Notes under the pieces: model-generated | Told to the model about the DNA's origin: nothing | Seen by the model: the letters and a program-made list of their open reading frames with translations, nothing else | Database searches by the model: none | Shown here: positions 1 to 33,516 of the stretch, one piece after another | Layout of the letters: each line of letters starts with the position of its first letter | Numbering within the stretch: position 1 is the first letter of the stretch | Position numbers and translations under genes: made by a program | Source of the DNA: a virus | Strand: one strand, 5' to 3' | Length of the DNA stretch: 33,516 bases | UHGV virus genome: UHGV-1464328

Positions 1-26
1 CGGCTGAAGCTAAAGCTGCTAAGTAA
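1..26 (+). CDS. 3' end of an upstream + strand gene (partial; frame 3 reads ...AEAKAAK*). Frame 1 is also open to nt 33, so the frame is uncertain.
   Basis: Open from the window edge to TAA at 24-26. Followed by an intrinsic terminator at 42-66. Confidence 0.25.
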
Positions 27-41
27 TAAGTAATAAAACAC

Positions 42-66
42 GGGCTCCTTCGGGAGCCCTTTTTTG
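42..66 (+). terminator. Rho-independent terminator: stem GGGCTCC/GGAGCCC, UUCG tetraloop, T7 run.
   Basis: gggctccTTCGggagccc followed by tttttgttt. Confidence 0.8.
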
Positions 67-77
67 TTTCTGAACCG

Positions 78-89
78 TTGATAAATACA
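78..89 (+). promoter_or_regulatory. Late-promoter-like motif TTGATAAATACA, 18 nt upstream of the ATG at 108.
   Basis: Member of the recurring TTAATAAATAC(A) family (see findings). Followed by RBS GAGGAGG. Confidence 0.5.
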
Positions 90-107
90 CCATATAGAGG
101 AGGTTAT

Positions 108-404
108 ATGTTATTTCCATATACCAATAAGCAGAAAAAAGAATTTTTAAAACGGTTCGGGCATCCAGTTAAAATTAACGACGAACCAGAACTCGCGATA
201 GTTGAAAGAGAAATTACTAACTCTGATGGGGAAGTATCAGAGACTTTATACGTAACTATCGATCAGAAGTATAAACAAGACGATATTGTTGAGCTTGATA
301 ATACCATGTACAGAATCGCTTATATTGTCAATGACGGTTCAGGTCTTGTTGATGCTTATCTGTCTTTCCAATCAGAAGAAGGAAGGGTATCTAAATATGA
401 CTAA
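108..404 (+). CDS. Hypothetical virion/assembly protein, 98 aa. By position possibly a tail-completion or head-tail joining protein.
   Basis: ATG at 108 has a strong RBS (GAGGAGG at 95-101). The track ORF from 78 begins at an upstream TTG codon. Stop overlaps the next gene's start (ATGACTAATATG). Confidence 0.6.
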   Translation: MLFPYTNKQKKEFLKRFGHPVKINDEPELAIVEREITNSDGEVSETLYVTIDQKYKQDDIVELDNTMYRIAYIVNDGSGLVDAYLSFQSEEGRVSKYD

Positions 405-804
405 TATGCCGTCACTAGGTATTAAACGTGCCTTTGAAGAAATTATAGTTAATGAATTAAATCTGAAGTACGTACAAGATGCATTCACTACAGGTGTTAA
501 GAAAGAAGTACAGGTCATGATTAGCGGTTGGACGGAAGAATATACTCGTCCGCAGTTAAATTCTCGCGGATTAGCTGCTGAAATGAACTTAACGATCGAT
601 GTTTTTTCAGAAAATAACGAAACTGGTGTTCATGAGGCCGTTTTTAACTTAATTAAAGTTAGTCCAGTGCATCCTAAATTACTCAAGTTCAAAATTGACA
701 GAATGTTTCCTGCTAGTTCATTCACAAGCTATAACACAGAGTCTTCTAACGGCCATATCCAAGCACAAGTTTCAATAACAATCCAGTACATCATAAGGAA
801 CTAA
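397..804 (+). CDS. Hypothetical protein, 135 aa. It sits immediately upstream of the major tail protein, so it is possibly a tail terminator or head-tail connector.
   Basis: ATG at 397 follows RBS GAAGGAAGGG. The 286..804 track ORF extends upstream in-frame over the previous gene. Translationally coupled to 806. Confidence 0.55.
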   Translation: MTNMPSLGIKRAFEEIIVNELNLKYVQDAFTTGVKKEVQVMISGWTEEYTRPQLNSRGLAAEMNLTIDVFSENNETGVHEAVFNLIKVSPVHPKLLKFKIDRMFPASSFTSYNTESSNGHIQAQVSITIQYIIRN

Positions 805-805
805 A

Positions 806-1993
806 ATGGCTACAGAAAAACCAGATATTTTCGTTGGTTCATACGTTAGAGTTGCTCTTAACCGTGATACAACTTCAGAAATCCCGAGTTATTTTGACCC
901 AGGGTATATCGAGACTAAAAACTTAGCAGGTTTCCCTGAGGTTTCTTTAAGCCCAGAAGTTCAAACAGTAGAAGAATATCGTGATGATTTCGTAACTAAG
1001 TTATCAGGTGATATTAATGTTAAAGACACTCAACTTAGTGTTTTTAATGTACCAGATGACCCTGTTGTTCAAGAACTTAATGAAGCGATTATACGAAGAA
1101 CACCTCTGCGCTTTCGTAATCTATACGTGATAGACACTGAACATGGAGAAAACTCTCAGAACGGCCTTTATCACATTTTCGACGCATACGTTAAGAAAGT
1201 CACTACCTCAGGAAGTTCAGACTCTGTAGTTACTAACCATTATACACTAAGTCCTACAGGAAGGATTTTCCAAGGATTTGTGAATGTTGGAGAAATTATA
1301 CGTGAGGGTGATTACGGCGTAGGTGCAGGTACTGAAGATATTCCTGGAGTTAAAGACCTCGGGCTACTGACTGGCAATAGATGGATTACTGTCGATGCAT
1401 CACACTCTCAGAACCCATTCGGTTCTGATACTTCTGCAATGGCAATTCAACATCCTAATAATCTTGGATGGGAAATCATCGGTCAGACGGTTGGTGCGCC
1501 AGCGATCAGAATTCGTAATAAGAAACTTGAATCTGATGGTTCTGTAGAAGCGTCCAAATGGGTAAAGGTATATTCCGAAACAGACAAACCGCAAGCTGTT
1601 GATAATGATTTCGTATCTAAGAAATCTGGTGGTACTTTTACCGGAAACTTACAGATTAATTCATCTGCTCCGACTTTAGCTATGGGTTCAGAAAAACTGT
1701 GCGGATTACGTGTTGGCGGTACTAACAATGACACAATGGTTGTTGGTGGTAAAAGTGTACTGATATTCCGTACTGGTGGAAAGGGAATTGATAGCAACGC
1801 GTCTGGAATGAACGAAGTTAAGATCGATAACGCAGGAAATATAACAGCTCAGAACCAACGTATTACTGCTAATGTTTTTACTTCGGTGGCCCAGCCCACA
1901 AGTGTATCTGATTTAACACGAAAAGACTACGTTGATAATGGATTAAATAAAAAAATAAACGTAGGTGTTGAAATAGATTTTGGAACATACTAA
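806..1993 (+). CDS. Major tail (tube) protein, lambda-gpV-like N-terminal domain, 395 aa. The C-terminal extension carries a tail-fibre-repeat-like KKSGGTFTGNL motif.
   Basis: N-terminal DIFVGSYVRV resembles the V-family start (GTTLWVY). RBS AAGGAA. The N-terminal ~150 aa are paralogous to ORF 6150..6620. Position upstream of the fibre and tip genes. Confidence 0.65.
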   Translation: MATEKPDIFVGSYVRVALNRDTTSEIPSYFDPGYIETKNLAGFPEVSLSPEVQTVEEYRDDFVTKLSGDINVKDTQLSVFNVPDDPVVQELNEAIIRRTPLRFRNLYVIDTEHGENSQNGLYHIFDAYVKKVTTSGSSDSVVTNHYTLSPTGRIFQGFVNVGEIIREGDYGVGAGTEDIPGVKDLGLLTGNRWITVDASHSQNPFGSDTSAMAIQHPNNLGWEIIGQTVGAPAIRIRNKKLESDGSVEASKWVKVYSETDKPQAVDNDFVSKKSGGTFTGNLQINSSAPTLAMGSEKLCGLRVGGTNNDTMVVGGKSVLIFRTGGKGIDSNASGMNEVKIDNAGNITAQNQRITANVFTSVAQPTSVSDLTRKDYVDNGLNKKINVGVEIDFGTY

Positions 1994-2002
1994 GGAAATA
2001 AA

Positions 2003-5000
2003 ATGGCAAACGAAATTAAATTTATTCGGTTTAAACGAACCGAGACAGCTGGCCGCATTCCTACTGCTGCGCAGATAGAAATTGGTTCTGTAGCTCTTAA
2101 TATGGCCGATAAGGCCATATTTTCTAAAAATGCCGCAGGGCAAGTTGTTCAGTTCACTGGTGCCGGCGCAGATATGCCAGCTAAAACTGTTACTGCAACA
2201 GGTACTATCAAGTCAAATACTGGAGTGCAAGCTGGAAATGCTAAACTCGGTACTGACGGCAATATTACTGGTGGCTCTAAATTCGGTGGGAACTTAGATA
2301 ATTATCTGAACTCAATTAAGGGTGAGATCTCTTCTACGGATAAAGCTGCTGTTAAGAAAGCTGGTGATGTAATGACAGGTCCGTTAGTAATTAATACATC
2401 GGGTAATTCTGACCCTGCAGTAAATGGACTTTCTGTGTCTGGATCTCAACATACTCCTATTATGTTAACCCGCAACACAGATAAGAACCTCAACATAGGA
2501 TTTAAATTAACAGGCGGTTCAACTGTCATTAACCGAAAACTTGGTATTGATTCTGATGGCACTCTACACTGGGGACCTAATGATAACCAAGCTGCTAACG
2601 GGCGTGTAGTTACTCAAGATTATATTGATGACAATATAACTGAACTTAAAGGCGGTTATAGAGGTTCAGAAGTTGGGGTTGATTTAGGTGGTTGGAACGG
2701 TTCTGTTAATGACTTATTCATTGGGAACAGTGAAGACATTGGTACTGTAAGGACATGGTTCTGTGCATCAATGGCTGGTGGTAATAATATTACCGATGTA
2801 CCGGCTGGTAAAGGAAACTTTGTACTTCGTGTTGAAAGTCTTCGCGCCGCAAACGGTGTAGACTATAAAAATAAGCAAACTTTTATTAGTGGTGATGCAA
2901 GTAAAACGTACGTTCGCTATGGGGCAGGAACAGGAACAACAACCGCTCCTAAAATGAATTGGGGGCCTTGGTTAGTATCTCAAGAATTTTCTAATGGAGT
3001 TACACCTATATCTAACGGTGGTACAGGCGCTACTACTGCAGGAGATGCCCGAAATAATTTAGGTCTTAGAACTGCTGCTGTACGTGATGTTGGTGAATCT
3101 AGCGGAAACGTAATGGAAGTTGGTGCCTTTGGTATTGGTGGTGTCGGAAAATCAATAGTAGATATTACGTCTGATGTTGATTTAATGACTCGTCTTAAAG
3201 CTATTGGTGGTACAACGTTTAGAGCTAACGTTAAAACCACAGATGGCAAGCCTGTTTGGACAGGTCCAGGATTTTACTCCCATGGTTCCGGTTTTTATTC
3301 TAGGGCTGGCGATACCATGACTGCGCTTAATATAGATTACGCAACTGGTAACGTTAGAGTATTCGCTATTAATGATAGTAATCTTAACGCTGGCAAAGTA
3401 AACCATAACATGCTCTACGGTACTGCTAATAAACCTTCTAAGGATGATGTCGGACTTGGTAATCTAACAAACGATGCTCAAGTTAAGAAAGCCGGTGATA
3501 CCATGACCGGAGATTTAACTGCTCCTAATTTTCACGCTTCTGGACCGGGAACGGCATCAGTGTATGTTAATGCAGGAAGCGGAAACGCTCATGTATGGTT
3601 TAAAACAAACGCCAATGAACGCGGTGTAATTTGGGCAACTCCAAATACTTCAGATCTCGGCCAGATTAATATTCGTGCAAAAACTACTGGAGGTACTTCT
3701 GCTGGTGATTTTAGTTTCCGTTCTGATGGTCGATTTGATGTTCCTGTAGCAGTTAAAGTTGGTGGAGCAGCAATGCTAACCAAAGACGGAAACATCACCT
3801 CTGGTTCAATGTTTGACGGTAACCTTAACAACTATTTGACTTCTATTAAAAACGATATCATTGCTGGCGATAATAAGCAAGTAAGTAAAACTGGCGACAC
3901 AATGACCGGTAACTTGACTATTAACGCTAACTTAAGAGTCGAAAACCCTAATGGAACAATGGTTGATTTAGGTTCAGAGAACTCAGACAAGTACAGCAGA
4001 CTGACTCTCTCGCGTAAAGTTGGCGACGGCGCTGCTGTGGCAATGCTTAAAATTACTCCTGAAGGATACGTGCAATTTGGTTATCAAACTGCAGTTTCTA
4101 CTCCAGCTCCTACCAAGTACATCCGAGTTAAACCTGACGGTCTTGATGTAGAAGGGGATTTGGTTTTTAATCAGACATATCGTGGTTCTGAAGATGCAGT
4201 TGATATTTCTGATAAGACTATTGATCTTAATGATCTAGTTATTAAAAAAACTGGTTTAGGCACTCGTCAATTATACAAATGCATTTCTTCTGGCGGTGGT
4301 TCTAAGATAACGAATAAACCTACATCTGATGGCAACTTTGTTCTCGAAGTTCTGTCTTTGCGTAAAGTTTCTGATACTGACTGGTCGTGTAAGCAGACCT
4401 TTACTACAAAGAATAATACTACCGTTGGCACATACGTTCGCTATGCACAAAATGGTTCATGGACTGCATGGCAAGAAGTTGTATCTGGTGTTCAACCTAT
4501 TAATTTAGGTGGTACTGGAGCAACTTCTGTAGCTGCTGCCCGTAATAACCTTGGTGTTGGCGAAGGACAAACAGTATCATTCGGCAATTTAGTTACCAAC
4601 GATTTAACTGCAAACGGAAATGCTAGATTAGTTGGAAGATTGAATCTTGGTTCTACTTCTGCAACTGGCGTATTACGAGCTAATGAAGGTGGTGCGGTTG
4701 TTTTAGGTTCTGCGAGCGGTCAAAATATCCATGTTAGAGCAGGAACTCCTGATTCCTCTACAGGTGAAACCCGTTTTGAGCCAAATGGAAACGTTGTAAT
4801 TGGTGGCGCGTTGACCGCTTCTGGAAATTTACAAGTAAATGGTGAAGCCACGTTAAGTAGAAGTTTAATCGTTTCTCAAAATATAAAGAATACTAACGAT
4901 AACAGTTTTATTCTGATGGGGAAAGATTCTGATTTAGGCTTCGTCAAAAAATCTGGGTCAAGTTCTAGATTGGCATTTGCTTCAGGAAAATCATTCGTTG

Positions 5001-6097
5001 TTTCTAAATCTTCAGCAACTGCTATAAGTAATCCAGGATCAGAAACTTATACCGATGTGTTTAAAGTAGATGCTGACGGAAACCAAACAGTCTATGGAAA
5101 TTCAACAATTTCTAGGGCTTTGACAGTATCAAGCGTTATTAATGCTAATGGCGGTATCATTGTTCCTACTACTAAGTATGTGCAAATTGCTGATGCTCCG
5201 ACGCAGAATAACCAAGCTGCTAACAAAAAATATGTTGATGATCGGATTAACACCCGTTTAGCAACCGCAGGTGGTACTGTAACTGGCGATTTAAATGTTA
5301 ACGGTACTGTTGGACTTAAAGGACAAGTCGTTCTGAGTAAAGACTTAACTGTTAATAATGGCAAAATTAGTGCTCAGGCGATCGAATTATCAATGGGTAC
5401 ACCTTATATTGATTTCCATTTCAATAACAGTAGTTCAGATTACACGACGCGTCTTATTGAGAACACATCTGGGGAGCTAACCCTTGAAGGTGCATTTATG
5501 TGTAAAAAACATATGTATGCATGGGGTGCTGTGATGGCTCGAAACATAGCTCCTACGAATCCTCCTAATGGAACACTTATAACAGGTGCGCCATTACAGT
5601 CTATGACAGAAGGACGAGGCGGTAACGGAGACGCTCGGGGGCTTGTTGCTAACTTCTACTCTGAAGAGTTGGTTGGTACCTCTCATCGCGCGGTTATCTA
5701 TCTTGATGGGCATAAACGAACTGATGCATGGATTTTCAATGCTGGGGGCGTCATTGATACACCTACAGGTGCTGTTCAGACTGCAGGTTCTGATATCAGA
5801 CTGAAAAGTAATATCACTCCTGCAAAAGATGGTGCTCTGGAGCGGATCATGAAGCTCGGAACTGTAGAGTTTGACATGAAGGGCGAAACCCGTCGTCGCA
5901 GAGGTTTTATTGCTCAACAGGTTGAAAAAGTTGATGCTGGTTATACCTTTCAAGGTAATGAACAAACGATTGATGGCGAGAAAATCAAGATCTTAAACAT
6001 CGATCAGACTGCTATTGTCGCTGACTTAGTAAGTACCGTTCAGGAACAACAGAAGCTTATTCTTGAACTTCAAAAACAAATTAATACTCTGAAATAA
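2003..6097 (+). CDS. L-shaped/side tail fibre, 1364 aa, with a C-terminal peptidase-S74 intramolecular chaperone (auto-cleaving) domain.
   Basis: The C-terminal ~100 aa contain SDIRLK (a Ser-x5-Lys dyad, as in endosialidase and T5 pb1 chaperone domains). Three KKAGDxMTGxL fibre repeats. Two GGTGAT...ARNNLG motifs. Gly/Ser/Thr-rich fibre composition. Confidence 0.85.
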   Translation: MANEIKFIRFKRTETAGRIPTAAQIEIGSVALNMADKAIFSKNAAGQVVQFTGAGADMPAKTVTATGTIKSNTGVQAGNAKLGTDGNITGGSKFGGNLDNYLNSIKGEISSTDKAAVKKAGDVMTGPLVINTSGNSDPAVNGLSVSGSQHTPIMLTRNTDKNLNIGFKLTGGSTVINRKLGIDSDGTLHWGPNDNQAANGRVVTQDYIDDNITELKGGYRGSEVGVDLGGWNGSVNDLFIGNSEDIGTVRTWFCASMAGGNNITDVPAGKGNFVLRVESLRAANGVDYKNKQTFISGDASKTYVRYGAGTGTTTAPKMNWGPWLVSQEFSNGVTPISNGGTGATTAGDARNNLGLRTAAVRDVGESSGNVMEVGAFGIGGVGKSIVDITSDVDLMTRLKAIGGTTFRANVKTTDGKPVWTGPGFYSHGSGFYSRAGDTMTALNIDYATGNVRVFAINDSNLNAGKVNHNMLYGTANKPSKDDVGLGNLTNDAQVKKAGDTMTGDLTAPNFHASGPGTASVYVNAGSGNAHVWFKTNANERGVIWATPNTSDLGQINIRAKTTGGTSAGDFSFRSDGRFDVPVAVKVGGAAMLTKDGNITSGSMFDGNLNNYLTSIKNDIIAGDNKQVSKTGDTMTGNLTINANLRVENPNGTMVDLGSENSDKYSRLTLSRKVGDGAAVAMLKITPEGYVQFGYQTAVSTPAPTKYIRVKPDGLDVEGDLVFNQTYRGSEDAVDISDKTIDLNDLVIKKTGLGTRQLYKCISSGGGSKITNKPTSDGNFVLEVLSLRKVSDTDWSCKQTFTTKNNTTVGTYVRYAQNGSWTAWQEVVSGVQPINLGGTGATSVAAARNNLGVGEGQTVSFGNLVTNDLTANGNARLVGRLNLGSTSATGVLRANEGGAVVLGSASGQNIHVRAGTPDSSTGETRFEPNGNVVIGGALTASGNLQVNGEATLSRSLIVSQNIKNTNDNSFILMGKDSDLGFVKKSGSSSRLAFASGKSFVVSKSSATAISNPGSETYTDVFKVDADGNQTVYGNSTISRALTVSSVINANGGIIVPTTKYVQIADAPTQNNQAANKKYVDDRINTRLATAGGTVTGDLNVNGTVGLKGQVVLSKDLTVNNGKISAQAIELSMGTPYIDFHFNNSSSDYTTRLIENTSGELTLEGAFMCKKHMYAWGAVMARNIAPTNPPNGTLITGAPLQSMTEGRGGNGDARGLVANFYSEELVGTSHRAVIYLDGHKRTDAWIFNAGGVIDTPTGAVQTAGSDIRLKSNITPAKDGALERIMKLGTVEFDMKGETRRRRGFIAQQVEKVDAGYTFQGNEQTIDGEKIKILNIDQTAIVADLVSTVQEQQKLILELQKQINTLK

Positions 6098-6113
6098 GCC
6101 GGGAAACCGGCTT
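6096..6113 (+). terminator. Stem-loop aagccgg-GAAA-ccggctt (GNRA loop) overlapping the fibre gene stop. Weak U tract.
   Basis: Seen directly. Followed immediately by a late-like motif. Confidence 0.4.
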
Positions 6114-6123
6114 AATAAATACA
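6112..6123 (+). promoter_or_regulatory. Late-promoter-like motif TTAATAAATACA, 26 nt upstream of the ATG at 6150.
   Basis: Exact family consensus. RBS AAGGAAATAAAATG downstream. Confidence 0.55.
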
Positions 6124-6149
6124 TTTGTTCTTAAATTTAAGGAAATAAA

Positions 6150-6620
6150 ATGACTGATAAATTTGATATCTTTGCTGGCTCTTATGTCAGTGTTTACTAC
6201 AACTCTAAAGTAGATAATACCAATTTTGAATCTGATGATTTCATTGAAATCCCAGAAACTGGTGCTTTCCCTCAGACTGGTATTGAACGTGAAGTAATTA
6301 CTGCTCCTAACTATACTCACAAATATAGTCGTAAACTGGCTGGTCGTGGTTCTGTACCTGATATTGACCTGACTGTAAACTATATTCCTGAGAGTATCCA
6401 TGACCAGCTTTATAAGTTGGCTGAAGATGGTAAACGTGGACAGTTCAAAATCGTATATTGGTTAGATGCAACTAAAACGACTGGTGTTGGTAAAGTCTAT
6501 AATGGCTTCTTGAGTAACGCTACTTTCGGTGGTGGTGAGACTGAAGTTACTTCTCTGGCACTTACTTTGTCGGTAGACGGTGGTCCAGTAGCGGCTGGTG
6601 TCATTGCTCCTAGTGCTTAA
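6150..6620 (+). CDS. Tail tube-like protein, 156 aa. It is a short paralogue of the N-terminal domain of ORF 806..1993.
   Basis: N-terminal KFDIFAGSYVSV matches KPDIFVGSYVRV of 806..1993. The downstream block IEIPETGAFPQTGIEREV matches YIETKNLAGFPEVSLSPEV. Confidence 0.65.
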   Translation: MTDKFDIFAGSYVSVYYNSKVDNTNFESDDFIEIPETGAFPQTGIEREVITAPNYTHKYSRKLAGRGSVPDIDLTVNYIPESIHDQLYKLAEDGKRGQFKIVYWLDATKTTGVGKVYNGFLSNATFGGGETEVTSLALTLSVDGGPVAAGVIAPSA

Positions 6621-6634
6621 CTGTGAAAAAATTT

Positions 6635-6664
6635 AAAGGGACCTTCGGGTCCCTTTTTTGTTTT
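6635..6664 (+). terminator. Rho-independent terminator: aaagggacc-UUCG-ggtcccttt followed by a T run.
   Basis: Perfect 9-bp stem, UUCG loop, ttttttgtttt. Confidence 0.85.
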
Positions 6665-6669
6665 CCAAC

Positions 6670-6685
6670 GGTATTAAATAATACC
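6670..6685. promoter_or_regulatory. Inverted repeat GGTATTA-aa-TAATACC, 12 nt upstream of the ATG at 6697. It contains a TATTAAATAA late-motif variant.
   Basis: Seen in sequence. Resembles the TTATTAAATAC variant at 17236. Confidence 0.3.
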
Positions 6686-6696
6686 AGAGGTGAACA

Positions 6697-7110
6697 ATGT
6701 TTAAATTTCAAGCTGACTTAACAAATCTACTTAATAGATATATCGGTAAAGAACACCAGTTTGGACAGAATGATTGCAATATTCTTATTGCGGATTATCT
6801 TGATACGTTCTGTTCAACCAATTACTTATCAAAATTAAAAGGACAGTACACGTCGATTAAAGAGGGTCTTTCATGCTGTAAAGAACTGACTGGTTTTCAT
6901 AACGTTCTACAGGCATGTGAAAAACATCTTATTCGTTCTGAACAGATAAAAGACGGCTCAGTACTTTTAATTAAAAAAGAACTCAAGAAAAGAGTTTATT
7001 ACATCGCTACAGTGGTCTTTAACAATAAAGCTCTAGTCGAGCACGAAAATTATTACACGTTAGTTGATGTACAGCCCGAACAATACGAATTAGTTTTTAA
7101 TAGGAGTTAA
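6697..7110 (+). CDS. Hypothetical small tail protein, 137 aa. A Cys-His signature (QNDCNIL...GFHNV) makes it a possible NlpC/P60-like domain, like the C-terminal half of lambda gpK.
   Basis: RBS GAGGTG. Sits directly upstream of, and coupled to, the J-like gene. Confidence 0.5.
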   Translation: MFKFQADLTNLLNRYIGKEHQFGQNDCNILIADYLDTFCSTNYLSKLKGQYTSIKEGLSCCKELTGFHNVLQACEKHLIRSEQIKDGSVLLIKKELKKRVYYIATVVFNNKALVEHENYYTLVDVQPEQYELVFNRS

Positions 7111-7111
7111 T

Positions 7112-10100
7112 ATGGCTGTTGTTGCTGTAGGTGCAATTATTGCTGGCGCAGCTGCTGGCGCCGCGGCTTACGCTGCTGGTTTAACAATAGCGTGGTCAAT
7201 TGGTATAGGTCTTGCCACTGCCGCTATTTCTGGACTCATGTCTTATATGGCTATGAGCCAGACTGTTCCACAATATAACACTACTGATACAGCTACTGCG
7301 TTAGGTACTACTTCCGATCCAAAGACTGTTATTCCTGTGGTTTACGGACAGCAGCGAGTAGGCGGTATTAACGTATGGAAAGCAGTAGGTAAAGACACAA
7401 CTTATCTTGTTCAGATTTTCGCTATCAGTGAAGGTCAGATTGGTGGATTTAAATCTTTATATCTCGACAACAAGAAAATCGTTCTTGATGGGAATTATCA
7501 GAGTGGTATTCTTAACGAACAGGCTATACATCCAGATTATAGAAAATTTGTTGAAGTTGAATTGTCTGTTGGTGCTCCTAAGGGACATGTTTTCACACTG
7601 GCTCAGAAGTACTTAGGTAAAGACATCAATAACTCGGGTTGGCCTGACTCAGCAACTGGTAATAACGTTGCTTCAGTTTGTGTTGTTATGCGCAAACGTA
7701 ATAAAGACCTGCAAAACCAAGCTGATATTCTCCAGCCTAATTCTCAGTTAACTGCTGATATTAATGGTCTGTTAATTCAAGACCTCAACACCGGTAATAG
7801 AGAAGCGTCAAGAAATGGTCCAAGTCAACTTCTTGATTACGCAACTAACACTCGTTACGGTCTGGGTATTCCTCTTGATAAGATTGATACAGAGAGTTTT
7901 AAAGCGTGTGCTGACCACTCATTAAGAAACAATCTATACAGCGATGGTTCAACCGATCCAAACGCAACGTTTAAAGAAAACCTTACTCAAATGGCTGCTG
8001 CGTTTCAGGGTGTTATTTTTGAGTCCTTTGGCCGAATGACCTGCCGTATAGATGGTCCTGATGTAGTACAGTTTGATTTCAACGAAGATAATATCTCTGC
8101 TGGTTCAGTAACTCTTAACTCAGGTGGTTCAGAAGGTTATTACAACACGCTGAACGTTTCATACCAAGACCCTGCTCTTGATTACTCAGACCAAGTACTG
8201 CGTTATCCATCTGATACTGTTAATGATGGAACTATCGCAAAAGACAAGCGAATTATTGCTAAAGATATTACTTATCGTTTCGTTAAACAGAAATCTCAAC
8301 TGGATGTTATTGCATCAATCGAGCGTAATAAGTCTCTGTTGAAAAATCAGATTGTGTTCAGTACTGTCGATGCTTATACGGTTCAAGCATGGGACGTTAT
8401 TAGAGTTAATTTCCCTGAATTACAACTTCAAGACTCGTTATGGCGTGTTTTTCAAGTTGACCGTTCTTTAGAGAAAGGTGCTGCTGGACTGATTACTATC
8501 ACAGCTGCTGAGTACGACCCGAAGGTCTATACCGATCTAGATTATGCAAAAGACCCGAATAATTCAGGTTCAAACATTCCAAATGCATCTGTACTTATCG
8601 CACCAAAAAATCTGCAAGTAACTTCTGTTGCTGAAACTGCTATTGGACGTACTTTTAAAGTTCAATGGGAAAGTGAAGAAGATTTTAACCGAGCAGGTTT
8701 CTACGTTCAGTATGCTGTTTCTGGTACTGATGAGTGGACTCAAGCTGGTTTCACTTCAGGTAATTATTTCATGATAATGAACATGGATATTACCAAAAAG
8801 TACGATATCCGTGTTTGTGCCACTGGCCTTGTGTATCGTTCAGAGTGGGTCTATCAGAACAACACTAACCCTGCTGTTTCTTACCAGCTTCCAAGGGTCA
8901 CTGGATTGCGTCTAGTTAACTCTGATGCTGGGACTAATATCACCACGGCAACTCAGTTTGAATTCGCCTGGGATGACCAGAGTAACCAGAAATTCAACGT
9001 TAACGGTACTACTCAAACATTCGATGAAGTGTTCCAGTACTATGAAGTCCAAATCACTGGTACTAAGACCGTTTCGTACAGAACTAAGAACATTAACTTC
9101 ACGTATGATTTCAGAATGAACCAGTTGAACGGTCTGTCTCGTGAAATCACAATCAAAGTAATCGCTGTTGGTTATGCTGGTATGAAGTCAGAACCTGTTC
9201 AAATCACGGTTAAGAATAATCAGCATCCTGCGATTCAGAACTTCGTAGCTCGTACAGGTATTAGTCTTAACTCAGGTATGATTTTCACTCAGTGGAAACC
9301 TTCTACTGTTCCTGATTTTGAGCAAACTACTGTTCAGATTGCTCGCGATAAGGAGTTCACTAAAGAAGTTCGTTCATTCGTTTCTAAAGACGATGTTCTT
9401 AACTTTGAGTTAGGTGAAAACGGCGAAGGTACTTGGTACGTCAAAGCTGCTCAGAATGACGTATTTGGTTCTGATAACGTTGTATGGACAAGTCCTACAA
9501 TCTTAGACGTTAAGTATGAAATTCCGTTCACGCCTGATGATATTGACACTATCGAAGATATGCTTGGTCTTAAGGATAAGCTCAAGGATACTCTTGATAG
9601 CGCTAATACACATGCTAATAACGTTTCAGAGCAAGCTAAGAAAGATGCTGAAAAATACGCTGATGATACTGTTAAACGTTCTGAAGTAAAAACTAAAGAG
9701 TACACCGACGCTGAAGTTAAAAAATCTAATGACTATACTGATGCTGAAATAGGGAAATCTAATGATAGAACTGACGGAGCTATCAAAGACTCTGAAGCAA
9801 GAACTCAAGTTAAAATAACAGCAGCTCGTGAGTACACCGATACTCAAGTTGTGGAAGCTACTAAAGCTCTTAATCAAAAAATTGAAGAAAACACCACTGA
9901 AATAAACGGAAAAATTGACGGTGTTGAAACATCTATTAACGGTAAGATTACTACTATTGAGAAAAACCAAACGACTTTTGAGAAACAGACTAATCAGAAG
10001 TTCACTTCAATGGAAAGTAATTTCACTACTAAGATTGGTGAGTCTGAAAACCGTACTAACGCTAAAATCACTGGTCTTACAGAAACAGTAACTACTAATG

Positions 10101-11290
10101 ATAAAGCGTATGCTCAGAAGTTTGATAAAATGGAGAGTTCCATTGAGAATAACTCTTCTGAAATTGATAAGAGTAATGGCGAGATTAAAAAGAACACTGC
10201 TTCTATTTCTTCTTTACGTGAAACAGTAGCTACTAATGAAAAGAACACAGCAACTAGCATGGAACAACTAGAAGCTCGTGTAGGTGATAAAATCGCTAAT
10301 GTTTCTACTGAAGCTAAAGCTGAGATTGATAAAGTTACTAATCAAGTTAACTCTCAGTACGCAATGACTGTTGATGCTAATGGGGTTTATGCTGGTTTTA
10401 CTTTATTAGCGCAAGATGGTCCAGTTAAAGGTTCTAAAGCAATATTCGCAGCTGATAAGTTCATGATTGTTCCTACTGAACAAGACGCAGCGAAAGCTAA
10501 GCCAGTGTTTGCTGTAGATACAACTACCAGAACTGTCTATCTTGACAACGCTGTTATTAAAGATGCATCGATTGGTACTGCTAAAATTGCAGATGCTGCG
10601 ATTGATACAGCCAAAATTAAAGATGCTTCCATTACTAATGGAAAAATCACAGGGTTCATCCAATCAGATAACTATGTTCCTGGTTCTCAAGGTTGGAAAA
10701 TCAACAAGAACGGTGGTTCTGAATTTAGTAATGTTGTTGTTAGGGGTGAAGTACACGCTAATTCAGGTGTGTTTAACGGAACAGTTAACGCGCAGAATGG
10801 TGTGTTTAACGGAACAGTCAATGCTAATGGTGGTGTGTTTAACAACGTCAGAATTGAAAGAAACTGTACTGTTCTTGGAACTATCTACGCTGAGAATATT
10901 CAAGGCGATATCGTCACTATGACTGACCGTGTATCTAAAGCATGGCCACCTAGTGGTAATACAAGTTCTGGTACTCGTTATCCTATCGCAACTATTGACG
11001 GTATGCCATTTAACAGGGTTATGGTCTTTAGTGGTGATGTTTCTATTCAGCAAACATGGAGACAGAACGTTACTATTCGAGTTAATGAAGACGTTGTATG
11101 GACTTTTGACTCAGGTAACGATGGTAAAAACTTTAATACAAATATATTTTCATTCAGAGTTCCTGCTGCCCCTATGGGAACTAAGCAGTATATTACCATT
11201 CAATGGCCTAACCGTAGTGATAGCGGTAGGTTCGCGTTTACCGGTGTTGTTTCGTTGTACAAAACTTCAGGAAGCATAGCGTTAGCTTAA
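7112..11290 (+). CDS. Central tail fibre / tip attachment protein, lambda gpJ-like, 1392 aa. It has FN3-like repeats and a long alpha-helical repeat region.
   Basis: After a Gly/Ala-rich hydrophobic N-terminus, VIPVVYGQQRVGGINVWKAVG...IFAISEGQIGG matches the J N-terminal (LLSVIDAISEGPIEG) pattern. WxxSxxY-type FN3-like blocks. RBS AGGAG. Confidence 0.8.
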   Translation: MAVVAVGAIIAGAAAGAAAYAAGLTIAWSIGIGLATAAISGLMSYMAMSQTVPQYNTTDTATALGTTSDPKTVIPVVYGQQRVGGINVWKAVGKDTTYLVQIFAISEGQIGGFKSLYLDNKKIVLDGNYQSGILNEQAIHPDYRKFVEVELSVGAPKGHVFTLAQKYLGKDINNSGWPDSATGNNVASVCVVMRKRNKDLQNQADILQPNSQLTADINGLLIQDLNTGNREASRNGPSQLLDYATNTRYGLGIPLDKIDTESFKACADHSLRNNLYSDGSTDPNATFKENLTQMAAAFQGVIFESFGRMTCRIDGPDVVQFDFNEDNISAGSVTLNSGGSEGYYNTLNVSYQDPALDYSDQVLRYPSDTVNDGTIAKDKRIIAKDITYRFVKQKSQLDVIASIERNKSLLKNQIVFSTVDAYTVQAWDVIRVNFPELQLQDSLWRVFQVDRSLEKGAAGLITITAAEYDPKVYTDLDYAKDPNNSGSNIPNASVLIAPKNLQVTSVAETAIGRTFKVQWESEEDFNRAGFYVQYAVSGTDEWTQAGFTSGNYFMIMNMDITKKYDIRVCATGLVYRSEWVYQNNTNPAVSYQLPRVTGLRLVNSDAGTNITTATQFEFAWDDQSNQKFNVNGTTQTFDEVFQYYEVQITGTKTVSYRTKNINFTYDFRMNQLNGLSREITIKVIAVGYAGMKSEPVQITVKNNQHPAIQNFVARTGISLNSGMIFTQWKPSTVPDFEQTTVQIARDKEFTKEVRSFVSKDDVLNFELGENGEGTWYVKAAQNDVFGSDNVVWTSPTILDVKYEIPFTPDDIDTIEDMLGLKDKLKDTLDSANTHANNVSEQAKKDAEKYADDTVKRSEVKTKEYTDAEVKKSNDYTDAEIGKSNDRTDGAIKDSEARTQVKITAAREYTDTQVVEATKALNQKIEENTTEINGKIDGVETSINGKITTIEKNQTTFEKQTNQKFTSMESNFTTKIGESENRTNAKITGLTETVTTNDKAYAQKFDKMESSIENNSSEIDKSNGEIKKNTASISSLRETVATNEKNTATSMEQLEARVGDKIANVSTEAKAEIDKVTNQVNSQYAMTVDANGVYAGFTLLAQDGPVKGSKAIFAADKFMIVPTEQDAAKAKPVFAVDTTTRTVYLDNAVIKDASIGTAKIADAAIDTAKIKDASITNGKITGFIQSDNYVPGSQGWKINKNGGSEFSNVVVRGEVHANSGVFNGTVNAQNGVFNGTVNANGGVFNNVRIERNCTVLGTIYAENIQGDIVTMTDRVSKAWPPSGNTSSGTRYPIATIDGMPFNRVMVFSGDVSIQQTWRQNVTIRVNEDVVWTFDSGNDGKNFNTNIFSFRVPAAPMGTKQYITIQWPNRSDSGRFAFTGVVSLYKTSGSIALA
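10766..10851 (+). repeat. Tandem 33-bp repeat, about 2.6 copies, encoding GVFNGTVNAxN peptide units inside the J-like gene.
   Basis: ggtgtgtttaacggaacagttaacgcgcagaat / ggtgtgtttaacggaacagtcaatgctaatggt / ggtgtgtttaacaacgtc. Confidence 0.8.
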
Positions 11291-11329
11291 TTGACGAGCC
11301 AAGGACGGCTTTATTTCTGAGGCAAGACT

Positions 11330-11623
11330 ATGATAGGAGATATCACTGTATATCTTGCGATTGCTTCACTTGTGGGAGGATTAATAACATGGGGAATATC
11401 TGAGATAAGAAGAAAGTACTCTAATAAAGAAGACCTCGAAAGACGTATCACAGCTATCGAGTCGAAATTAGATATTAATAGTACTAACAGTAAGAATTAT
11501 CTTGAGCGTCTTAATGAAATTAAAGATGCATTAGTAGATATTCGTACAGAAATTCGGACTATTGAAGAAAGGACCCGTGGAAATGAAATTCAACTAGCAA
11601 GAATAGAAGGTCGTAATGATTAA
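11330..11623 (+). CDS. Membrane-anchored coiled-coil protein, 97 aa (N-terminal TM segment plus a heptad-rich C-terminus). Candidate i-spanin or holin-regulator type protein.
   Basis: YLAIASLVGGLITWGI looks like a TM segment, then EDLERRITAIESKL...LERLNEIKDALVDIRTEIRTIEER. Confidence 0.5.
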   Translation: MIGDITVYLAIASLVGGLITWGISEIRRKYSNKEDLERRITAIESKLDINSTNSKNYLERLNEIKDALVDIRTEIRTIEERTRGNEIQLARIEGRND

Positions 11624-12098
11624 AAGAAAAGACATTCCTGATTACAAACAAGAGTTATATAAAAGACAGAACAAACGATGTGCTCTAACTGGTGTTCTAA
11701 TTGAAGACGTTAATAAAGCACATCTTGACCATGACCATAAACTTGATGGACCCGGTGCAGGAAGATGCAGGGGTCTTCTGTTAGGTCAAGCGAATGTTCT
11801 TGAAGGGCGTATCAAGCATCAGTTTGAACGCTCTGGTCTTGCCGGGAAAATCGGCTATATAGATTTTCTTAAAAATCTTGTTTGTTATCTGGAGGCTGAT
11901 TATACAGCTAATCCTAGACACCCTCAGTTAATCCCAGACCTCATTAAACGGTTCAGCCGTATGAACCTTAATACAATGAGACAAAAGCTCTTAGAGTGTC
12001 ATCAGGAAGCTTCTGGGACAAAGCAAGAACTAACTCATAGGTATAAGAAATACCTAAGGTCAAAATATGAAAATAAACCTCAAGGAGTGTGCGTCTAA
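11616..12098 (+). CDS. Recombination endonuclease VII (T4 gp49-like Holliday-junction resolvase), 160 aa.
   Basis: HLDHDHKLDGPGAGRCRGLLLGQANVLEGRIKHQFERSGL matches T4 EndoVII HLDHDHELNGPKAGKVRGLL...KHKFNRSGL. Overlaps the previous gene by 8 nt. Confidence 0.85.
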   Translation: MIKRKDIPDYKQELYKRQNKRCALTGVLIEDVNKAHLDHDHKLDGPGAGRCRGLLLGQANVLEGRIKHQFERSGLAGKIGYIDFLKNLVCYLEADYTANPRHPQLIPDLIKRFSRMNLNTMRQKLLECHQEASGTKQELTHRYKKYLRSKYENKPQGVCV

Positions 12099-12252
12099 TA
12101 TCAAATCTGGAATGCTATTCGTTATAGCTGCTTCAGTAATCTATAACATGGTTATCGTTCCTTTACTTACCGCTTTCGGTGTTCCAGCACCAGTCATTCT
12201 TATTGATGAAGCAACTAAATTCCTCCTTACTCTTGGCACTATAGGTTTCTAA
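12067..12252 (+). CDS. Small two-TM membrane protein, 61 aa (holin-like topology; function unknown).
   Basis: Two hydrophobic segments, LFVIAASVIYNMVIVPLL and VPAPVILI...LLTLGTIGF. Overlaps the EndoVII 3' end in another frame. Confidence 0.4.
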   Translation: MKINLKECASNIKSGMLFVIAASVIYNMVIVPLLTAFGVPAPVILIDEATKFLLTLGTIGF

Positions 12253-12791
12253 TGGCTAAATTAAAATCAGTTAAAAATGACTTATCAAAATGGAAAATAA
12301 AGGAAATAGACGTATTCAGTAAGAAAGTAACTAAAGCATCTAAACTGGCATCTGTAGAACTTCAACGTAAAATCAACAGACGTGTTAAAGGTCCAGTTAA
12401 TTTTACTAAGAACGCAGTAGGTTTTAGCTTTAGATATGATAAGTACGGTTCAAAGAATAGGATATACATCAAAGATACTCAGGCTGATTATCTTAGTCAT
12501 TTGATTGATAATCCACGTCCCATTAATAAGTTTGTTCCAACAGGTGTTCAAGGTTCTAAGAACCAGTTCGGTAATATTCCTGGATTGAAAACCAAACGTA
12601 ATATGAAAGTGGTTAAACAGAAAAAGGACGGACAACAACGTACTATTCTGATCAAGACAAATGCAAGACGAAATAAACGATTAATCGCTGTGTTCAAACG
12701 AAATCAGTCAAGACGTAAAACGATAGGTAGTTGGGATAAGATTAGTCAAGATATTCTTAAGACAGTCAATAGAGTTGCGGGACTACGTTAA
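12252..12791 (+). CDS. Highly basic (Lys/Arg-rich) hypothetical protein, 179 aa. Possible nucleic-acid-binding or internal virion protein.
   Basis: Start overlaps the previous stop (TAATG). No recognisable family. Confidence 0.6.
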   Translation: MAKLKSVKNDLSKWKIKEIDVFSKKVTKASKLASVELQRKINRRVKGPVNFTKNAVGFSFRYDKYGSKNRIYIKDTQADYLSHLIDNPRPINKFVPTGVQGSKNQFGNIPGLKTKRNMKVVKQKKDGQQRTILIKTNARRNKRLIAVFKRNQSRRKTIGSWDKISQDILKTVNRVAGLR

Positions 12792-12800
12792 TAAATATCA
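12788..12800 (+). promoter_or_regulatory. Late-promoter-like motif TTAATAAATATCA, 21 nt upstream of the ATG at 12822.
   Basis: Family consensus, overlapping the upstream gene's stop codon. Confidence 0.5.
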
Positions 12801-12821
12801 GTATAATCTATAGGAGCTGAT

Positions 12822-13136
12822 ATGAACTTCCCTACATATTCTCAAGACGAACTTAAAAATATTACTATCAATGGAATTTGCCCAGAAAGTATGACACTTC
12901 TGTATGATTGCGCTGATATCAAAATTGAACGGTTTAAAAAGAACTTACTGAACGATAAAGACGTATTTGTTGTAAGTACACAAAAGAAAAAACCTTTGCA
13001 TCGCTTTAAAGAGTACCAAGAAGTCACGGTCAATAGCCAGTATCTCTTTGGCGATGTTGAGGCTTATTGTTTTGGCAAGACAGAATTTATCCATAAAGGA
13101 TTTAGGATGATTGCTTATTACTTTCAACTAAAATAA
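12822..13136 (+). CDS. Hypothetical protein, 104 aa.
   Basis: RBS TAGGAGCTGATATG. Ends at a bidirectional terminator. Confidence 0.6.
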   Translation: MNFPTYSQDELKNITINGICPESMTLLYDCADIKIERFKKNLLNDKDVFVVSTQKKKPLHRFKEYQEVTVNSQYLFGDVEAYCFGKTEFIHKGFRMIAYYFQLK

Positions 13137-13155
13137 AGGGACCGCAAGGTCCCTT
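13136..13155. terminator. Bidirectional terminator hairpin aagggacc-GCAA-ggtccctt between convergent genes. Also the left inverted-repeat boundary of the recombinase island.
   Basis: 8-bp stem, GNRA loop on + strand. T-rich on both sides (aaataaa / ttaatgttatttttt). Confidence 0.75.
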
Positions 13156-13159
13156 AATG

Positions 13160-13690
13160 TTATTTTTTCTCAAACATATTCAGTATTTCGTTATATACAT
13201 AATCATCTGATTTTAATAACTCAGGTACACTTCTGCGGTCTATGTGATTATCAGGATATCTATAGTATTCGCAAGGACAACCAGGTTCGCACTCATGCTC
13301 ACCAAGGAAATACTCTTTATCATAGACTTTCTTGCTTTCATCTATGAAAACATATTCAGTCATTGGCTTGGCAGAGGTTCCATCAAAATATTTCTTTTCT
13401 GAAATATCCATAGCGTTCCATTTTTCTGCGTTTTCTTTACTTATGTTAAACATTCTACGCACAGGATAATCATCGTATAGACCAAATCTGTAATTACCAG
13501 CTTCATCTAAGTAATAACGATGCGGGATGATTTCATTTTGATTTAAAGAAATCATTTCATCAAGTTCAGCTTTCCACTTAGGCATATTCTCAGTAGCCCA
13601 TTCAATCTCTAAAGTGTTCTTGTAGTAATTACAAGGACACGCAAGACCACATGAATGCTCACCCAGGTAGTATTCTTTTTCAGTTTTCAT
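13160..13690 (-). CDS. Cys-rich tandem-domain protein, 176 aa. Two copies of KEY(Y/F)LGEH-C-x3-C-P-C-xYY. Likely Zn-binding. Co-transcribed with the recombinase.
   Basis: N- and C-terminal 20-aa blocks are near-identical (EYYLGEHSCGLACPCNYY / EYFLGEHECEPGCPCEYY). Start overlaps the recombinase stop by 11 nt. Confidence 0.65.
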   Translation of the reverse strand: MKTEKEYYLGEHSCGLACPCNYYKNTLEIEWATENMPKWKAELDEMISLNQNEIIPHRYYLDEAGNYRFGLYDDYPVRRMFNISKENAEKWNAMDISEKKYFDGTSAKPMTEYVFIDESKKVYDKEYFLGEHECEPGCPCEYYRYPDNHIDRRSVPELLKSDDYVYNEILNMFEKK

Positions 13691-15197
13691 CAGAAGTTCC
13701 TTCTTTTAGTTTACGTAAATGCTCTTGTAGAGCTTTAGTATCTGCGTTTAACATTATCTTGCCGTTATTAACTATAAAGCTCTGATAATGCCCGTCAGTT
13801 TTTTCAATCTTAATCCTGATATTCTTAGGACCATTCAACTGAAAGATAGTTATTCTTTTAACTAACCGTTTTAGATATAGATTATACTGCTCGGCGTCTT
13901 TTATTGCAACCAATGTCTTGATATCAGCTGATTTTGGCGGTTGAACCTCTGGTTGCTCAAGAAGTTCTTGTAGTTCTTTCTCCAGCGTACTTATCGTTTT
14001 AAGTACAGAAACTGGAGGCATTTCCAATTCCAGAAGCATTTTGTTCAGTTGGTCTATCTTTTCACGCTTAGCTATTATCTGTTCATTCTTAATGTTCTTA
14101 ACTGAACGAGTTTTAATCTGTAGTTTATCAATAGCCTTTTCAAGAGGTATATGAAGGTCTCTAATAGCTTTGTTGTTCTTGCACCTGCCTTCAAATGAAC
14201 CGAAGCAATTAAAGTACTGGTACTCTTTAATTCCTTTTTTAGTTACTGATGTATTAACTTTCCTGCACAGAACAGCACCGCATTCACAATAAAGAACACC
14301 ACTGAATTTGTGTCTTGACGGTCGTCCTTTTGATACTCGTTTATCATCAAATTGAATTTGTGAAAATGTTTGATAATCAATCAGGGCAGGGTAGTAGTTT
14401 TCAATCAATGAAACAGGAATGTATTTTTCTTCAATAATCTGGTGTGTCTGATAAGCTCCGTAAAGAACTGGGCTTTTTAACAACCTCTTTACTGACATCT
14501 GGTACCATTGTTTTCCAGTTGGACCAGGAATGTTTTCTTCATTTAGTATGCGGGCAATCTTTCTAACGCCTTTTCCTTCAAGACGCATTTGAATAATTTT
14601 TCTCGCTAAATCAACACGTTTGTTGAACACGTACTTTTTGTTCTTCCTGTCATAATCAAGATAGAACACTGACTTACCGGGAAGGATTTCGCCATCAGCA
14701 GCTTTTTCACGGGCAATAGCCTTTGAAGCTTTAACAAGTTTTGATTTTCTTAATGACTCCTTGTGAGCTAAGTCAGCTGCTAGCGCAACTAATATCACTG
14801 AGCTTAAATCGTTCAAAGAGTCTTTGTTGAGGATATGTCCTTGAAGTGTTTTGGCATCTTCACCAACGAACGCGACCTTAACGTCGTACTGAAGGATTTT
14901 CTTCAGGATGTCTTGTGTATGGCTGATTCCTTTACGACTTAATCGGTCAATCGCCTCAATCAAGATATAACTGCCTGATGGGATATCACCAGTTTGAATG
15001 GCTTCAAGCATTTGCTCTAGCTCTGGGCGTCTGACGTTTTTGAACCCTGAGATGCCCAGGTCATGATAAGACTGATTGGACAGAGTTAGTCCATTTTGTG
15101 AACAGAACAGCTTAGAAGCATTTACCTGCCGTTCTAACGAAGTACCTGACGCTTGGTGCTTGGTACTGAACCTTACGTAACTGAATGCCAGTGTCAT
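13680..15197 (-). CDS. Large serine recombinase, 505 aa (resolvase catalytic domain, recombinase domain, Zn ribbon, coiled coil).
   Basis: N-terminal AFSYVRFSTKHQ is the YxRVSTxxQ catalytic-Ser motif. The recombinase core follows, then CECGAVLC...NCFGSFEGRCKNN, a Zn ribbon. Strong RBS GGAGG. Confidence 0.9.
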   Translation of the reverse strand: MTLAFSYVRFSTKHQASGTSLERQVNASKLFCSQNGLTLSNQSYHDLGISGFKNVRRPELEQMLEAIQTGDIPSGSYILIEAIDRLSRKGISHTQDILKKILQYDVKVAFVGEDAKTLQGHILNKDSLNDLSSVILVALAADLAHKESLRKSKLVKASKAIAREKAADGEILPGKSVFYLDYDRKNKKYVFNKRVDLARKIIQMRLEGKGVRKIARILNEENIPGPTGKQWYQMSVKRLLKSPVLYGAYQTHQIIEEKYIPVSLIENYYPALIDYQTFSQIQFDDKRVSKGRPSRHKFSGVLYCECGAVLCRKVNTSVTKKGIKEYQYFNCFGSFEGRCKNNKAIRDLHIPLEKAIDKLQIKTRSVKNIKNEQIIAKREKIDQLNKMLLELEMPPVSVLKTISTLEKELQELLEQPEVQPPKSADIKTLVAIKDAEQYNLYLKRLVKRITIFQLNGPKNIRIKIEKTDGHYQSFIVNNGKIMLNADTKALQEHLRKLKEGTSDEN

Positions 15198-15226
15198 TTC
15201 AACCTCCTGATACTGCTAAGTGGTTG

Positions 15227-15254
15227 ATTATAACAAGGTTATTGTTTTTGTAAA
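15227..15254 (-). promoter_or_regulatory. Sigma70-type promoter for the recombinase operon: -35 TTTACA, 16-nt spacer, extended -10 TGTTATAAT (on the minus strand).
   Basis: Reverse complement of 15227..15254. The -10 is a perfect TATAAT with a TGn extension, about 30 nt upstream of the ATG at 15197. Confidence 0.55.
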
Positions 15255-15354
15255 ATGATACTATTACCTGAAGAACAGTTTCATTTTGACAAAAAAATAT
15301 TTCAATCAATCTCAATAACTTAACGGCTTATGACTGTATGCCTGTACAGTTCTG

Positions 15355-15375
15355 GTGTACGCGTGTGCACACACG
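15355..15375. other. 21-nt perfectly alternating purine-pyrimidine tract (gtgtacgcgtgtgcacacacg), Z-DNA-prone. It contains the 10-bp palindrome GTGTGCACAC.
   Basis: Seen directly in the recombinase upstream intergenic region. Confidence 0.6.
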
Positions 15376-15424
15376 GATTATATTAAAACTCCGAGCAAAA
15401 CTTACTGTTTATCAAGGAGTTAAC

Positions 15425-15595
15425 ATGGAAAACCGCTTTGAAGATATTTTATTTGATACTGTGAACTCGATCGTTGAGCACACAAGGATAGGGCGTACTA
15501 AAGCTGTTACTAAGTTGTACAGAAACGGGAAGTTGGCAGCGGTGAGAACCATCACTGCGGAAGGTACTACATATGCTTTTAAAGGAGATAACTGA
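15425..15595 (+). CDS. Small hypothetical protein, 56 aa (MENRFEDILFD...).
   Basis: ATG has RBS AAGGAG. The track ORF from 15338 lacks an RBS. Its stop overlaps the next start (ATGA). Confidence 0.5.
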   Translation: MENRFEDILFDTVNSIVEHTRIGRTKAVTKLYRNGKLAAVRTITAEGTTYAFKGDN

Positions 15596-15981
15596 TGGAC
15601 CAGAAGTTCAAAGACGAGTTCTTGAAAGTAGGCATCACTGAACATCTACTGCCAGTGATTGAGCGGTTGTTTAGTCATACTGCGGGAAGGTTCTGTGAGA
15701 ATTTTGTTGAGCAAGAATGGGCTTCATTGGATTTTCCGGGATTAATCTATCATCCTCTGAATATCACCGGGTATTACGTAGTCAATCCCTGTAATCAATC
15801 AGATGCTATTCTGAACAACAGAGAGTTTGGAGCATTCGTCTCAATGATGACGATTAATAACCTCTGTTGGAAGTTCGAGAACACAGACTATTGCTCAAGC
15901 ATATGTGATTTGTACTATCAAACGAGGGAGTCATTCTATGATAACTTTAAAAACCCCTCATTATTCAGGCTTGTAGATTAA
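15595..15981 (+). CDS. Hypothetical protein, 128 aa. Translationally coupled to the 56-aa ORF.
   Basis: RBS GGAG. Ends at the 15986 terminator. Confidence 0.6.
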   Translation: MDQKFKDEFLKVGITEHLLPVIERLFSHTAGRFCENFVEQEWASLDFPGLIYHPLNITGYYVVNPCNQSDAILNNREFGAFVSMMTINNLCWKFENTDYCSSICDLYYQTRESFYDNFKNPSLFRLVD

Positions 15982-15985
15982 AGAT

Positions 15986-16009
15986 AAGGGACCTTGCGGT
16001 CCCTTTTTA
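15986..16009. terminator. Bidirectional terminator hairpin aagggacc-TTGC-ggtccctt plus ttttt. It is the inverted copy of the 13136 hairpin and the right boundary of the island.
   Basis: Same stem and flank (AAATAAA..GGGACCGCAAGGTCCCTTA) as 13131-13156, in reverse complement. Confidence 0.75.
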
Positions 16010-16666
16010 TTTGACTGACGTCCAACGTGCTTCACTATTCCACTTACCAATTCGAGCAAAGAAACTGTCATTTTCATTACCCGGATAAGCACGATGGACA
16101 CCATCTGATGCGTGATTACGAGCTGATTTTTCAAGTACAGCCCAGATACTATCTAAAGTTGCTTCTGTTTCGTTCTTACATTCTGCGTCATTATAATCAA
16201 GTTGAATGCTTAACTTATCAATGACTCCAGTAAAGATGTTAAAACTCGTCTGAACTGAACCATTGTTTGGGTTAATAAAACCAATATCAATTTTTACTTC
16301 AGAGTTATCAAGAGCTTTAGAACGAATAAGGCTGATATACTCAGTACGCACGTTTGATAGACGGACTGTCATACCAATGTTATTAATCTCTTTACTTTCT
16401 TGAATAGTACTAATGTCTGTAAAATCACCAGTAGCAAGATAAGTCTTTCCTTGATATTGAACATCAAAGTAAGCATCCGTAATGAGTAGTTCTTGATTAT
16501 CATGAGTTTTGATGCTTACGAAGTGGAACAAAGTACCAACAGAAAATAACTGGCTAAGACTTAGCGAAGTAACGCTAGTTCCATTAAAATCGTTATATGC
16601 ACTGATAAAATCAGGGTTCTTGCATAACTCATCAAATCTTTGTTTGATATTATTAATCTCAGACAT
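16007..16666 (-). CDS. Tail tip protein, lambda gpL-like (tentative), 219 aa.
   Basis: The block YQGKTYLATGDF...IGMTVRLSNV resembles lambda L QGRQYQPYPIQGSGFE...PTLTVSNLYG. Coupled (TAATG) to the upstream M-like gene. Confidence 0.45.
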   Translation of the reverse strand: MSEINNIKQRFDELCKNPDFISAYNDFNGTSVTSLSLSQLFSVGTLFHFVSIKTHDNQELLITDAYFDVQYQGKTYLATGDFTDISTIQESKEINNIGMTVRLSNVRTEYISLIRSKALDNSEVKIDIGFINPNNGSVQTSFNIFTGVIDKLSIQLDYNDAECKNETEATLDSIWAVLEKSARNHASDGVHRAYPGNENDSFFARIGKWNSEARWTSVK

Positions 16667-17226
16667 TAGATGTTCTCCGTTGCTGTGAATGATATTTTAC
16701 TAATGCTTTTCAAATCGTAAGGTATAGAGTCATTTGTCAGAATAAACTCACCGCGAGGGTTCTGATATTTAACAGTCTCACCATTCTGAACGTTCTTTAT
16801 TAAAGCAGGGAATAACTTCATTGGTTTTCCTGAAACAACATCTTCAGTTACAGTATAAAGTTTTTTATGATTTTCAAACTGTACGATAGTCCCGGTCTCT
16901 AATGTACCAGTGAAACCATTAACTACCACCTGACGAGCACCAGGTTGAAGTGTTTGAGTAGATTTAACAGAACCACGAGCTGTACCTGTGTATTGACCAG
17001 CATAGCTGATATTAAATTCAAAAGGACGTCCATACATATGCTTGGCAATAAAGTTCTGAACAATAGAAGTGTCATTTGACATATAGTTAGCGCTAAAGTC
17101 CAAACTATAGTACTGAACACCTGTGTATCTTCTTTGATATTTTCCTGATACTGCTCTGTTACCGAAGAACGGAGCGTTAGACGTTAGTTTAACGTCAGAT
17201 ATTTTAACGTTAGTGTTAGATAACAT
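16666..17226 (-). CDS. Minor tail protein, lambda gpM-like (tentative), 186 aa.
   Basis: FFGNRAVSGKYQRRYTGVQYYSLDFS...HMYGRPFEF follows the pattern of lambda M FGDGYSQRAPAGLNANLKTYSVTLS...HGGWKSFLW. RBS AAGAGG. Confidence 0.4.
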   Translation of the reverse strand: MLSNTNVKISDVKLTSNAPFFGNRAVSGKYQRRYTGVQYYSLDFSANYMSNDTSIVQNFIAKHMYGRPFEFNISYAGQYTGTARGSVKSTQTLQPGARQVVVNGFTGTLETGTIVQFENHKKLYTVTEDVVSGKPMKLFPALIKNVQNGETVKYQNPRGEFILTNDSIPYDLKSISKISFTATENI

Positions 17227-17230
17227 AAGA

Positions 17231-17280
17231 GCCTCTTATTAAATACGTATACAAATCTATTTAATAAGAAAATAAGAGGC
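17231..17280. promoter_or_regulatory. Compact bidirectional control palindrome. Mirrored RBSs (AATAAGAGGC on each strand) flank divergent late-like motifs: CTTATTAAATAC (+, 17236-17246) and CTTATTAAATAG (-, 17257-17267).
   Basis: gcctcttattaaatacgtatacaaatctatttaataagaaaataagaggc lies between the minus ATG at 17226 and the plus ATG at 17284. Confidence 0.5.
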
Positions 17281-17283
17281 CGT

Positions 17284-17769
17284 ATGACATTATATGAAAT
17301 GCTCCGCTTTGATGAAGGCGAGAAACTACAAGTTTATAAAGACACCGAAGGATATTGGACTATTGGTATTGGTCATTTATTGACTAAGAACCCATCTAAG
17401 GAACAAGCCATCGCTTGTCTTGATAAAGAACTAAAACGAGTTACTTCTGGCGTTATCTCAAAATCAGAGTCAGAACAGCTGTTCAATCAGGACACCTCTA
17501 GGGCACTCCAGGACATTTCCCGCTCAGAATTGAGTTCCATATACATTCAAATGAATGGACCTCGTAGGGCTGCTCTGGTGAACATGGTGTTCCAGTTAGG
17601 GCTCACTGGTGTGTTGAAGTTCACTAAGATGGTTAAGTACCTCAAAGCACAAAATTATGAAGCAGCTGCTGATGAGTCATTGGATAGTCGTTGGGCAAGA
17701 CAGACACCTAATCGTGCTCGTCGTGTATCTGAGGTTATTCGGACAGGAACCTTTAGTTCTTACAGTTGA
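17284..17769 (+). CDS. Endolysin, T4 lysozyme (GH24) family, 161 aa.
   Basis: [35 protein letters not shown] matches T4 e [35 protein letters not shown]. Glu11, Asp20 and Thr26 are conserved. C-terminal NRARRV matches NRAKRV. Confidence 0.95.
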   Translation: [161 protein letters not shown]

Positions 17770-17777
17770 TAAATACA
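17766..17777 (+). promoter_or_regulatory. Late-promoter-like motif TTGATAAATACA, 27 nt upstream of the ATG at 17805.
   Basis: Overlaps the lysozyme stop codon. RBS AAAGGTAAAATAAATG downstream. Confidence 0.5.
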
Positions 17778-17804
17778 CCTATAAACTAACTAAAGGTAAA
17801 ATAA

Positions 17805-18119
17805 ATGTCTAAATTTAACTTCGAAGAAATGATTGCTGCTCTTAGCCCTAAACGTGAAGCAGTAGAACTTAATGGCTTTAAATTCTATGCTCGTCCAATG
17901 ACTGTATCTGAATTTGGTGAAGCTTTCTATCAGGGTAAAGATAAAGAAGACCGAAACGACATCATGATTTTGGAATGCATCGAACATGAAGATGGTTCTA
18001 AAGTTTTCGAATCTGTTGAACAGGTAAAGGCTCTTTATACTACTGTTCGTGCTCAACTCGCTAGTGCTGTTACTCGTGCAAGTATCTTTACTGAAACTGT
18101 AGAAGAACTGGAAAAGTAA
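17805..18119 (+). CDS. Tail assembly chaperone (gpG-like), 104 aa.
   Basis: Small acidic protein immediately upstream of the tape measure. Followed by an RBS-less ORF in the -1 frame. Confidence 0.6.
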   Translation: MSKFNFEEMIAALSPKREAVELNGFKFYARPMTVSEFGEAFYQGKDKEDRNDIMILECIEHEDGSKVFESVEQVKALYTTVRAQLASAVTRASIFTETVEELEK

Positions 18120-18502
18120 TACGCGCCAACGATTTTTTAATGTTCAAATTCAGGACCATGATGCGTAAAGGACTCACTGGAGATGAAATACTCTCCATGA
18201 GTATGAAAGAATTCTACATGATATATCTGTTCGATACTTTCATTGAGCCTCAAGGTCCTGTCATGAACGATTTCTATCAGGCGCGTCTGGCGCATAGTGT
18301 AATAGCTTCTAATCCTAATCTTACTGCTGAAGGCCGTAAGAAAATCAATATGAAAGATTTCTATCTGTTGAAGGATAAAGTATTCAAAAGTCCTGAAGAA
18401 CTTCAAAAAGAAAAACAGAAAGAGCAAGAACGTAAACGAAAAGCTCTTGAAAGTATGTTTGAACCTGAACTTCTGGCTAAAGCTAGAAAGTCAATCAAAT
18501 AA
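18095..18502 (+). CDS. -1 frame extension ORF (gpT-like part of a G/GT frameshift chaperone). The ATG-initiated ORF at 18140 (120 aa) has no RBS.
   Basis: The -1 frame is open from 18095. Candidate slip at GAA-AAG-TAA (18111-18119), Lys-tRNA on A-AAG at the stop codon. C-terminus is basic and coiled-coil-like. Confidence 0.45.
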   Translation, partial: NCRRTGKVIRANDFLMFKFRTMMRKGLTGDEILSMSMKEFYMIYLFDTFIEPQGPVMNDFYQARLAHSVIASNPNLTAEGRKKINMKDFYLLKDKVFKSPEELQKEKQKEQERKRKALESMFEPELLAKARKSIK

Positions 18503-18511
18503 GGTGGAATA

Positions 18512-20776
18512 ATGGCACGTTCTAGATATGACGTAGAAATTAATGGCGACAACAAAGGTCTAACAACGGCCGTTAATAAATCTATGGATGAACTGAACAA
18601 ACTCAATGAGGTCGCCGGAGGGTTGTTCAGTAATTTAACCGGACCACTTGGTAGTCTCCAGGGTGGTATTAACACCATCAACACAATGAACCCTGCTTTA
18701 CGTGCTCTTGGCGTAGCAGGGTTAGCGGCTGGTGCTGGACTCGCAGCAATCAATAAAGCAGCGGATACAGTTAATACGCTTAATCAGATTAGTACAAACA
18801 CAGGTGTATCTGTTGAGATGCTTCAAAAACTCCAGAATCAGTTCAAAGATACTGGGATGGAAGCTGAGAAGTTCGGTGATATCAACAAAGATGCAATGGA
18901 TAAACTTGGTGACTCATTCAGAAACGGTGGCGGTGGCGTAGCTGATGACCTGAAAGAATGGGGTATAGAACTACAAGAATATACCAAATATGCTGGTGAT
19001 GCTGAAGGTGGTATCAAAGCTGTAATTGATACTTTCTATAAAATGAAAGAAGCTGGTAAATCTCATGCTGAAATCACTAACGCAATGGAAACAATGGCGA
19101 GTGATTCAAGTCATTTAATTACGACTCTTGAGAAGTACAGTTCTACACAAGAAGCCCTTAACAGTATTAATAGACAACACGCTAATATTACTAAAGAAAC
19201 TTCTGAGGAATATAAGAACTTCCAGAAGAACATCAACACCTTGAATAATAATATTCAGGACTTAACTGTTCAAGCTGTAACTCCATTAGTTGCTGAAATC
19301 AATGACCTTTGGTCGTTGTTTAACAAAGAGTGGACCAAGAGCGATATCATGGACGCTCTTAAACAGTTCTGGTACGGCGGTGATACGGCTATTGCAAAGC
19401 TTAACCGTTGGGTTGATGGCGTTGATGAAGAAGGATATAGCACAGCTTCTAAGCAACGCGCCGCAAATCTTAAACAGATGGCAGCTGATTTAGCTAGTGA
19501 TGTTAAAACATCTGTTGACCAAGCCGAAGAAGCAACTGCTGCTCAGAAGAACATCCTTAAGAAACAGCAAGAAGAAAAAGATAAAGCTGATGCTAAGGCT
19601 AAAGCCGCGCGTGATAAGGCTCTTGCTGACGCTAAGCGTAACGCAGCTGAGCAATTAAGAGTTCAACAAGAACTTCTTAAAGGTCTACAGTCATTATCTG
19701 AGTCTTCGTCTGGTGCTAATCTGATTGATTATAACGCTGAGGGAATTAAGTTAATCCAGAACGTTAACACTCAGGCAGAGTTATTCAAAAATATAATGAA
19801 GAACCTCACTGACGAGTATAAAAATTCGTTCAGAGAAATGAGTGGTAAAGAACTTGGTGATAGTCTTACTAAGTTAAAAGACTATTACAGTACTCGCGAG
19901 TTACTTCTTAAACAGTCTCTTGAAAATCAGAAAATCGCTCAGAAGCAGTACAATGAAGAAGTTCAGAGAATGCAGGCTGAACAGAAAGCTATTGAAGATG
20001 CTCAACAAGGGATAGATGGAAAAGGAAATCAACTAAAAGACCTGTCGAGTATTGGCTTTACTACTTCAGACGAAGAAATTCAGCTCCAGCAGCAGAAACT
20101 TCATGAGCAATTCCAGATGATGTACGAGAACAACCAGTCGATGTATGAAGCTGGTCTGGTACAGCATGATGATTTTCTTAAACAGAAACAACGTCTTGAC
20201 CAAGCGTATGCTATTAAATCTCAAGCTATTGAACGTCAATCTGCACAGCAGAAACTTCAAATCGCTAATGATTTAACTTCTGGCATAAGCTCGGCTATGA
20301 CAGGTATGTTAGGTGAGAACAACAAAGCTGCTCAAGCAATGTTTGCAGTGTCTAAAGGAGTGGCTATTGCAAATGGTATGATGAACGCTCATGAGTCTGC
20401 TACGACTGCTATGGCCAAATATCCAGGACCACTAGGGTATGCGCTCGCAGCTTCATCATACGCTCGTGTTCTTACTGAAGTAATGCAGATGAAATCTATG
20501 TCTCTCGGTCAATTCCATGATGGTATCGATAATGTTCCTAACACAGGTACTTATCTGTTACAAGAGGGTGAGCGAGTAGTAGATAATCGGTTGAACCAAG
20601 ACCTAAAAGACTTCTTAGGCAAACAAGAAACTGGAAAAACAGACAGTCAACCAATCGATGCATCTATCAATATCAGTGGTTCTGTTAATGGTGAACGTGA
20701 GTTAATGCAGATAATGAAACGTCAACAAAAAATCCTAGCTGATATTGTTCAAGATGCTAATCGGCGTAGAATGTAA
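18512..20776 (+). CDS. Tail tape measure protein, 754 aa.
   Basis: Position after the G/GT pair. Long Ala/Gln/Lys/Glu-rich helical central region (AKAKAARDKALADAKRNAAEQLRVQQELLK). Gly-rich N-terminal part. RBS AAGGTGG. Confidence 0.8.
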   Translation: MARSRYDVEINGDNKGLTTAVNKSMDELNKLNEVAGGLFSNLTGPLGSLQGGINTINTMNPALRALGVAGLAAGAGLAAINKAADTVNTLNQISTNTGVSVEMLQKLQNQFKDTGMEAEKFGDINKDAMDKLGDSFRNGGGGVADDLKEWGIELQEYTKYAGDAEGGIKAVIDTFYKMKEAGKSHAEITNAMETMASDSSHLITTLEKYSSTQEALNSINRQHANITKETSEEYKNFQKNINTLNNNIQDLTVQAVTPLVAEINDLWSLFNKEWTKSDIMDALKQFWYGGDTAIAKLNRWVDGVDEEGYSTASKQRAANLKQMAADLASDVKTSVDQAEEATAAQKNILKKQQEEKDKADAKAKAARDKALADAKRNAAEQLRVQQELLKGLQSLSESSSGANLIDYNAEGIKLIQNVNTQAELFKNIMKNLTDEYKNSFREMSGKELGDSLTKLKDYYSTRELLLKQSLENQKIAQKQYNEEVQRMQAEQKAIEDAQQGIDGKGNQLKDLSSIGFTTSDEEIQLQQQKLHEQFQMMYENNQSMYEAGLVQHDDFLKQKQRLDQAYAIKSQAIERQSAQQKLQIANDLTSGISSAMTGMLGENNKAAQAMFAVSKGVAIANGMMNAHESATTAMAKYPGPLGYALAASSYARVLTEVMQMKSMSLGQFHDGIDNVPNTGTYLLQEGERVVDNRLNQDLKDFLGKQETGKTDSQPIDASINISGSVNGERELMQIMKRQQKILADIVQDANRRRM

Positions 20777-20798
20777 AAGGGACCTACGGGTCCCTTTT
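20777..20798 (+). terminator. Rho-independent terminator aagggacc-UACG-ggtccctt plus tttt.
   Basis: Same conserved stem as the terminators at 6635, 13136 and 15986. Confidence 0.8.
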
Positions 20799-20833
20799 GT
20801 AATTATTTGAACGCTAACTAATTGGTGGGATCT

Positions 20834-21463
20834 ATGTTAGATAATTTGGTCAAGTCCCAATTGCTTAGGGCAGATCTTGTAGCTGCAGATGAGCATTTCG
20901 TTGCGCACGGATACACCGGTATGACGGGGATAGTTCTACTCAAATCAGCATTAGTGGCAGTGTCGAATCTGGTTGATTTTGAATCATCAATTAGTCGTTT
21001 GTACAAGGAAGCACCACATCTATCGGAGATCTACAAAACTGCTTCTAAGGAGTTTAAGTTCGCTAAGTACTTACGTAATAAATTTGCAGCGCATATACAT
21101 CCTGAATTATTAGCCAAGGCTATAGAGTGGAAGCCTGAGCTTAGGTTCCTCGCAGATAGAATGGATGAACAACAAATCATGCAGTTTTGCAATCTTTGCG
21201 TACTCGAAACAGCAATAAACACATATGTTGATCAAAGCGGAGATCATCTGGTTTTTGACTCCGAGACTGACTTATTCTTCCCGAATGACACTGAGCGTTT
21301 CAGCAGGTTTTTAGAGAAAGTAATTAGAACAGGAATTCAGTATCTTACTGAACTGGGAGTTGTGCTAAGAAGTAAAATAGATAAGCCAGCAGAAGGGTTA
21401 GAGTCTCTTGAGTATTGGAAAACTGCGGGATTAACAGAGTTCAATTTTATTGCTAAACAATAA
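20834..21463 (+). CDS. Hypothetical accessory protein, 209 aa. It contains an Rx5H (RNKFAAH) motif of the HEPN type, but this is weak evidence.
   Basis: ATG at 20834 has RBS GGTGGGA. The track ORF begins at an upstream TTG (20822). No late motif upstream. Confidence 0.55.
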   Translation: MLDNLVKSQLLRADLVAADEHFVAHGYTGMTGIVLLKSALVAVSNLVDFESSISRLYKEAPHLSEIYKTASKEFKFAKYLRNKFAAHIHPELLAKAIEWKPELRFLADRMDEQQIMQFCNLCVLETAINTYVDQSGDHLVFDSETDLFFPNDTERFSRFLEKVIRTGIQYLTELGVVLRSKIDKPAEGLESLEYWKTAGLTEFNFIAKQ

Positions 21464-21478
21464 GGGACAATGTCCCTT
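21462..21478. terminator. Short hairpin aaggga-caatg-tccctt between convergent genes. Weak bidirectional terminator.
   Basis: Seen directly. Poor U tract. Confidence 0.35.
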
Positions 21479-21512
21479 ATCATATAGTTATAGGTTATTT
21501 GGAATCTGTGCC

Positions 21513-21923
21513 TTAACTGACTTTGCAGTTGTTAAGATAAACAAAACTCATTGTAGTCAAATTATCATGCATATACATTCTATCGGTGCCTTTGGCGTGT
21601 TTAAGATACCCACCAGAGCTATTGCTTGATTGGCCTACGGAATCTGAAAAACCCATTAAATTTGAGAAGCCTACAAACATAAACCCAGATTTGTTAATAA
21701 CATCTGATGAGCTAATCGAGTAGTTAAACCATAAGTAATGGTCATGTACTACAGCTGTGTCATATACAGGTTCTGCTTCTAGGTTGTGCATGTCTTTAAT
21801 TGTCGCATCGCATTGATAAGTTCTTGGTTTACCCGCCATGAATGCGAGGCCGATAGCACCTGCAATAACTATAGTGACAAGAGTCTTAATGGAATTTGAT
21901 TTTACGTTCTGACTGATGTTCAT
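21513..21923 (-). CDS. Periplasmic signal-anchored (or secreted) protein, 136 aa. Candidate superinfection-exclusion or host-surface-modifying moron.
   Basis: N-terminal KTLVTIVIAGAIGLAFMAG is a hydrophobic signal. Strong RBS AAGGAG. Has its own sigma70-like promoter. Ser/Asn-rich. Confidence 0.65.
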   Translation of the reverse strand: MNISQNVKSNSIKTLVTIVIAGAIGLAFMAGKPRTYQCDATIKDMHNLEAEPVYDTAVVHDHYLWFNYSISSSDVINKSGFMFVGFSNLMGFSDSVGQSSNSSGGYLKHAKGTDRMYMHDNLTTMSFVYLNNCKVS

Positions 21924-21945
21924 TTTGTTCTCCTTGTGTGTGCGT

Positions 21946-21974
21946 ATAATAATACATTTAAATAAAATCGTAAA
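21946..21974 (-). promoter_or_regulatory. Sigma70-like promoter on the minus strand: -35 TTTACG, 17-nt spacer, -10 TATTAT. About 23 nt upstream of the ATG at 21923.
   Basis: Reverse complement of 21946..21974. Confidence 0.4.
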
Positions 21975-22045
21975 CTTCTATTATCTTCCATTGTTCGCGA
22001 AGCAGTGATTTTTTAAAACAGTTTTAATTGAATCTATTGAGATCA

Positions 22046-22078
22046 AAGCTTTAATCAGAGACACTCTGATTAAAGCTT
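22046..22078. repeat. Perfect 15-bp inverted repeat, AAGCTTTAATCAGAG-aca-CTCTGATTAAAGCTT. Candidate protein-binding palindrome, possibly a cos- or terminase-associated site.
   Basis: Seen directly, about 210 nt upstream of the Nu1-like gene. Confidence 0.7.
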
Positions 22079-22228
22079 ATGTCGCAGGAAATGCATAATT
22101 ATTTTGGGGCACGATAAGAAGCGGGATGTTTCGGGACCGCATCCTTTAGTTGACCTGTAAAATTTTAATTCCATTGCAATTCAAGTTGGACTCCGGGGTT
22201 TACAGTCTCGTGAAATCATAGACACACG

Positions 22229-22240
22229 TTAATAAATATC
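22229..22240 (+). promoter_or_regulatory. Late-promoter-like motif TTAATAAATATC, 47 nt upstream of the ATG at 22288.
   Basis: Family consensus. Confidence 0.5.
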
Positions 22241-22287
22241 GTAGGTGTACTAAGTTATTAATTTAAATAAACTACTGGAGAAATTCT

Positions 22288-22812
22288 ATGGCTCGAAAAA
22301 AATATGTCTCGATGGCCGATATGGCTCGTCGTTATGGTTATACATTTAACGCGATTAAAGCATGGCGCGCCGAGGGTCTACCGTACTCTGAAAGTCCTAA
22401 CGGAATTCCTGAAGATGAAGGTACGCAGTGGATTATCAAAAATAAAATTGAACCGCTTCGTAATACTTCAGTTAAAGAGGAGATGGATCTTGAAAAACTC
22501 CGAGAACAAAAAGCTAAAGCTGACCTAGCTCAGTACGCTGCTCAAGAAAAATCAGGCGAGTTAATCTCAACCGATTATGTTCAATCAGAGCTTAATAAGT
22601 TCTGTGCTAACCTAAAAGATACGTTAAGACTTATTCCTTCAAAACACGCGATTGATTTGATTGAACACGCTGACTCTGTTGATGACCTCAAACAACGACT
22701 GCGTGAAATCATCGATGAAGAACTGCTAAAGGTATCAGAGCTGTTTGAGCCTGAACTTGAAAATGATGAAGAGTCAATGGTGATATCACCATTGACTTTT
22801 GATGACAACTAA
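22288..22812 (+). CDS. Small terminase subunit candidate, lambda Nu1-like N-terminal winged HTH, 174 aa.
   Basis: MADMARRYGYTFNAIKAWRAEGLP matches lambda Nu1 LADIFGASIRTIQNWQEQGMP. Coiled-coil middle and acidic C-terminus. RBS GGAG. Confidence 0.5.
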   Translation: MARKKYVSMADMARRYGYTFNAIKAWRAEGLPYSESPNGIPEDEGTQWIIKNKIEPLRNTSVKEEMDLEKLREQKAKADLAQYAAQEKSGELISTDYVQSELNKFCANLKDTLRLIPSKHAIDLIEHADSVDDLKQRLREIIDEELLKVSELFEPELENDEESMVISPLTFDDN

Positions 22813-22829
22813 TTTGAAAAAGCGGTAGA

Positions 22830-23576
22830 TTATGGCTGTGTTGCATTTTTATTTTCGTAATCAATAACGATTTCTTCTATTGCTTTGATATAACGTTCAA
22901 ATTCACTAATGACATACGGAAGAAAATCATTGCGCATTATAACAGTATCATAGTCATTAACTTCAATTCCCTGCGCTCTTCGTATAGATTTTAATAGCCG
23001 TTTCTCTTTATCTGTTTTCTTTGTTTTTTTATCTAGTGTTTCATTGTATTTTTCGGCTATACCATCATTATGAACCATAATGTTTCTCAATATTGTGAGA
23101 TGATCTGTGTCTGATAAATTTTTCGCACCGTATACTTTTTTTAGTATTTCTTGAGTTTTTTCAATAACACCCTTATTTTTGAGTTCGTCATTGTAATTGC
23201 TACGGGTTTTCAAAAAATCAAGACATCCAATCATGCGATGTTCAAATAATCCATAGATGGTAAGAAAGGCCGAACGTCGAGTAAGTTGGGTTATTAAATG
23301 CTTATACTCAGATTTTACTTCATCGTAATCAGGACCGATACATGAACCACATTCATAGTAAGTTGCTAGAAATGTATGCCATTCGCCATCAGTATCGCAG
23401 ACCTCATCGGGATACTCTCCTTCATGAACAGCCCCAGGTTGATCTGCTTCCTTAACAGCGAGAGCTATATTCTTTTCTGCTTGTTCCGCGAGCATCGTCA
23501 TCACACGAATAGAAGATGATGCTTCCCACAATTGAATTTTTATTAGAATATCTTTCATTGTTTTAATTGTATCCAT
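22830..23576 (-). CDS. Hypothetical protein, 248 aa. Cys cluster (VCDTDGEWH...ECGSC) and a C-terminal RNIMVH (Rx4H) motif.
   Basis: ORF only. No family recognised by eye. Confidence 0.55.
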   Translation of the reverse strand: MDTIKTMKDILIKIQLWEASSSIRVMTMLAEQAEKNIALAVKEADQPGAVHEGEYPDEVCDTDGEWHTFLATYYECGSCIGPDYDEVKSEYKHLITQLTRRSAFLTIYGLFEHRMIGCLDFLKTRSNYNDELKNKGVIEKTQEILKKVYGAKNLSDTDHLTILRNIMVHNDGIAEKYNETLDKKTKKTDKEKRLLKSIRRAQGIEVNDYDTVIMRNDFLPYVISEFERYIKAIEEIVIDYENKNATQP

Positions 23577-23599
23577 TAGAATGCTGTATGTGTAGAATG

Positions 23600-23615
23600 T
23601 ATCTTAATTAAGATA
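23600..23615. promoter_or_regulatory. Perfect 16-bp palindrome TATCTTAATTAAGATA, 24 nt upstream of the minus-strand start at 23576. Operator candidate.
   Basis: Seen directly. Confidence 0.5.
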
Positions 23616-23700
23616 AGCCATATCATATTCTAAAGCTATTGTCAAAAGCAAACTGTTTTGTCTAAAGCGTTATAAGTTTTTATACTTCTGGATTATTAAA

Positions 23701-23868
23701 TTATTTTAACCTCCGAGCTTTTTCTTTACACAATTTAGCAGTTATCTCCCAATACTCTGAATGTTCTTTATTATAGATTGAGCGAAGCTTGATTAGCTCT
23801 TTTACTTGATTGGAAGAGAATTGCTCAAGTTCATTAATTAGTAAGTCTACTTTCTGTTCTGTGTTCAT
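23701..23868 (-). CDS. Small hypothetical protein, 55 aa (MNTEQKVDLLINELEQF...).
   Basis: Translated by hand. RBS AAGGAAAACCAATG. Below the 60-aa cutoff of the ORF track. Confidence 0.4.
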   Translation of the reverse strand: MNTEQKVDLLINELEQFSSNQVKELIKLRSIYNKEHSEYWEITAKLCKEKARRLK

Positions 23869-23989
23869 TGGTTTTCCTTAGTGGTTTTAAGATTAGATAA
23901 ACTGGAAGTAAAGCAACAAATAATACGCTTGTGATACAGAACCATACTGCTGTTAGTACAGTGCATAGGCATCCAAAAAGAAATTTCAT
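23834..23989 (-). CDS. Small hydrophobic membrane peptide, 51 aa (MKFLFGCLCTVLTAVWFCITSVLFVALLPVYLIL...).
   Basis: RBS AGGAG 5 nt upstream of the ATG at 23989. Overlaps the next ORF by 35 nt. Confidence 0.3.
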   Translation of the reverse strand: MKFLFGCLCTVLTAVWFCITSVLFVALLPVYLILKPLRKTNEHRTESRLTN

Positions 23990-24000
23990 AAGTTCTCCTA

Positions 24001-24014
24001 GGGGCCGAAGCCCC
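24001..24014 (-). other. Intercistronic stem-loop ggggc-UUCG-gcccc (minus-strand sense) with no U tract. Processing or stability element.
   Basis: Seen directly between the Zn-ribbon gene stop and the next RBS. Confidence 0.4.
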
Positions 24015-24016
24015 TG

Positions 24017-24223
24017 TTAACGATGTGCTGTTCTAAAAGGTTGTTTAATACGATTGATAGACATATTCTGATTATAATAACCGTCTTGAATTCCTGATGG
24101 AGCATCTACAAGTTTAGTAGAGATTTTCCCACAGTCTTTGCAAGGAGCGGTTTCACGCTCAGAGATTTTTCTGATTGTCTCAAACTCACCATGAGTTGGA
24201 CAGTAATAACTATAAGTTGGCAT
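24017..24223 (-). CDS. Zn-ribbon protein (FmdB-like CPxCG...CxxCG), 68 aa.
   Basis: YYCPTHGEFE...APCKDCGK. ATG at 24223 has RBS AAGGAAAAGAATG. The track ORF starts at a TTG 9 codons upstream. Confidence 0.5.
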   Translation of the reverse strand: MPTYSYYCPTHGEFETIRKISERETAPCKDCGKISTKLVDAPSGIQDGYYNQNMSINRIKQPFRTAHR

Positions 24224-24350
24224 TCTTTTCCTTACTGAACATCTGTTCAATTGTTTCGATTAATTTAACATGTTTAAGTAGTTCGTCTTTAGATATTTCA
24301 TTGTTGAGATATTTTTCGTAGACAATATCAAGTACTTGGTCAGCGTTCAT
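24210..24350 (-). CDS. Small hypothetical protein, 46 aa (MNADQVLDIVYEKYLNNEISKDELLKHVKLIETIEQMFSKEKNANL).
   Basis: Translated by hand. Excellent RBS GGAGAAAATATG. Late-like motif 24 nt upstream. Stop overlaps the Zn-ribbon start. Confidence 0.4.
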   Translation of the reverse strand: MNADQVLDIVYEKYLNNEISKDELLKHVKLIETIEQMFSKEKNANL

Positions 24351-24374
24351 ATTTTCTCCATTGATTTGATATAG

Positions 24375-24384
24375 ATATTTATTA
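24375..24384 (-). promoter_or_regulatory. Late-promoter-like motif (minus strand: CGTAATAAATATC) upstream of the small-gene operon 24350 to 23834.
   Basis: Plus-strand atatttatta. Same strand-consistent spacing to the ATG as the other copies. Confidence 0.45.
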
Positions 24385-24394
24385 CGCTGAAACC

Positions 24395-25255
24395 TTAGAT
24401 AACTTTAAGTTCACCGGAGTTAATCTGATTTTTCTTAATGCTGTACAGCATCGGGTTATGAACGCGAAGCAAGCGAAGTTCTTCTTCGGTAATCGTCTTA
24501 ATTGTCTGAACAGGCTCTAACTTAGGAGTTTCATCGTTTGGCATTACCGGAGAAACTTCTTCAGTAACGGGTAGAACGATTTCAGGTTTTTCTTCAGGTT
24601 CAACATCAAAGTTCTCAAGTTGAGCTTCAATATCTTCTACTAAAACAGAAGAGTTAGATTTAACTGCGTTGATACGTTTGTTTCTTTCAATCTGGCTTTT
24701 GGCGTAATGTTTAGCTTGGATACGTTTAGCTTCATCACGTTCTTTATAAGCTGCGTCACGTTGAGCAACAAGGTCTTCGATTTCTTTACGTTGTTGTTCA
24801 ATGATTTTAAGTGCTTCTTCAAGAGTTAATTCAGTACTAGCGAAACTGTTAGTTAACTGTAACTCATCAACACGGTCATTAGAGTTTTCATCTTCAGTAC
24901 GCAGATTCCATACTGTACGTCCCTTAGAAGTGCTTGCAGCAGCTACCGCTCTATACTCCTCAAAGTTCTTACCATTACGATAGAACACAACACCATGAGA
25001 ACGGTTATCATCCATAAAGACGATAACGTGTTTAGTGTTTTTATCCTCCACAGAAGACTTATAACCAGCGTAGTACCAATGACCTCGACCTTTATCATCA
25101 CAGGCTTTGATACGAGCTTTGGCTGAACGGTCTTTAACAGAGCGTACTAACTCAGTACGCGTTTCAGCATATGATTTAACTACAGATACTTGGCGGTTTT
25201 CGTTGACAAAAACAACGATGTTTTTATTTGATTGGTCGAAGATTGAGATACGCAT
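24395..25255 (-). CDS. Hypothetical protein, 286 aa. N-terminal globular domain, central coiled coil (EEALKIIEQQRKEIEDLVAQRDAAYKERDEAKR), acidic Pro/Glu C-terminal tail.
   Basis: RBS AGGAAACCACAATG. No family recognised. Confidence 0.65.
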   Translation of the reverse strand: MRISIFDQSNKNIVVFVNENRQVSVVKSYAETRTELVRSVKDRSAKARIKACDDKGRGHWYYAGYKSSVEDKNTKHVIVFMDDNRSHGVVFYRNGKNFEEYRAVAAASTSKGRTVWNLRTEDENSNDRVDELQLTNSFASTELTLEEALKIIEQQRKEIEDLVAQRDAAYKERDEAKRIQAKHYAKSQIERNKRINAVKSNSSVLVEDIEAQLENFDVEPEEKPEIVLPVTEEVSPVMPNDETPKLEPVQTIKTITEEELRLLRVHNPMLYSIKKNQINSGELKVI

Positions 25256-25267
25256 TGTGGTTTCCTT

Positions 25268-25441
25268 TTAAATGATAGTTACTTGTTTTTTGATACCATG
25301 CTTGATACACCAGCGACGAAAGGTTCTTGCCGATACACCAAGTTTTTCTCTTGTCCAATTGTCTTGCTCCTTAACAGGCATGTTGAAGAAGATATTTGCA
25401 AAGTATTTAAGTCCGTCAGTTCCGGTCATTTGAGTTTTCAT
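25268..25441 (-). CDS. Small HTH DNA-binding protein, 57 aa (LGVSARTFRRWCIKHGI helix-turn-helix). Candidate transcription regulator.
   Basis: Hand translation MKTQMTGTDGLKYFANIFFNMPVKEQDNWTREKLGVSARTFRRWCIKHGIKKQVTII. RBS GGAGATAATAATG. The antisense track ORF 25283..25465 was rejected. Confidence 0.5.
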   Translation of the reverse strand: MKTQMTGTDGLKYFANIFFNMPVKEQDNWTREKLGVSARTFRRWCIKHGIKKQVTII

Positions 25442-25471
25442 TATTATCTCCAGTCAATTTTTTGACATAAG

Positions 25472-25500
25472 CTTTAAAAAAGAACCTCTCCGAAGAGAGG
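25472..25500 (-). terminator. Minus-strand rho-independent terminator cctctc-UUCG-gagagg followed by UUCUUUUUU.
   Basis: Reverse complement of aaaaaagaacctctccgaagagagg. It lies upstream of the HTH gene, so it terminates transcripts coming from the control region. Confidence 0.6.
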
Positions 25501-25569
25501 GGTTATACAACACATAGTGTTAATAGAGTAATTATATCAAAGATATCTTAAAGCAAATAACCTTTAATA

Positions 25570-25715
25570 TAAAATCTATATTTCATTATTTTAAAAATGA
25601 AACGTTTATTTTAGCGGTTTTGGCGTTTTATTTCATTTTCGGATACAGGTACCATTTATTTCGGCAAATGTTTCAGTCGTTTTCCTAAATGAAATGTTTT
25701 ATTTCATTTTCATCA
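25570..25715. repeat. Cluster of TTTCATT / AATGAAA repeats, including inverted pairs and TTTTATTTCATTTTC x2.
   Basis: tttcattattttaaaaatgaaa; ttttatttcattttc (25629 and 25697); aaatgaaatgttttatttcattttc. Confidence 0.65.
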
Positions 25716-25733
25716 GCAGTACTGATTACAGAT

Positions 25734-25743
25734 ATATTTATTA
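25734..25743 (-). promoter_or_regulatory. Late-like motif on the minus strand (GTAATAAATATATC), with no ORF downstream.
   Basis: Plus-strand atatttatta. Points leftward into the repeat region and the 25472 terminator. Confidence 0.4.
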
Positions 25744-25799
25744 CACTGATTTTTCGTCTTATCGTTAGAAATTGATTTGTTCATTAATTAATCACTCTG

Positions 25800-25815
25800 C
25801 CCGGCCGAAGCCGGG
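25800..25815. other. GC hairpin cccggc-CGAA-gccggg (UUCG loop on the minus strand) in the non-coding region.
   Basis: Seen directly. Confidence 0.5.
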
Positions 25816-25973
25816 TCTTATGAGCTTAACAACAGGAGAACTACCGACGAACGGTGAACACAACCACTAAGGATTACCATAAAGGGCTCTCCGCCAAAAG
25901 AACCCTTGAGTTAATACCTATGGAATCTCAATCTTTAACAACGCTAAGGACCACCACAATCCTTGATACAATT

Positions 25974-25983
25974 ATATTTATTA
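25974..25983 (-). promoter_or_regulatory. Second minus-strand late-like motif (CCGTAATAAATATAAT) in the non-coding region.
   Basis: Plus-strand atatttatta. The extended match resembles the 31505 copy. Confidence 0.4.
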
Positions 25984-26065
25984 CGGTGTTTAGCACCCAT
26001 TTTAGATGCACTCAATCAAAACGAATAAGTGTCACGAGGTTAAGATGCAACTTCTGTCATTAGTT

Positions 26066-26235
26066 TTGACATCAGAAATTGCATTATATTTTGTGCAAGT
26101 TGTTGAGTTTTAAACACATTTCATAACTATGGGATTCAGATTATACAAATTTGACATCTCAAATACCATAGAAATTGCATAGTGCAATTTGTCCAGGAAA
26201 ATGCAATTTCTGAACTGAAAAATGCAATTTGTCCA
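26066..26235. repeat. Iteron/operator array. Five copies of AAATTGCAT / ATGCAATTT in both orientations, including the palindrome AAATTGCAtagTGCAATTT. TGCAATTTGTCCA occurs twice. TTTGACATC occurs twice.
   Basis: 26076-84, 26172-80, 26182-90, 26201-09, 26222-30. TTGACA at 26066 and 26151. Confidence 0.7.
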
Positions 26236-26398
26236 TCAAAAACAGCTACTAAGTTATTGAGATTAAAACAATTGTTGTCCCTTTAAATATAGTCTAACCT
26301 TTGTTTTCAAGTAGACTTTCAACAATGAACCACAGAAAAGTGGTCCATTATTCCAAGTAACTTTCAATACAAACTTCTAACGAAGTTCCACCAAAAAG

Positions 26399-26514
26399 AT
26401 TGTGAAACTCCGCCCGAAGGGCGGATAGACTAATAGTTTTATAAACCAATGGTGAAAAGCCAGTACAGAAACAAAGACTATCGTCGAGGCTAAAGCCTCT
26501 CCGAGTTTCACAAT
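26399..26514. other. About 116-nt element closed by a 12-bp perfect long-range inverted repeat (ATTGTGAAACTC ... GAGTTTCACAAT). It encloses two hairpins (ccgccc-gaag-ggcgg and gaggct-aa-agcctc). Candidate structured RNA or cruciform DNA site.
   Basis: Seen directly. Confidence 0.5.
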
Positions 26515-26555
26515 TGTTCTTTAACTATCTTTGTTTGAAGTACTACCAGAATTAT

Positions 26556-26627
26556 CCAGATTAAATCTGGTACCAGACTAGTTCCAGTCTTTATATTTCC
26601 ATTCCAAACCAGTTAAATCAATCTGGA
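26556..26627. repeat. CCAG-box repeats. CCAGATTAAATCTGG (7-bp arm palindrome) and CCAGTTAAATCAATCTGG about 53 bp apart. Nine CCAG in about 120 bp.
   Basis: Seen directly, about 300 bp upstream of the HNH-terminase operon. Confidence 0.6.
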
Positions 26628-26738
26628 TGCATTCCAGAACATCTAGTACAACAACCAGTTTCTATCTTGTTTCTCCACGAGCAAGCTCGTTCCGAAACGA
26701 CGCTTCGCGTCTACTTGTTATTTGCTATAAAAACTTGT

Positions 26739-26747
26739 TGGTATAAT
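26739..26747 (+). promoter_or_regulatory. Extended -10 promoter TGGTATAAT (no good -35), directed toward the HNH/terminase genes.
   Basis: Perfect TATAAT with a TGn extension. Confidence 0.4.
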
Positions 26748-26866
26748 GGTTTTAGTCCTTCCAATTAATACTAATCAGACTGGTAATAGATAGACCAGAT
26801 AGATTAGCCAACCAGATTGTGCTTTAGCACTACTTCTAGTTAAAGCAATTCCGTTCATTTCCAACG

Positions 26867-26876
26867 TAATAAATAC
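26867..26876 (+). promoter_or_regulatory. Late-promoter-like motif TAATAAATAC, 30 nt upstream of the HNH ATG at 26907.
   Basis: Family consensus. Confidence 0.5.
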
Positions 26877-26906
26877 CTGTATCAAATCAACTAACAAACA
26901 ACAGGT

Positions 26907-27413
26907 ATGAAAATGTCTAAATCTTATAACTCTATTCCATATTCTCTGGTAGAAAAGCTCTTCGTAATTGACTCATCTTCCAAAACTGGTATTGCTTGGA
27001 AAAAGAATTCCCGTCCTGCTGGTACAGTTCTTCCAAGTGGTTATTGCCAGGTTCGTGTTCCTTCTTCTGATAAGAACTTATTCGTTCATACACATCGTAT
27101 TGTATGGATGCTCGCAAATAAAAAAGACATTCCAGATAAGTCTTATCACGTTGACCATCTTGATTTTGACCGTACAAATAACCGTCCTGAAAATCTTCGT
27201 CTGATTAAACGTTATTGGAATATCACTCGTCGTCAAGATAAAAAATCTGATGGTCTTCCTTCTAATATCTACAAGAAAGCTGATGGTAATTTCTTTGCTC
27301 AGTTTAGTTTTGAGGGCAAAGGATATCGACACGATGATGAGTCAGTCCAGAAATGCCAAGAATGGTTAGATAAAAAACGTGCTGAAGTTATCGGCATAAT
27401 GGAAGAATTCTAA
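26907..27413 (+). CDS. HNH endonuclease, 168 aa. Terminase-associated (cos-cleavage helper) type, judged by its position.
   Basis: HVDHLDFDRTNNRPENLRLI is the HNH motif. Sits directly upstream of the large terminase. Confidence 0.85.
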   Translation: MKMSKSYNSIPYSLVEKLFVIDSSSKTGIAWKKNSRPAGTVLPSGYCQVRVPSSDKNLFVHTHRIVWMLANKKDIPDKSYHVDHLDFDRTNNRPENLRLIKRYWNITRRQDKKSDGLPSNIYKKADGNFFAQFSFEGKGYRHDDESVQKCQEWLDKKRAEVIGIMEEF

Positions 27414-27550
27414 TGACAACAATAATTATTGGAGCCATCGCATTCGGTGGCTTGTTTATTGCTGATTACGTCAAATTTAAACTACTTGATAAACGCCTCA
27501 AAATCGTTGAGGCGAAGCTTGGACTAAATGAACAGACAAAAACTTCTTAA
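27413..27550 (+). CDS. Small TM ORF, 45 aa (MTTIIIGAIAFGGLFIADYV...). It overlaps the HNH stop (TAATG) and the terminase start. Coding status uncertain.
   Basis: Hand-translated. Not in the ORF track (<60 aa). Confidence 0.25.
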   Translation: MTTIIIGAIAFGGLFIADYVKFKLLDKRLKIVEAKLGLNEQTKTS

Positions 27551-29438
27551 GATAATTAAAAAATCCAGACAGTTTATTCTACCGCCTCCTGATTACACTC
27601 CTTCTGAATGGGTTGAACATAATCTTATATTCCCTGATGGTCCATACGCAGGGCAACCAATGAAATTGTTTGAATTTCAGAAAGGGATGATAGATGTAGT
27701 TAAAGAACGTAAACGAAAAATTGTATTCGAGACTTCTGCCCAAATCGGCAAGACAACCATCCTGAACGGGATTTTGTTCTACAAATCTGCTAATGACCCA
27801 GGAAACGCAGGGGTACTTCAATCAACTGGTAAAGAAACAGGCCAATGGTTAGCAGGCAAGATACGCCCAATGATTGATGCATCACCAGAGATGCAGAAAA
27901 TCGTAACTGATAAGAATGACCGTAACGCAGTCAATAACGGTTCTCAGATTCAGTTAAGGACTGGTGGGTTCTGGTACTTCATGAGTTTGAACTCTCCTAG
28001 CCATCTTCGCGGTAAGACACTTCCTCTTATTCTTATGGATGAAGTGGACGCAGTTGAAACTGATACTGACGAAGGGAACCCGATCGTTATAGCTGAAAAC
28101 CGCGCAACAACGTTCGGTGAAGACGCTCGTATCTTTATTAGTTCTACGCCTACTTCTAAGCATGGAGCTATCCATACACAGTACGAAGCATCTGATAAGC
28201 GTAAGTATCACGTCCCATGTCCTAGTTGTGGTCATTATCATGAACTCATCTGGGAAAACGTTAAGTTTTCTTGGGTAAAAATTGACGGTAAGTCTGTTCC
28301 TGATACAGACAGCGTATATCTGGAATGTCCAGAATGTGGTCATCATATCTCTGATGGTGAACGAGCTAGAGCAGTTAAGAACGGGCAATGGGTGATTACT
28401 CAGCCTGACTCACGAATTGCTGGGTTCCATATCTCACGGCTATACAGCCCGATGAGTTCTTTACGCTCTGTGATGGAGGACTATAAGCAAGCGTGGCAAT
28501 CGTTCAGTTTATCAACTTTCTATAACACTGTTCTTGGCTTGCCGTTTGACGATCTAAACGAAGACGTAGAGCTATACAAGTTAGAGAAATTAAAAACCGA
28601 CGTTGGAGTGAACAACATCCCAGATGATGTGTTGTTCCTCACGGCAGGAGTTGACCAACAGCAAGACCGCTTAGAAGTTACGTTGCTCGGACACTCAGAA
28701 AAAGCTCTGTACATCATCTGTCACCGTAGCTTCATGACCATGAACGCTGAAGTTATTGAGAGCCCGGCATATAGAGATTTACTGGCATTCTTAAAGGCAC
28801 CGTTTAGAACGGTCTCTGGCCGTAGAGTAACTATGGCTTGGGCTAACGTTGACTCCGGTAATGGACGTGCAACTAAAACAATCTACAGGTTCTGTTCTCA
28901 GTGGAAGCATCTACACGCTATTAAAGGTTCAAGTTCTGTTGACGCACCTTATGTACCAACCAAAGAGTCGAAATCAGGTGGTTATCGTCTGTTTATGATT
29001 GGTGTCAACAAAGGCAAAGACCTTATCAGGGAATTGATAGTTCGTAATACGTCAACAACATTACAGACGCCTGTACATCTCGAAATATCCGATCAGGAAG
29101 TACCTGATGATTATCTTGAGCAATTAATGTCTGAAGAACTTAAACGTTCAGGTAATACAGTTCGTTGGACAGTTAAACCGGGCGGTGTACGAAATGAAGC
29201 ATTGGACTGTATTAACTATGGCTATTGTGCTCGTCTGCAAGTTATTGAACAAATCAAATGGCATGAGTGGCGGAAGATAGTTGCCAAACAGACAATCGAC
29301 GATACACCAGATGCATCAGAAACGATTGAGCCTGAACAGTTAATAGAAACCATACCTGAACAAAAAGAAACGCCTAGAAAGGCTATAGTTAAACGTAGAG
29401 TAGTAAAACCGTCTCGTCCAAGAGGTTTCGGTCTGTAA
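27528..29438 (+). CDS. Terminase large subunit, 636 aa.
   Basis: Walker A-like FETSAQIGKTT and Walker B LPLILMDEVD. Size. Flanked by the HNH and portal genes. Cys pairs CPSCGH / CPECGH. Confidence 0.9.
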   Translation: MNRQKLLKIIKKSRQFILPPPDYTPSEWVEHNLIFPDGPYAGQPMKLFEFQKGMIDVVKERKRKIVFETSAQIGKTTILNGILFYKSANDPGNAGVLQSTGKETGQWLAGKIRPMIDASPEMQKIVTDKNDRNAVNNGSQIQLRTGGFWYFMSLNSPSHLRGKTLPLILMDEVDAVETDTDEGNPIVIAENRATTFGEDARIFISSTPTSKHGAIHTQYEASDKRKYHVPCPSCGHYHELIWENVKFSWVKIDGKSVPDTDSVYLECPECGHHISDGERARAVKNGQWVITQPDSRIAGFHISRLYSPMSSLRSVMEDYKQAWQSFSLSTFYNTVLGLPFDDLNEDVELYKLEKLKTDVGVNNIPDDVLFLTAGVDQQQDRLEVTLLGHSEKALYIICHRSFMTMNAEVIESPAYRDLLAFLKAPFRTVSGRRVTMAWANVDSGNGRATKTIYRFCSQWKHLHAIKGSSSVDAPYVPTKESKSGGYRLFMIGVNKGKDLIRELIVRNTSTTLQTPVHLEISDQEVPDDYLEQLMSEELKRSGNTVRWTVKPGGVRNEALDCINYGYCARLQVIEQIKWHEWRKIVAKQTIDDTPDASETIEPEQLIETIPEQKETPRKAIVKRRVVKPSRPRGFGL

Positions 29439-29446
29439 TAAATACA
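29436..29446 (+). promoter_or_regulatory. Late-promoter-like motif TAATAAATACA, 25 nt upstream of the ATG at 29472. It overlaps the terminase stop codon.
   Basis: Family consensus. Confidence 0.5.
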
Positions 29447-29471
29447 AAAAGAAACCGGATGAGGAATTTTT

Positions 29472-29954
29472 ATGATTAAAGAAATTTTCATCGGTGAATT
29501 ACTCGAATTAACTAATCCTGCTAACGCTTCTGTTCAGATAGGTTCTAAAGAACTTGTTCTGTTCGAACAAAAACAATGCCCGAAGAATATCCGGGTAGAA
29601 ACTACTGATTTCACAGAAGGTACATTCTCTGTTGTTGTACTTAATGACGGTCAGTTAATTTCTAATGAGTTAATTAAAGTTAAATCACCGTTTATTGGGA
29701 AGACTAAAAAAGAACAACTGCGAGAAATGATTAATGACCTTGATAAAGTCATTCAGTATCGCCTGACTAATAATGAAGAAGCAATTCAACAGATGAGTAT
29801 TAACGGAAAATCTTTCGTATATGAAACTCTTGAAGCTTTGATGAACACCCGTAAGAAATTAGTAGCTAATCTGGCGAATATCATTAAGTCAGAAGACCTC
29901 GCTAAAGGGAAGTCTCCTATTTTAACAATCAAGGCAAGGTTTAGAAACGCATGA
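29472..29954 (+). CDS. Hypothetical protein, 160 aa, between the terminase and the portal.
   Basis: RBS GAGGAA. Stop overlaps the portal start (ATGA). Confidence 0.65.
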   Translation: MIKEIFIGELLELTNPANASVQIGSKELVLFEQKQCPKNIRVETTDFTEGTFSVVVLNDGQLISNELIKVKSPFIGKTKKEQLREMINDLDKVIQYRLTNNEEAIQQMSINGKSFVYETLEALMNTRKKLVANLANIIKSEDLAKGKSPILTIKARFRNA

Positions 29955-31501
29955 AATTATTCTCCAGAAAGAAAACTACTGTTAAGAAAGTAAGAAAATC
30001 ACCTAAATTGGTCATTGATAATTCAAAATCGTTTGAAAAAGGTCTTGATACTCGCCAACTTGGTCCACGTATTGACCGTTTAAGTGGTGATTTTGAAGAA
30101 AACCTAATTCGTACAGCAACTATTAACAACGAAATTCGTTCTTCAGGAGATAATCTGAGGGCGATGTCTCGCACGCTGTCAATTAATACTCCTTATGGTA
30201 AACGAGCTGTACAGTATCAGGTTGATAACGTAATTGGTGAAGGTATTAATCCGCAACCACGTATCATTGATCGTGATGGACGTCCTAAAAAAGACTTGAA
30301 CAGTCTTATTGCTGATAGTTTTGAGTACTGGGCTAGTTCTCCTAAACGATTCAGTAGAAACAAACGATTGAACTGGCGCCGTTTCCAGGAGCTAGTTGAA
30401 CGAGCTCGTGTAGTAGATGGTGAAGTGTTTATTCGCATTCACGAAGAAGTTGACTCACTTCGTATTGAACTAATTGAAGCTGCTCGCTGTAAATTCGGTG
30501 ATAGAGAAAAAACTGAAGACGGTTATATTCTCGATGGTATCGAATATGACGAAGATGATGCTCCGATTAGATATTGGTTTACTGATATCGATAAAATGAC
30601 TCAGACTGAAAAAGGTGGTTCATATTCAGTACCTGCTGAAGATATTATCCATTACTACAGAGAGTTATTCCCAGACCAACGACGCGGTATTCCTGAAGCT
30701 GTTGCAATCATCGCAACAATGAACCAATACGATGCGTTCAGTCACGCGACTTTAGTACAGAAACGTGCTGCTGCTAGTTCTATGGGTTTTATTACTCAGG
30801 ATAAAGATGGACAAGAAGATATCGACCTTGGACTTGAAGAAAAAGAGCATGATGGTGAACAACCTGATGTTATTCAAGACTTTGAGTCTGGTACTATCCA
30901 TAAACTTCCTGCTGGTCACGATATTAAACAGTTCAGCGCAACTCAAGGTGGTGATGATTTCATTAGCTTTACCGATCGATTAGAGGACCAACTTGCTATG
31001 GGTTATGGCTTCTATAAGCAAGGATGGAAAGGCGATACAGCTAATATCAACTACTCTGCTGCACGATTTGGCGATCAAGCTCAACGTAAGATGTTTAAGA
31101 CTGTTCAACAGAATTTAAAAGAACAAGTCTTTGAAGTTATCTACGAACGTTGGTTAGCGTGGGCAATTCTCAATGAGACTATCCAAGTTAAGATGACGAA
31201 TATTCCAAGCATTCTTCGTCAGACTATCTGGACATATCCAAAATGGGAAAGCATTGACCCGCTTAAAGATACTCAGAAAGACCAGCTTGATGTTGATAAT
31301 GGTTTTAAATCTGCGTCTGACGTAATTATTAGTCGTGGTGAAGACCCTGAATTGGTATTTGCTCAGATTGAACAAGAGCGTTCTCGTTATGTTCCTAAAC
31401 ACGCAAATCAAATCGATATCGCTAAAGCTCCTGCTGAGGTTACTGCTGGTGCTCAAGTAGAAGTAGCTGAGATTAATTCTGATTCAAGCACTGACGAGTA
31501 A
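29951..31501 (+). CDS. Portal protein, 516 aa.
   Basis: Size and position between TerL and the prohead protease/capsid gene. Basic N-terminus, acidic C-terminal tail. Lambda-B-like features are tentative. Confidence 0.75.
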   Translation: MKLFSRKKTTVKKVRKSPKLVIDNSKSFEKGLDTRQLGPRIDRLSGDFEENLIRTATINNEIRSSGDNLRAMSRTLSINTPYGKRAVQYQVDNVIGEGINPQPRIIDRDGRPKKDLNSLIADSFEYWASSPKRFSRNKRLNWRRFQELVERARVVDGEVFIRIHEEVDSLRIELIEAARCKFGDREKTEDGYILDGIEYDEDDAPIRYWFTDIDKMTQTEKGGSYSVPAEDIIHYYRELFPDQRRGIPEAVAIIATMNQYDAFSHATLVQKRAAASSMGFITQDKDGQEDIDLGLEEKEHDGEQPDVIQDFESGTIHKLPAGHDIKQFSATQGGDDFISFTDRLEDQLAMGYGFYKQGWKGDTANINYSAARFGDQAQRKMFKTVQQNLKEQVFEVIYERWLAWAILNETIQVKMTNIPSILRQTIWTYPKWESIDPLKDTQKDQLDVDNGFKSASDVIISRGEDPELVFAQIEQERSRYVPKHANQIDIAKAPAEVTAGAQVEVAEINSDSSTDE

Positions 31502-31504
31502 GCG

Positions 31505-31515
31505 TAATAAATATA
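31505..31515 (+). promoter_or_regulatory. Late-like motif TAATAAATATA upstream of the capsid ORF. It is followed by a hairpin before the ATG.
   Basis: Family consensus. Unusual order of motif, then hairpin, then gene. Confidence 0.4.
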
Positions 31516-31523
31516 AACATACC

Positions 31524-31549
31524 GAGCAACTTCGGTTGCTCTTTTCATT
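31524..31549 (+). terminator. Hairpin gagcaac-UUCG-gttgctc plus ttttc. It is either the portal gene terminator or a 5' leader hairpin of the capsid transcript.
   Basis: Seen directly. Confidence 0.6.
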
Positions 31550-31562
31550 CAAAGGACCAACT

Positions 31563-33516
31563 ATGTTAAAGCTCAAGCGAGAATATACGGTCCAGGAAAT
31601 TCAAGCATCTGAAGACGGTACTTATGAAATCGCTTTTAGTTCTGAAACTCCTGTAGAACGTCAAATTCAAGATGAGTATGGTCAGCCTGTTACAGTTAAT
31701 GAAATTCTTGTCCACGATGGTCCAGAAAATGCAGACCTGACTCGAATTAATAACGGTGCAGCACTTTTGTTTAACCATAATTTTGATAACCATCTGGGTA
31801 TTGTTATTCCTGGTTCTGTCCGAATTGATGCAGACCGTGTTGGTCGTGCAGTGGTTAAATTTAGTAAGCATGGCCAATTAGCTCAAGAAGTACAAGCAAA
31901 AGTCGACGAAGGGACAATTAGTAAAATCTCTTTCGGTTATGACATTAACGAATACGAACTCAAAGGTGATGACCTTATTGTTACTCATTGGGCTCCGTAT
32001 GAAATCTCTTTCGTAACTGTCCCTGCTGACGACAAAGTTGGACTTGGACGGTTAATAAATACATCTGACACAGCTTCTGCTGTAAAAATTTCAAATTCAA
32101 ATAAAGGAAACTCCCGAATGAAACGTTACGAAGAAATGTCTGTTGAAGACATCGTTGAAATGACTATTGAAGATTTAGCAGATATGTCTGTTGAAGATAT
32201 TGAAGCTCTAACTGATGAAGCTCGCGCTAAGCGTGAAGAAATTCTTGAAGAAGACAAAATTGAAGCTGAGCAAGCTGGTGATTCTGCTGTTAATGCAACT
32301 GATGATGCTCCGGCTCAAGCTCCTGCTCAAGATGAACTTTCTGAAGAAGAACGAGAAGAAGAAACCGAAGAAATTCTCGAAGTAGCAGAACGCTATAAAG
32401 TTTCTCAGAAAGAAGTTGCTAAAGCTCTGGCTCGTGGAATGACCGCTCGTCAGTTCAAACGTTCTATTAAACCTAATAAAGCTCCGGCGGTAATTCGTAA
32501 TATGCGCAAAGATAATAAAGAAACTCTCGAAAATCGTTTTGATTTAGGCGAAGCTGTTCGCTCCATGATGTCTGGTAAAGCTGTTCGCGGCGCTGCTGCT
32601 GAATATACTCAGGAAATGACTCGTAAACGTCTGGCTCGTGGTCAGAACGTAAGCACCGGTATCTATCTGCCCGTTAACGCTCTGGCTCAGAATTCTCGTG
32701 CTATCAACACCGTTCCGAGTGTTTCTGCTATCCAAGAAACTGTTCAGCGTTATGACTCTTTCGTTGAAATGCTGTTAAAAGGCACTGTAGCCGATCAGCT
32801 GGGTGTTAATTTCCTGACTGGCCTGACTACTCCGATCTCTGTTCCTAAGCAGACTAAGAGTTCTGTTGATGCATTCGGCTTCGTTGATGAAAACGGTGAA
32901 AGCCCGGAAGGTGAAAGCTCGTTCACCAACATTCAGTTCATGCCGAAAACCTTTACTGGTGGTAACCCGATTTCTCGTCAGGCTCTGCTGACCATGCCTA
33001 ATCTGGGTGCATTCATTTCTGACCATATCGTTAAACATTCTCGCGCTAAGCTGGAAGGTCTGATGTTCGGTTCTGTAACTGATGCCAAAGCTCCAGAAAG
33101 CATCATCGCTCAGCTGGTAGCTCAGAAAATGGGTATGACCTATAAAGAGTTCGTTGTTGAAGCAGCTAAAGCTAAAGGCAATGGCGTTGATATGGCTGCA
33201 TTCAAATATCTGATGCACGCTGCTCTTGAAGGTGATTTGAAAACCACTCTGCGTGATGCTGGTGTTTCTGGTTATATCATCGATGATGAAAACCGTATCG
33301 GTGGTCATGACGTTATCGGTTCTGGTCTGGTTAAAGACGGACAAGTAATCGCTGGTGATTTCTCTGCTGTTACCGTTGCAGAATGGGAAGGTCTGGCTCT
33401 TGACCTGGACGATACTACTTATCGTAATCGTGGTGCTATCGTTCCTCGCGTATGGGCTGATATCGACTGGAAAGTCTGTGCAGATGACCGTCTGTTCCTG
33501 TACGAAAAAGGTACTC
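31563..33516 (+). CDS. Prohead protease (HK97-type) / acidic scaffold-like linker / major capsid protein, one continuous ORF. It is 3'-partial and runs off the window end (at least 651 aa).
   Basis: Translated by hand with no stop in frame 0 to nt 33516. N-terminal 170 aa contain the protease-like YEISFVTVPAD motif. Then EDIEALTDEARAKREEILEEDKIEAEQ...EEEREEETEE. Then the capsid part, with strongly optimal codons (ctg, cgt, ggt). Confidence 0.8.
   Translation, partial: MLKLKREYTVQEIQASEDGTYEIAFSSETPVERQIQDEYGQPVTVNEILVHDGPENADLTRINNGAALLFNHNFDNHLGIVIPGSVRIDADRVGRAVVKFSKHGQLAQEVQAKVDEGTISKISFGYDINEYELKGDDLIVTHWAPYEISFVTVPADDKVGLGRLINTSDTASAVKISNSNKGNSRMKRYEEMSVEDIVEMTIEDLADMSVEDIEALTDEARAKREEILEEDKIEAEQAGDSAVNATDDAPAQAPAQDELSEEEREEETEEILEVAERYKVSQKEVAKALARGMTARQFKRSIKPNKAPAVIRNMRKDNKETLENRFDLGEAVRSMMSGKAVRGAAAEYTQEMTRKRLARGQNVSTGIYLPVNALAQNSRAINTVPSVSAIQETVQRYDSFVEMLLKGTVADQLGVNFLTGLTTPISVPKQTKSSVDAFGFVDENGESPEGESSFTNIQFMPKTFTGGNPISRQALLTMPNLGAFISDHIVKHSRAKLEGLMFGSVTDAKAPESIIAQLVAQKMGMTYKEFVVEAAKAKGNGVDMAAFKYLMHAALEGDLKTTLRDAGVSGYIIDDENRIGGHDVIGSGLVKDGQVIAGDFSAVTVAEWEGLALDLDDTTYRNRGAIVPRVWADIDWKVCADDRLFLYEKGT
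32052..32063 (+). promoter_or_regulatory. Internal late-like motif TTAATAAATACA inside the protease-capsid ORF (encodes R-L-I-N-T). It is 54 nt upstream of an internal RBS and ATG.
   Basis: Exact consensus. The only intragenic copy found. Confidence 0.45.
32118..33516 (+). CDS. Candidate nested in-frame product (scaffold plus major capsid protein without the protease domain), from an internal ATG with RBS AAAGGAAA. 3'-partial.
   Basis: aataaaggaaactcccgaATG at 32103-32120. Codon bias shifts to high-expression codons downstream of this point. Confidence 0.4.
   Translation, partial: MKRYEEMSVEDIVEMTIEDLADMSVEDIEALTDEARAKREEILEEDKIEAEQAGDSAVNATDDAPAQAPAQDELSEEEREEETEEILEVAERYKVSQKEVAKALARGMTARQFKRSIKPNKAPAVIRNMRKDNKETLENRFDLGEAVRSMMSGKAVRGAAAEYTQEMTRKRLARGQNVSTGIYLPVNALAQNSRAINTVPSVSAIQETVQRYDSFVEMLLKGTVADQLGVNFLTGLTTPISVPKQTKSSVDAFGFVDENGESPEGESSFTNIQFMPKTFTGGNPISRQALLTMPNLGAFISDHIVKHSRAKLEGLMFGSVTDAKAPESIIAQLVAQKMGMTYKEFVVEAAKAKGNGVDMAAFKYLMHAALEGDLKTTLRDAGVSGYIIDDENRIGGHDVIGSGLVKDGQVIAGDFSAVTVAEWEGLALDLDDTTYRNRGAIVPRVWADIDWKVCADDRLFLYEKGT

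Follow-up and report, generated by a model that had tools for sequence, protein, structure and literature searches.

T4-type late promoter motifs throughout a complete integrative siphovirus-like element point to a probable satellite of T4-like phages

In T4-like phages (Straboviridae), late promoters of the gp55 type carry the octamer TATAAATA at positions -13 to -6, transcription starts about 6 nt downstream, and this transcription depends on gp55 and is enhanced by gp33 and the gp45 clamp. A motif resembling this octamer is repeated along the 33,516-nt stretch of viral DNA analysed here in full (the window), and we agree with a preceding sequence-only reading that it is unexpected beside a lambda-like terminase, portal and J module. 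The questions are whether the motif is a genuine promoter signal, to which promoter class it belongs, and which factor would read it.

The motif is real and non-random. T[AG][AT]TAAATA occurs 16 times in the 33.5-kb window against 3.4±1.8 expected, and TAATAAATA is present in 10 copies against 0.9 expected from a second-order Markov model, an enrichment of 10-fold. The exact 11-mer TTAATAAATAC has only two copies (6112 and 32052; 0.04 expected), and nine on the plus strand when one mismatch is allowed (1.7 expected); the motif proved shorter than the 11-mer first proposed, with the consensus S-K-T-A-W-TAAATA-Y-A, i.e. (C/G)(G/T)TA(A/T)TAAATA(C/T)A. Its core TAAATA is invariant across the sites, where the octamer is spelled AATAAATA ten times and GATAAATA twice, and the remaining four of the 16 sites have T for A two bases 5' of the core (ATTAAATA three times, GTTAAATA once). 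Motif discovery by an unbiased 7-mer scan also returned ATAAATA as the most enriched word in windows upstream of genes (9 of 37 genes, P ~1e-10), and all 12 genomic copies of this 7-mer are motif sites. Genome-wide, TAAATA is rarer than expected (22 observed vs 37±6), 16 of the 22 being motif sites.

Regarding placement, non-coding DNA makes up 9.2% of the window and holds 13 of the 16 sites (binomial P ~1e-11); orientation is strict, every site with a nearby gene pointing the same way as that gene, which is the opposite of the unoriented motif, equally frequent in coding DNA, that would speak against a promoter. A co-oriented start codon lies 17-57 nt past the motif end at 13 of the 16 sites (12 annotated genes and an internal capsid start), close to the 18-55 nt given by the sequence-only reading; the other three comprise one weak site 100 nt upstream of its gene and two orphans. 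There is no -35 element, since all positions from -25 to -5 stay below 0.35 bits except one (0.8 bits at -21), and an extra (G/T)T is conserved 5' of the core. Being intergenic, oriented, free of a -35 element and avoided elsewhere, the motif has the features of a promoter, and these support its being one.

All copies listed in the sequence-only reading are present within 1 nt, and two sites can be added to its list, at 6672 (+) and a weak intragenic one at 16774 (-). On the plus strand, TGATAAATA at 79-87 follows a terminator hairpin (42-59) and precedes a 98-aa gene (108-404) by 21 nt, TAATAAATA at 6113-6121 has the hairpin GCCGGGAAACCGGC directly upstream and stands 29 nt before a 156-aa tail-tube-like gene (6150), and TATTAAATA at 6672-6680 follows a terminator (6635-6656) and stands 17 nt before a DUF6950 gene (6697). 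The latter gene heads the J-like tail-tip operon. The proposal that copies usually come just after a terminator hairpin thus holds clearly for 78, 6112 and 6672, but the sites at 12789, 17767 and 29436 overlap upstream stop codons. The first of these, TAATAAATA at 12789-12797 (+), overlaps the stop of a 179-aa gene 25 nt before a 104-aa gene (12822), and here, at 12791, a perfect TATAAT follows the motif. The second, TGATAAATA at 17767-17775 (+), overlaps the lysozyme stop 30 nt before the tail-chaperone and tape-measure operon (17805), and the third, TAATAAATA at 29436-29444 (+), overlaps the TerL stop 28 nt before a 160-aa head-tail gene, which the portal gene follows. A divergent back-to-back pair of TATTAAATA occupies 17237-17266, one member (17237-17245, +) facing a T4 e-like lysozyme gene (17284) and the other (17258-17266, -) a Dit-like tail gene (17226).

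Four further plus-strand copies of TAATAAATA lie at 22230-22238, with the small terminase gene (22288) 50 nt downstream; at 26867-26875, 38 nt before an operon of HNH, 45-aa and large terminase genes; at 31505-31513, 50 nt before the gene for a protease-major capsid fusion, which begins at 31563 and wraps round to position 26; and at 32053-32061, inside that gene, where an internal RBS and ATG (32118, MKRYE...) follow 57 nt downstream at codon 186, just past the protease domain. The capsid leader downstream of the 31505 site holds a hairpin (31524-31541). On the minus strand, TAATAAATA at 24376-24384 stands 26 nt before a lineage-specific operon encoding 46-aa, 68-aa (Zn-ribbon), 55-aa and 248-aa proteins, and an R-x4-H (HEPN-like) motif was spotted by eye in the last. 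The weak variant TGTTAAATA at 16766-16774 (-), within the Dit-like gene and 100 nt before a 219-aa tail gene, is doubtful. Both orphans are TAATAAATA on the minus strand, one at 25735-25743 and the other at 25975-25983 in a 1.4-kb variable non-coding region; they share a direct repeat with 240-bp spacing. Transcription from the former would yield a structured RNA of some 250 nt that stops at a terminator (25500-25485, -) upstream of a 57-aa HTH gene. One intragenic copy (32052) and two orphans (25743 and 25983, both minus) are exactly what the first inspection had described, and its view that virion, packaging and lysis genes lie downstream is borne out, with co-oriented start codons 17-57 nt from 13 of the 16 sites.

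These observations support the assignment of the motif to the gp55-type class of late promoters. Seven of the eight bases of TATAAATA are matched, in line with the likeness noted before, and the mismatch is at -13, a position published as variable: in T4-like phages other than T4 it is A or T, and the late promoters of Aeh1 read CTAAATA (PMC1524935). As in T4-like late promoters, a variant of the octamer with its TAAATA core in the -10 region is the sole conserved element, no -35 is seen, and co-oriented late genes for virion and lysis lie downstream. In Jiaodavirus, 4 of 20 predicted late promoters are AATAAATA; a T at +5 after the octamer is common to Jiaodavirus and the window sites (TA in the phages, T-R-T-A-A in the window), and back-to-back divergent pairs also occur in Jiaodavirus, Marfa and the E. 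coli relative. The differences are that the window has no copy of the canonical octamer (2.7 expected) and has the extra (G/T)T, and that the carrier is a 33.5-kb integrative siphovirus-like genome without the cognate gp55, gp33 and gp45.

The motif had been taken to imply that the phage encodes a sigma-like late factor somewhere beyond the window, an idea that has to be given up. The window (1-33516) is a complete circular, integrative, siphovirus-like element: a related contig joins its last 200 nt directly to its first 200 nt, with the capsid gene spanning the junction. Copies integrated in Klebsiella and Raoultella chromosomes have host genes on both sides, a single attP core and the same gene set; identity to them switches between the host junctions at the attP core (15260-15270). 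In Klebsiella these junctions are at the feaR / aldehyde dehydrogenase locus; those of the E. coli relative are at ybiT/ldtB. Two metagenome contigs of about 33.5-35 kb show the excised form, with a closed attP junction. Since the window closes on itself and its integrated copies are flanked by host DNA, there is no outside to hold a sigma factor. Recognisable functions are limited to virion, packaging, lysis and integrase, and the tail module is full (tube, tape measure, Dit, J-like, fibres). A single strong sigma-70-type promoter (15227-15254, -; TTTACA-16-TGnTATAAT, 11/12) drives the serine integrase (13680-15197) and a 176-aa gene. Like a satellite, the element resides in chromosomes with a serine integrase and defined att sites.

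Among 50,697 phage records the only related entry is Escherichia phage DCP80 (PQ671644.1), whose module has the same gene order, a 50% identical TerL, and promoters at orthologous positions that read gtTATAAATAa (TATAAATA), including the internal capsid promoter and start. The E. coli L3Cip3 element and IMG/VR relatives use C(A)TAAATA or ACTAAATA. DCP80 differs from the element in the canonical spelling, in that no integrase is seen, and in sitting in a scrambled T-even assembly, where the module adjoins T-even genes including gp55, gp33 and gp45. With rIIA present three times, primase twice and T4 structural genes truncated, this record is an assembly chimera, too scrambled to prove co-packaging. 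Its co-occurrence with T-even DNA, like the excised contigs from two metagenomes, is circumstantial evidence for induction by a helper; the module was not found in complete E. coli genomes.

The search for a cognate factor inside the element gave a negative answer. Neither the window nor 40 other related loci contain a tblastn match to gp55, gp33, gp45, MotA, AsiA or RpbA, and sigma-like, replication and repressor genes were not found by PHROGs, Pfam, NCBIfam or PADLOC; the gp55/gp33-like or other sigma gene anticipated for the full genome was thus detected neither in the complete element nor in those loci. A Q/Ogr-like gene and a pri-rep or alpA-like gene were likewise not found in the element. 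No replication, late-regulator or repressor gene is detectable by homology, and none is conserved across the family; profile searches did not recover the repressor, replication module and own late activator or antiterminator of an autonomous lambda-like temperate phage. About 15 ORFs lack a recognisable function, the sole HTH candidate is the lineage-specific 57-aa ORF, and a 286-aa protein gave a mediocre model (pLDDT 69) and no fold match. The E. coli element and the DCP80 module share the promoter core with the window but conserve none of its non-structural proteins of unknown function. A complete element without a detectable late factor implies that the factor comes from another genome, namely a helper phage, or is an unrecognisable protein of the element.

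Composition and gene content show an affinity to T4-like phages. The element has a GC content of 38.8%; the host flanks have 61% and Klebsiella T4-like phages 39.6-41.6%. The element encodes a gp49-like endonuclease VII about 45% identical to Straboviridae gp49, the T4 e-like lysozyme, a weak, sub-threshold match to T4 Cef, and a gp36/gp37 fibre cassette that is 85% identical to Jiaodavirus gp37 at the nucleotide level over 2.2 kb.

The best explanation of these data is that some 14-16 gp55-type promoters, (G/T)TA(A/T)TAAATA(C/T), head essentially all head, tail, packaging and lysis operons. With nearly all particle, packaging and lysis genes behind T4-type promoters and no detectable factor or replication genes of its own, the element probably parasitises an infecting T4-like phage, and we hold it to be reasonably likely that it is an integrative satellite virus that relies on such a helper to activate its late genes in trans. 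In the lysogen, only the integrase operon with its sigma-70 promoter, and perhaps a few accessory genes, would be expressed. Infection by a T4-like phage would supply gp55, gp33 and gp45 and redirect the host RNA polymerase to the TAAATA-core promoters, so that the morphogenetic, lysis and accessory operons would come on. The element would then excise, its DNA would be copied by the helper replisome, branches would be resolved by its own endonuclease VII and its own lambda-type terminase would package the DNA, giving siphovirus particles with T-even-type distal tail fibres. We found no published description of such an element. Several points count against the proposal. T-even phages break down cytosine-containing DNA and shut off its transcription (Alc), which a resident element would have to escape; one of the roughly 15 ORFs without a recognisable function could encode a late activator or replication initiator that lacks homology to known ones; and the canonical TATAAATA is absent from the element's sites, mostly spelled AATAAATA or GATAAATA, while the sampled Klebsiella T4-like genera (Jiaodavirus, Marfavirus, Slopekvirus) mostly spell TATAAATA, so that no helper whose preferred spelling matches was found among them.

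The second of these points is the ground of the rival that survives best, an autonomous temperate siphovirus in which host RNA polymerase and an unrecognised late factor of the element read the motif, and host functions or an unrecognised initiator replicate the DNA. Room for it is left by the unannotated ORFs, by genes not behind the motif that could be early (the 176-aa gene with the integrase, 56/128 aa and 136 aa), and by the excised circular form in metagenomes, where a helper is not proven to be present. We regard it as rather unlikely, because promoter core and positions are conserved with no non-structural unknown protein common to the window, the complete E. coli element and DCP80; the family spellings (TATAAATA, AATAAATA, CTAAATA) coincide with documented gp55-type ones; repressor, replication and Q/Ogr-like genes were not found; and a GC content 22 points under that of the host and close to T4-like phages goes with T-even fibre and gp49 genes.

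It is distinctly improbable that the motif is an unusual -10 element of host sigma-70, or another host sigma, transcribed by unmodified host RNA polymerase, even though it is A+T-rich with TA-rich hexamers and the site at 12791 is followed by the perfect TATAAT. The consensus of the sigma-70 -10 element is TATAAT, and TAAATA lacks the conserved T at -7 of this hexamer, just as the sites lack a -35 and a TG extension. A sigma-70 scan calls none of the motif sites, sigma-70-like promoters are significantly depleted in the element (29 observed vs 51 expected; 30 vs 49), and constitutive lysis and virion expression from a prophage would kill the host. Still less credible is the original view that the window is one part of a larger siphovirus genome, related to T4, whose gp55 and gp33 lie elsewhere: the DCP80 record does put a related module beside these genes and gp45, but that record is a chimera, the window's end joins its start, the integrated copies are host-flanked with one attP core, and the attP junction is closed in metagenome contigs of 33.5-34.9 kb. 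That the motif arises by chance in intergenic DNA rich in A+T, or serves something other than transcription, such as RNA processing or protein binding, as two copies without a downstream gene might suggest, deserves hardly any weight against the 10-fold excess of TAATAAATA over the second-order Markov expectation, the depletion of TAAATA elsewhere, the strict orientation with variable spacing to start codons, and positions kept while the spelling changed in relatives whose TerL proteins are only 50% identical.

Returning to the helper-dependent satellite, we give even chances to its extension to a whole family, in which integrative "satellite siphoviruses" of Klebsiella, Raoultella, Enterobacter and E. 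coli would be obligate hyperparasites of lytic T4-like phages. Its members would have retained only virion, packaging and lysis genes and an integrase, and all their operons would stand behind late promoters of the helper's gp55 type, the spelling of which (TATAAATA, AATAAATA or CTAAATA) would be tuned to the helper lineage. They would be replicated by the helper's replisome and would borrow its gp36/37/38 fibre tips, thus adsorbing to the same cells, and anti-helper or abortive-infection cargo (HEPN-like, TIR) would perhaps be fired by the same promoters.

Among known satellites, cf-PICIs and the PLEs of Vibrio cholerae are also integrated elements that react to an infecting phage and package their own DNA, and PLE exploits a large lytic helper (PMC12772148). 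PLEs, however, encode no virion, and cf-PICIs are without tail genes and carry modules of their own for replication and regulation; identity with a cf-PICI was rejected, as the element has a full tail module and no pri-rep or alpA-like gene. To our knowledge, neither group uses gp55-type promoters. The Streptomyces satellites MulchMansion and MiniFlayer resemble the element in having their own encapsidation and virion genes while missing key replication genes, and in a helper-adapted genome, seen there in codon usage and here in GC content and promoters (PMC10690885). This likeness is drawn by description, and it crosses to another host phylum and helper type, the putative helper of the element being a large lytic myovirus. 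We know of no helper-type promoter set reported for these two satellites.

A textbook pair is satellite P4 and its helper P2, whose late activator Ogr turns on the Psid and PLL late promoters of P4. P4 has its own replication (alpha) and activator (delta) genes and uses the capsid and tail of its helper; the element shows the opposite split, with its own virion and no replication or regulatory genes. What both would have in common is that the late genes of a resident integrative element are tied to a late-transcription factor of the helper, and so fire only when the helper is active.

The exact 11-mer TTAATAAATAC occurs twice in the whole window, while its plus-strand copies with one mismatch number 9 against 1.7 expected, and the minus-strand copies and divergent TTATTAAATA pair of the sequence-only reading were likewise found. 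Alignment of the 14 sites listed in that reading gives the consensus (C/G)(G/T)TA(A/T)TAAATA(C/T)A, in which the TAAATA core is invariant. Because the information content of the aligned sites stays below 0.35 bits everywhere from -25 to -5 except at -21 (0.8 bits), no -35 element is present at the motif sites. The pattern T[AG][AT]TAAATA has 16 matches in the window (3.4±1.8 expected); two sites had been overlooked, namely one at 6672 (+) preceding the DUF6950/J-like operon and a weak intragenic match to this pattern at 16774 (-). In addition, TAATAAATA is present in 10 copies in the window against 0.9 expected, and the canonical T4 octamer TATAAATA has no copy there. An unbiased scan of upstream windows ranked ATAAATA as the most enriched 7-mer, and all of its 12 genomic copies are motif sites. 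The TAAATA hexamer is rarer than expected overall (22 vs 37±6) although 16 of the 22 copies are motif sites, which is the signature of a signal avoided elsewhere. The distance from motif end to start codon is 17-57 nt, and every site having a nearby gene is co-oriented with it. It had also been stated that the sites usually follow terminators, which holds for three or four of them only; three others overlap the stop codon of the upstream gene.

Regarding the promoter class, T4 late promoters have TATAAATA between -13 and -6, and the late sigma factor gp55 reads them together with the co-activator gp33 and the gp45 sliding clamp. T4-like phages other than T4 have A or T at -13, and Aeh1 uses CTAAATA (PMC1524935), so AATAAATA and GATAAATA in the window belong to this documented range or border on it. 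In a Klebsiella Jiaodavirus, AATAAATA is found in 4 of 20 predicted late promoters (e.g. before holin t and gp15), and back-to-back divergent promoter pairs occur like that at 17237/17266 in the window. A T at +5 after the octamer is common to Jiaodavirus, Marfa and the window, the phages having TA and the window T-R-T-A-A. Judged by such sequence comparison, the motif observation and its "T4-late-like" label both stand. The siphovirus module in the DCP80 record, whose TerL is 50% identical, has gtTATAAATAa at orthologous positions including the capsid-internal promoter, and the E. coli L3Cip3 element and IMG/VR relatives have CTAAATA, CATAAATA or ACTAAATA at these positions; thus the TAAATA core and the site positions are conserved family-wide and the 5' spelling is lineage-specific. 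A search for a helper by spelling found that late promoters of Jiaodavirus and Marfavirus mostly use TATAAATA; Slopekvirus was considered as a CTAAATA user and rejected, since its head and tail genes mostly carry TATAAATA. No Klebsiella phage group preferring TAATAAATA was found, and none of Jiaodavirus, Marfavirus and Slopekvirus matched the window's preferred spelling.

We consider it reasonably probable that a T4-like phage, on infecting the host, provides the late factor in trans, which would make the element a satellite virus. It would then encode its own particle and take late transcription, and probably replication too, from the helper. By tblastn, gp55, gp33, gp45, MotA, AsiA and RpbA have no match in the window or anywhere else among the 41 family sequences of which it is one, and PHROGs, Pfam, NCBIfam and PADLOC gave no hit to a sigma factor, to a repressor or late activator, or to a replication protein. 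T-even phages such as T4 attack cytosine DNA, so the element would need an escape mechanism, and none is evident.

The main rival, which we regard as doubtful, is a late factor encoded by the element itself that went unrecognised. About 15 ORFs are without recognised function, and comparison of the unknown proteins with Pfam, NCBIfam, PADLOC and PHROGs returned nothing useful; the 248-aa and 286-aa proteins had no tblastn match in phages, and the AlphaFold model of the latter is moderate (pLDDT 69) and has no PDB fold match at E <= 0.001. This rival loses weight because the family shares no conserved non-structural protein. The window, the complete E. coli relative and the DCP80 module have in common solely genes for virion, packaging and lysis, along with endonuclease VII; among these three the serine integrase is confined to the first two, and not one of the unknown non-structural proteins (176, 128, 56, 209, 136, 248, 286, 57, 55 and 46 aa) is conserved across them.

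It is unlikely that host sigma-70 reads the motif sites. Sigma-70-type promoters are rarer than expected in the window (29 vs 51±7; 30 vs 49±6; about 60% of shuffle expectation), and the sole strong one, with 11/12 matches and a TG extension, is predicted to drive the integrase.

Also unlikely is that the window is a fragment of a larger genome, and the sigma-like factor that had been placed outside it has no room there, the window being the whole closed genome. In a related contig its last 200 nt run straight into its first 200 nt, and the capsid gene, an S78 protease-HK97 fusion, spans the junction as one 659-aa ORF (31563-33516, then 1-26); the genome is therefore closed at 33,516 bp. In isolate assemblies, host genes border the same gene set, the attP core at 15260-15270 is where identity switches between two host junctions, and the excised form is represented by two contigs from metagenomes (33.5 and 34.9 kb) in which the attP junction is closed. 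Judging by the DNA that flanks it and by protein names, the element has as its hosts Klebsiella quasipneumoniae, K. pneumoniae, K. variicola, K. oxytoca, K. michiganensis and Raoultella, with more distant relatives in Enterobacter hormaechei and E. coli; a scan of genome contigs with the TerL alignment gave no match. One host flank (an ApbA-like gene, then a 499-aa aldehyde dehydrogenase) meets the integrase end or the opposite (56-aa) end depending on the strain (L013/L014 vs L020/L022), which implies that the element inserts either way round at a single site, an unusual behaviour for a serine integrase.

Chance is an unlikely origin of the motif. Non-coding DNA is 9.2% of the genome and holds 13 of the 16 sites (P about 1e-11).

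By its gene map, the element has the full complement of siphovirus genes for virion, packaging and lysis. Besides the capsid fusion they include a Nu1-like TerS, a lambda gpA-type TerL, an HNH gene and the portal. The tail is represented by two tail-tube-like proteins, the tape measure, chaperones, a J-like tip protein, and Dit-like and tail proteins. A gp36/gp37-type fibre pair, a T4 e-like lysozyme, a gp49-like endonuclease VII and the serine integrase are present too. Within the capsid gene, a late-promoter-like site at 32053, followed by an RBS and ATG at 32118 (codon 186), would yield a protease-less capsid or scaffold product; DCP80 keeps this internal promoter and the MKRYE start. Between the promoter-like site at 31505 and the capsid start codon, the leader has a G+C-rich hairpin followed by a T-run (31524-31541), which could be an attenuator or a stabiliser. 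Over its first 150 residues, the 395-aa protein (806-1993) is paralogous to the 156-aa tail-tube-like protein (6150-6620; 26% identity, E 1e-10), its C-terminus matches the long-tail-fibre hinge-connector family, and orthologues in relatives match Pfam Phage_T4_gp36. It looks like a fusion of tube protein and fibre connector, through which the gp37-like fibre would be attached to a siphovirus tail. In the lineage-specific 248-aa protein (22830-23576, minus strand) the sequence RNIMVH, an R-x4-H motif of the sort typical for HEPN RNases, was spotted by eye, and PADLOC gave no match. Its gene is the last in an operon headed by a late-promoter-like site and is replaced by a TIR-domain gene in the E. 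coli relative; these genes may be defence or anti-helper cargo.

Affinity to T4-like phages is seen beyond the promoters. The element has a GC content of 38.8%, against about 61% in the host flanks and 39.6-41.6% in Jiaodavirus, Marfavirus and Slopekvirus; its endonuclease VII is ~45% identical to Straboviridae gp49. Over 2.2 kb (3017-5241), the fibre gene and the gp37 genes of some 190 T4-like phages of Klebsiella (Jiaodavirus) have 85% DNA identity, and by megablast of 50,697 phage records this segment is the sole DNA match, with no close phage relative of the element. The fibre cassette is swapped among relatives, which have gp36 and gp38 domains and in some cases gp38-like adhesins. The sole related phage record, PQ671644.1 ("Escherichia phage DCP80, complete genome", 141 kb, filed under Gaprivervirus), combines T-even DNA with an element-like siphovirus module of ~30 kb in a scrambled co-assembly. 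With rIIA present three times, the primase gene and each exonuclease subunit gene twice, a terminase fragment of 164 aa, truncated structural genes, and T4 genes for head, sheath and fibre in isolation, it looks like an assembly chimera. As proof of co-packaging it was rejected, the record being scrambled and the module absent from complete E. coli genomes.

The 1.4-kb non-coding region 25505-26912 differs in length among near-identical relatives. Window positions 25320-26912 are 99.8% identical to Logan isolate contigs (L003/L009) and have only partial matches of ~92% in the 34.9-kb ENA contig (L004 1-1593). A 240-bp repeat within the region carries the two orphan promoter copies, and repeats of the AAATTGCA/TGCAATTT type lie at 26064-26241; an RNA of ~250 nt that is predicted to be structured (z = -3.6) ends at the terminator 25500-25485, and Rfam and tRNA scans of the window gave no matches. 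Possible functions of the region are those of an origin, a cos site, a promoter decoy or a non-coding RNA locus. TGCTTTA-12-TATAAT at 25555-25531 (-) fits the T4 MotA-box middle-promoter pattern perfectly and lies in a block kept in all close relatives; it is a lead only, as the 2 MotA boxes in the window, against about 1 expected, are not significant.

T-even-type phages are the best-studied lytic phages and are widely used in therapy cocktails, and they are generally held hard to parasitise because host DNA is destroyed and transcription rewired. If the satellite reading is true, satellite and helper would share the work in a new way, in which the satellite brings the whole virion and the helper transcription specificity and probably replication, and mimicry of alternative-sigma-factor promoters would serve as a sensing and hijacking device. 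Element-carrying Klebsiella could then contaminate therapeutic T4-like phage lysates or cut their yield, and genes could spread in siphovirus particles with the host range of the therapeutic phage. The literature searched contains no T4-dependent or T-even satellite and no description of this element family. Among the closest precedents is P4, whose late promoters are activated by its helper. Streptomyces satellite viruses, which encode virions and lack replication genes (PMC10690885), are also among them, as are cf-PICIs and PLEs (PMC12772148).

Follow-up and report, generated by a model that had tools for sequence, protein, structure and literature searches.

In the large serine integrases of phiC31, Bxb1, A118/LI and TP901-1, a resolvase catalytic domain is joined to a recombinase domain and a Cys-rich, coiled-coil C-terminal part. 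The attP sites of these systems lie directly upstream of the integrase gene, as imperfect palindromes of ~50 bp around a 2-bp crossover, and their integration is conservative and duplicates no target sequence. The recombinases of the Hin/Gin/Cin/Pin switches are ~190 aa in length and have a C-terminal HTH; they act at identical 26-bp sites, depend on an enhancer as well as on Fis, and invert coding segments. Two-way Rho-independent terminators have a GC-rich stem of 8 bp closed by a 4-nt loop, with an A-tract before it and a T-tract after it; they sit between convergent stop codons, at more than one place in a genome. An integrase closely related to the one described here has already been catalogued, with its attB/attP pair, by Durrant et al. 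2022 (PMC10083194, supplementary file 3) as cluster1762 (NZ_PPXT01000030.1, nt 7264–8781, which is locus L023 of the present analysis), both sites having been predicted computationally. This integrase is 97% identical to that of the window (the whole stretch of DNA analysed, 33,516 nt), and its attB (feaR-feaB) and attP are the same pair (PMC10083194). The cluster1762 element has a CG core and a flipped cassette. In the window phage the core is TG, the cassette lies the other way round, the accessory protein has 176 aa and there is an additional 128-aa gene. No experimental characterisation of either was found in the literature.

The window is very probably the whole genome of a temperate tailed Klebsiella phage, ~33.5 kb long and circularly permuted, with the segment nt 13131–16010 as its integration module. 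A prohead protease-capsid fusion ORF runs through the ends of the window, and the remaining sequence includes genes for terminase, portal and tail proteins, a tape-measure protein and a lysozyme. Neither a repressor gene nor any replication gene was recognised. The main features of the module, and the related hairpins outside it, are collected in Table 1. All the sequence features described in the sequence-only reading are present, among them the 505-aa large serine recombinase with its own extended -10 promoter, the overlapping Cys-rich repeat protein of 176 aa, and a two-gene overlapping operon on the other strand.

Table 1. Features of the integration module and of related hairpins (window coordinates)
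Feature	Position (nt)	Strand	Basis
Third stem copy, AAAGGGACC-TTCG-GGTCCCTTT, outside the island	6635–6656		stem-loop search, RNA fold
Left hairpin, AAGGGACC-GCAA-GGTCCCTT	13136–13155		between convergent stops; RNA fold
Accessory protein, 176 aa, Cys-rich	13160–13690	-	ORF; 11-nt overlap with integrase gene
Large serine recombinase (phage integrase), 505 aa	13680–15197	-	Pfam, PHROG 95, prophage-edge position
Integrase promoter, sigma-70, TTTACA-16-TGnTATAAT	15227–15254	-	11/12 match, extended -10
attP, TTTTTGTAAAATGATACTATTACC-TG-AAGAACAGTTTCATTTTGACAAAAA	~15245–15295		homology to window ends here in prophage junctions
Perfect-core palindrome, CGCGTGTGCACACACG, ~50 nt upstream of 56-aa gene	15360–15375		inverted-repeat search
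56-aa gene, points away from attP	15425–15595	+	Shine-Dalgarno and public gene calls
128-aa gene	15595–15981	+	overlaps 56-aa gene in ATGA
Right hairpin, AAGGGACC-TTGC-GGTCCCTT	15986–16005		between convergent stops; RNA fold
Fourth stem copy, AAAAGGGACC-TACG-GGTCCCTTTT, after tape-measure gene	20772–20801		stem-loop search, RNA fold

The 505-aa protein resembles the phiC31 group in its domain content. Pfam assigns a Resolvase domain to the N-terminus (PF00239, E 4e-19, residues 4–118) and a Recombinase domain to residues 195–282 (PF07508, E 1e-16), and PHROG 95 (integrase) matches over residues 4–465 (E 2e-71). The sequence YVRFS11TKHQ is present, and S11 is the candidate catalytic Ser, judging from its place in the Resolvase domain. 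Residues ~300–420 contain a group of clustered Cys residues (CECGAVLC...NCFGSFEGRC) and a stretch rich in heptads, predicted to be a coiled coil; the zinc-ribbon PF13408 was unreported for the window integrase (Pfam, E<0.01) and is precomputed for the homologues P0034, P0035 and P0039. Its identity to integrases of the phage collection is only 25–30%, and its sole PDB sequence match is a catalytic-domain fragment. The system also differs from those of phiC31, Bxb1, A118/LI and TP901-1 in its Gram-negative host, Klebsiella, and in the small, conserved Cys-rich gene coupled downstream of the integrase gene. From the coordinates, the -35 hexamer of the integrase promoter (nt 15249–15254) sits within the P arm of attP, an arrangement by which the integrase may regulate its own expression.

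The crossover was mapped from prophage junctions, two complete single-contig prophages and an empty chromosomal site, all in public assemblies. The exact window integrase is found on contigs with the window arrangement (L001) and at the edge of integrated prophages, where (L002–L004) homology to the window stops at nt 15270 and is followed by bacterial genes. The other prophage junction was recovered by look-ups of the 128-aa and 104-aa proteins. Both attL and attR occur together on the same contigs in the two complete prophages, L006+L034 (~33.7 kb) and L012+L040 (~33.4 kb), the lengths of which match that of the window; attP itself is seen in the window, L001 and L022. As in the phiC31-type systems, attP is a ~50-bp imperfect palindrome directly upstream of the integrase gene, with the crossover dinucleotide TG (nt 15269–15270) at its symmetry centre, 71 nt from the start codon. 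Integration is targeted, in Klebsiella, to the intergenic stretch between feaR and feaB (...GAAAGAACTATTACC-TG/CG-CGGCACATTTCTG...). An attB, which the sequence-only reading had proposed to seek in host genomes, was rebuilt from attL and attR and is present uninterrupted between these genes in K. pneumoniae ATCC 13883 (L042) as GTATATGAAAGAACTATTACC-CG-CGGCACATTTCTGCGAGGG; that the reconstructed attB equals the empty site matches the conservative integration of the described systems. At junctions of opposite polarity the chromosome flank (..GTGCCG) and the phage arm (AAGAAC..) abut the same dinucleotide, and the crossover is confined to this 2-bp core. An integrase/attP module of a temperate phage had been one of two alternatives offered for the island, and the mapped attP, attL, attR and attB bear it out. 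The integrase would bind attP and recombine it with the feaR-feaB attB, leaving the integrase-accessory operon at one end of the prophage and the operon of the 56-aa and 128-aa genes at the other.

In this rightward operon the 128-aa gene, which in prophages falls at the attL end, is missing from the flipped cassette type (see below), while the 56-aa gene is retained in both cassette orientations, including the flipped cassette of L022. An alternative 85-aa start of the latter gene, at nt 15338, is disfavoured relative to nt 15425 by the Shine-Dalgarno sequence and by gene calls on public contigs. The 56-aa protein matches T4 Cef weakly, below threshold, and, by position only, is a candidate excision (directionality) factor. 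The palindrome upstream of it is a candidate operator, which may serve the rightward operon.

The accessory gene is translationally coupled to the integrase gene, and its product carries two EHxCx3CPC motifs. A repeat search found a 60-nt direct repeat (72%) with a spacing of 360 nt in the ORF, and the protein comprises one full unit, made up of the His-Cys3 motif EHxCx3CxC and a WN..SEKKYFDG domain, and then a second unit that is truncated. Relatives have length variants of 40, 85, 132, 136, 146–155, 176, 179 and 248 aa. The protein belongs to a tiny unannotated family tied to this integrase clade: exhaustive searches recovered members only directly downstream of such integrases, both phage-borne and island-borne, with identities as low as 41% for the integrase and 32% for the accessory protein, and Y, E-H and C-x3-C-x-C are invariant among them. 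No Pfam match was found for the protein, nor any structural match for its model (pLDDT 72).

The two hairpins that flank the module are predicted to be ordinary two-way Rho-independent terminators, sharing with these the stem, loop, A- and T-tracts, position and recurrence given above. The left one lies between the stops of the 104-aa tail-region gene (nt 13136, +) and the accessory gene (nt 13160, -), and folds with -13.9 kcal/mol on the - strand (then UUUAUUUU) and -14.7 on the + strand. The right one lies between the stops of the 128-aa gene (nt 15981, +) and a baseplate-hub-like gene (nt 16007, -), with -15.6 kcal/mol on the + strand (then UUUUUAUUU) and -14.7 on the - strand. The folds have z-scores of -3 to -5, and a U-tract is present. 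In vivo, the two hairpins would end both divergent operons of the module as well as the convergent tail-gene operons. As an inverted repeat (nt 13130–13156 vs 15985–16011) they extend over 27 nt, with 93% complementarity, stem GGGACC/GGTCCC and loop GCAA/TTGC. As the sequence-only reading noted, the two island copies alone share their loop; the remaining copies carry TTCG (nt 6635–6656) and TACG (nt 20772–20801). The stem recurs at those two further sites: with up to 3 mismatches, four stem-loop matches are found in the genome against 0.03 expected, many more than chance would give. The exact motif AAAGGGACC-N4-GGTCCCTTT also occurs in at least 120 IMG/VR contigs, which are unrelated viral contigs. 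Unlike typical terminators, the stem AAAGGGACC/GGTCCCTTT is unusually uniform over the four sites and also follows the accessory gene in distant islands. One island retains the exact 9-bp stem 3' of its accessory gene although the integrase is only 41% identical; this is more conservation than a terminator needs, though the motif is common in phages.

The sequence-only reading had preferred to see in the inverted hairpins the crossover sites of the serine recombinase, and so an invertible segment of 2.9 kb. This reading is not supported, and crossing over at the GCAA/TTGC hairpin centres by the integrase or another recombinase, flipping 2.9 kb within the phage population, is considered extremely improbable. 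In a sister lineage the entire cassette does lie in the opposite orientation between the same hairpins and flanking genes (L022 nt 7944–10282 equals window nt 15586–13248 inverted, the flanks being collinear up to the hairpins). Since this cassette shares 97.5% identity with a non-flipped one, against the 94% that the latter shares with the window cassette, the flip is a real inversion nested in the family; the flipped form is without the 128-aa gene, and it is therefore not a clean inversion. Against a switch, the crossover maps to nt 15269–15270, and similarity between the hairpin regions and the att half-sites does not exceed chance. Large serine integrases recombine a non-identical attP and attB and not a pair of identical sites (PMC3783163). 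Nor is loop polarity conserved: the same hairpin position has GCAA, TTGC or GAAA among close relatives, the left position has GCAA in the window and TTGC in relatives whose cassette points the same way, and in the genome L012+L040 both hairpins have TTGC and are thus direct repeats. Each integrase variant looked up occurs in a single orientation in public assemblies, in which rare isomers could escape notice. For the window variant (7 contigs, summarised as 4 places) the 3 that reach the accessory-side flank all have the window orientation, and for the P0153 variant (24 contigs, summarised as 10 places) all are flipped. The spread of the hairpin motif through unrelated phages likewise argues against a switch. 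As in Hin/Gin/Cin/Pin switches, the module lies among tail genes and its inverted repeats enclose a serine recombinase gene; it differs in its 505-aa integrase with a Recombinase domain and separate att sites, in repeats that appear to be terminators outside coding sequence, and in that isomers are unseen within a lineage. The hairpins do mark the breakpoints of an evolutionary inversion, and the evidence does not point to the integrase as its agent.

The other alternative offered for the island, a mobile cassette inserted at a terminator, gains some support. We see about an even chance that attP, integrase, accessory gene and terminator form a module exchanged among unrelated mobile elements, and that homologous or illegitimate recombination at the hairpins, not the integrase, inserts it or turns it round. 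Such a history is compatible with the phage integration module and adds to it an evolutionary past. At the same attB, a non-phage restriction-modification island (HTH gene, small resolvase, methyltransferase, HindIII-like restriction enzyme) has at its edge an integrase of the same 90% protein cluster, 85% identical at the nucleotide level, a 136-aa accessory gene and the same hairpin stem, with loops ATGA or ATTA. A 69% identical integrase borders a different K. oxytoca island, another island is bordered by the 41% homologue with a 32% identical accessory protein and the same stem, and the phage cassette itself occurs either way round, the breakpoints being at the hairpins. Set against this, only one flip lineage has been sampled, the mechanism of movement is a proposal only, recombination between repeats of 20–27 bp is inefficient, and the shared hairpin could be convergent because it is a common terminator form. 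A role for the accessory protein as recombination directionality factor, which the sequence-only reading had raised, or as another cofactor of this integrase clade, seems rather unlikely, even though its family is found only directly downstream of the clade across deep divergence and keeps its motif residues invariant. Its missing annotation would fit, as known directionality factors do not share a fold and frequently lack annotation (PMC12286644); the absence of Pfam and structural matches counts against the role. Co-transcription and translational coupling with the integrase would make excision constitutive if it were the directionality factor, elements that are otherwise intact can have it shortened to 85 or 40 aa, and the 56-aa gene facing attP, kept in both cassette types, is by position an equally good candidate. 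Either protein may contribute to excision of the phage.

Integration at attB with a CG core is apparently orientation-blind. Together with a cassette that is inverted in phage, is shared with islands and always includes the His-Cys3 protein, perhaps a clade-specific cofactor, this makes up a picture that we consider probable. The crossover dinucleotide of the K. pneumoniae attB is the palindrome CG, and the serine-integrase mechanism predicts integration without regard to orientation at a palindromic core. In hosts with a CG-core attB, elements are found in both orientations (11:9), whereas hosts with a TG-core attB carry them in one orientation only (23:0). Both polarities occur at CG sites for all three element types, that is, the phage with the window orientation, the phage with the flipped cassette and the restriction-modification island.

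Exact look-up of the integrase retrieved one locus (L001) arranged as in the window and three (L002–L004) in which identity to the window ends at nt 15270 and is followed by bacterial genes (aldehyde dehydrogenase, ApbA and others). The reciprocal junction was recovered with the 128-aa protein, its flank being either the FeaR side or the aldehyde-dehydrogenase side of the target, and further integrase-side junctions came from look-up of the 104-aa protein encoded by the tail-region gene at the left hairpin. In two cases (L006 with L034, and L012 with L040) both ends of one prophage lie on a single contig. In junctions of opposite polarity, chromosome-specific and phage-specific sequences meet at one dinucleotide, nt 15269–15270, and since both flanks abut the same two bases the crossover can be mapped to it. 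On the plus strand attP reads TTTTTGTAAAATGATACTATTACC-TG-AAGAACAGTTTCATTTTGACAAAAA, with imperfect inverted arms of which this TG is the exact centre. The attB site inferred from attL and attR, GTATATGAAAGAACTATTACC-CG-CGGCACATTTCTGCGAGGG, was found uninterrupted in the feaR-feaB intergenic region of K. pneumoniae ATCC 13883 (L042, nt 7361–7383), and a TG-core version of it is present in a metagenome-assembled Kluyvera genome. Of the alternatives listed in the sequence-only reading of this island, that of a temperate-phage integrase/attP module is correct, with attP, the junctions and an empty attB now mapped. The system is of a known kind, and the integrase and its att sites are already catalogued: cluster1762 of Durrant et al. 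2022 (PMC10083194, supplementary file 3) has a 97% identical integrase in NZ_PPXT01000030.1 with the same attB and attP, so the module had been recorded computationally. This enterobacterial large serine integrase is uncharacterised, and its attP/attB pair is here resolved to the 2-bp core; such enzymes are wanted for genome engineering. In the phage-form contig L022 (about nt 8238–8285), attP is a nearly perfect palindrome, ..ATACTATTACT-TG-GGTAATAGTTTC.., in which the inner P' arm agrees with the B and P arms in place of the AAGAACA of the window.

The reading originally favoured, which is not supported, was that the hairpins at the island ends are the crossover sites of the recombinase, with GCAA/TTGC as an asymmetric core, and that the island is an invertible segment. 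The stem-loop is far more frequent in the window than chance would allow (4 matches, 0.03 expected). Of the four copies of the stem in this genome, two are outside the island (nt 6635–6656 and 20772–20801) and have loops that differ from those of the island. The left hairpin lies between convergent stop codons at nt 13136 (+) and 13160 (-), the right one between those at nt 15981 (+) and 16007 (-). Both have folding energies of -14 to -16 kcal/mol, and read in the sense of the module operons each leads into a U-tract. At least 120 unrelated IMG/VR contigs contain AAAGGGACC-N4-GGTCCCTTT exactly, and the surroundings of the hairpins resemble the P, P', B and B' half-sites no more than random genome windows do. 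Loop polarity, originally read as an asymmetric core, is not conserved either: the left loop is GCAA in the window and TTGC in relatives of the same orientation with an 85-aa or 248-aa accessory protein, and in the genome represented by L012 and L040 both hairpins have a TTGC loop and so form direct repeats. Large serine integrases join non-identical attP and attB, not two identical sites (PMC3783163). Taken together, the stop-codon placement, the folds, the family of copies, the wide distribution of the motif, the lack of half-site likeness and the unconserved loop fit two-way terminators rather than crossover sites, the crossover itself lying at nt 15269–15270.

Part of the invertible-segment idea did survive. 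In prophages carrying the integrase variant P0153 (L015–L024) the cassette is reversed between the same flanking tail genes. In L022, nt 517–7935 and 10588–17351 are collinear with window nt 5741–13155 and 15981–22750, respectively, while nt 7944–10282 correspond to window nt 15586–13248, inverted, and the breakpoints fall at the hairpins. Over 2.39 kb the flipped cassette shares 97.5% identity with a non-flipped one, both carrying the 248-aa accessory, whereas that non-flipped cassette shows just 94% identity to the cassette of the window. As the flipped form is thus closer to a non-flipped cassette than the latter is to that of the window, the flip is, judging by these identities, a real inversion inside the family rather than a cassette acquired independently from some distant source. 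The inversion is not clean, because the flipped form is missing the 128-aa gene, and each integrase variant occurs in a single orientation on all contigs examined. These observations suggest that the terminators were the site of a rare evolutionary rearrangement in a sister lineage, for which recombination between short repeats would be the simplest guess at a mechanism.

The crossover dinucleotide is polymorphic among the junctions (loci L002–L057), which were sorted by core into TG and CG. With a TG core the integrase is on the aldehyde-dehydrogenase side in all 23 of 23 junctions, whereas with CG, a palindrome, 11 have the TG-type polarity and 9 the opposite, each of three element types at a CG core showing both (Fisher's exact test, core against polarity, p = 3e-4, the genomes not being independent samples). 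The CG core agrees with the flank haplotype of the K. pneumoniae type strain (ATCC 13883). Synapsis by these enzymes is blind to the alignment of the sites, and the wrong product is blocked only by a non-palindromic central dinucleotide (PMC1470463; PMC3783163, citing Ghosh 2003 and Smith 2004). Two-way insertion at CG and one-way insertion at TG is what this known mechanism predicts, and CG and TG hosts provide a natural test of the rule, from work on Bxb1 and phiC31, that the central dinucleotide alone sets polarity. The limited literature covered contained no account of prophages inserting both ways at a natural palindromic core, an absence which is not proof of novelty. Mismatch repair after a wrong-orientation exchange was also considered as the source of opposite-polarity junctions, and was dropped once CG-core variants of attB and attP had been found. 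The integrase/attP module itself is ordinary; its interest, low to moderate, rests on the flip, the sharing of the cassette with other elements, the accessory protein and the relation of core to polarity.

Features of the integrase island and of a related non-phage island (window coordinates unless a locus is named)
Feature	Position	Strand	Details
Island inverted repeat	13130-13156 vs 15985-16011		27 nt, 93% (repeat finder)
Cys-rich accessory, 176 aa	13160-13690	-	11-nt overlap with integrase gene; two EHxCx3CPC motifs
Integrase, 505 aa	13680-15197	-	Pfam Resolvase (E 4e-19) and Recombinase (E 1e-16); PHROG 95 integrase (E 2e-71)
Integrase promoter, TTTACA-16-TGnTATAAT	15254..15227	-	promoter scan; top sigma-70 match in first 20 kb of window
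56-aa gene (longer alternative start 15338)	15425-15595	+	faces attP; ATGA overlap with next ORF
128-aa gene	15595-15981	+	ATGA overlap with 56-aa gene
P0152 island	L048-L057		integrase 4001-5518, hairpin 5923-5942

The features described from the bare sequence (the 505-aa recombinase, its promoter, the overlapping Cys-rich gene, the opposite-strand gene pair and the inverted hairpins) are all present in the window. A 60-nt direct repeat in the accessory gene, detected by the repeat finder, corresponds to the doubled EHxCx3CPC motif. For the 56-aa gene, the Shine-Dalgarno sequence and public gene calls favour the start at nt 15425 over that at 15338. Pfam scans of the 56-aa, 128-aa and accessory proteins gave just a sub-threshold match of the 56-aa protein to T4 Cef. 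The -35 hexamer of the integrase promoter (nt 15249–15254) falls within the P arm of attP and remains joined to the integrase gene after integration; by this placement the integrase could repress its own promoter. A 16-nt palindrome, CGCGTGTGCACACACG, at nt 15360–15375, 5' of the 56-aa gene, is kept in all junction loci and could be an operator.

The cassette is not confined to phages. At the feaR-feaB attB there is also a non-phage island, whose edge consists of integrase variant P0152 (same 90% protein cluster, 85% nucleotide identity), a 136-aa accessory and the hairpin stem of the phage cassette; its cargo includes an HTH gene, a small resolvase (213 aa), an N6/N4 methyltransferase and a HindIII-like restriction enzyme. 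A 69% identical homologue is found at the border of a K. oxytoca island of about 9.5 kb (L025–L030), which carries a small resolvase, response regulators and a 1103-aa Y4jQ-family protein and adjoins a 5'-nucleotidase gene; its accessory gene has shrunk to a 40-aa ORF. A 41% homologue borders a further island; at this locus (L045, nt 1687–3649, hairpin at nt 3656) a 132-aa accessory homologue (32% identity) comes directly 3' of it, and then the same GGGACC-N4-GGTCCC stem with the loop TCAA. A role for the stem 3' of the accessory in these distant islands as a specific protein-binding or recombination site was set aside, since many unrelated viral contigs carry the motif.

Word-indexed and exhaustive searches found only a handful of accessory relatives, and every member examined sits directly 3' of an integrase from this clade, a link that holds at identities as low as 41% for the integrase and 32% for the accessory. 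A basic unit of about 132 aa contains a WN..SEKKYFDG segment and the residues Y, E-H and C-x3-C-x-C, which do not vary; in the 248-aa form this unit is duplicated in tandem, the 176-aa protein of the window comprises one and a half units, and in some elements the protein is shortened to 85 or 40 aa. The 176-aa protein had no match in phages by tblastn and no family match in Pfam. Modelled by AlphaFold without an alignment it was unusable (pLDDT 32); the 132-aa unit, modelled from a five-sequence alignment, reached pLDDT 72, and Foldseek of that model against the PDB gave nothing (best E 2.6). The accessory is a possible integrase cofactor, and the 56-aa gene facing attP, kept in both cassette types, is an equally plausible excision-factor candidate; both are candidates for the missing directionality factor.

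PHROG and Pfam scans recognised most of the structural genes to be expected, namely tail fibres, tail-tip protein, endonuclease VII, minor tail, distal-tail and hub proteins, lysozyme, chaperone, tape measure, small and large terminase, portal and head-tail connector. A 659-aa ORF, a fusion of prohead protease (Peptidase_S78) and major capsid protein, runs from nt 31563 to 33516 and on into bases 1–23, and complete prophages on single contigs measure 33.4–33.7 kb, so the 33,516 bases are the complete genome, circularly permuted. Cluster look-ups name Klebsiella (pneumoniae complex) and Raoultella as hosts. By megablast, nt 12000–17500 had no close relative in the phage collection, where the best TerL match (50% identity) was phage DCP80, the nearest deposited phage, and the island had no match in complete E. 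coli genomes. No relative was confirmed in IMG/VR when the integrase was the sole query, and Rfam, tRNA and tandem-repeat scans of the window returned nothing relevant. In the non-structural part (nt 21500–27400) neither Pfam nor PHROGs recognised repressor, antirepressor or replication genes; an ORF-poor stretch there (about 25.5–26.9 kb) has a 21-nt repeat in 2.7 copies at nt 26183–26235. An HNH endonuclease gene (nt 26907–27413) lies just upstream of the large terminase, and the endonuclease VII gene (nt 11616–12098) sits among the tail genes. Endonuclease VII cleaves cruciform DNA and, speculatively, could bear on rearrangements at palindromic hairpins.

Follow-up and report, generated by a model that had tools for sequence, protein, structure and literature searches.

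We find that the 33,516-nucleotide virus genome UHGV-1464328 (hereafter the window), which comes from a temperate enterobacterial phage, encodes a distant small terminase (TerS) of the lambda Nu1 type, and that a short, strongly conserved segment of noncoding DNA upstream of its gene, at 22096-22184, is a candidate cos site. We estimate a probability of about one half that this block is cos and that the protein is a Nu1 homologue working with the lambda-type (GpA) large terminase (TerL) encoded ~5 kb away. A search for cos within the window is best directed at the 364-bp intergenic region upstream of TerS (21924-22287). The window comprises most of the genome, lacking the DNA that joins the capsid gene to the tail genes, and belongs to a prophage group found in Klebsiella, Raoultella, Enterobacter, Escherichia, Pantoea and Serratia; for this uncharacterised group, TerS and the sharply defined candidate block provide a directly testable packaging site.

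The TerS gene (22288-22812, plus strand) starts with ATG, preceded by a GGAG ribosome-binding site at 22277-22280, and encodes 174 aa, in which an N-terminal winged helix-turn-helix (wHTH, ~aa 1-45) leads into a long helical region and then a disordered, acidic tail. The protein matches PHROG 57 over aa 4-162 (profile positions 10-182 of 199, E=7.3e-20), the family that lambda Nu1 itself matches best (E=1.3e-76), and hhalign aligns the TerS family profile to Nu1 with 91% probability (E=1.1e-6) over 112 columns that span both the wHTH and the helical region. The match to the Pfam Phage_Nu1 model (PF07471) covers only aa 65-118 (E=0.024) and, at 14.7 bits, falls short of the cut-off of 30. A search of PDB sequences with the TerS profile returns RppC (E=1e-5, aa 1-41) and Nu1-type DNA-binding domains (0.02-0.06), and nothing beyond these. 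An AF2 model with pLDDT of 76-87 across aa 1-50 gives 7lw0, 6hn7_B and 1j9i as the top three PDB matches in Foldseek (probability 0.87-0.99; TM 0.61-0.71 on the target), all of them Nu1-type wHTH domains and the same chains matched by the profile search. The Nu1 winged-HTH signature proposed in an earlier sequence-only reading is real and weak at the sequence level, with PHROG 57, profile-profile and fold comparisons in agreement, and TerS is a distant Nu1-type small terminase that falls outside Pfam's curated boundary. Its predicted role is to bind cosB and to assemble with TerL for cutting and packaging. All named homologues are annotated as "hypothetical" by pipelines, which would therefore report these prophages as having no small terminase. 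Within the final TerS codons, at 22773-22800, lies a perfect 24-bp palindrome (GTCAATGGTGAT/ATCACCATTGAC) followed by TTTT, which we infer probably terminates transcription where TerS and the leftward gene at 22830-23576 converge.

TerS presumably acts together with a TerL of the lambda gpA type (27528-29438, plus strand; Pfam GpA_ATPase 7.6e-61, GpA_nuclease 9.3e-45), to which the cutting of cos would fall. The gap between the end of TerS at 22812 and the start of TerL at 27528 measures 4,715 bp, matching the 4.7 kb first reported, and it is occupied, in line with the accessory and control region described before, by a leftward cluster of six genes, ahead of which TerS is the last rightward gene, and by a 1.4-kb ORF-poor control region (25465-26906) packed with repeats and GC-rich hairpins. 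A GpA TerL and a TerS homologue occur together in every locus long enough to hold both (12 relatives), and their separation is kept in 12/12 relatives whose fetched DNA includes both, at 5.1-6.9 kb start to start, so that we regard it as a lineage trait; the nu1-A arrangement, with TerS directly upstream of or overlapping TerL, is found neither in the window nor in these 12 relatives. It had been suggested that a cos site here would explain the apparently scrambled module order by placing the genome ends within the window. Moving the ends does not explain it, because the separation is a lineage trait unchanged on a circular map: whatever the position of the ends, TerS stays ~5 kb from TerL. 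The splitting of the tail module is tied to the position of attP and the integrase (crossover at ~15259) and to module shuffling between relatives. Pfam, PHROG and inspection of the gene list reveal no alternative TerS candidate adjoining TerL: the sole contenders, a 45-aa membrane-like ORF (27413-27550) and a 160-aa head-tail joining protein, were rejected. An HNH_3 endonuclease gene (26907-27413, plus strand; Pfam HNH_3 4e-12) lies directly upstream of TerL in the window and is present in relatives L009, L011 and L014. The idea that it is a fixed packaging partner of TerL had to be dropped because it is missing upstream of TerL in L012 and L013, and the gene is optional and probably mobile. 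A Peptidase_S78-capsid fusion gene comes after the portal gene, and the portal is of the lambda family.

The intergenic region divides TerS from a divergent minus-strand ORF (21513-21923), which encodes a small membrane-anchored two-cysteine protein of a fast-evolving accessory family and has no Pfam, PHROG or NCBIfam match. Two features of this region had been put forward as marking a possible cos, a 33-bp palindrome at 22046-22078 and a GC-rich patch, and both are present. As candidates for cos we keep the region and the patch, gggatgtttcgggaccgcatcc (22123-22144, in DNA with a regional GC content of ~0.37), which is the centre of a gap-free conserved block at ~22096-22184, but hardly the palindrome, discussed below. 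From an alignment of 18 distinct upstream regions and a register table of 19 loci, we find the block in 19/19 upstream regions tabulated, with its invariant core 131-207 nt upstream of the TerS ATG; in the window the block lies ~100-190 bp upstream of the TerS start. An alignment of 116 columns from 12 loci contains zero gaps.

The common layout, read on the plus strand, is TAGTTACTYTGGGRC, 11 nt, CGRGATGTTTCG, 12 variable GC-rich nt, a T run and then ...TTCArTTCA. Block A (22096-22110) reads TAATTATTTTGGGGC where the family consensus is TAGTTACTYTGGGRC, and its spacing to block B (22122-22133, CGGGATGTTTCG) is fixed. Block B, the proposed left flank of a candidate cleavage site, contains the octamer GATGTT(T/A)C (22125-22132), invariant in all relatives, and its 9-mer core, GATGTTTCG, is single-copy in the window. 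The GC-rich dodecamer that comes next, GGACCGCATCCT (22134-22145), is variable and gives way to the conserved T run; it may be the cohesive-end segment. Across 19 relatives, the 12-mer following GATGTTTCG has a GC content of 0.50-0.75, compared with 0.32-0.42 for their upstream regions. A variable sequence between two conserved flanks, as seen at these 19 loci, is compatible with a cut site and not specific to one. Block C (22159-22184, AAAATTTTAATTCCATTGCAATTCAA; family ...TTCArTTCA) is possibly the start of a cosB-like TerS-binding region.

The block is also found in DCP80, whose TerS and TerL are 33% and 50% identical to those of the window. A literature search for DCP80 returned nothing relevant, and the record resembles a chimeric scaffold; we therefore do not treat it as an independent real genome and use it only as a distant copy of the TerS-plus-block module. 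When the window is compared by blastn with five diverged relatives, the block and a 35-nt stretch at 25879-25913 are all the noncoding DNA between TerS and TerL that is still detected in Pantoea L011, and the four relatives more distant than L011 give only coding matches between the two genes. Upstream of TerL, no comparable conserved noncoding block is seen among the relatives compared. RNAalifold detects no conserved fold in the block (-0.5 kcal/mol, no covariation), and Rfam yields no match at gathering thresholds, with chance-level matches only at E<1. We conclude that the block is conserved, unique and not an RNA element.

Searches outside the group returned little. Megablast of the region against phage genomes gives no match, and neither does a distant blastn search of phages and plasmids with the block; a scan of GTDB representative genomes gives one near-identical contig only, in a MAG. 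No contig end falls at the block in exact-protein contig look-ups, among IMG/VR relatives or in pattern scans of viral and metagenome contigs, the matches in these scans being mostly chance and inside ClpP-like coding sequence. By eye, the block resembles the left flank of lambda cosQ/cosN (ATCACTTTACGGGTCC...GGTTACG/GGGCGGCGACCT), a likeness that we set aside; an unbiased nhmmer search of circularised lambda with a 98-position block family profile did not match cos (best E=1.3, elsewhere), and we therefore claim no homology to it. Reading the GC-rich patch as a terminator also fails, since the patch also persists at loci with a divergent upstream gene, the window among them, where there is nothing to terminate. 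Sigma-54 and sigma-70 promoter readings of the block were rejected on a misfit, by eye, of spacing and consensus across relatives, and a sigma-70 scan finds no promoter-like site inside it. In the upstream region we could define neither R-like TerS repeats nor an IHF site, and the DNA around the GC-rich core is not clearly two-fold symmetric; between the block and TerS there are only short repeats (TTCA pentamers, 8-12-nt pairs), none of them convincing.

Downstream of the block, the promoter-like motif TAATAAATAT (22230-22239, plus strand) precedes the TerS start codon by 49 nt (22239 to 22288). This is the "late motif" of the sequence-only reading. TAATAAATAY has 10 exact matches in the window, where 0.34 would be expected; seven are on the plus strand, and the six of these with a listed gene start nearby sit ~25-60 nt upstream of it. 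The structural genes and TerS carry the same motif, and an ATAAATA-type motif precedes TerS in most relatives. None of the other nine copies has a block alongside (the core 9-mer being single-copy), and the block is therefore not a general promoter accessory.

We propose that TerS, a distant Nu1 homologue made from a stand-alone gene with its own TAATAAATAY promoter-like motif, would work with the lambda-type TerL encoded ~5 kb off, and that the block, DNA of a fixed-spacing, protein-binding type, would be cos. Next to the invariant GATGTTTC, TerL would place its nicks within the GC-rich dodecamer or just beside it, and the TerS wHTH would bind the DNA between the block and the TerS gene; we infer the identity of the block as cos, the nick positions and the place of TerS binding alike. 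The lambda order of lysis genes, cos and Nu1 would thereby be kept, with the TerL-to-tail block on the other side of the circle.

The palindrome, foremost in the sequence-only reading, might itself be cos or a packaging signal, which we consider extremely improbable. It is statistically exceptional: its arms, 22046-22060 (AAGCTTTAATCAGAG) and 22064-22078 (CTCTGATTAAAGCTT), are complementary at 15/15 positions around a 3-nt loop (ACA), none of the other local inverted repeats in the window is as long, and the region, folded as single-stranded DNA, reaches -16.9 kcal/mol (z=-6.2), a value matched by 0/200 shuffles. It lies 210 bp upstream of TerS, between the minus-strand gene and the conserved block. 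The two closest relatives have kept it, L008 (with the loop flipped from ACA to TGT) and L018. Conservation in these two only makes it unlikely to be an essential part of cos. Other dyads take its place in Klebsiella and Pantoea, and there is none in E. coli and Enterobacter, where the TerS wHTH is nearly the same, or in Serratia and DCP80. A dyad occurs at this position only in relatives with the divergent membrane-protein gene upstream (L012 has this neighbour and no dyad), and the palindrome is AT-rich, unlike known cohesive-end cores. The palindrome is a lineage-specific dyad outside the conserved block and more likely serves to regulate or insulate the divergent gene.

There are three further readings. 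If the protein is TerS and the block is some other protein-binding site (an autoregulatory or other TerS regulator site, or a replication or recombination element), cos would lie in the control region at 25465-26906 or in the missing part of the genome. The failure of nhmmer to relate the block to lambda cos, the lack of recognisable R repeats, IHF site or dyad at the block, the richness of the control region in repeats and GC-rich hairpins and the absence of the capsid-to-tail segment from the window are all consistent with this reading, which we nevertheless judge rather unlikely: beyond the closest relative L009 the control region retains a single 35-nt stretch, seen in Pantoea L011, there is no noncoding conservation upstream of TerL, and the nine remaining promoter motifs have no such block, which is therefore not a general promoter accessory. 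To our knowledge, moreover, cos lies beside the terminase genes in every known cos phage, normally upstream of TerS. We find it improbable that the 174-aa protein is instead a MerR- or excisionase-like wHTH protein (a directionality factor for a large serine recombinase, or a transcription regulator) with the block as its operator. The wHTH fold is common to MerR and Xis-type proteins, which appear among the lower Foldseek matches, lambda Nu1 and the DCP80 homologue weakly match PHROG 66 ("excisionase and transcriptional regulator"), and the failed Pfam cut-off and the distance from TerL point the same way. However, the PHROG 57 match is near full length and the hhalign columns run well past the wHTH, and a GpA terminase, which in lambda needs Nu1, would be left with no other TerS candidate. 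TerL co-occurs in all relatives, the DCP80 block included, no integrase is annotated in the fetched parts of DCP80 (record positions 7790-8330 left out), and the promoter motif is that of the structural genes. Headful packaging, with the block or a site within TerS as pac rather than cos, is a still more doubtful reading. Sites of this kind often lie in or near TerS genes, but TerL has both GpA domains at high significance, characterised GpA-family terminases are, as far as we know, cos enzymes, and one relative's prophage is compact, at ~34.5 kb.

Comparison of the window with Klebsiella L009 adds a further observation to the reading of the block as cos. The TerL proteins are 98.6% identical and the 3' part of TerS, from ~22512, is ~100% identical at the nucleotide level, whereas identity drops to 40-65% in the part coding for the wHTH and in the proximal 100 bp upstream; the block forms an island of 65-75% identity within flanks of 40-50%. 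Packaging-specificity cassettes made up of cosB and the Nu1 N-terminus distinguish lambda from phage 21, and the window/L009 pattern is the one expected if the wHTH and its sites were swapped together while the TerL cut site was kept. Unlike the lambda/phage 21 case, there are two wHTH types and few sequences behind the pattern here. We tentatively suggest that the packaging-recognition half (cos, a private promoter and TerS) may be a self-contained module uncoupled from TerL, in which the wHTH and adjacent DNA are exchanged as a specificity cassette with retention of the TerL cut site, and that the window/L009 mosaic may be its first trace.

Of the known packaging systems, the best PDB sequence match to the TerS wHTH comes from RppC, a PICI "redirecting phage packaging" protein (PDB 6HLK/6HN7; PMC6739421), whose wHTH, like that of Nu1, is described as the domain recognising cosB. 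RppC belongs to a satellite and depends on a phage TerS, whereas the window has its own TerL, portal, capsid and tail genes and no second TerS, and the RppC match is confined to the wHTH, whereas that to Nu1 extends through the helical region. In HK97-type HNH-assisted cos packaging, the HNH gene is next to the terminase genes. The window is similar in having an HNH gene directly upstream of TerL and a Peptidase_S78-capsid fusion after the portal gene, but differs in that its HNH is of the HNH_3 type and absent in L012/L013, TerL is of the GpA type, and no conserved noncoding site adjoins TerL.

The closest likeness is to lambda itself, with a Nu1-family TerS carrying an N-terminal wHTH, a GpA TerL with ATPase and nuclease domains and a lambda-family portal. 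Lambda cosN lies 190 bp upstream of nu1 (lambda cos is summarised in PMC6739421), and the candidate site, with its GC-rich core, is found 130-210 bp upstream of TerS. DCP80 has the order lysis gene, site, TerS, which is directly that of lambda R/Rz, cos and Nu1; in the window a lysozyme gene lies on the same side, ~4.5 kb upstream of TerS. Unlike in lambda, no R1-R3 or IHF architecture is recognised and the block profile misses lambda cos, TerS has its own promoter motif, and TerS and TerL are 5-7 kb apart, with the leftward cluster and the control region between them. The arrangement shows that the adjacency of nu1 and A seen in lambda is not obligatory for GpA-type terminases; if the block is cos, the phage would otherwise have an ordinary cos-type packaging system, a variant of a known one.

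The 174-aa product of the + strand ORF at 22288-22812, confirmed by sequence check, is very probably a distant Nu1-family small terminase subunit (TerS), and the Nu1-type assignment made in the sequence-only reading agrees with PHROG 57, hhalign, PDB profile and fold matches alike. No Pfam family reaches E<0.01 (Phage_Nu1 gets 14.7 bits, the cut-off being 30); the protein matches PHROG 57, 'terminase small subunit', at 7e-20 over nearly its full length, a family that lambda Nu1 itself also matches (1e-76). We find that a profile of 18 homologues aligns with Nu1 across 112 columns in hhalign (91% probability, E=1e-6), spanning the winged helix-turn-helix (wHTH) and the helical region after it, and that this profile, run over the whole set of PDB sequences, retrieves ahead of noise only RppC (1e-5) and Nu1-type TerS DNA-binding domains (0.02-0.2). 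An AlphaFold model of TerS has a mean pLDDT of 73, with 76-87 in the first 50 residues, and its best three Foldseek matches in the PDB (7lw0, 6hn7_B and 1j9i) are all TerS wHTH domains. No second TerS candidate is found near the large terminase gene (TerL), and all 47 database homologues (47/47) are unnamed or 'hypothetical'. The protein is an unannotated distant Nu1-type TerS, correctly identified, in a position that is unusual but conserved. The last TerS codons, where TerS converges with the gene at 22830-23576, contain a perfect palindrome of 24 bp, GTCAATGGTGAT/ATCACCATTGAC, with TTTT after it (22773-22800); this is probably a terminator that both genes share and that the variable C-terminal tail of TerS has absorbed.

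The window amounts to essentially all of a metagenome scaffold of 33.6 kb (ENA ERZ28572947 BRIT16-1 scaffold_370) and contains the excised form of a temperate siphovirus-like phage, the capsid-to-tail segment of the genome being absent from it. An integrated copy, L004, lies in a 49-kb Logan contig; it is 99.3% identical to the window and departs from it at ~15259, beside a large serine recombinase gene (13680-15197, - strand), with bacterial genes following; this divergence places a putative attP next to the recombinase gene. Genes read rightward include those for tail fibres (806-11290) and for a lysozyme (17284-17769), then ORFs resembling tail chaperones together with a probable tape measure (18512-20776). 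Further right, an HNH_3 endonuclease gene (26907-27413) immediately precedes the GpA-type TerL (27528-29438), and a lambda-family portal (29951-31501) and a protease-capsid fusion that runs past the window end come after it. The E. coli PSS-15 relative is a ~34.5 kb prophage between ybiT and ldtB, and the TerS-upstream region is found in only 7 of 5,426 complete E. coli genomes.

A gap of 4,715 bp separates the end of TerS from the start of TerL, the wide spacing already remarked upon from the sequence. Among relatives fetched from Raoultella, Klebsiella, E. coli, Pantoea, Enterobacter and Serratia, along with IMG/VR prophage calls, GpA-type TerL lies 5.1-6.9 kb downstream of TerS in 12 of the 12 whose fetched DNA covers both genes, so the separation is a lineage trait. 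Gene-called relatives carry variable accessory genes (TIR, PIN, IS elements, small membrane proteins) left of the gap that precedes TerS, which is noncoding and 335-400 bp long in most cases (282 bp in locus L015, 607 bp in L012), and after TerS usually a convergent leftward cluster, reached in L015 only after two small rightward ORFs. The slot left of the gap (window 21513-21923; loci L009-L015) is an accessory hot spot, with TIR- or PIN-domain genes, IS2/IS3 insertions or fast-evolving small membrane-anchored proteins with two conserved cysteines. The HNH_3 gene is missing upstream of TerL in loci L012 and L013 and present in some relatives, among them L009, L011 and L014; it is therefore optional, and this pattern points to a mobile gene of the homing type more than to a part of the packaging machinery. 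Genome ends just upstream of TerS had been offered as the explanation for a scrambled module order, and this does not follow, since only the start of the linear map would move, and the leftward cluster and control region stay between TerS and TerL wherever the ends lie. The scrambling that remains reflects attP/integrase position and module shuffling between relatives. A divergent unit (Dit-like 186 aa and hub-like 219 aa / lysozyme; window 16007-17769 and equivalents in L010-L014) occurs in both orientations relative to integrase and TerS, and the tape-measure block adjoins TerS in some relatives, lies at the far prophage end in others, and follows attP in the window.

The 'late motif' TAATAAATAT does lie at 22230-22239, and TAATAAATAY has 10 exact copies in the window versus 0.34 expected, at 6113, 12789, 22230, 26867, 29436, 31505 and 32053 on the + strand and at 24375, 25734 and 25974 on the - strand (leftward). 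For the first five of these, and for a one-mismatch variant at 17767, a rightward gene begins ~25-60 nt downstream; no gene start is listed close to 31505 or 32053, and motif orientation matches the gene wherever a start is listed nearby. The motif is closer to the T4 late promoter TATAAATA than to a sigma-70 -10 element; the few leftward genes yielded no gp55-like factor. An ORF-poor 1.4-kb control region (25465-26906) separates the leftward cluster from the HNH/TerL operon, with arrays of short AAATTGCAT, ATTTCAT and CCAGA-type repeats, several GC-rich hairpins and a ~120-nt element (26399-26514) closed by a perfect 12-bp stem (fold z=-5.1). It has no Rfam match and, in the window, no repressor-sized ORF; relatives have extra genes there.

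The intergenic region 21924-22287 contains the perfect palindrome earlier put forward as a cos-region candidate (arms 22046-22060 and 22064-22078, loop ACA). It is real, non-random and lineage-specific: the longest local inverted repeat within the window, far beyond chance (DNA fold z=-6.2), it is kept only in the closest relatives, identically in L018 and with a flipped loop in Raoultella L008, where the arms are the same and the loop (22061-22063) reads TGT rather than ACA, a change that suggests inversion through the inverted repeat, not three point mutations. Klebsiella L009 and two Pantoea loci have different dyads at this position, and the upstream alignment shows none in E. coli, Enterobacter, Serratia or DCP80, an Escherichia phage record, though several of these share nearly the same wHTH sequence. 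Dyads are seen only in relatives with a divergent membrane-protein gene on the minus strand next door (L012, despite having one, lacks a dyad), and the most economical reading is a putative regulatory or insulating dyad of that gene. The TerS upstream region does hold a cos candidate, and the hypothesis should be moved off the palindrome and re-centred on the block around the GC-rich patch, which is present at 22123-22144 as described.

Alignment of 18 distinct TerS upstream regions reveals that this block, matching window 22096-22184, is conserved in every relative, unlike the palindrome. It reads, 5' to 3', TAGTTACTYTGGGRC, 11 nt, CGRGATGTTTCG, a variable 12-mer, a T run and ...TTCArTTCA, with GATGTT(T/A)C inside CGRGATGTTTCG invariant, the 12-mer at 50-75% GC against 32-42% in surrounding DNA, and a gap-free alignment of 116 columns in 12 loci. 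It stands upstream of the promoter motif and is missing next to the other copies of that motif; the core 9-mer of the block occurs once in the window, and the block is still recognisable in DCP80, where TerS is 33% and TerL 50% identical. Against L009 it forms a 65-75% identity island in surroundings of 40-50%. When five diverged relatives were compared by blastn, the block and a 35-nt segment (25879-25913) were alone among noncoding segments between TerS and TerL in still matching Pantoea L011, and in the other four, which are more distant, coding sequence alone matched. Upstream of TerL there is no noncoding element conserved in a comparable way, and the block shows no conserved RNA structure; R-type repeats, an IHF site and two-fold symmetry were sought around it and none was convincing, and none of the public contigs examined ends there. 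A by-eye likeness to lambda cos is statistically unsupported, as the block profile did not detect that site.

To our knowledge, characterised GpA-type terminases are cos enzymes, and a cos site is thus expected somewhere in this genome. In where it lies, in its fixed spacing, in occurring once and in its GC-rich core, the block matches what a cos site should look like. We infer, at even odds (probability about 0.5), that it is cos, with TerL nicking within or just alongside the GC-rich dodecamer 22134-22145, adjacent to the invariant GATGTTTC, and TerS binding between the block and its own gene. TerS is mosaic between window and L009 (window 22288-22430 versus L009 8001-8140): TerL is 98.6% identical and the 3' part of TerS (from ~22512) ~100% at the nucleotide level, while the wHTH-coding part and proximal 100 bp upstream are only 40-65% identical and the core block is kept. 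Divergence of the wHTH and proximal DNA beside a kept TerL and core block fits the cos proposal, and recalls the cosB-Nu1 specificity cassettes of lambda and 21.

The DCP80 record (GenBank PQ671644; L001/L002/L163/L164), 141 kb and labelled Straboviridae, combines T4-like genes in scrambled order with a 26-kb siphovirus-like block (1 to ~26.3 kb) related to the window; a 165-aa TerL fragment lies by the tail sheath and a major capsid gene by gp37, and the record looks like a chimeric scaffold rather than a single genome. In DCP80 the order lysis gene, candidate site, TerS equals the lambda order R/Rz, cos, Nu1. The window has its lysozyme gene ~4.5 kb upstream, separated by chaperone, tape-measure and accessory genes, and, unlike in lambda, the TerL-to-tail block is on the other side of the circle. 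A summary of how lambda cos is built, and of what Nu1 and gpA do, is given in PMC6739421. The arrangement is a variant of a well-known packaging system.

What the first reader, a model, noticed from the sequence alone, without database searches (positions are those of the whole stretch)
26399..26514. 116-nt element closed by a 12-bp long-range inverted repeat enclosing two GC hairpins (three-way-junction fold)
ATTGTGAAACTC (26399-26410) pairs perfectly with GAGTTTCACAAT (26503-26514). Inside are ccgccc-GAAG-ggcgg and gaggct-AA-agcctc. Such nested complementarity is not expected by chance in AT-rich DNA. It could be a structured RNA (riboregulator or RNase target), or a cruciform/packaging (cos or pac) or origin element just upstream of the HNH-terminase operon.
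Basis: seen in the sequence. Interest (0 to 1): 0.55.

Follow-up and report, generated by a model that had tools for sequence, protein, structure and literature searches.

The report
Paired opposed terminator hairpins, prophage control region
The 116-base fold is real, but it is most likely two back-to-back transcription stop signals inside a long regulatory gap of a Klebsiella/Enterobacter prophage, and not a special RNA or a DNA-packaging site.

Summary
The 12-bp inverted repeat (26399-26410 / 26503-26514) and the two GC hairpins are there, and the segment folds far better than shuffles (z -6.3). A 12-bp repeat alone is not rare (0.73 expected per window).

Relatives in Klebsiella, Raoultella and Enterobacter prophages argue against a selected three-way junction. 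Every change in the arms breaks a pair, and none is compensated. What is kept is the layout: an A-rich tract, GC hairpin(s), a roughly 60-nt core, GC hairpin(s), then a T-rich tract. The hairpin sequences themselves are interchangeable. In Enterobacter-type relatives the two ends score as ordinary intrinsic terminators, minus-strand on the left and plus-strand on the right.

I read the element as two opposed terminators. In this lineage they share an 11-nt spacer (AGTTTCACAAT), and that spacer creates the long-range helix.

A cos site here is unlikely. The small-terminase gene lies 4 kb away and has its own conserved GC-rich island upstream.

The element sits in a 1.4-kb control region with iterons, a CCAG repeat array and three promoters of phage-T4 "middle" geometry. 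That last point is the more interesting side observation. The function is inferred; no transcript or DNA-end data exist.

The parts
26391..26398 (-). A-rich tract CCAAAAAG. On the minus strand it reads CTTTTTGG, the T-run that directly follows the closing stem / hairpin 1.
   Evidence: It has 5 T in 8, which meets the tail rule of the terminator scan. The homologous tract in L241/L034 (GATCTTTGTG) is scored as a terminator tail.
26399..26410 (.). Left arm ATTGTGAAACTC. On the minus strand it is the 11-12-nt spacer (G)AGTTTCACAAT between hairpin 1 and its T-run.
   Evidence: It varies without compensation in L018 (2-nt deletion) and L245 (T to A).
26410..26424 (.). Hairpin 1, CCGCCC-GAA-GGGCGG. 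It reads C-UUC-G on the minus strand.
   Evidence: The outer pair C-G becomes A-T in L018. It is replaced by GTGGGC-GTA-GCCCAC plus TGGCC-GCA-GGCCA in the Enterobacter type.
26425..26480 (.). Conserved core. It contains TT(T/C)TATAAAC and AAGCCAGTA, the first copy of the CCAG repeat array.
   Evidence: Only 2 substitutions in the 92 nt between the arms versus L239, while the overall intergenic-region identity is about 84%. Almost invariant in 16 Klebsiella/Raoultella copies.
26481..26504 (+). Hairpin 2. The inner part is GAGGC-TAAA-GCCTC (26486-99). It can be extended by TCG/CGA across a TC/TC internal loop.
   Evidence: (I15). The same architecture occurs with other sequences in L245, L241 and DCP80: outer stem TCGT/ACGA or TCAT/ATGA.
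26503..26514 (.). Right arm GAGTTTCACAAT, the spacer between hairpin 2 and its T-run.
   Evidence: It reads GAGTTaCACAAc in L239, GAGTTaCACAAT in L245 and ...CAAc in L256, with the left arm unchanged.
26515..26522 (+). T-run TGTTCTTT, directly after the closing stem on the plus strand. Sequence conservation ends here.
   Evidence: 6 T in 8. Searches show that the sequence downstream is full of indels and substitutions.
26045..26230 (.). Context: iteron array ATGCAATTT in both orientations. It includes a 14-bp inverted pair at 26072-85 / 26200-13.
   Evidence: All 4 exact copies in the window lie here.
26460..26815 (+). Context: array of (A/T)CCAG(A/T) repeats that begins inside the element core.
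   Evidence: 13 copies per 400 nt against a window mean of 3.0, the densest region in the window.
26678..26721 (+). Context: hairpin CGAGCAAGCTCG, then terminator-like GACGC-TTC-GCGTC plus TACTTGTTAT. These are the same interchangeable hairpin units that form the right end of the element in relatives.
26720..26747 (+). Context: rightward promoter of the HNH-TerL operon, ATTTGCTATA-N12-TATAAT. This is T4 middle-promoter geometry, with TGn before the -10 element.
   Evidence: consensus taken from PMC2988021.

Best explanation
The 116-nt segment is a pair of oppositely oriented intrinsic (factor-independent) terminator units placed about 60 nt apart.

On the right side, hairpin 2 plus GAGUUUCACAAU plus UGUUCUUU stops rightward (+ strand) RNA. 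On the left side, read on the minus strand, hairpin 1 plus AGUUUCACAAU plus CUUUUUGG stops leftward RNA. The same spacer sequence follows both hairpins, so the two spacers are reverse complements of each other on one strand. That gives the perfect 12-bp long-range helix.

On either strand the whole segment can fold into a Y-shaped stem that ends exactly at a U-run. The module insulates the two halves of a 1.4-kb regulatory intergenic region from each other. The left half holds the iterons and the leftward early promoters. The right half holds the CCAG repeat array and the rightward packaging/head-gene promoter. RNAs entering from either side would have overlapping, complementary 3' ends.

Shown: the anatomy, the conservation pattern, and terminator-like scores at the homologous ends in relatives. 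Inferred: that transcription enters the element, that it stops there, and which promoters feed it.
For: 1. Every lineage keeps the same layout with different sequences: A-rich tract, GC hairpin(s), core, GC hairpin(s), T-rich tract.

2. In L241 the scan finds only two terminator-like sites in the whole 1.15-kb intergenic region, and they are the two ends of the element-equivalent. They are minus-strand GTGGGCTACGCCCAC+GATCTTTGTG on the left and plus-strand GACGCTTCGCGTC+TATCTTTGTT on the right (expected 0.5 by chance). L034 has the same left site. In L244 the right-end hairpin is GGTGC-TTC-GCACC+TTACTTGTTT. Relative to L241 this is a doubly compensated version.

3. The hairpin-plus-tail units are interchangeable. 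The unit at the right end of the element in L241 sits at 26699-26711 in the window, where the scan also flags it.

4. In the window the closing stem abuts TGTTCTTT on the + strand and CTTTTTGG on the - strand.

5. A long-range helix still forms in L245, L232 and L241, but from different bases. It is essentially the A-tract pairing with the T-tract. Two opposed U-tracts would produce exactly this.

6. The arm changes are never compensated. The helix as such is therefore not what is selected.

7. Sequence conservation stops at the end of the right T-run.

8. In the Enterobacter-type relatives and L245 a promoter on the minus strand points at the element. It lies 260-325 nt from the left terminator, which gives a defined leftward unit.

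9. The same region has an undoubted minus-strand terminator at 25500-25475, so hairpin terminators are part of its logic.
Against: - In the window and L245 lineages neither hairpin alone passes the simple terminator rule, because 11-12 nt separate the stem from the T-run.
- A 116-nt branched structure is an unusual terminator and might fold too slowly to act.
- No convincing promoter was found that sends RNA into the element in the window itself. There are only two TTGACA hexamers near the iterons, without a good -10, and a 2-mismatch candidate on the minus strand at 26575-26551.
- Simple terminators do not explain why the roughly 60-nt core is so conserved. They also do not explain why GAGTTTCAC is kept next to hairpins even in DCP80, whose TerL is only 50% identical.
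- There are no transcript data.
Confidence: 0.42

Rival explanations
1. The arms are inverted binding sites on double-stranded DNA for a phage protein: a regulator, or the small terminase as part of a cosB-like recognition region. The hairpins and the helix would be incidental. The protein would bridge two sites about 10 helical turns apart, next to the CCAG repeat array.
For: The arm sequence is kept although pairing is not: GTGAAACTC is identical in the window, L239, L245 and L232. GAGTTTCAC also recurs beside hairpins in L034, L241 and DCP80. The arm-to-arm distance is 104 bp here and 94 bp in L245, a difference of one helical turn. A second long-range inverted pair, made of iterons, lies 128 bp apart nearby. 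The element is flanked by two binding-site arrays and lies upstream of a GpA-type TerL.
Against: The motif occurs nowhere else in the genome. Enterobacter-type relatives lack one or both arms at this position yet keep the hairpin and tract layout. The spacing between the motif and the neighbouring promoter box is not constant. No binding protein has been identified; the adjacent 286-aa protein has no recognisable fold.
Confidence: 0.15
2. It is a discrete structured RNA: a Y-shaped small RNA, or the 3' domain of a roughly 300-nt non-coding RNA covering the conserved block 26205-26504. It would act as a riboregulator or as an RNase III/E substrate.
For: The fold is very stable on both strands. 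The block 26205-26504 is about 97% conserved against L239, versus about 84% for the whole intergenic region. It ends at the right arm. The unpaired core is strongly conserved. Hairpins 1 and 2 each show a few double changes.
Against: The closing helix has no compensatory change: 0 of 12 pairs, and 8 pairs lose pairing. The middle stem is broken in L017, L239 and L018. Rfam gives nothing, even at E <= 10. No promoter was found. The fold is equally good on both strands, so nothing points to one transcript.
Confidence: 0.15
3. It is a DNA-level element: the cohesive-end/packaging cleavage site, or a cruciform or single-strand hairpin signal of a replication origin.
For: It lies in a long gene-free region with iterons, upstream of TerL. 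Many of the hairpins have C-GNA-G triloops. From general knowledge, these are very stable as single-stranded DNA. No recognisable replication gene was found, so an origin served by host or helper functions is conceivable.
Against: TerS is 4 kb away. It has its own GC-rich island upstream, conserved in distant relatives, which is the usual cos position. The element has no GC-rich, dyad-symmetric nick site. No DnaA box occurs in the region. The arms are not conserved in Enterobacter-type relatives. The integrated copies in chromosomes carry the region intact, so it is not the attachment site.
Confidence: 0.08
4. It is a small mobile element (MITE) or a type I toxin gene: a 44-aa hydrophobic minus-strand ORF at 26377-26511 whose mRNA has paired ends.
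For: 12-bp terminal inverted repeats around 116 nt. A hydrophobic 44-codon ORF spans the element exactly.
Against: There is a single copy in the genome and no target duplication. The element is present at the same locus in all relatives, with graded divergence. The ORF has a stop at codon 2 (GTG TAA) in both L239 and L245.
Confidence: 0.02

Closest known systems
Bidirectional / convergent intrinsic (Rho-independent) terminators of enterobacteria and their phages
   Same: GC-rich stem-loops flanked by an A-tract on one side and a T-tract on the other, so that each strand reads hairpin plus U-run. The flanks can pair with each other. The hairpin sequence is free to change as long as it pairs. 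The homologous ends in relatives pass a standard terminator scan.
   Different: There are two separate hairpins about 60 nt apart, with a conserved core between them, and not one shared hairpin. Each terminator acts only after the polymerase has crossed the core. In this lineage an identical 11-nt spacer separates each hairpin from its U-run and creates a 12-bp long-range helix. No activity has been shown.
Lambda cos (cosQ-cosN-cosB) of GpA-type terminase phages
   Same: It lies upstream of a GpA-family large terminase and next to an array of short repeats that could be recognition sites.
   Different: The small-terminase gene is elsewhere and has its own conserved GC-rich island. There is no cosN-like nick site. 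The arms are not conserved across the family. A promoter lies between the element and the terminase genes.
Lambda nut / HK022 put antitermination RNA sites
   Same: Read inward, each arm plus hairpin is a conserved linear motif (UGUGAAACUC) followed by a GC hairpin. It sits in a region with several terminators, including a leader terminator before the early genes.
   Different: The hairpin loops differ (GAA, UUUA, CUUG). There is no boxA/boxB similarity and no N- or Q-like gene. The two sites face each other and do not each follow a promoter.
hok/sok- and fst-type type I toxin-antitoxin loci
   Same: A small hydrophobic ORF, end-to-end pairing of the putative mRNA, and convergent terminators.
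   Different: The ORF is broken in two relatives. No antisense promoter or repeat elements are present.

Membership tests
Intrinsic (Rho-independent) terminator | GC-rich stem-loop | tested here: met
   Hairpin 1 has 6 bp, all G-C. Hairpin 2 has 5-6 bp and can be extended. Hairpins are present at the same positions in all lineages.
Intrinsic (Rho-independent) terminator | U-rich tract starting within about 2 nt of the stem | tested here: inconclusive
   Not met by either hairpin alone in the window or L245. Met if the 12-bp closing helix is taken as the stem: TGTTCTTT on + and CTTTTTGG on -. Met by the homologous ends in L241, L034 and L244.
Intrinsic (Rho-independent) terminator | RNA 3' ends map to the U-tract and termination occurs in vitro | not testable with these tools
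   No transcript data are available.
Structured non-coding RNA (three-way junction) | Helices supported by compensatory changes | tested here: not met
   Closing helix: 0 of 12 pairs compensated, and 8 depart only by unpaired cells. Middle helix: 0 compensated. Only hairpin 2 shows 2 double changes.
Structured non-coding RNA (three-way junction) | Match to a described RNA family | tested here: not met
   Rfam 15 gives nothing at gathering thresholds. At E <= 10 there are only chance-level hits. No tRNA or tmRNA.
cos site of a GpA-type terminase phage | Located immediately upstream of the small-terminase gene | tested here: not met
   The TerS homologue is at 22288-22812, 3.6 kb to the left and separated by a leftward operon.
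cos site of a GpA-type terminase phage | Conserved nick region between relatives | tested here: not met
   The arms and interior are not conserved in the Enterobacter type. A GC-rich island upstream of TerS is conserved.
cos site of a GpA-type terminase phage | Physical genome ends map to the site | not testable with these tools
   No virion-DNA reads are available. The window looks like a circularly permuted assembly: its composition shows no host-like flank.
Miniature inverted-repeat transposable element | Multiple copies and a target-site duplication | tested here: not met
   The arm motif occurs only at this locus. The flanks are AAAAAG / TGTTCT.
Type I toxin | Conserved small hydrophobic ORF | tested here: not met
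   There is a stop at codon 2 in L239 and L245.

The most novel reading that the evidence does not exclude
The element is the shared, overlapping 3' end of two convergent non-coding transcripts. It works as a Y-shaped bidirectional terminator that also produces a double-stranded RNA overlap. It sits in a control region whose promoters have phage-T4 middle (MotA/AsiA-type) geometry. The 33-kb integrated element encodes no recognisable MotA or AsiA. It could therefore be a prophage-like element whose early and packaging operons are switched on by a superinfecting T4-like phage. The terminator pair would then gate which way that helper-induced transcription spreads.
Probability: 0.1. Interest if true: 0.7.

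Novelty: new variant of a known kind. Interest (0 to 1): 0.3.

Why it matters
By itself it matters little. It would be an unusual geometry of a very common signal: two opposed terminators tied together by a shared spacer. It is also a cautionary case, because a striking nested fold need not be a selected RNA structure.

It matters more as a landmark in a poorly understood regulatory region of an AT-rich (38% GC) prophage family in Klebsiella, Raoultella and Enterobacter. That region combines two binding-site arrays, a leader terminator before the early genes, and T4-middle-type promoters. It deserves transcript mapping.

Tried and rejected
- Rfam at gathering thresholds and at E <= 10: nothing. 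ARAGORN: nothing.
- BLAST of the region against phage genomes (near and distant), complete E. coli genomes and plasmids: no match.
- Two genome-contig scans with TerL: nothing.
- Two short DNA patterns scanned in viral contigs returned only chance hits or already known loci. The single metagenome scan returned one already known variant.
- Type I toxin / small ORF: rejected because of a stop at codon 2 in two relatives.
- MITE: rejected because the element is single-copy.
- DnaA boxes: none in the region.
- CRP-like TGTGA/TCACA half-sites: the spacing is wrong by about 90 bp.
- The 'cluster B' relatives (L019-L026) also have a long conserved gap, but nothing alignable to the element and no terminator pair.
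- The neighbouring 286-aa protein could not be named. Pfam, NCBIfam, PHROGs and PDB sequence searches were empty. An AlphaFold model (pLDDT 71) had no Foldseek match with E < 0.03.
- Literature searches found nothing on this family.

Full report
**Observation**

ATTGTGAAACTC (26399-26410) and GAGTTTCACAAT (26503-26514) are a perfect 12-bp inverted repeat. Inside lie CCGCCC-GAA-GGGCGG (26410-24) and GAGGC-TAAA-GCCTC (26486-99).

The segment folds into a branched structure closed by the 12-bp helix:
- RNA, + strand: -41.4 kcal/mol, z -6.3.
- RNA, - strand: -41.5 kcal/mol, z -4.9.
- DNA: -20.3 kcal/mol, z -4.6.

A perfect 12-bp inverted repeat within 200 nt is expected 0.73 times per window, and 41% of Markov shuffles have one. 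The repeat alone is therefore weak evidence. The combination with nested hairpins is not chance.

**Context**

The element lies in a 1.47-kb ORF-free gap (25442-26906).
- To the left is a leftward operon: a 57-aa HTH protein, a 286-aa protein and a zinc-ribbon protein.
- To the right is a rightward operon: an HNH_3 endonuclease, a 45-aa peptide, a GpA-type large terminase, the portal and a protease-capsid fusion.

The window is an AT-rich (about 38% GC) element of roughly 33 kb. It carries a large serine integrase and tail genes, and its composition shows no host-like flank. Identical or near-identical copies sit in Klebsiella and Raoultella chromosomes. A more distant type sits in Enterobacter hormaechei/cloacae.

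The small-terminase homologue is not next to TerL. It is at 22288-22812.

**Relatives and the closing helix**

I collected these versions of the region:
- Sixteen near-identical Klebsiella/Raoultella copies.
- L239, whose intergenic region is about 84% identical.
- L018, whose left half is divergent.
- L245/L246, a moderately diverged version.
- L232, a natural chimera with a window-like left half and an Enterobacter-like right half.
- The Enterobacter types L230/L034, L241 and L244.

The arms change as follows. The right arm is GAGTTaCACAAc in L239, GAGTTaCACAAT in L245 and ...CAAc in L256. The left arm has a 2-nt deletion in L018 and a T-to-A change in L245. None of these changes is matched on the other arm.

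On an alignment of six distinct sequences, the 12 pairs of the closing helix split as follows: 4 invariant, 8 that depart only by losing the pair, and 0 compensated. The middle helix is also uncompensated. The three-way junction as such is therefore not under selection. Rfam has no match.

**What is conserved**

Every lineage keeps the same order of parts: an A-rich tract, one or two GC hairpins, a core of about 60 nt (TTCTATAAAC ... AGCCAGTA), one or two GC hairpins, and a T-rich tract. The hairpin sequences differ between lineages.
- Hairpin 1 is replaced by GTGGGC-GTA-GCCCAC plus TGGCC-GCA-GGCCA.
- Hairpin 2 is replaced by GAGC-AA-GCTC, by GCAGC-AA-GCTGC plus GACGC-TAC-GCGTC, or by GGTGC-TTC-GCACC.

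When each version is folded, a long-range helix still appears in L245, L232 and L241. It is built from other bases, essentially the A-tract pairing with the T-tract.

In L241 the terminator scan finds just two sites in the whole gap, and they are the two ends of the element-equivalent:
- Minus strand, left end: GTGGGCTACGCCCAC + GATCTTTGTG.
- Plus strand, right end: GACGCTTCGCGTC + TATCTTTGTT (0.5 expected by chance).

L034 and L244 give matching results. The right-end unit of L241 is homologous to the unit at 26699-26711 in the window, which the scan also flags. These hairpin-plus-tail units therefore behave as interchangeable modules.

**Interpretation**

I read the element as two opposed intrinsic terminators separated by a conserved core. 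In the window/L245 lineage the same spacer, (G)AGTTTCACAAT, sits between each hairpin and its T-run. Two inverted copies of one spacer necessarily form a perfect long-range helix. That helix ends exactly at TGTTCTTT on the + strand and at CTTTTTGG on the - strand. Sequence conservation also stops at the right T-run.

In the Enterobacter-type relatives and L245 a minus-strand promoter lies 260-325 nt to the right and points at the left terminator. This defines a short leftward non-coding unit.

The weaknesses are real:
- In the window lineage neither hairpin alone passes the terminator rule.
- No good promoter feeding the element was found in the window.
- The conserved core and the persistence of GAGTTTCAC next to hairpins, even in phage DCP80, are unexplained.
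- I give the terminator-pair reading a confidence of about 0.4.

**Rival readings**

*cos.* In relatives with only 40% TerL identity, TerS directly precedes TerL. A GC-rich island (CCGCGTAGTTTCGCCGCACCC) lies upstream of TerS there. The window has a similar island (GCGGGATGTTTCGGGACCGCATCC) about 150 nt upstream of its own TerS. That is where cos is expected, so cos at 26.4 kb is unlikely. Only end-mapping can settle it.

*Protein-binding arms.* This reading is supported by conservation of sequence without conservation of pairing, and by arm spacings of 104 and 94 bp. However, the arms are absent at this position in Enterobacter-type relatives.

*Toxin ORF.* A 44-aa hydrophobic minus-strand ORF spans the element, but it has a stop at codon 2 in L239 and L245.

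*Mobile element.* The motif is single-copy.

**Side observations**

The gap is a dense control region. It contains:
- An ATGCAATTT iteron array.
- The highest CCAG density in the window, starting inside the element core.
- A canonical minus-strand terminator (25500-25475) between a promoter and the first early gene. A compensated version exists in a relative whose 286-aa protein is 41% identical.
- A second conserved structured block at 25790-25915.

The pattern TGCT-N15-TATAAT occurs exactly three times in 33.5 kb, and all three copies are in this gap. The expected number is 0.12, and 0 of 100 shuffles reached 3. This pattern is the geometry of phage-T4 middle promoters: a MotA box (a/t)(a/t)(a/t)TGCTTtA placed 12 +/- 1 bp from the -10 element (PMC2988021). 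Relatives have the same promoters. The copy nearest TerL is inverted in L245, the Enterobacter type and DCP80.

No MotA or AsiA homologue was detected in the window. The window does encode a T4-type endonuclease VII. The only GenBank phage with a related TerL (50% identity) is the record 'Escherichia phage DCP80'. This record also carries T4-like genes, with duplicated rIIA and ndd, so it is probably a chimeric assembly.

Whether this prophage family responds to T4-like helpers is pure inference. It is nonetheless the most interesting lead from this work.

**Verdict**

The three-way-junction RNA and cos readings are not supported. The element is most likely an unusual pairing of ordinary terminators. 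Interest is low to moderate for the element itself, and higher for the surrounding control region.

Noticed in passing
window 25531-25555 (-), 25971-25995 (-), 26723-26747 (+): Three promoters have phage-T4 middle-promoter geometry: a MotA-box-like (A/T)3TGCT(T/A)(T/A)A placed 12 nt from TATAAT. These are the only exact TGCT-N15-TATAAT matches in the window (0.12 expected). They are conserved in relatives and in DCP80. No MotA or AsiA homologue was detected in the element.
   Followed up: partly
window 26720-26750 versus L245 2180-2204, L229 3707-3731, L240 803-827 and 951-975: The promoter nearest HNH/TerL points rightward in the window, L239 and L244. The homologous sequence is on the opposite strand, pointing at the element, in L245, the Enterobacter type and DCP80.
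   Followed up: partly
window 25475-25500 (-): A canonical terminator, CCTCTC-TTCG-GAGAGG + TTCTTTTTTA, lies between the 25555 promoter and the ATG (25441) of the first early gene. The early operon therefore needs read-through. L254 has a compensated version, GAGGAC-TTCG-GTCCTC + TTCTTTTTCA.
   Followed up: partly
window 25790-25915: This is a second conserved structured block. It contains a compensated hairpin, CCCGGC-CGAA-GCCGGG versus CCGGAC-CGAA-GTCCGG in the Enterobacter type, which reads C(UUCG)G on the minus strand. It lies about 50 nt downstream of the 25995 minus-strand promoter, so it may be a small leftward RNA. In the Enterobacter type it precedes a 72-aa gene that is absent from the window.
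   Followed up: partly
window 26045-26230: An iteron array of ATGCAATTT has 6 copies in both orientations, three of them 21 bp apart. It includes a 14-bp inverted pair at 26072-85 / 26200-13. Relatives have different iterons at the same place: TGTGCAACGTT in the Enterobacter type and GCATCGAT in cluster B.
   Followed up: partly
window 26460-26815: An array of about 13 (A/T)CCAG(A/T) repeats gives the highest CCAG density in the window. Relatives have ACCAGTA repeats at the same place. The binding protein is unknown.
   Followed up: partly
window 22288-22812 and 22100-22150: The small-terminase gene is separated from TerL by 4.7 kb: a leftward operon, the long gap and HNH. A GC-rich island upstream of TerS, with a core shared with distant relatives, is the likely cos site. 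A hairpin with a 15-bp stem lies at 22046-22081.
   Followed up: partly
window 11616-12098; 15338-15595; 17284-17769: T4-type genes occur in a lambda-like structural module: endonuclease VII (phrog_423, 1e-34), a weak Cef match, and a gp5/e-type lysozyme.
   Followed up: no
L240 / L248 / L250 (GenBank PQ671644, 'Escherichia phage DCP80'): This record is filed as a T4-like phage. Its first roughly 25 kb are a relative of this element, with a GpA-type TerL 50% identical to the window's. The rest is T4-like, with rIIA and ndd each present twice. It is probably a chimeric assembly.
   Followed up: partly
L236 4665-5408: One Enterobacter copy has an extra NUMOD3 homing-endonuclease gene inserted between HNH and TerL. 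This suggests that the HNH_3 gene here is also a homing endonuclease and not a packaging factor.
   Followed up: no

Follow-up and report, generated by a model that had tools for sequence, protein, structure and literature searches.

A putative nested gene for prohead protease, scaffold and capsid protein on an enterobacterial chromosomal island

Phage genes that fuse a prohead protease, a scaffold and a capsid protein are widespread and have been treated as single polyproteins. Under that view, it needs explaining how a phage avoids making one protease per capsid subunit and how the ratio of protease to shell is set. One such gene lies at the end of the stretch of DNA analysed here, the 33,516 nucleotides of UHGV virus genome UHGV-1464328 (hereafter the window). 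The element is a ~34-kb enterobacterial chromosomal island, present as chromosomal copies. The original prediction, made from the letters of the window, was that the gene contains an internal promoter, ribosome binding site and start codon, such that most capsid subunits are made without the protease. The locus thus raises the question of whether one reading frame encodes two nested proteins, and what would drive the second.

A single frame for protease, scaffold and capsid protein

All features described below are on the plus strand. The full-length ORF runs from the ATG at 31563 to 33516, where it is cut by the end of the window. It is open for 651 codons, in agreement with the predicted single frame of at least 651 aa. 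The complete gene in locus L002, which is 100% identical, encodes 660 aa (72.4 kDa), so the window is without the last nine codons and the stop.

The expected order of a protease-like domain, an acidic helical linker and a capsid-sized domain was recovered with Pfam, amino acid composition and an AlphaFold model. The Peptidase_S78 prohead protease domain occupies aa 1-163 (31563..32051; Pfam and the AlphaFold model), with a match to PF04586 at aa 63-157 (38.3 bits, cut-off 21). The candidate catalytic residues, H72 (FNH) and S123 (S-F-G-Y), do not vary among 23 relatives and are also retained in ep3, VP882 and RcSaxon. A sequence search of this domain against the PDB gave no match. The AlphaFold model consists of a confident beta-rich domain (aa 1-151), a disordered segment (153-188) and helices at 194-358. 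The disordered segment is a predicted tether (32019..32126, pLDDT about 25) that doubles as leader DNA of the internal start described below. Its length and sequence differ among lineages, and the indels are multiples of three.

An acidic helical region resembling a scaffold (delta-like) extends from aa 186 to about 386 (32118..32720). The linker at aa 186-270 is 39% D+E with a pI of 4.05. The HK97-fold capsid domain follows at aa about 387-651 (32721..33516), as recognised by Pfam, PDB 8GTA and Foldseek. Phage_capsid (PF05065) matches aa 399-642 with 34.6 bits (cut-off 24.2), and the match of this domain to PDB 8GTA has an E-value of 2e-19. The best Foldseek matches are the R4C capsid, HK97 (1OHG, 8CFA; TM-score up to 0.75 on the target), D3 and RcGTA. 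PHROG 617, 'major head protein' (phrog_617), matches the gene product end to end (6.4e-80), with aa 3-638 aligned to positions 8-612 of a profile of 626. The R4C homologue, gp006, has 629 aa, and its capsid chain is residues 362-629, i.e., the N-terminal 361 residues are missing from the mature capsid. Taking these residues of gp006 in PDB 8GTA as the guide, we infer the limit of the mature part of our protein by analogy, and the scaffold region (aa 186 to about 386) is presumed to be lost at maturation.

Relatives of the gene are numerous, with 1615 at E ≤ 1e−10 among the candidates examined. The best 120 are all 634-678 aa long and have both domains. A scan of species-representative genomes resulted in one distant MAG only. 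The spacer at the protease/scaffold junction is open in all 45+ loci, though the other two frames carry stops. In the close clades, only 10-34% of shuffled spacers remain open. A stop codon or frameshift had been named as grounds for abandoning the nested reading; neither occurs, the frame being open in more than 45 loci. We also rejected a sequencing error or an artefactual fusion, since the independent loci (more than 45) and the database clusters (120) all share the open frame. An uninterrupted frame at every junction means that the full-length form, too, is under selection.

That selection also fits another account of the gene, a single polyprotein in which every subunit is translated in full and removes its own protease and scaffold. 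Signals within the gene, described below, would then be relics of an ancestral two-gene layout, or compositional accidents of the purine-rich linker. Existing annotation agrees with this account, with names such as 'major capsid and protease fusion protein' or 'HK97 family phage prohead protease', and the published fusion descriptions that we consulted mention no internal starts. The fusion architecture is familiar from the annotation of many phages. The novel part is the evidence pointing to nested expression, and nesting is known for protease/scaffold genes.

Translation and transcription signals within the gene

The internal start is the in-frame ATG at 32118..32120 (M186), with a predicted scaffold-capsid product of 475 aa and 52.0 kDa. 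The SD sequence AAAGGA is at 32103..32108, leaving a gap of 9 nt to the ATG. Its duplex energy is −5.6 kcal/mol, vs. −5.3 kcal/mol for the annotated start, which also has AAAGGA as its SD (31551..31556). In the AlphaFold model, M186 is located at the end of the disordered tether, directly ahead of the first helix. The RBS and ATG are at the protease/linker boundary, as predicted. M186 is present in 10/10 group A sequences and has an equivalent Met in every other lineage.

The combination of an SD and an in-frame ATG right after the protease domain recurs in some 19 lineages with identities as low as 25%. The SD and ATG are 13-42 codons past the protease motif in the window, DCP80, L004, L006, L007, L008, L010, L011, the Salmonella clade, L043, ep3, VP882, phiHAP-1, RcSaxon, R4C, Alexa, phiRSP, PPpW-3, RcKemmy, and Stenotrophomonas S1. 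The SD nucleotides are retained while the residues they encode vary by lineage (NKG, KE, EG, LEA, KEV, and others). As a within-gene control, we counted the fraction of 50-codon windows that do equally well, which is 0-0.33 per lineage, and the product over 10 lineages, which are incompletely independent, is ~1e−16. In the window taken alone, the SD of M186 ranks only third among 18 in-frame ATGs, and the same control gives p = 0.2. The conservation is difficult to reconcile with a polyprotein carrying relic signals. In a fusion this old (25% identity between lineages), relics would be expected to have eroded, but the SD and ATG are still in place and the nearby sequence and residues have turned over.

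An exact copy of a late-promoter motif within the ORF had also been predicted, and we found it. The 12-mer TTAATAAATACA at 32052..32063 (core 32053-32061), encoded as Leu-Ile-Asn-Thr, is identical to 6112-6123, ahead of the major tail protein gene. The 9-mer core, TAATAAATA, has 10 copies in the window vs. 0.89 expected, a number reached in 0/100 shuffles. Seven of these sit 33-58 nt upstream of ORF starts, mostly those of virion genes, and two are in an ORF-free region of 1.4 kb. The only copy within a long ORF is the one at 32053. Its distance to M186, 65 nt, is somewhat longer than the 33-58 nt of the seven copies ahead of ORFs. The chance of finding the core within the 100-nt stretch before M186 is ~1e−3. 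A scan for sigma-70 promoters at the junction found nothing.

The core contains AATAAATA, an 8-bp late element of the T4-family TATAAATA type, in which A at −13 or C at −12 is tolerated. The sequences TATAAATA, AATAAATA, and CTAAATA match late-promoter variants in the literature, namely T4, A(−13), and Aeh1 (PMC2988020, PMC1524935). The same variant is found upstream of genes and at the junction in each lineage: TAATAAATA in the window, L002, and L003; TATAAATA in DCP80; CTAAATA in L004-L012 and the Salmonella clade; and TTAAATA in L010. Across these sequences, the putative junction promoter co-varies with the variant that each lineage uses upstream of its genes. The codon ahead of AAT in the motif is always NTA (CTA, TTA, ATA), despite the rarity of CTA among Leu codons here.

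The internal SD and ATG could also be used as in lambda C/Nu3, with nesting by translation only and the embedded TAATAAATA not an active promoter. The motif would in that case be conserved for its Leu-Ile-Asn residues or through shared ancestry. Some of its conservation could indeed be at the level of the protein, since it overlaps residues that are partly conserved (L/S, I/L, N). Nesting is also possible without a promoter, since ep3, VP882, phiHAP-1, RcSaxon, and R4C have the SD and ATG and no such motif, and the distance from motif to ATG in our gene is the longest of the set. Against this stand the switching of the junction motif among TATAAATA, AATAAATA, and CTAAATA in step with the lineage's own upstream-of-gene motif, the use of the rare NTA codon class throughout, the lack of the LNT residues in distant relatives without the motif, and the identity of the 12-mer to the copy at the major tail gene, when it is the sole intragenic one of 10. 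We regard a solely translational nesting as unlikely, and a nested pair with its own internal promoter as the better description of the locus.

If the motif is a promoter, the polymerase that reads it is probably directed from elsewhere. PHROG and Pfam scans of the ORFs of the window found no gp55, gp33, clamp or sigma homologue. As there is no recognisable late sigma on the island, the RNA polymerase reading the motif is probably supplied in trans, and its specificity factor is probably that of a T4-family phage. We considered that the window might come from a 141-kb lytic phage, DCP80, and rejected this; the DCP80 record joins the module to T4-type genes and has rIIA annotated twice, and the copies in chromosomes are islands of ~34 kb. 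Scans of the window for tRNAs and Rfam families found nothing.

The two starts differ in their leaders. Ahead of the full-length ATG, a late-promoter-like motif TAATAAATA is at 31505..31513 (58 nt away, one of the seven copies mentioned above). Between this motif and the SD is a 7-bp hairpin, GAGCAAC-TTCG-GTTGCTC, at 31524..31541, followed by TTTTCATTC. The hairpin alone has a folding energy of −10.8 kcal/mol (z −3.4) and is terminator-like in a scan, and an alternative fold of 31520-31575 that pairs the SD has −13.2 kcal/mol (z −2.4). It could be a terminator of the upstream transcript, a 5′ hairpin, or part of a fold that sequesters the SD. Relatives have hairpins with other stem sequences at the matching place, as seen in single-sequence folds and by inspection. 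Consensus folding of the full-length-start leaders across relatives gave no consensus structure, the alignment having left the hairpins out of register. Folding indicates that the SD of the first start can be sequestered within its own leader and that the internal leader is open. A small hairpin, ACAGC-TTCT-GCTGT, is located at 32070..32083, the predicted 5′ end of the internal transcript (centroid, −6.6 kcal/mol, non-significant vs. shuffles). Hairpins with other stem sequences can be read by eye in the spacers of L004, L006, and L008.

Codon bias and the proposed mode of expression

The original prediction held that codon usage switches abruptly to high-expression codons at the internal start. 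The switch exists, but it proceeds in steps. The protease part has a Fop of 0.52, rising to 0.73 at aa 186-313 and 0.81 at aa 314-651, and the other 20 ORFs of the window have a mean of 0.52 and a maximum of 0.65. The protease part differs from the linker (p = 3e−4) and from the capsid part (p = 4e−11); for linker vs. capsid, p = 0.09. CTG makes up 2/12 of the Leu codons in the protease part and 20/26 in the capsid part, and its use does not rise at M186, only after about codon 260. The likelihood change point of the window gene is at codon 273 (support 237-281), and the plateau is reached only around codons 270-330.

The low, middle and high profile recurs in 10 lineages. Relaxed constraint fails to explain the low bias of the protease part, because this part is well conserved as a protein. 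Horizontal acquisition of the capsid half is also an unlikely source of the contrast, given that the profile recurs in 10 diverged lineages. Synonymous-site diversity was uninformative in both clades; the window's clade has no usable junction columns and the Salmonella clade has low-diversity mosaic blocks elsewhere. A single polyprotein has the most difficulty here, as one translation stream cannot give Fop values of 0.52 and 0.81 within one ORF in 10 lineages. Together with the age of the fusion and the persistence of the SD and ATG, this makes a polyprotein read only from its first codon quite improbable in our judgement.

Three levels of codon bias would be explained by three tiers of nesting, with a third start at M314 giving a 37.5-kDa product with half the scaffold region. 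M314 (32502..32504) is a candidate second internal start that is a Met in 10/10 sequences of the clade to which the window belongs, and in DCP80 it is preceded by a canonical AAGGAA. Its homologue in the Salmonella clade is M334, with a CTAAATA some 45 nt upstream and an AAGGA at 7 nt from the ATG. The SD of M334 is kept while the residues vary (IKDSKM, INKEKNM, INKESIM, INKEQIM), and the codon-bias change point of that clade is at 317 (support 303-332). In the lineage of the window the signals are weak: M314 is preceded by a non-canonical SD-like GGCGGT and no TAAATA motif, and the change point at 273 (support 237-281) is off M314. Another possible source of the second step is selection for accuracy that is stronger in the mature capsid part, which is conserved, than in the rapidly evolving linker (linker vs. 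capsid, p = 0.09). A third tier in this gene seems very doubtful.

The sequence-level expectations of a nested in-frame gene were all borne out, and the co-variation of the junction motif, the retention of the SD and ATG, and the codon bias of 10 lineages agree. We consider it likely that the locus is a nested, 3′-coterminal gene pair in one frame, with the second start driven by an internal T4-type late promoter. Most capsid subunits would then probably be made without the protease. We infer promoter use, start-codon use, product ratio, assembly, and cleavage as follows. Transcripts from the promoter at 31505, or read-through from the portal gene, would be translated from the ATG at 31563 into the 72-kDa protease-scaffold-capsid protein. 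The second T4-type late promoter (AATAAATA, 32053-61), lying in Leu-Ile-Asn codons past the protease domain, would produce a shorter mRNA with an unstructured leader, the SD at 32103-08, and the ATG at 32118, from which the 52-kDa scaffold-capsid protein would be made. The long mRNA would also be open to ribosomes starting at 32118. The short form would supply most of the subunits, as HK97 gp5 with its delta domain does. Full-length subunits, a minority, would join the assembly via the common scaffold-capsid part and bring the S78 protease with them into the procapsid. There, the protease would cut away both itself and the scaffold region, and an HK97-fold shell with about 274 residues per subunit would remain.

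Implications and comparison with known systems

A conserved internal start, here with a promoter as well, would be a simple answer to how the protease-to-shell ratio is set. We suggest, tentatively and as a possibility that we would not yet favour, that the protease-capsid fusion genes of tailed phages may generally be nested, with shells built mostly from an internally initiated scaffold-capsid protein and the full-length form serving as a minor, self-delivering protease. In the enterobacterial clade, this would be reinforced by T4-family late promoters in the coding sequence, at one level here and two in the Salmonella clade. An island that encodes a complete virion and no recognisable late sigma or replication genes would then have its capsid stoichiometry set by the transcription machinery of a T-even-type helper. 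The promoter type connects the gene with T4-family late transcription on a chromosomal island, and so with the question of helper dependence. If the nesting is real, annotation pipelines overlook the main capsid product, and two products should be expected when such capsids, including the solved R4C type, are expressed. In the literature consulted, we did not find a nested gene that also holds the capsid protein, and a prior description is possible.

Nesting links the fusion genes to lambda C/Nu3 and to herpesvirus UL26/UL26.5. In lambda, the shorter protein, Nu3, is made from an internal in-frame SD and ATG in the protease ORF, and the common C-terminus targets the protease into the procapsid. 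Our gene has the same arrangement of internal in-frame SD and ATG with a shared C-terminus, in a module of the same order (terminase, W-like protein, portal, protease). However, lambda C is not an S78 protease, the capsid protein E is a separate gene, and no internal promoter is known to be involved, whereas here the shared C-terminal part is both scaffold and capsid protein. A precedent for the promoter is T4 gene 49, in which a late promoter within the gene drives a shorter product; the gene's two nested proteins were reportedly described by Barth and colleagues in 1988. It is an example of an 8-bp T4-type late promoter that fits inside a coding sequence and drives an N-terminally truncated in-frame product, but its function is another (endonuclease VII).

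The herpesvirus UL26/UL26.5 arrangement, also found in OsHV-1 (PMC11565193), has a separate, more abundant mRNA that begins within the protease ORF and from which the C-terminal scaffold is made in the same frame, while the full-length form is minor and carries the protease. The capsid protein of herpesviruses is a separate gene and the promoter is of a eukaryotic type. HK97 shares the S78 protease and an HK97-fold capsid protein with an N-terminal helical scaffold, which is cleaved off in HK97 and presumably also here, and the predicted M186 product would be the equivalent of gp5. The HK97 protease, gp4, is a separate gene and enters the procapsid by its own C-terminal tail; here the protease is joined covalently to a capsid subunit. 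Closest in layout are the annotated fusions (PHROG 617 and 4523; actinophage clusters AN, AM, AU, EE, and EL; the Rhodobacter RcC phages; and roseophage R4C gp006, of which only the C-terminal 268 residues stay in the virion). They have the same three parts and are described as single proteins, and the proteobacterial ones that we examined carry an SD and ATG at the boundary.

The fusion gene and its relatives

The fusion gene starts at the ATG at 31563 (+) and 651 codons are open up to the window end, in line with the original prediction of a single frame of at least 651 aa. The gene is 660 aa in the IMG/VR locus L002, which is 100% identical to the window. Thus, nine codons and the stop are absent from the window. 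The predicted order of protease, acidic helical linker and capsid domain was also borne out. In Pfam, Peptidase_S78 (aa 63-157) and Phage_capsid (aa 399-642) both score above the curated cut-off. PHROG 617 ('major head protein') aligns over the whole protein (6e-80), and phrog_4523, also matched, carries the name 'major head and protease protein'. Asp and Glu make up 39% of residues 186-270 (pI 4.05). An AlphaFold model with 23 relatives as input (mean pLDDT 64.6) contains a confident beta-rich domain (aa 1-151), a disordered segment (aa 153-188), helices from aa 194 to 358, and an HK97-type domain from aa ~400. The top Foldseek matches are the capsids of roseophage vB_DshS-R4C (8GTA), HK97, D3 and RcGTA.

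Such fusions are already widely annotated, e.g., in ep3, VP882, phiHAP-1, Stenotrophomonas S1, Rhodobacter phages ('major capsid and protease fusion protein') and others. Papers on actinophages describe the fusion as an unusual feature and leave internal starts unmentioned (PMC5513430, PMC7302621, PMC8601537). An open frame of 634-678 aa is kept in 44 IMG/VR loci, Escherichia phage DCP80 and 120 database clusters. The relatives are found in Klebsiella (98% identity), Enterobacter, Kluyvera, Citrobacter and Serratia, with many Salmonella enterica in a second clade. Longer single ORFs (898-905 aa, and >746 aa) occur in the IMG/VR loci L043 and L044 and in Synechococcus phage S-CBS1 (L055), where ~290 additional residues precede the protease domain. 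The strongest internal Shine-Dalgarno (SD) sequence of all is that of L043 (AAGGAGG, -12.3 kcal/mol).

Promoter-like motif, SD and putative start at the protease/linker junction

As predicted, an exact copy of the late motif lies inside the ORF. The 12-mer TTAATAAATACA at 32052-63 is the same as that at 6112-6123, 37 nt ahead of the major tail protein gene. Its core, TAATAAATA, has 10 copies in the window versus 0.89 expected; seven lie 33-58 nt upstream of SD-bearing ORF starts, two fall within an ORF-free 1.4-kb stretch, and the copy at 32053 is the only one inside a long ORF. The motif at the junction follows the one upstream of genes in the same lineage: both are TAATAAATA in the window, L002 and L003, TATAAATA in DCP80, CTAAATA in the related loci L004-L012 and the Salmonella clade, and TTAAATA in L010. 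These are published variants of the T4-family late promoter (PMC2988020, PMC1524935). In T4 it is TATAAATA at -13 to -6, with A(-13) a frequent variant, and in Aeromonas phage Aeh1 it is CTAAATA (PMC2988020, PMC1524935). The junction codon preceding AAT is always NTA, though these genomes rarely use CTA for Leu, and the Leu-Asn-Thr residues are absent from distant relatives without the motif. This co-variation with lineage makes the strongest case for a reading of the embedded motif as DNA rather than as protein alone.

Two hairpins lie near these motifs. One, at 32070-32083 just 3' of the internal motif, is at the predicted 5' end of the internal transcript; hairpins also occur in the spacers of L004, L006 and L008, and the stems differ by lineage (ACAGC/GCTGT, GCGAA/TTCGC, GCGT/ACGC). 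The window hairpin was not significant over shuffled sequences. The other, at 31524-31541, separates the late motif from the fusion gene's SD. Hairpins with a UUCG or GAAA loop and lineage-specific stem sequences are found at this position in the window and in six related loci (L001, L004, L006, L007, L008 and L011). In the window a T-run follows 3', as in a terminator, and the SD is sequestered in an alternative fold.

The predicted AAAGGA (32103-08, +) is present at the protease/linker boundary, nine bases ahead of the in-frame ATG at 32118 (M186). Its SD duplex energy is -5.6 kcal/mol versus -5.3 at the annotated start. It ranks only third among the 18 in-frame ATGs of the fusion ORF, so by itself it is weak evidence. 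In all lineages of both close clades, xTAAATA stands directly after VGLGR, and an SD-like tract precedes an in-frame ATG by 6-12 nt. The spacer differs among lineages in both sequence and length, and its indels are multiples of three. The residues encoding the SD differ by lineage (NKG, KE, EG, LEA; KEV in L043 at 25% identity), which points to selection on the SD nucleotides. An SD and ATG are also found 13-42 codons past the protease motif in ep3, VP882, phiHAP-1, RcSaxon, R4C, Alexa, phiRSP, PPpW-3, RcKemmy and Stenotrophomonas S1. The arrangement is weak in FoX1, and cyanophage S-CBS1 has a Met at the junction and no SD. When 50-codon windows within the same genes were scored, the chance of an equally good ATG and SD was 0-0.33 per lineage (product ~1e-16 over ten lineages that are not fully independent). 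The spacer is open in every lineage, while both other frames contain stops and, in the close clades, only 10-34% of shuffled spacers are open. The full-length protein is thus under selection as well.

Codon usage and a possible third start

With E. coli optimal codons, the share of optimal codons (Fop) is 0.52 in the protease part, 0.73 in aa 186-313 and 0.81 in aa 314-651, and the 20 other ORFs of the window have a mean of 0.52 (sd 0.07, maximum 0.65). The protease part differs from the linker (p=3e-4) and from the capsid part (p=4e-11); for linker versus capsid, p=0.09. Of the Leu codons, 2/12 are CTG in the protease part versus 20/26 in the capsid part. A likelihood profile, for which only the last 250 codons and flanking genes served as training data, gave a low, middle and high pattern, repeated in 10 lineages, with the change point in the window at codon 273 (support 237-281). 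A codon switch thus exists and sets in at the boundary, but it proceeds in steps and is not abrupt as originally described. Weak constraint does not explain the low bias of the protease part, since among the relatives compared its protein sequence is at least as conserved as the linker.

The second rise, around codons 270-330, is not accounted for by M186. In the Salmonella clade (L013, 4871-4930) the scaffold region holds a second internal set: CTAAATA, ~45 nt, AAGGA, 7 nt and an ATG (M334). Its SD is retained while the encoded residues vary, and the codon-usage change point in this clade is 317. The homologous Met of the window, M314 (32502), is conserved, and the motif and a canonical SD are absent. 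Thus, a third nested product is plausible in the Salmonella clade and doubtful in the window's lineage.

Island context and the proposed nested expression

The window as part of a 141-kb lytic phage was rejected; the module sits in ~34-kb islands on E. coli chromosomes. The island of E. coli MS 115-1 (NZ_CP146665 3135117-3169011, between ybiT and ldtB) encodes a large serine recombinase, a siphovirus tail, tail fibres, lysozyme, and as defence cargo a TIR protein and a retron Ec67-family RT. It has no recognisable replication or repressor genes. The window belongs to this family of enterobacterial islands. Across the family, a large serine recombinase, a complete siphovirus virion module, lysozyme and endonuclease VII are found, T4-family late-promoter variants precede gene blocks, and replication, repressor or late-sigma genes are not recognisable. 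This combination suggests satellite-like elements that depend on a T-even-type helper phage; literature searches found no paper describing such helper-dependent islands. PHROGs and Pfam detected no gp55, gp33 or sigma homologue in the window, so the late promoters, the internal one included, are probably read by machinery supplied in trans. The 'complete genome' of DCP80 (PQ671644) joins ~26 kb of island virion module to T4-type genes (motA, ndd, gp45, gp44, gp41, uvsX, gp32, gp59), and it lists rIIA twice, once in each orientation. The record probably represents a chimera, assembled from a T-even phage and an island co-purified with it, and if so hints at co-packaging in one lysate.

The large serine recombinase (13680-15197, -) lies mid-sequence in the window, which therefore represents the excised or packaged form. 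Also encoded are a T4-type endonuclease VII homologue, a gp5-type tail lysozyme homologue and, adjoining the terminase, an HNH endonuclease (11616-12098, 17284-17769, 26907-27413). Within its tail-fibre gene (1364 aa), 3017-5241 has ~85% DNA identity to genes for long or L-shaped tail fibres in 166-kb T4-like Klebsiella phages, indicating recent exchange with T-even-type phages. The 1.4-kb stretch at 25450-26860 has no ORF above ~70 aa, tRNA or Rfam match. It carries two minus-strand late-motif copies (25743, 25983), neither closely followed by a gene start, and is a candidate for non-coding transcripts, a packaging site or a replication site.

The fusion ORF is best read as a nested gene pair, a prediction that several independent lines of sequence evidence support. 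The 72.4-kDa full-length protein would be made in minor amounts, join the assembly as a capsid subunit and bring the protease inside. The 52.0-kDa M186 product would be the bulk subunit, the counterpart of HK97 gp5 with its delta domain. The short form would be favoured at two layers, by the second late promoter within the ORF and by pairing of the first start's SD while the internal leader stays open. The predicted fold pairing that SD has -13.2 kcal/mol (z -2.4), and the internal leader is open. Of the 629 aa of the R4C gp006 fusion, the solved capsid chain (8GTA, 268 aa) comprises residues 362-629; protease and scaffold are thus absent from mature heads of this family member. By alignment, the mature capsid part here would begin near residue 387. 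Similar nesting occurs in phage lambda C/Nu3 and herpesvirus UL26/UL26.5, but here it would extend through the capsid protein. The protease-capsid fusion and the nesting principle are already known. What appears to be new is the inclusion of the capsid protein in the nesting, its apparent generality in the family, and the embedded T4-type promoter.
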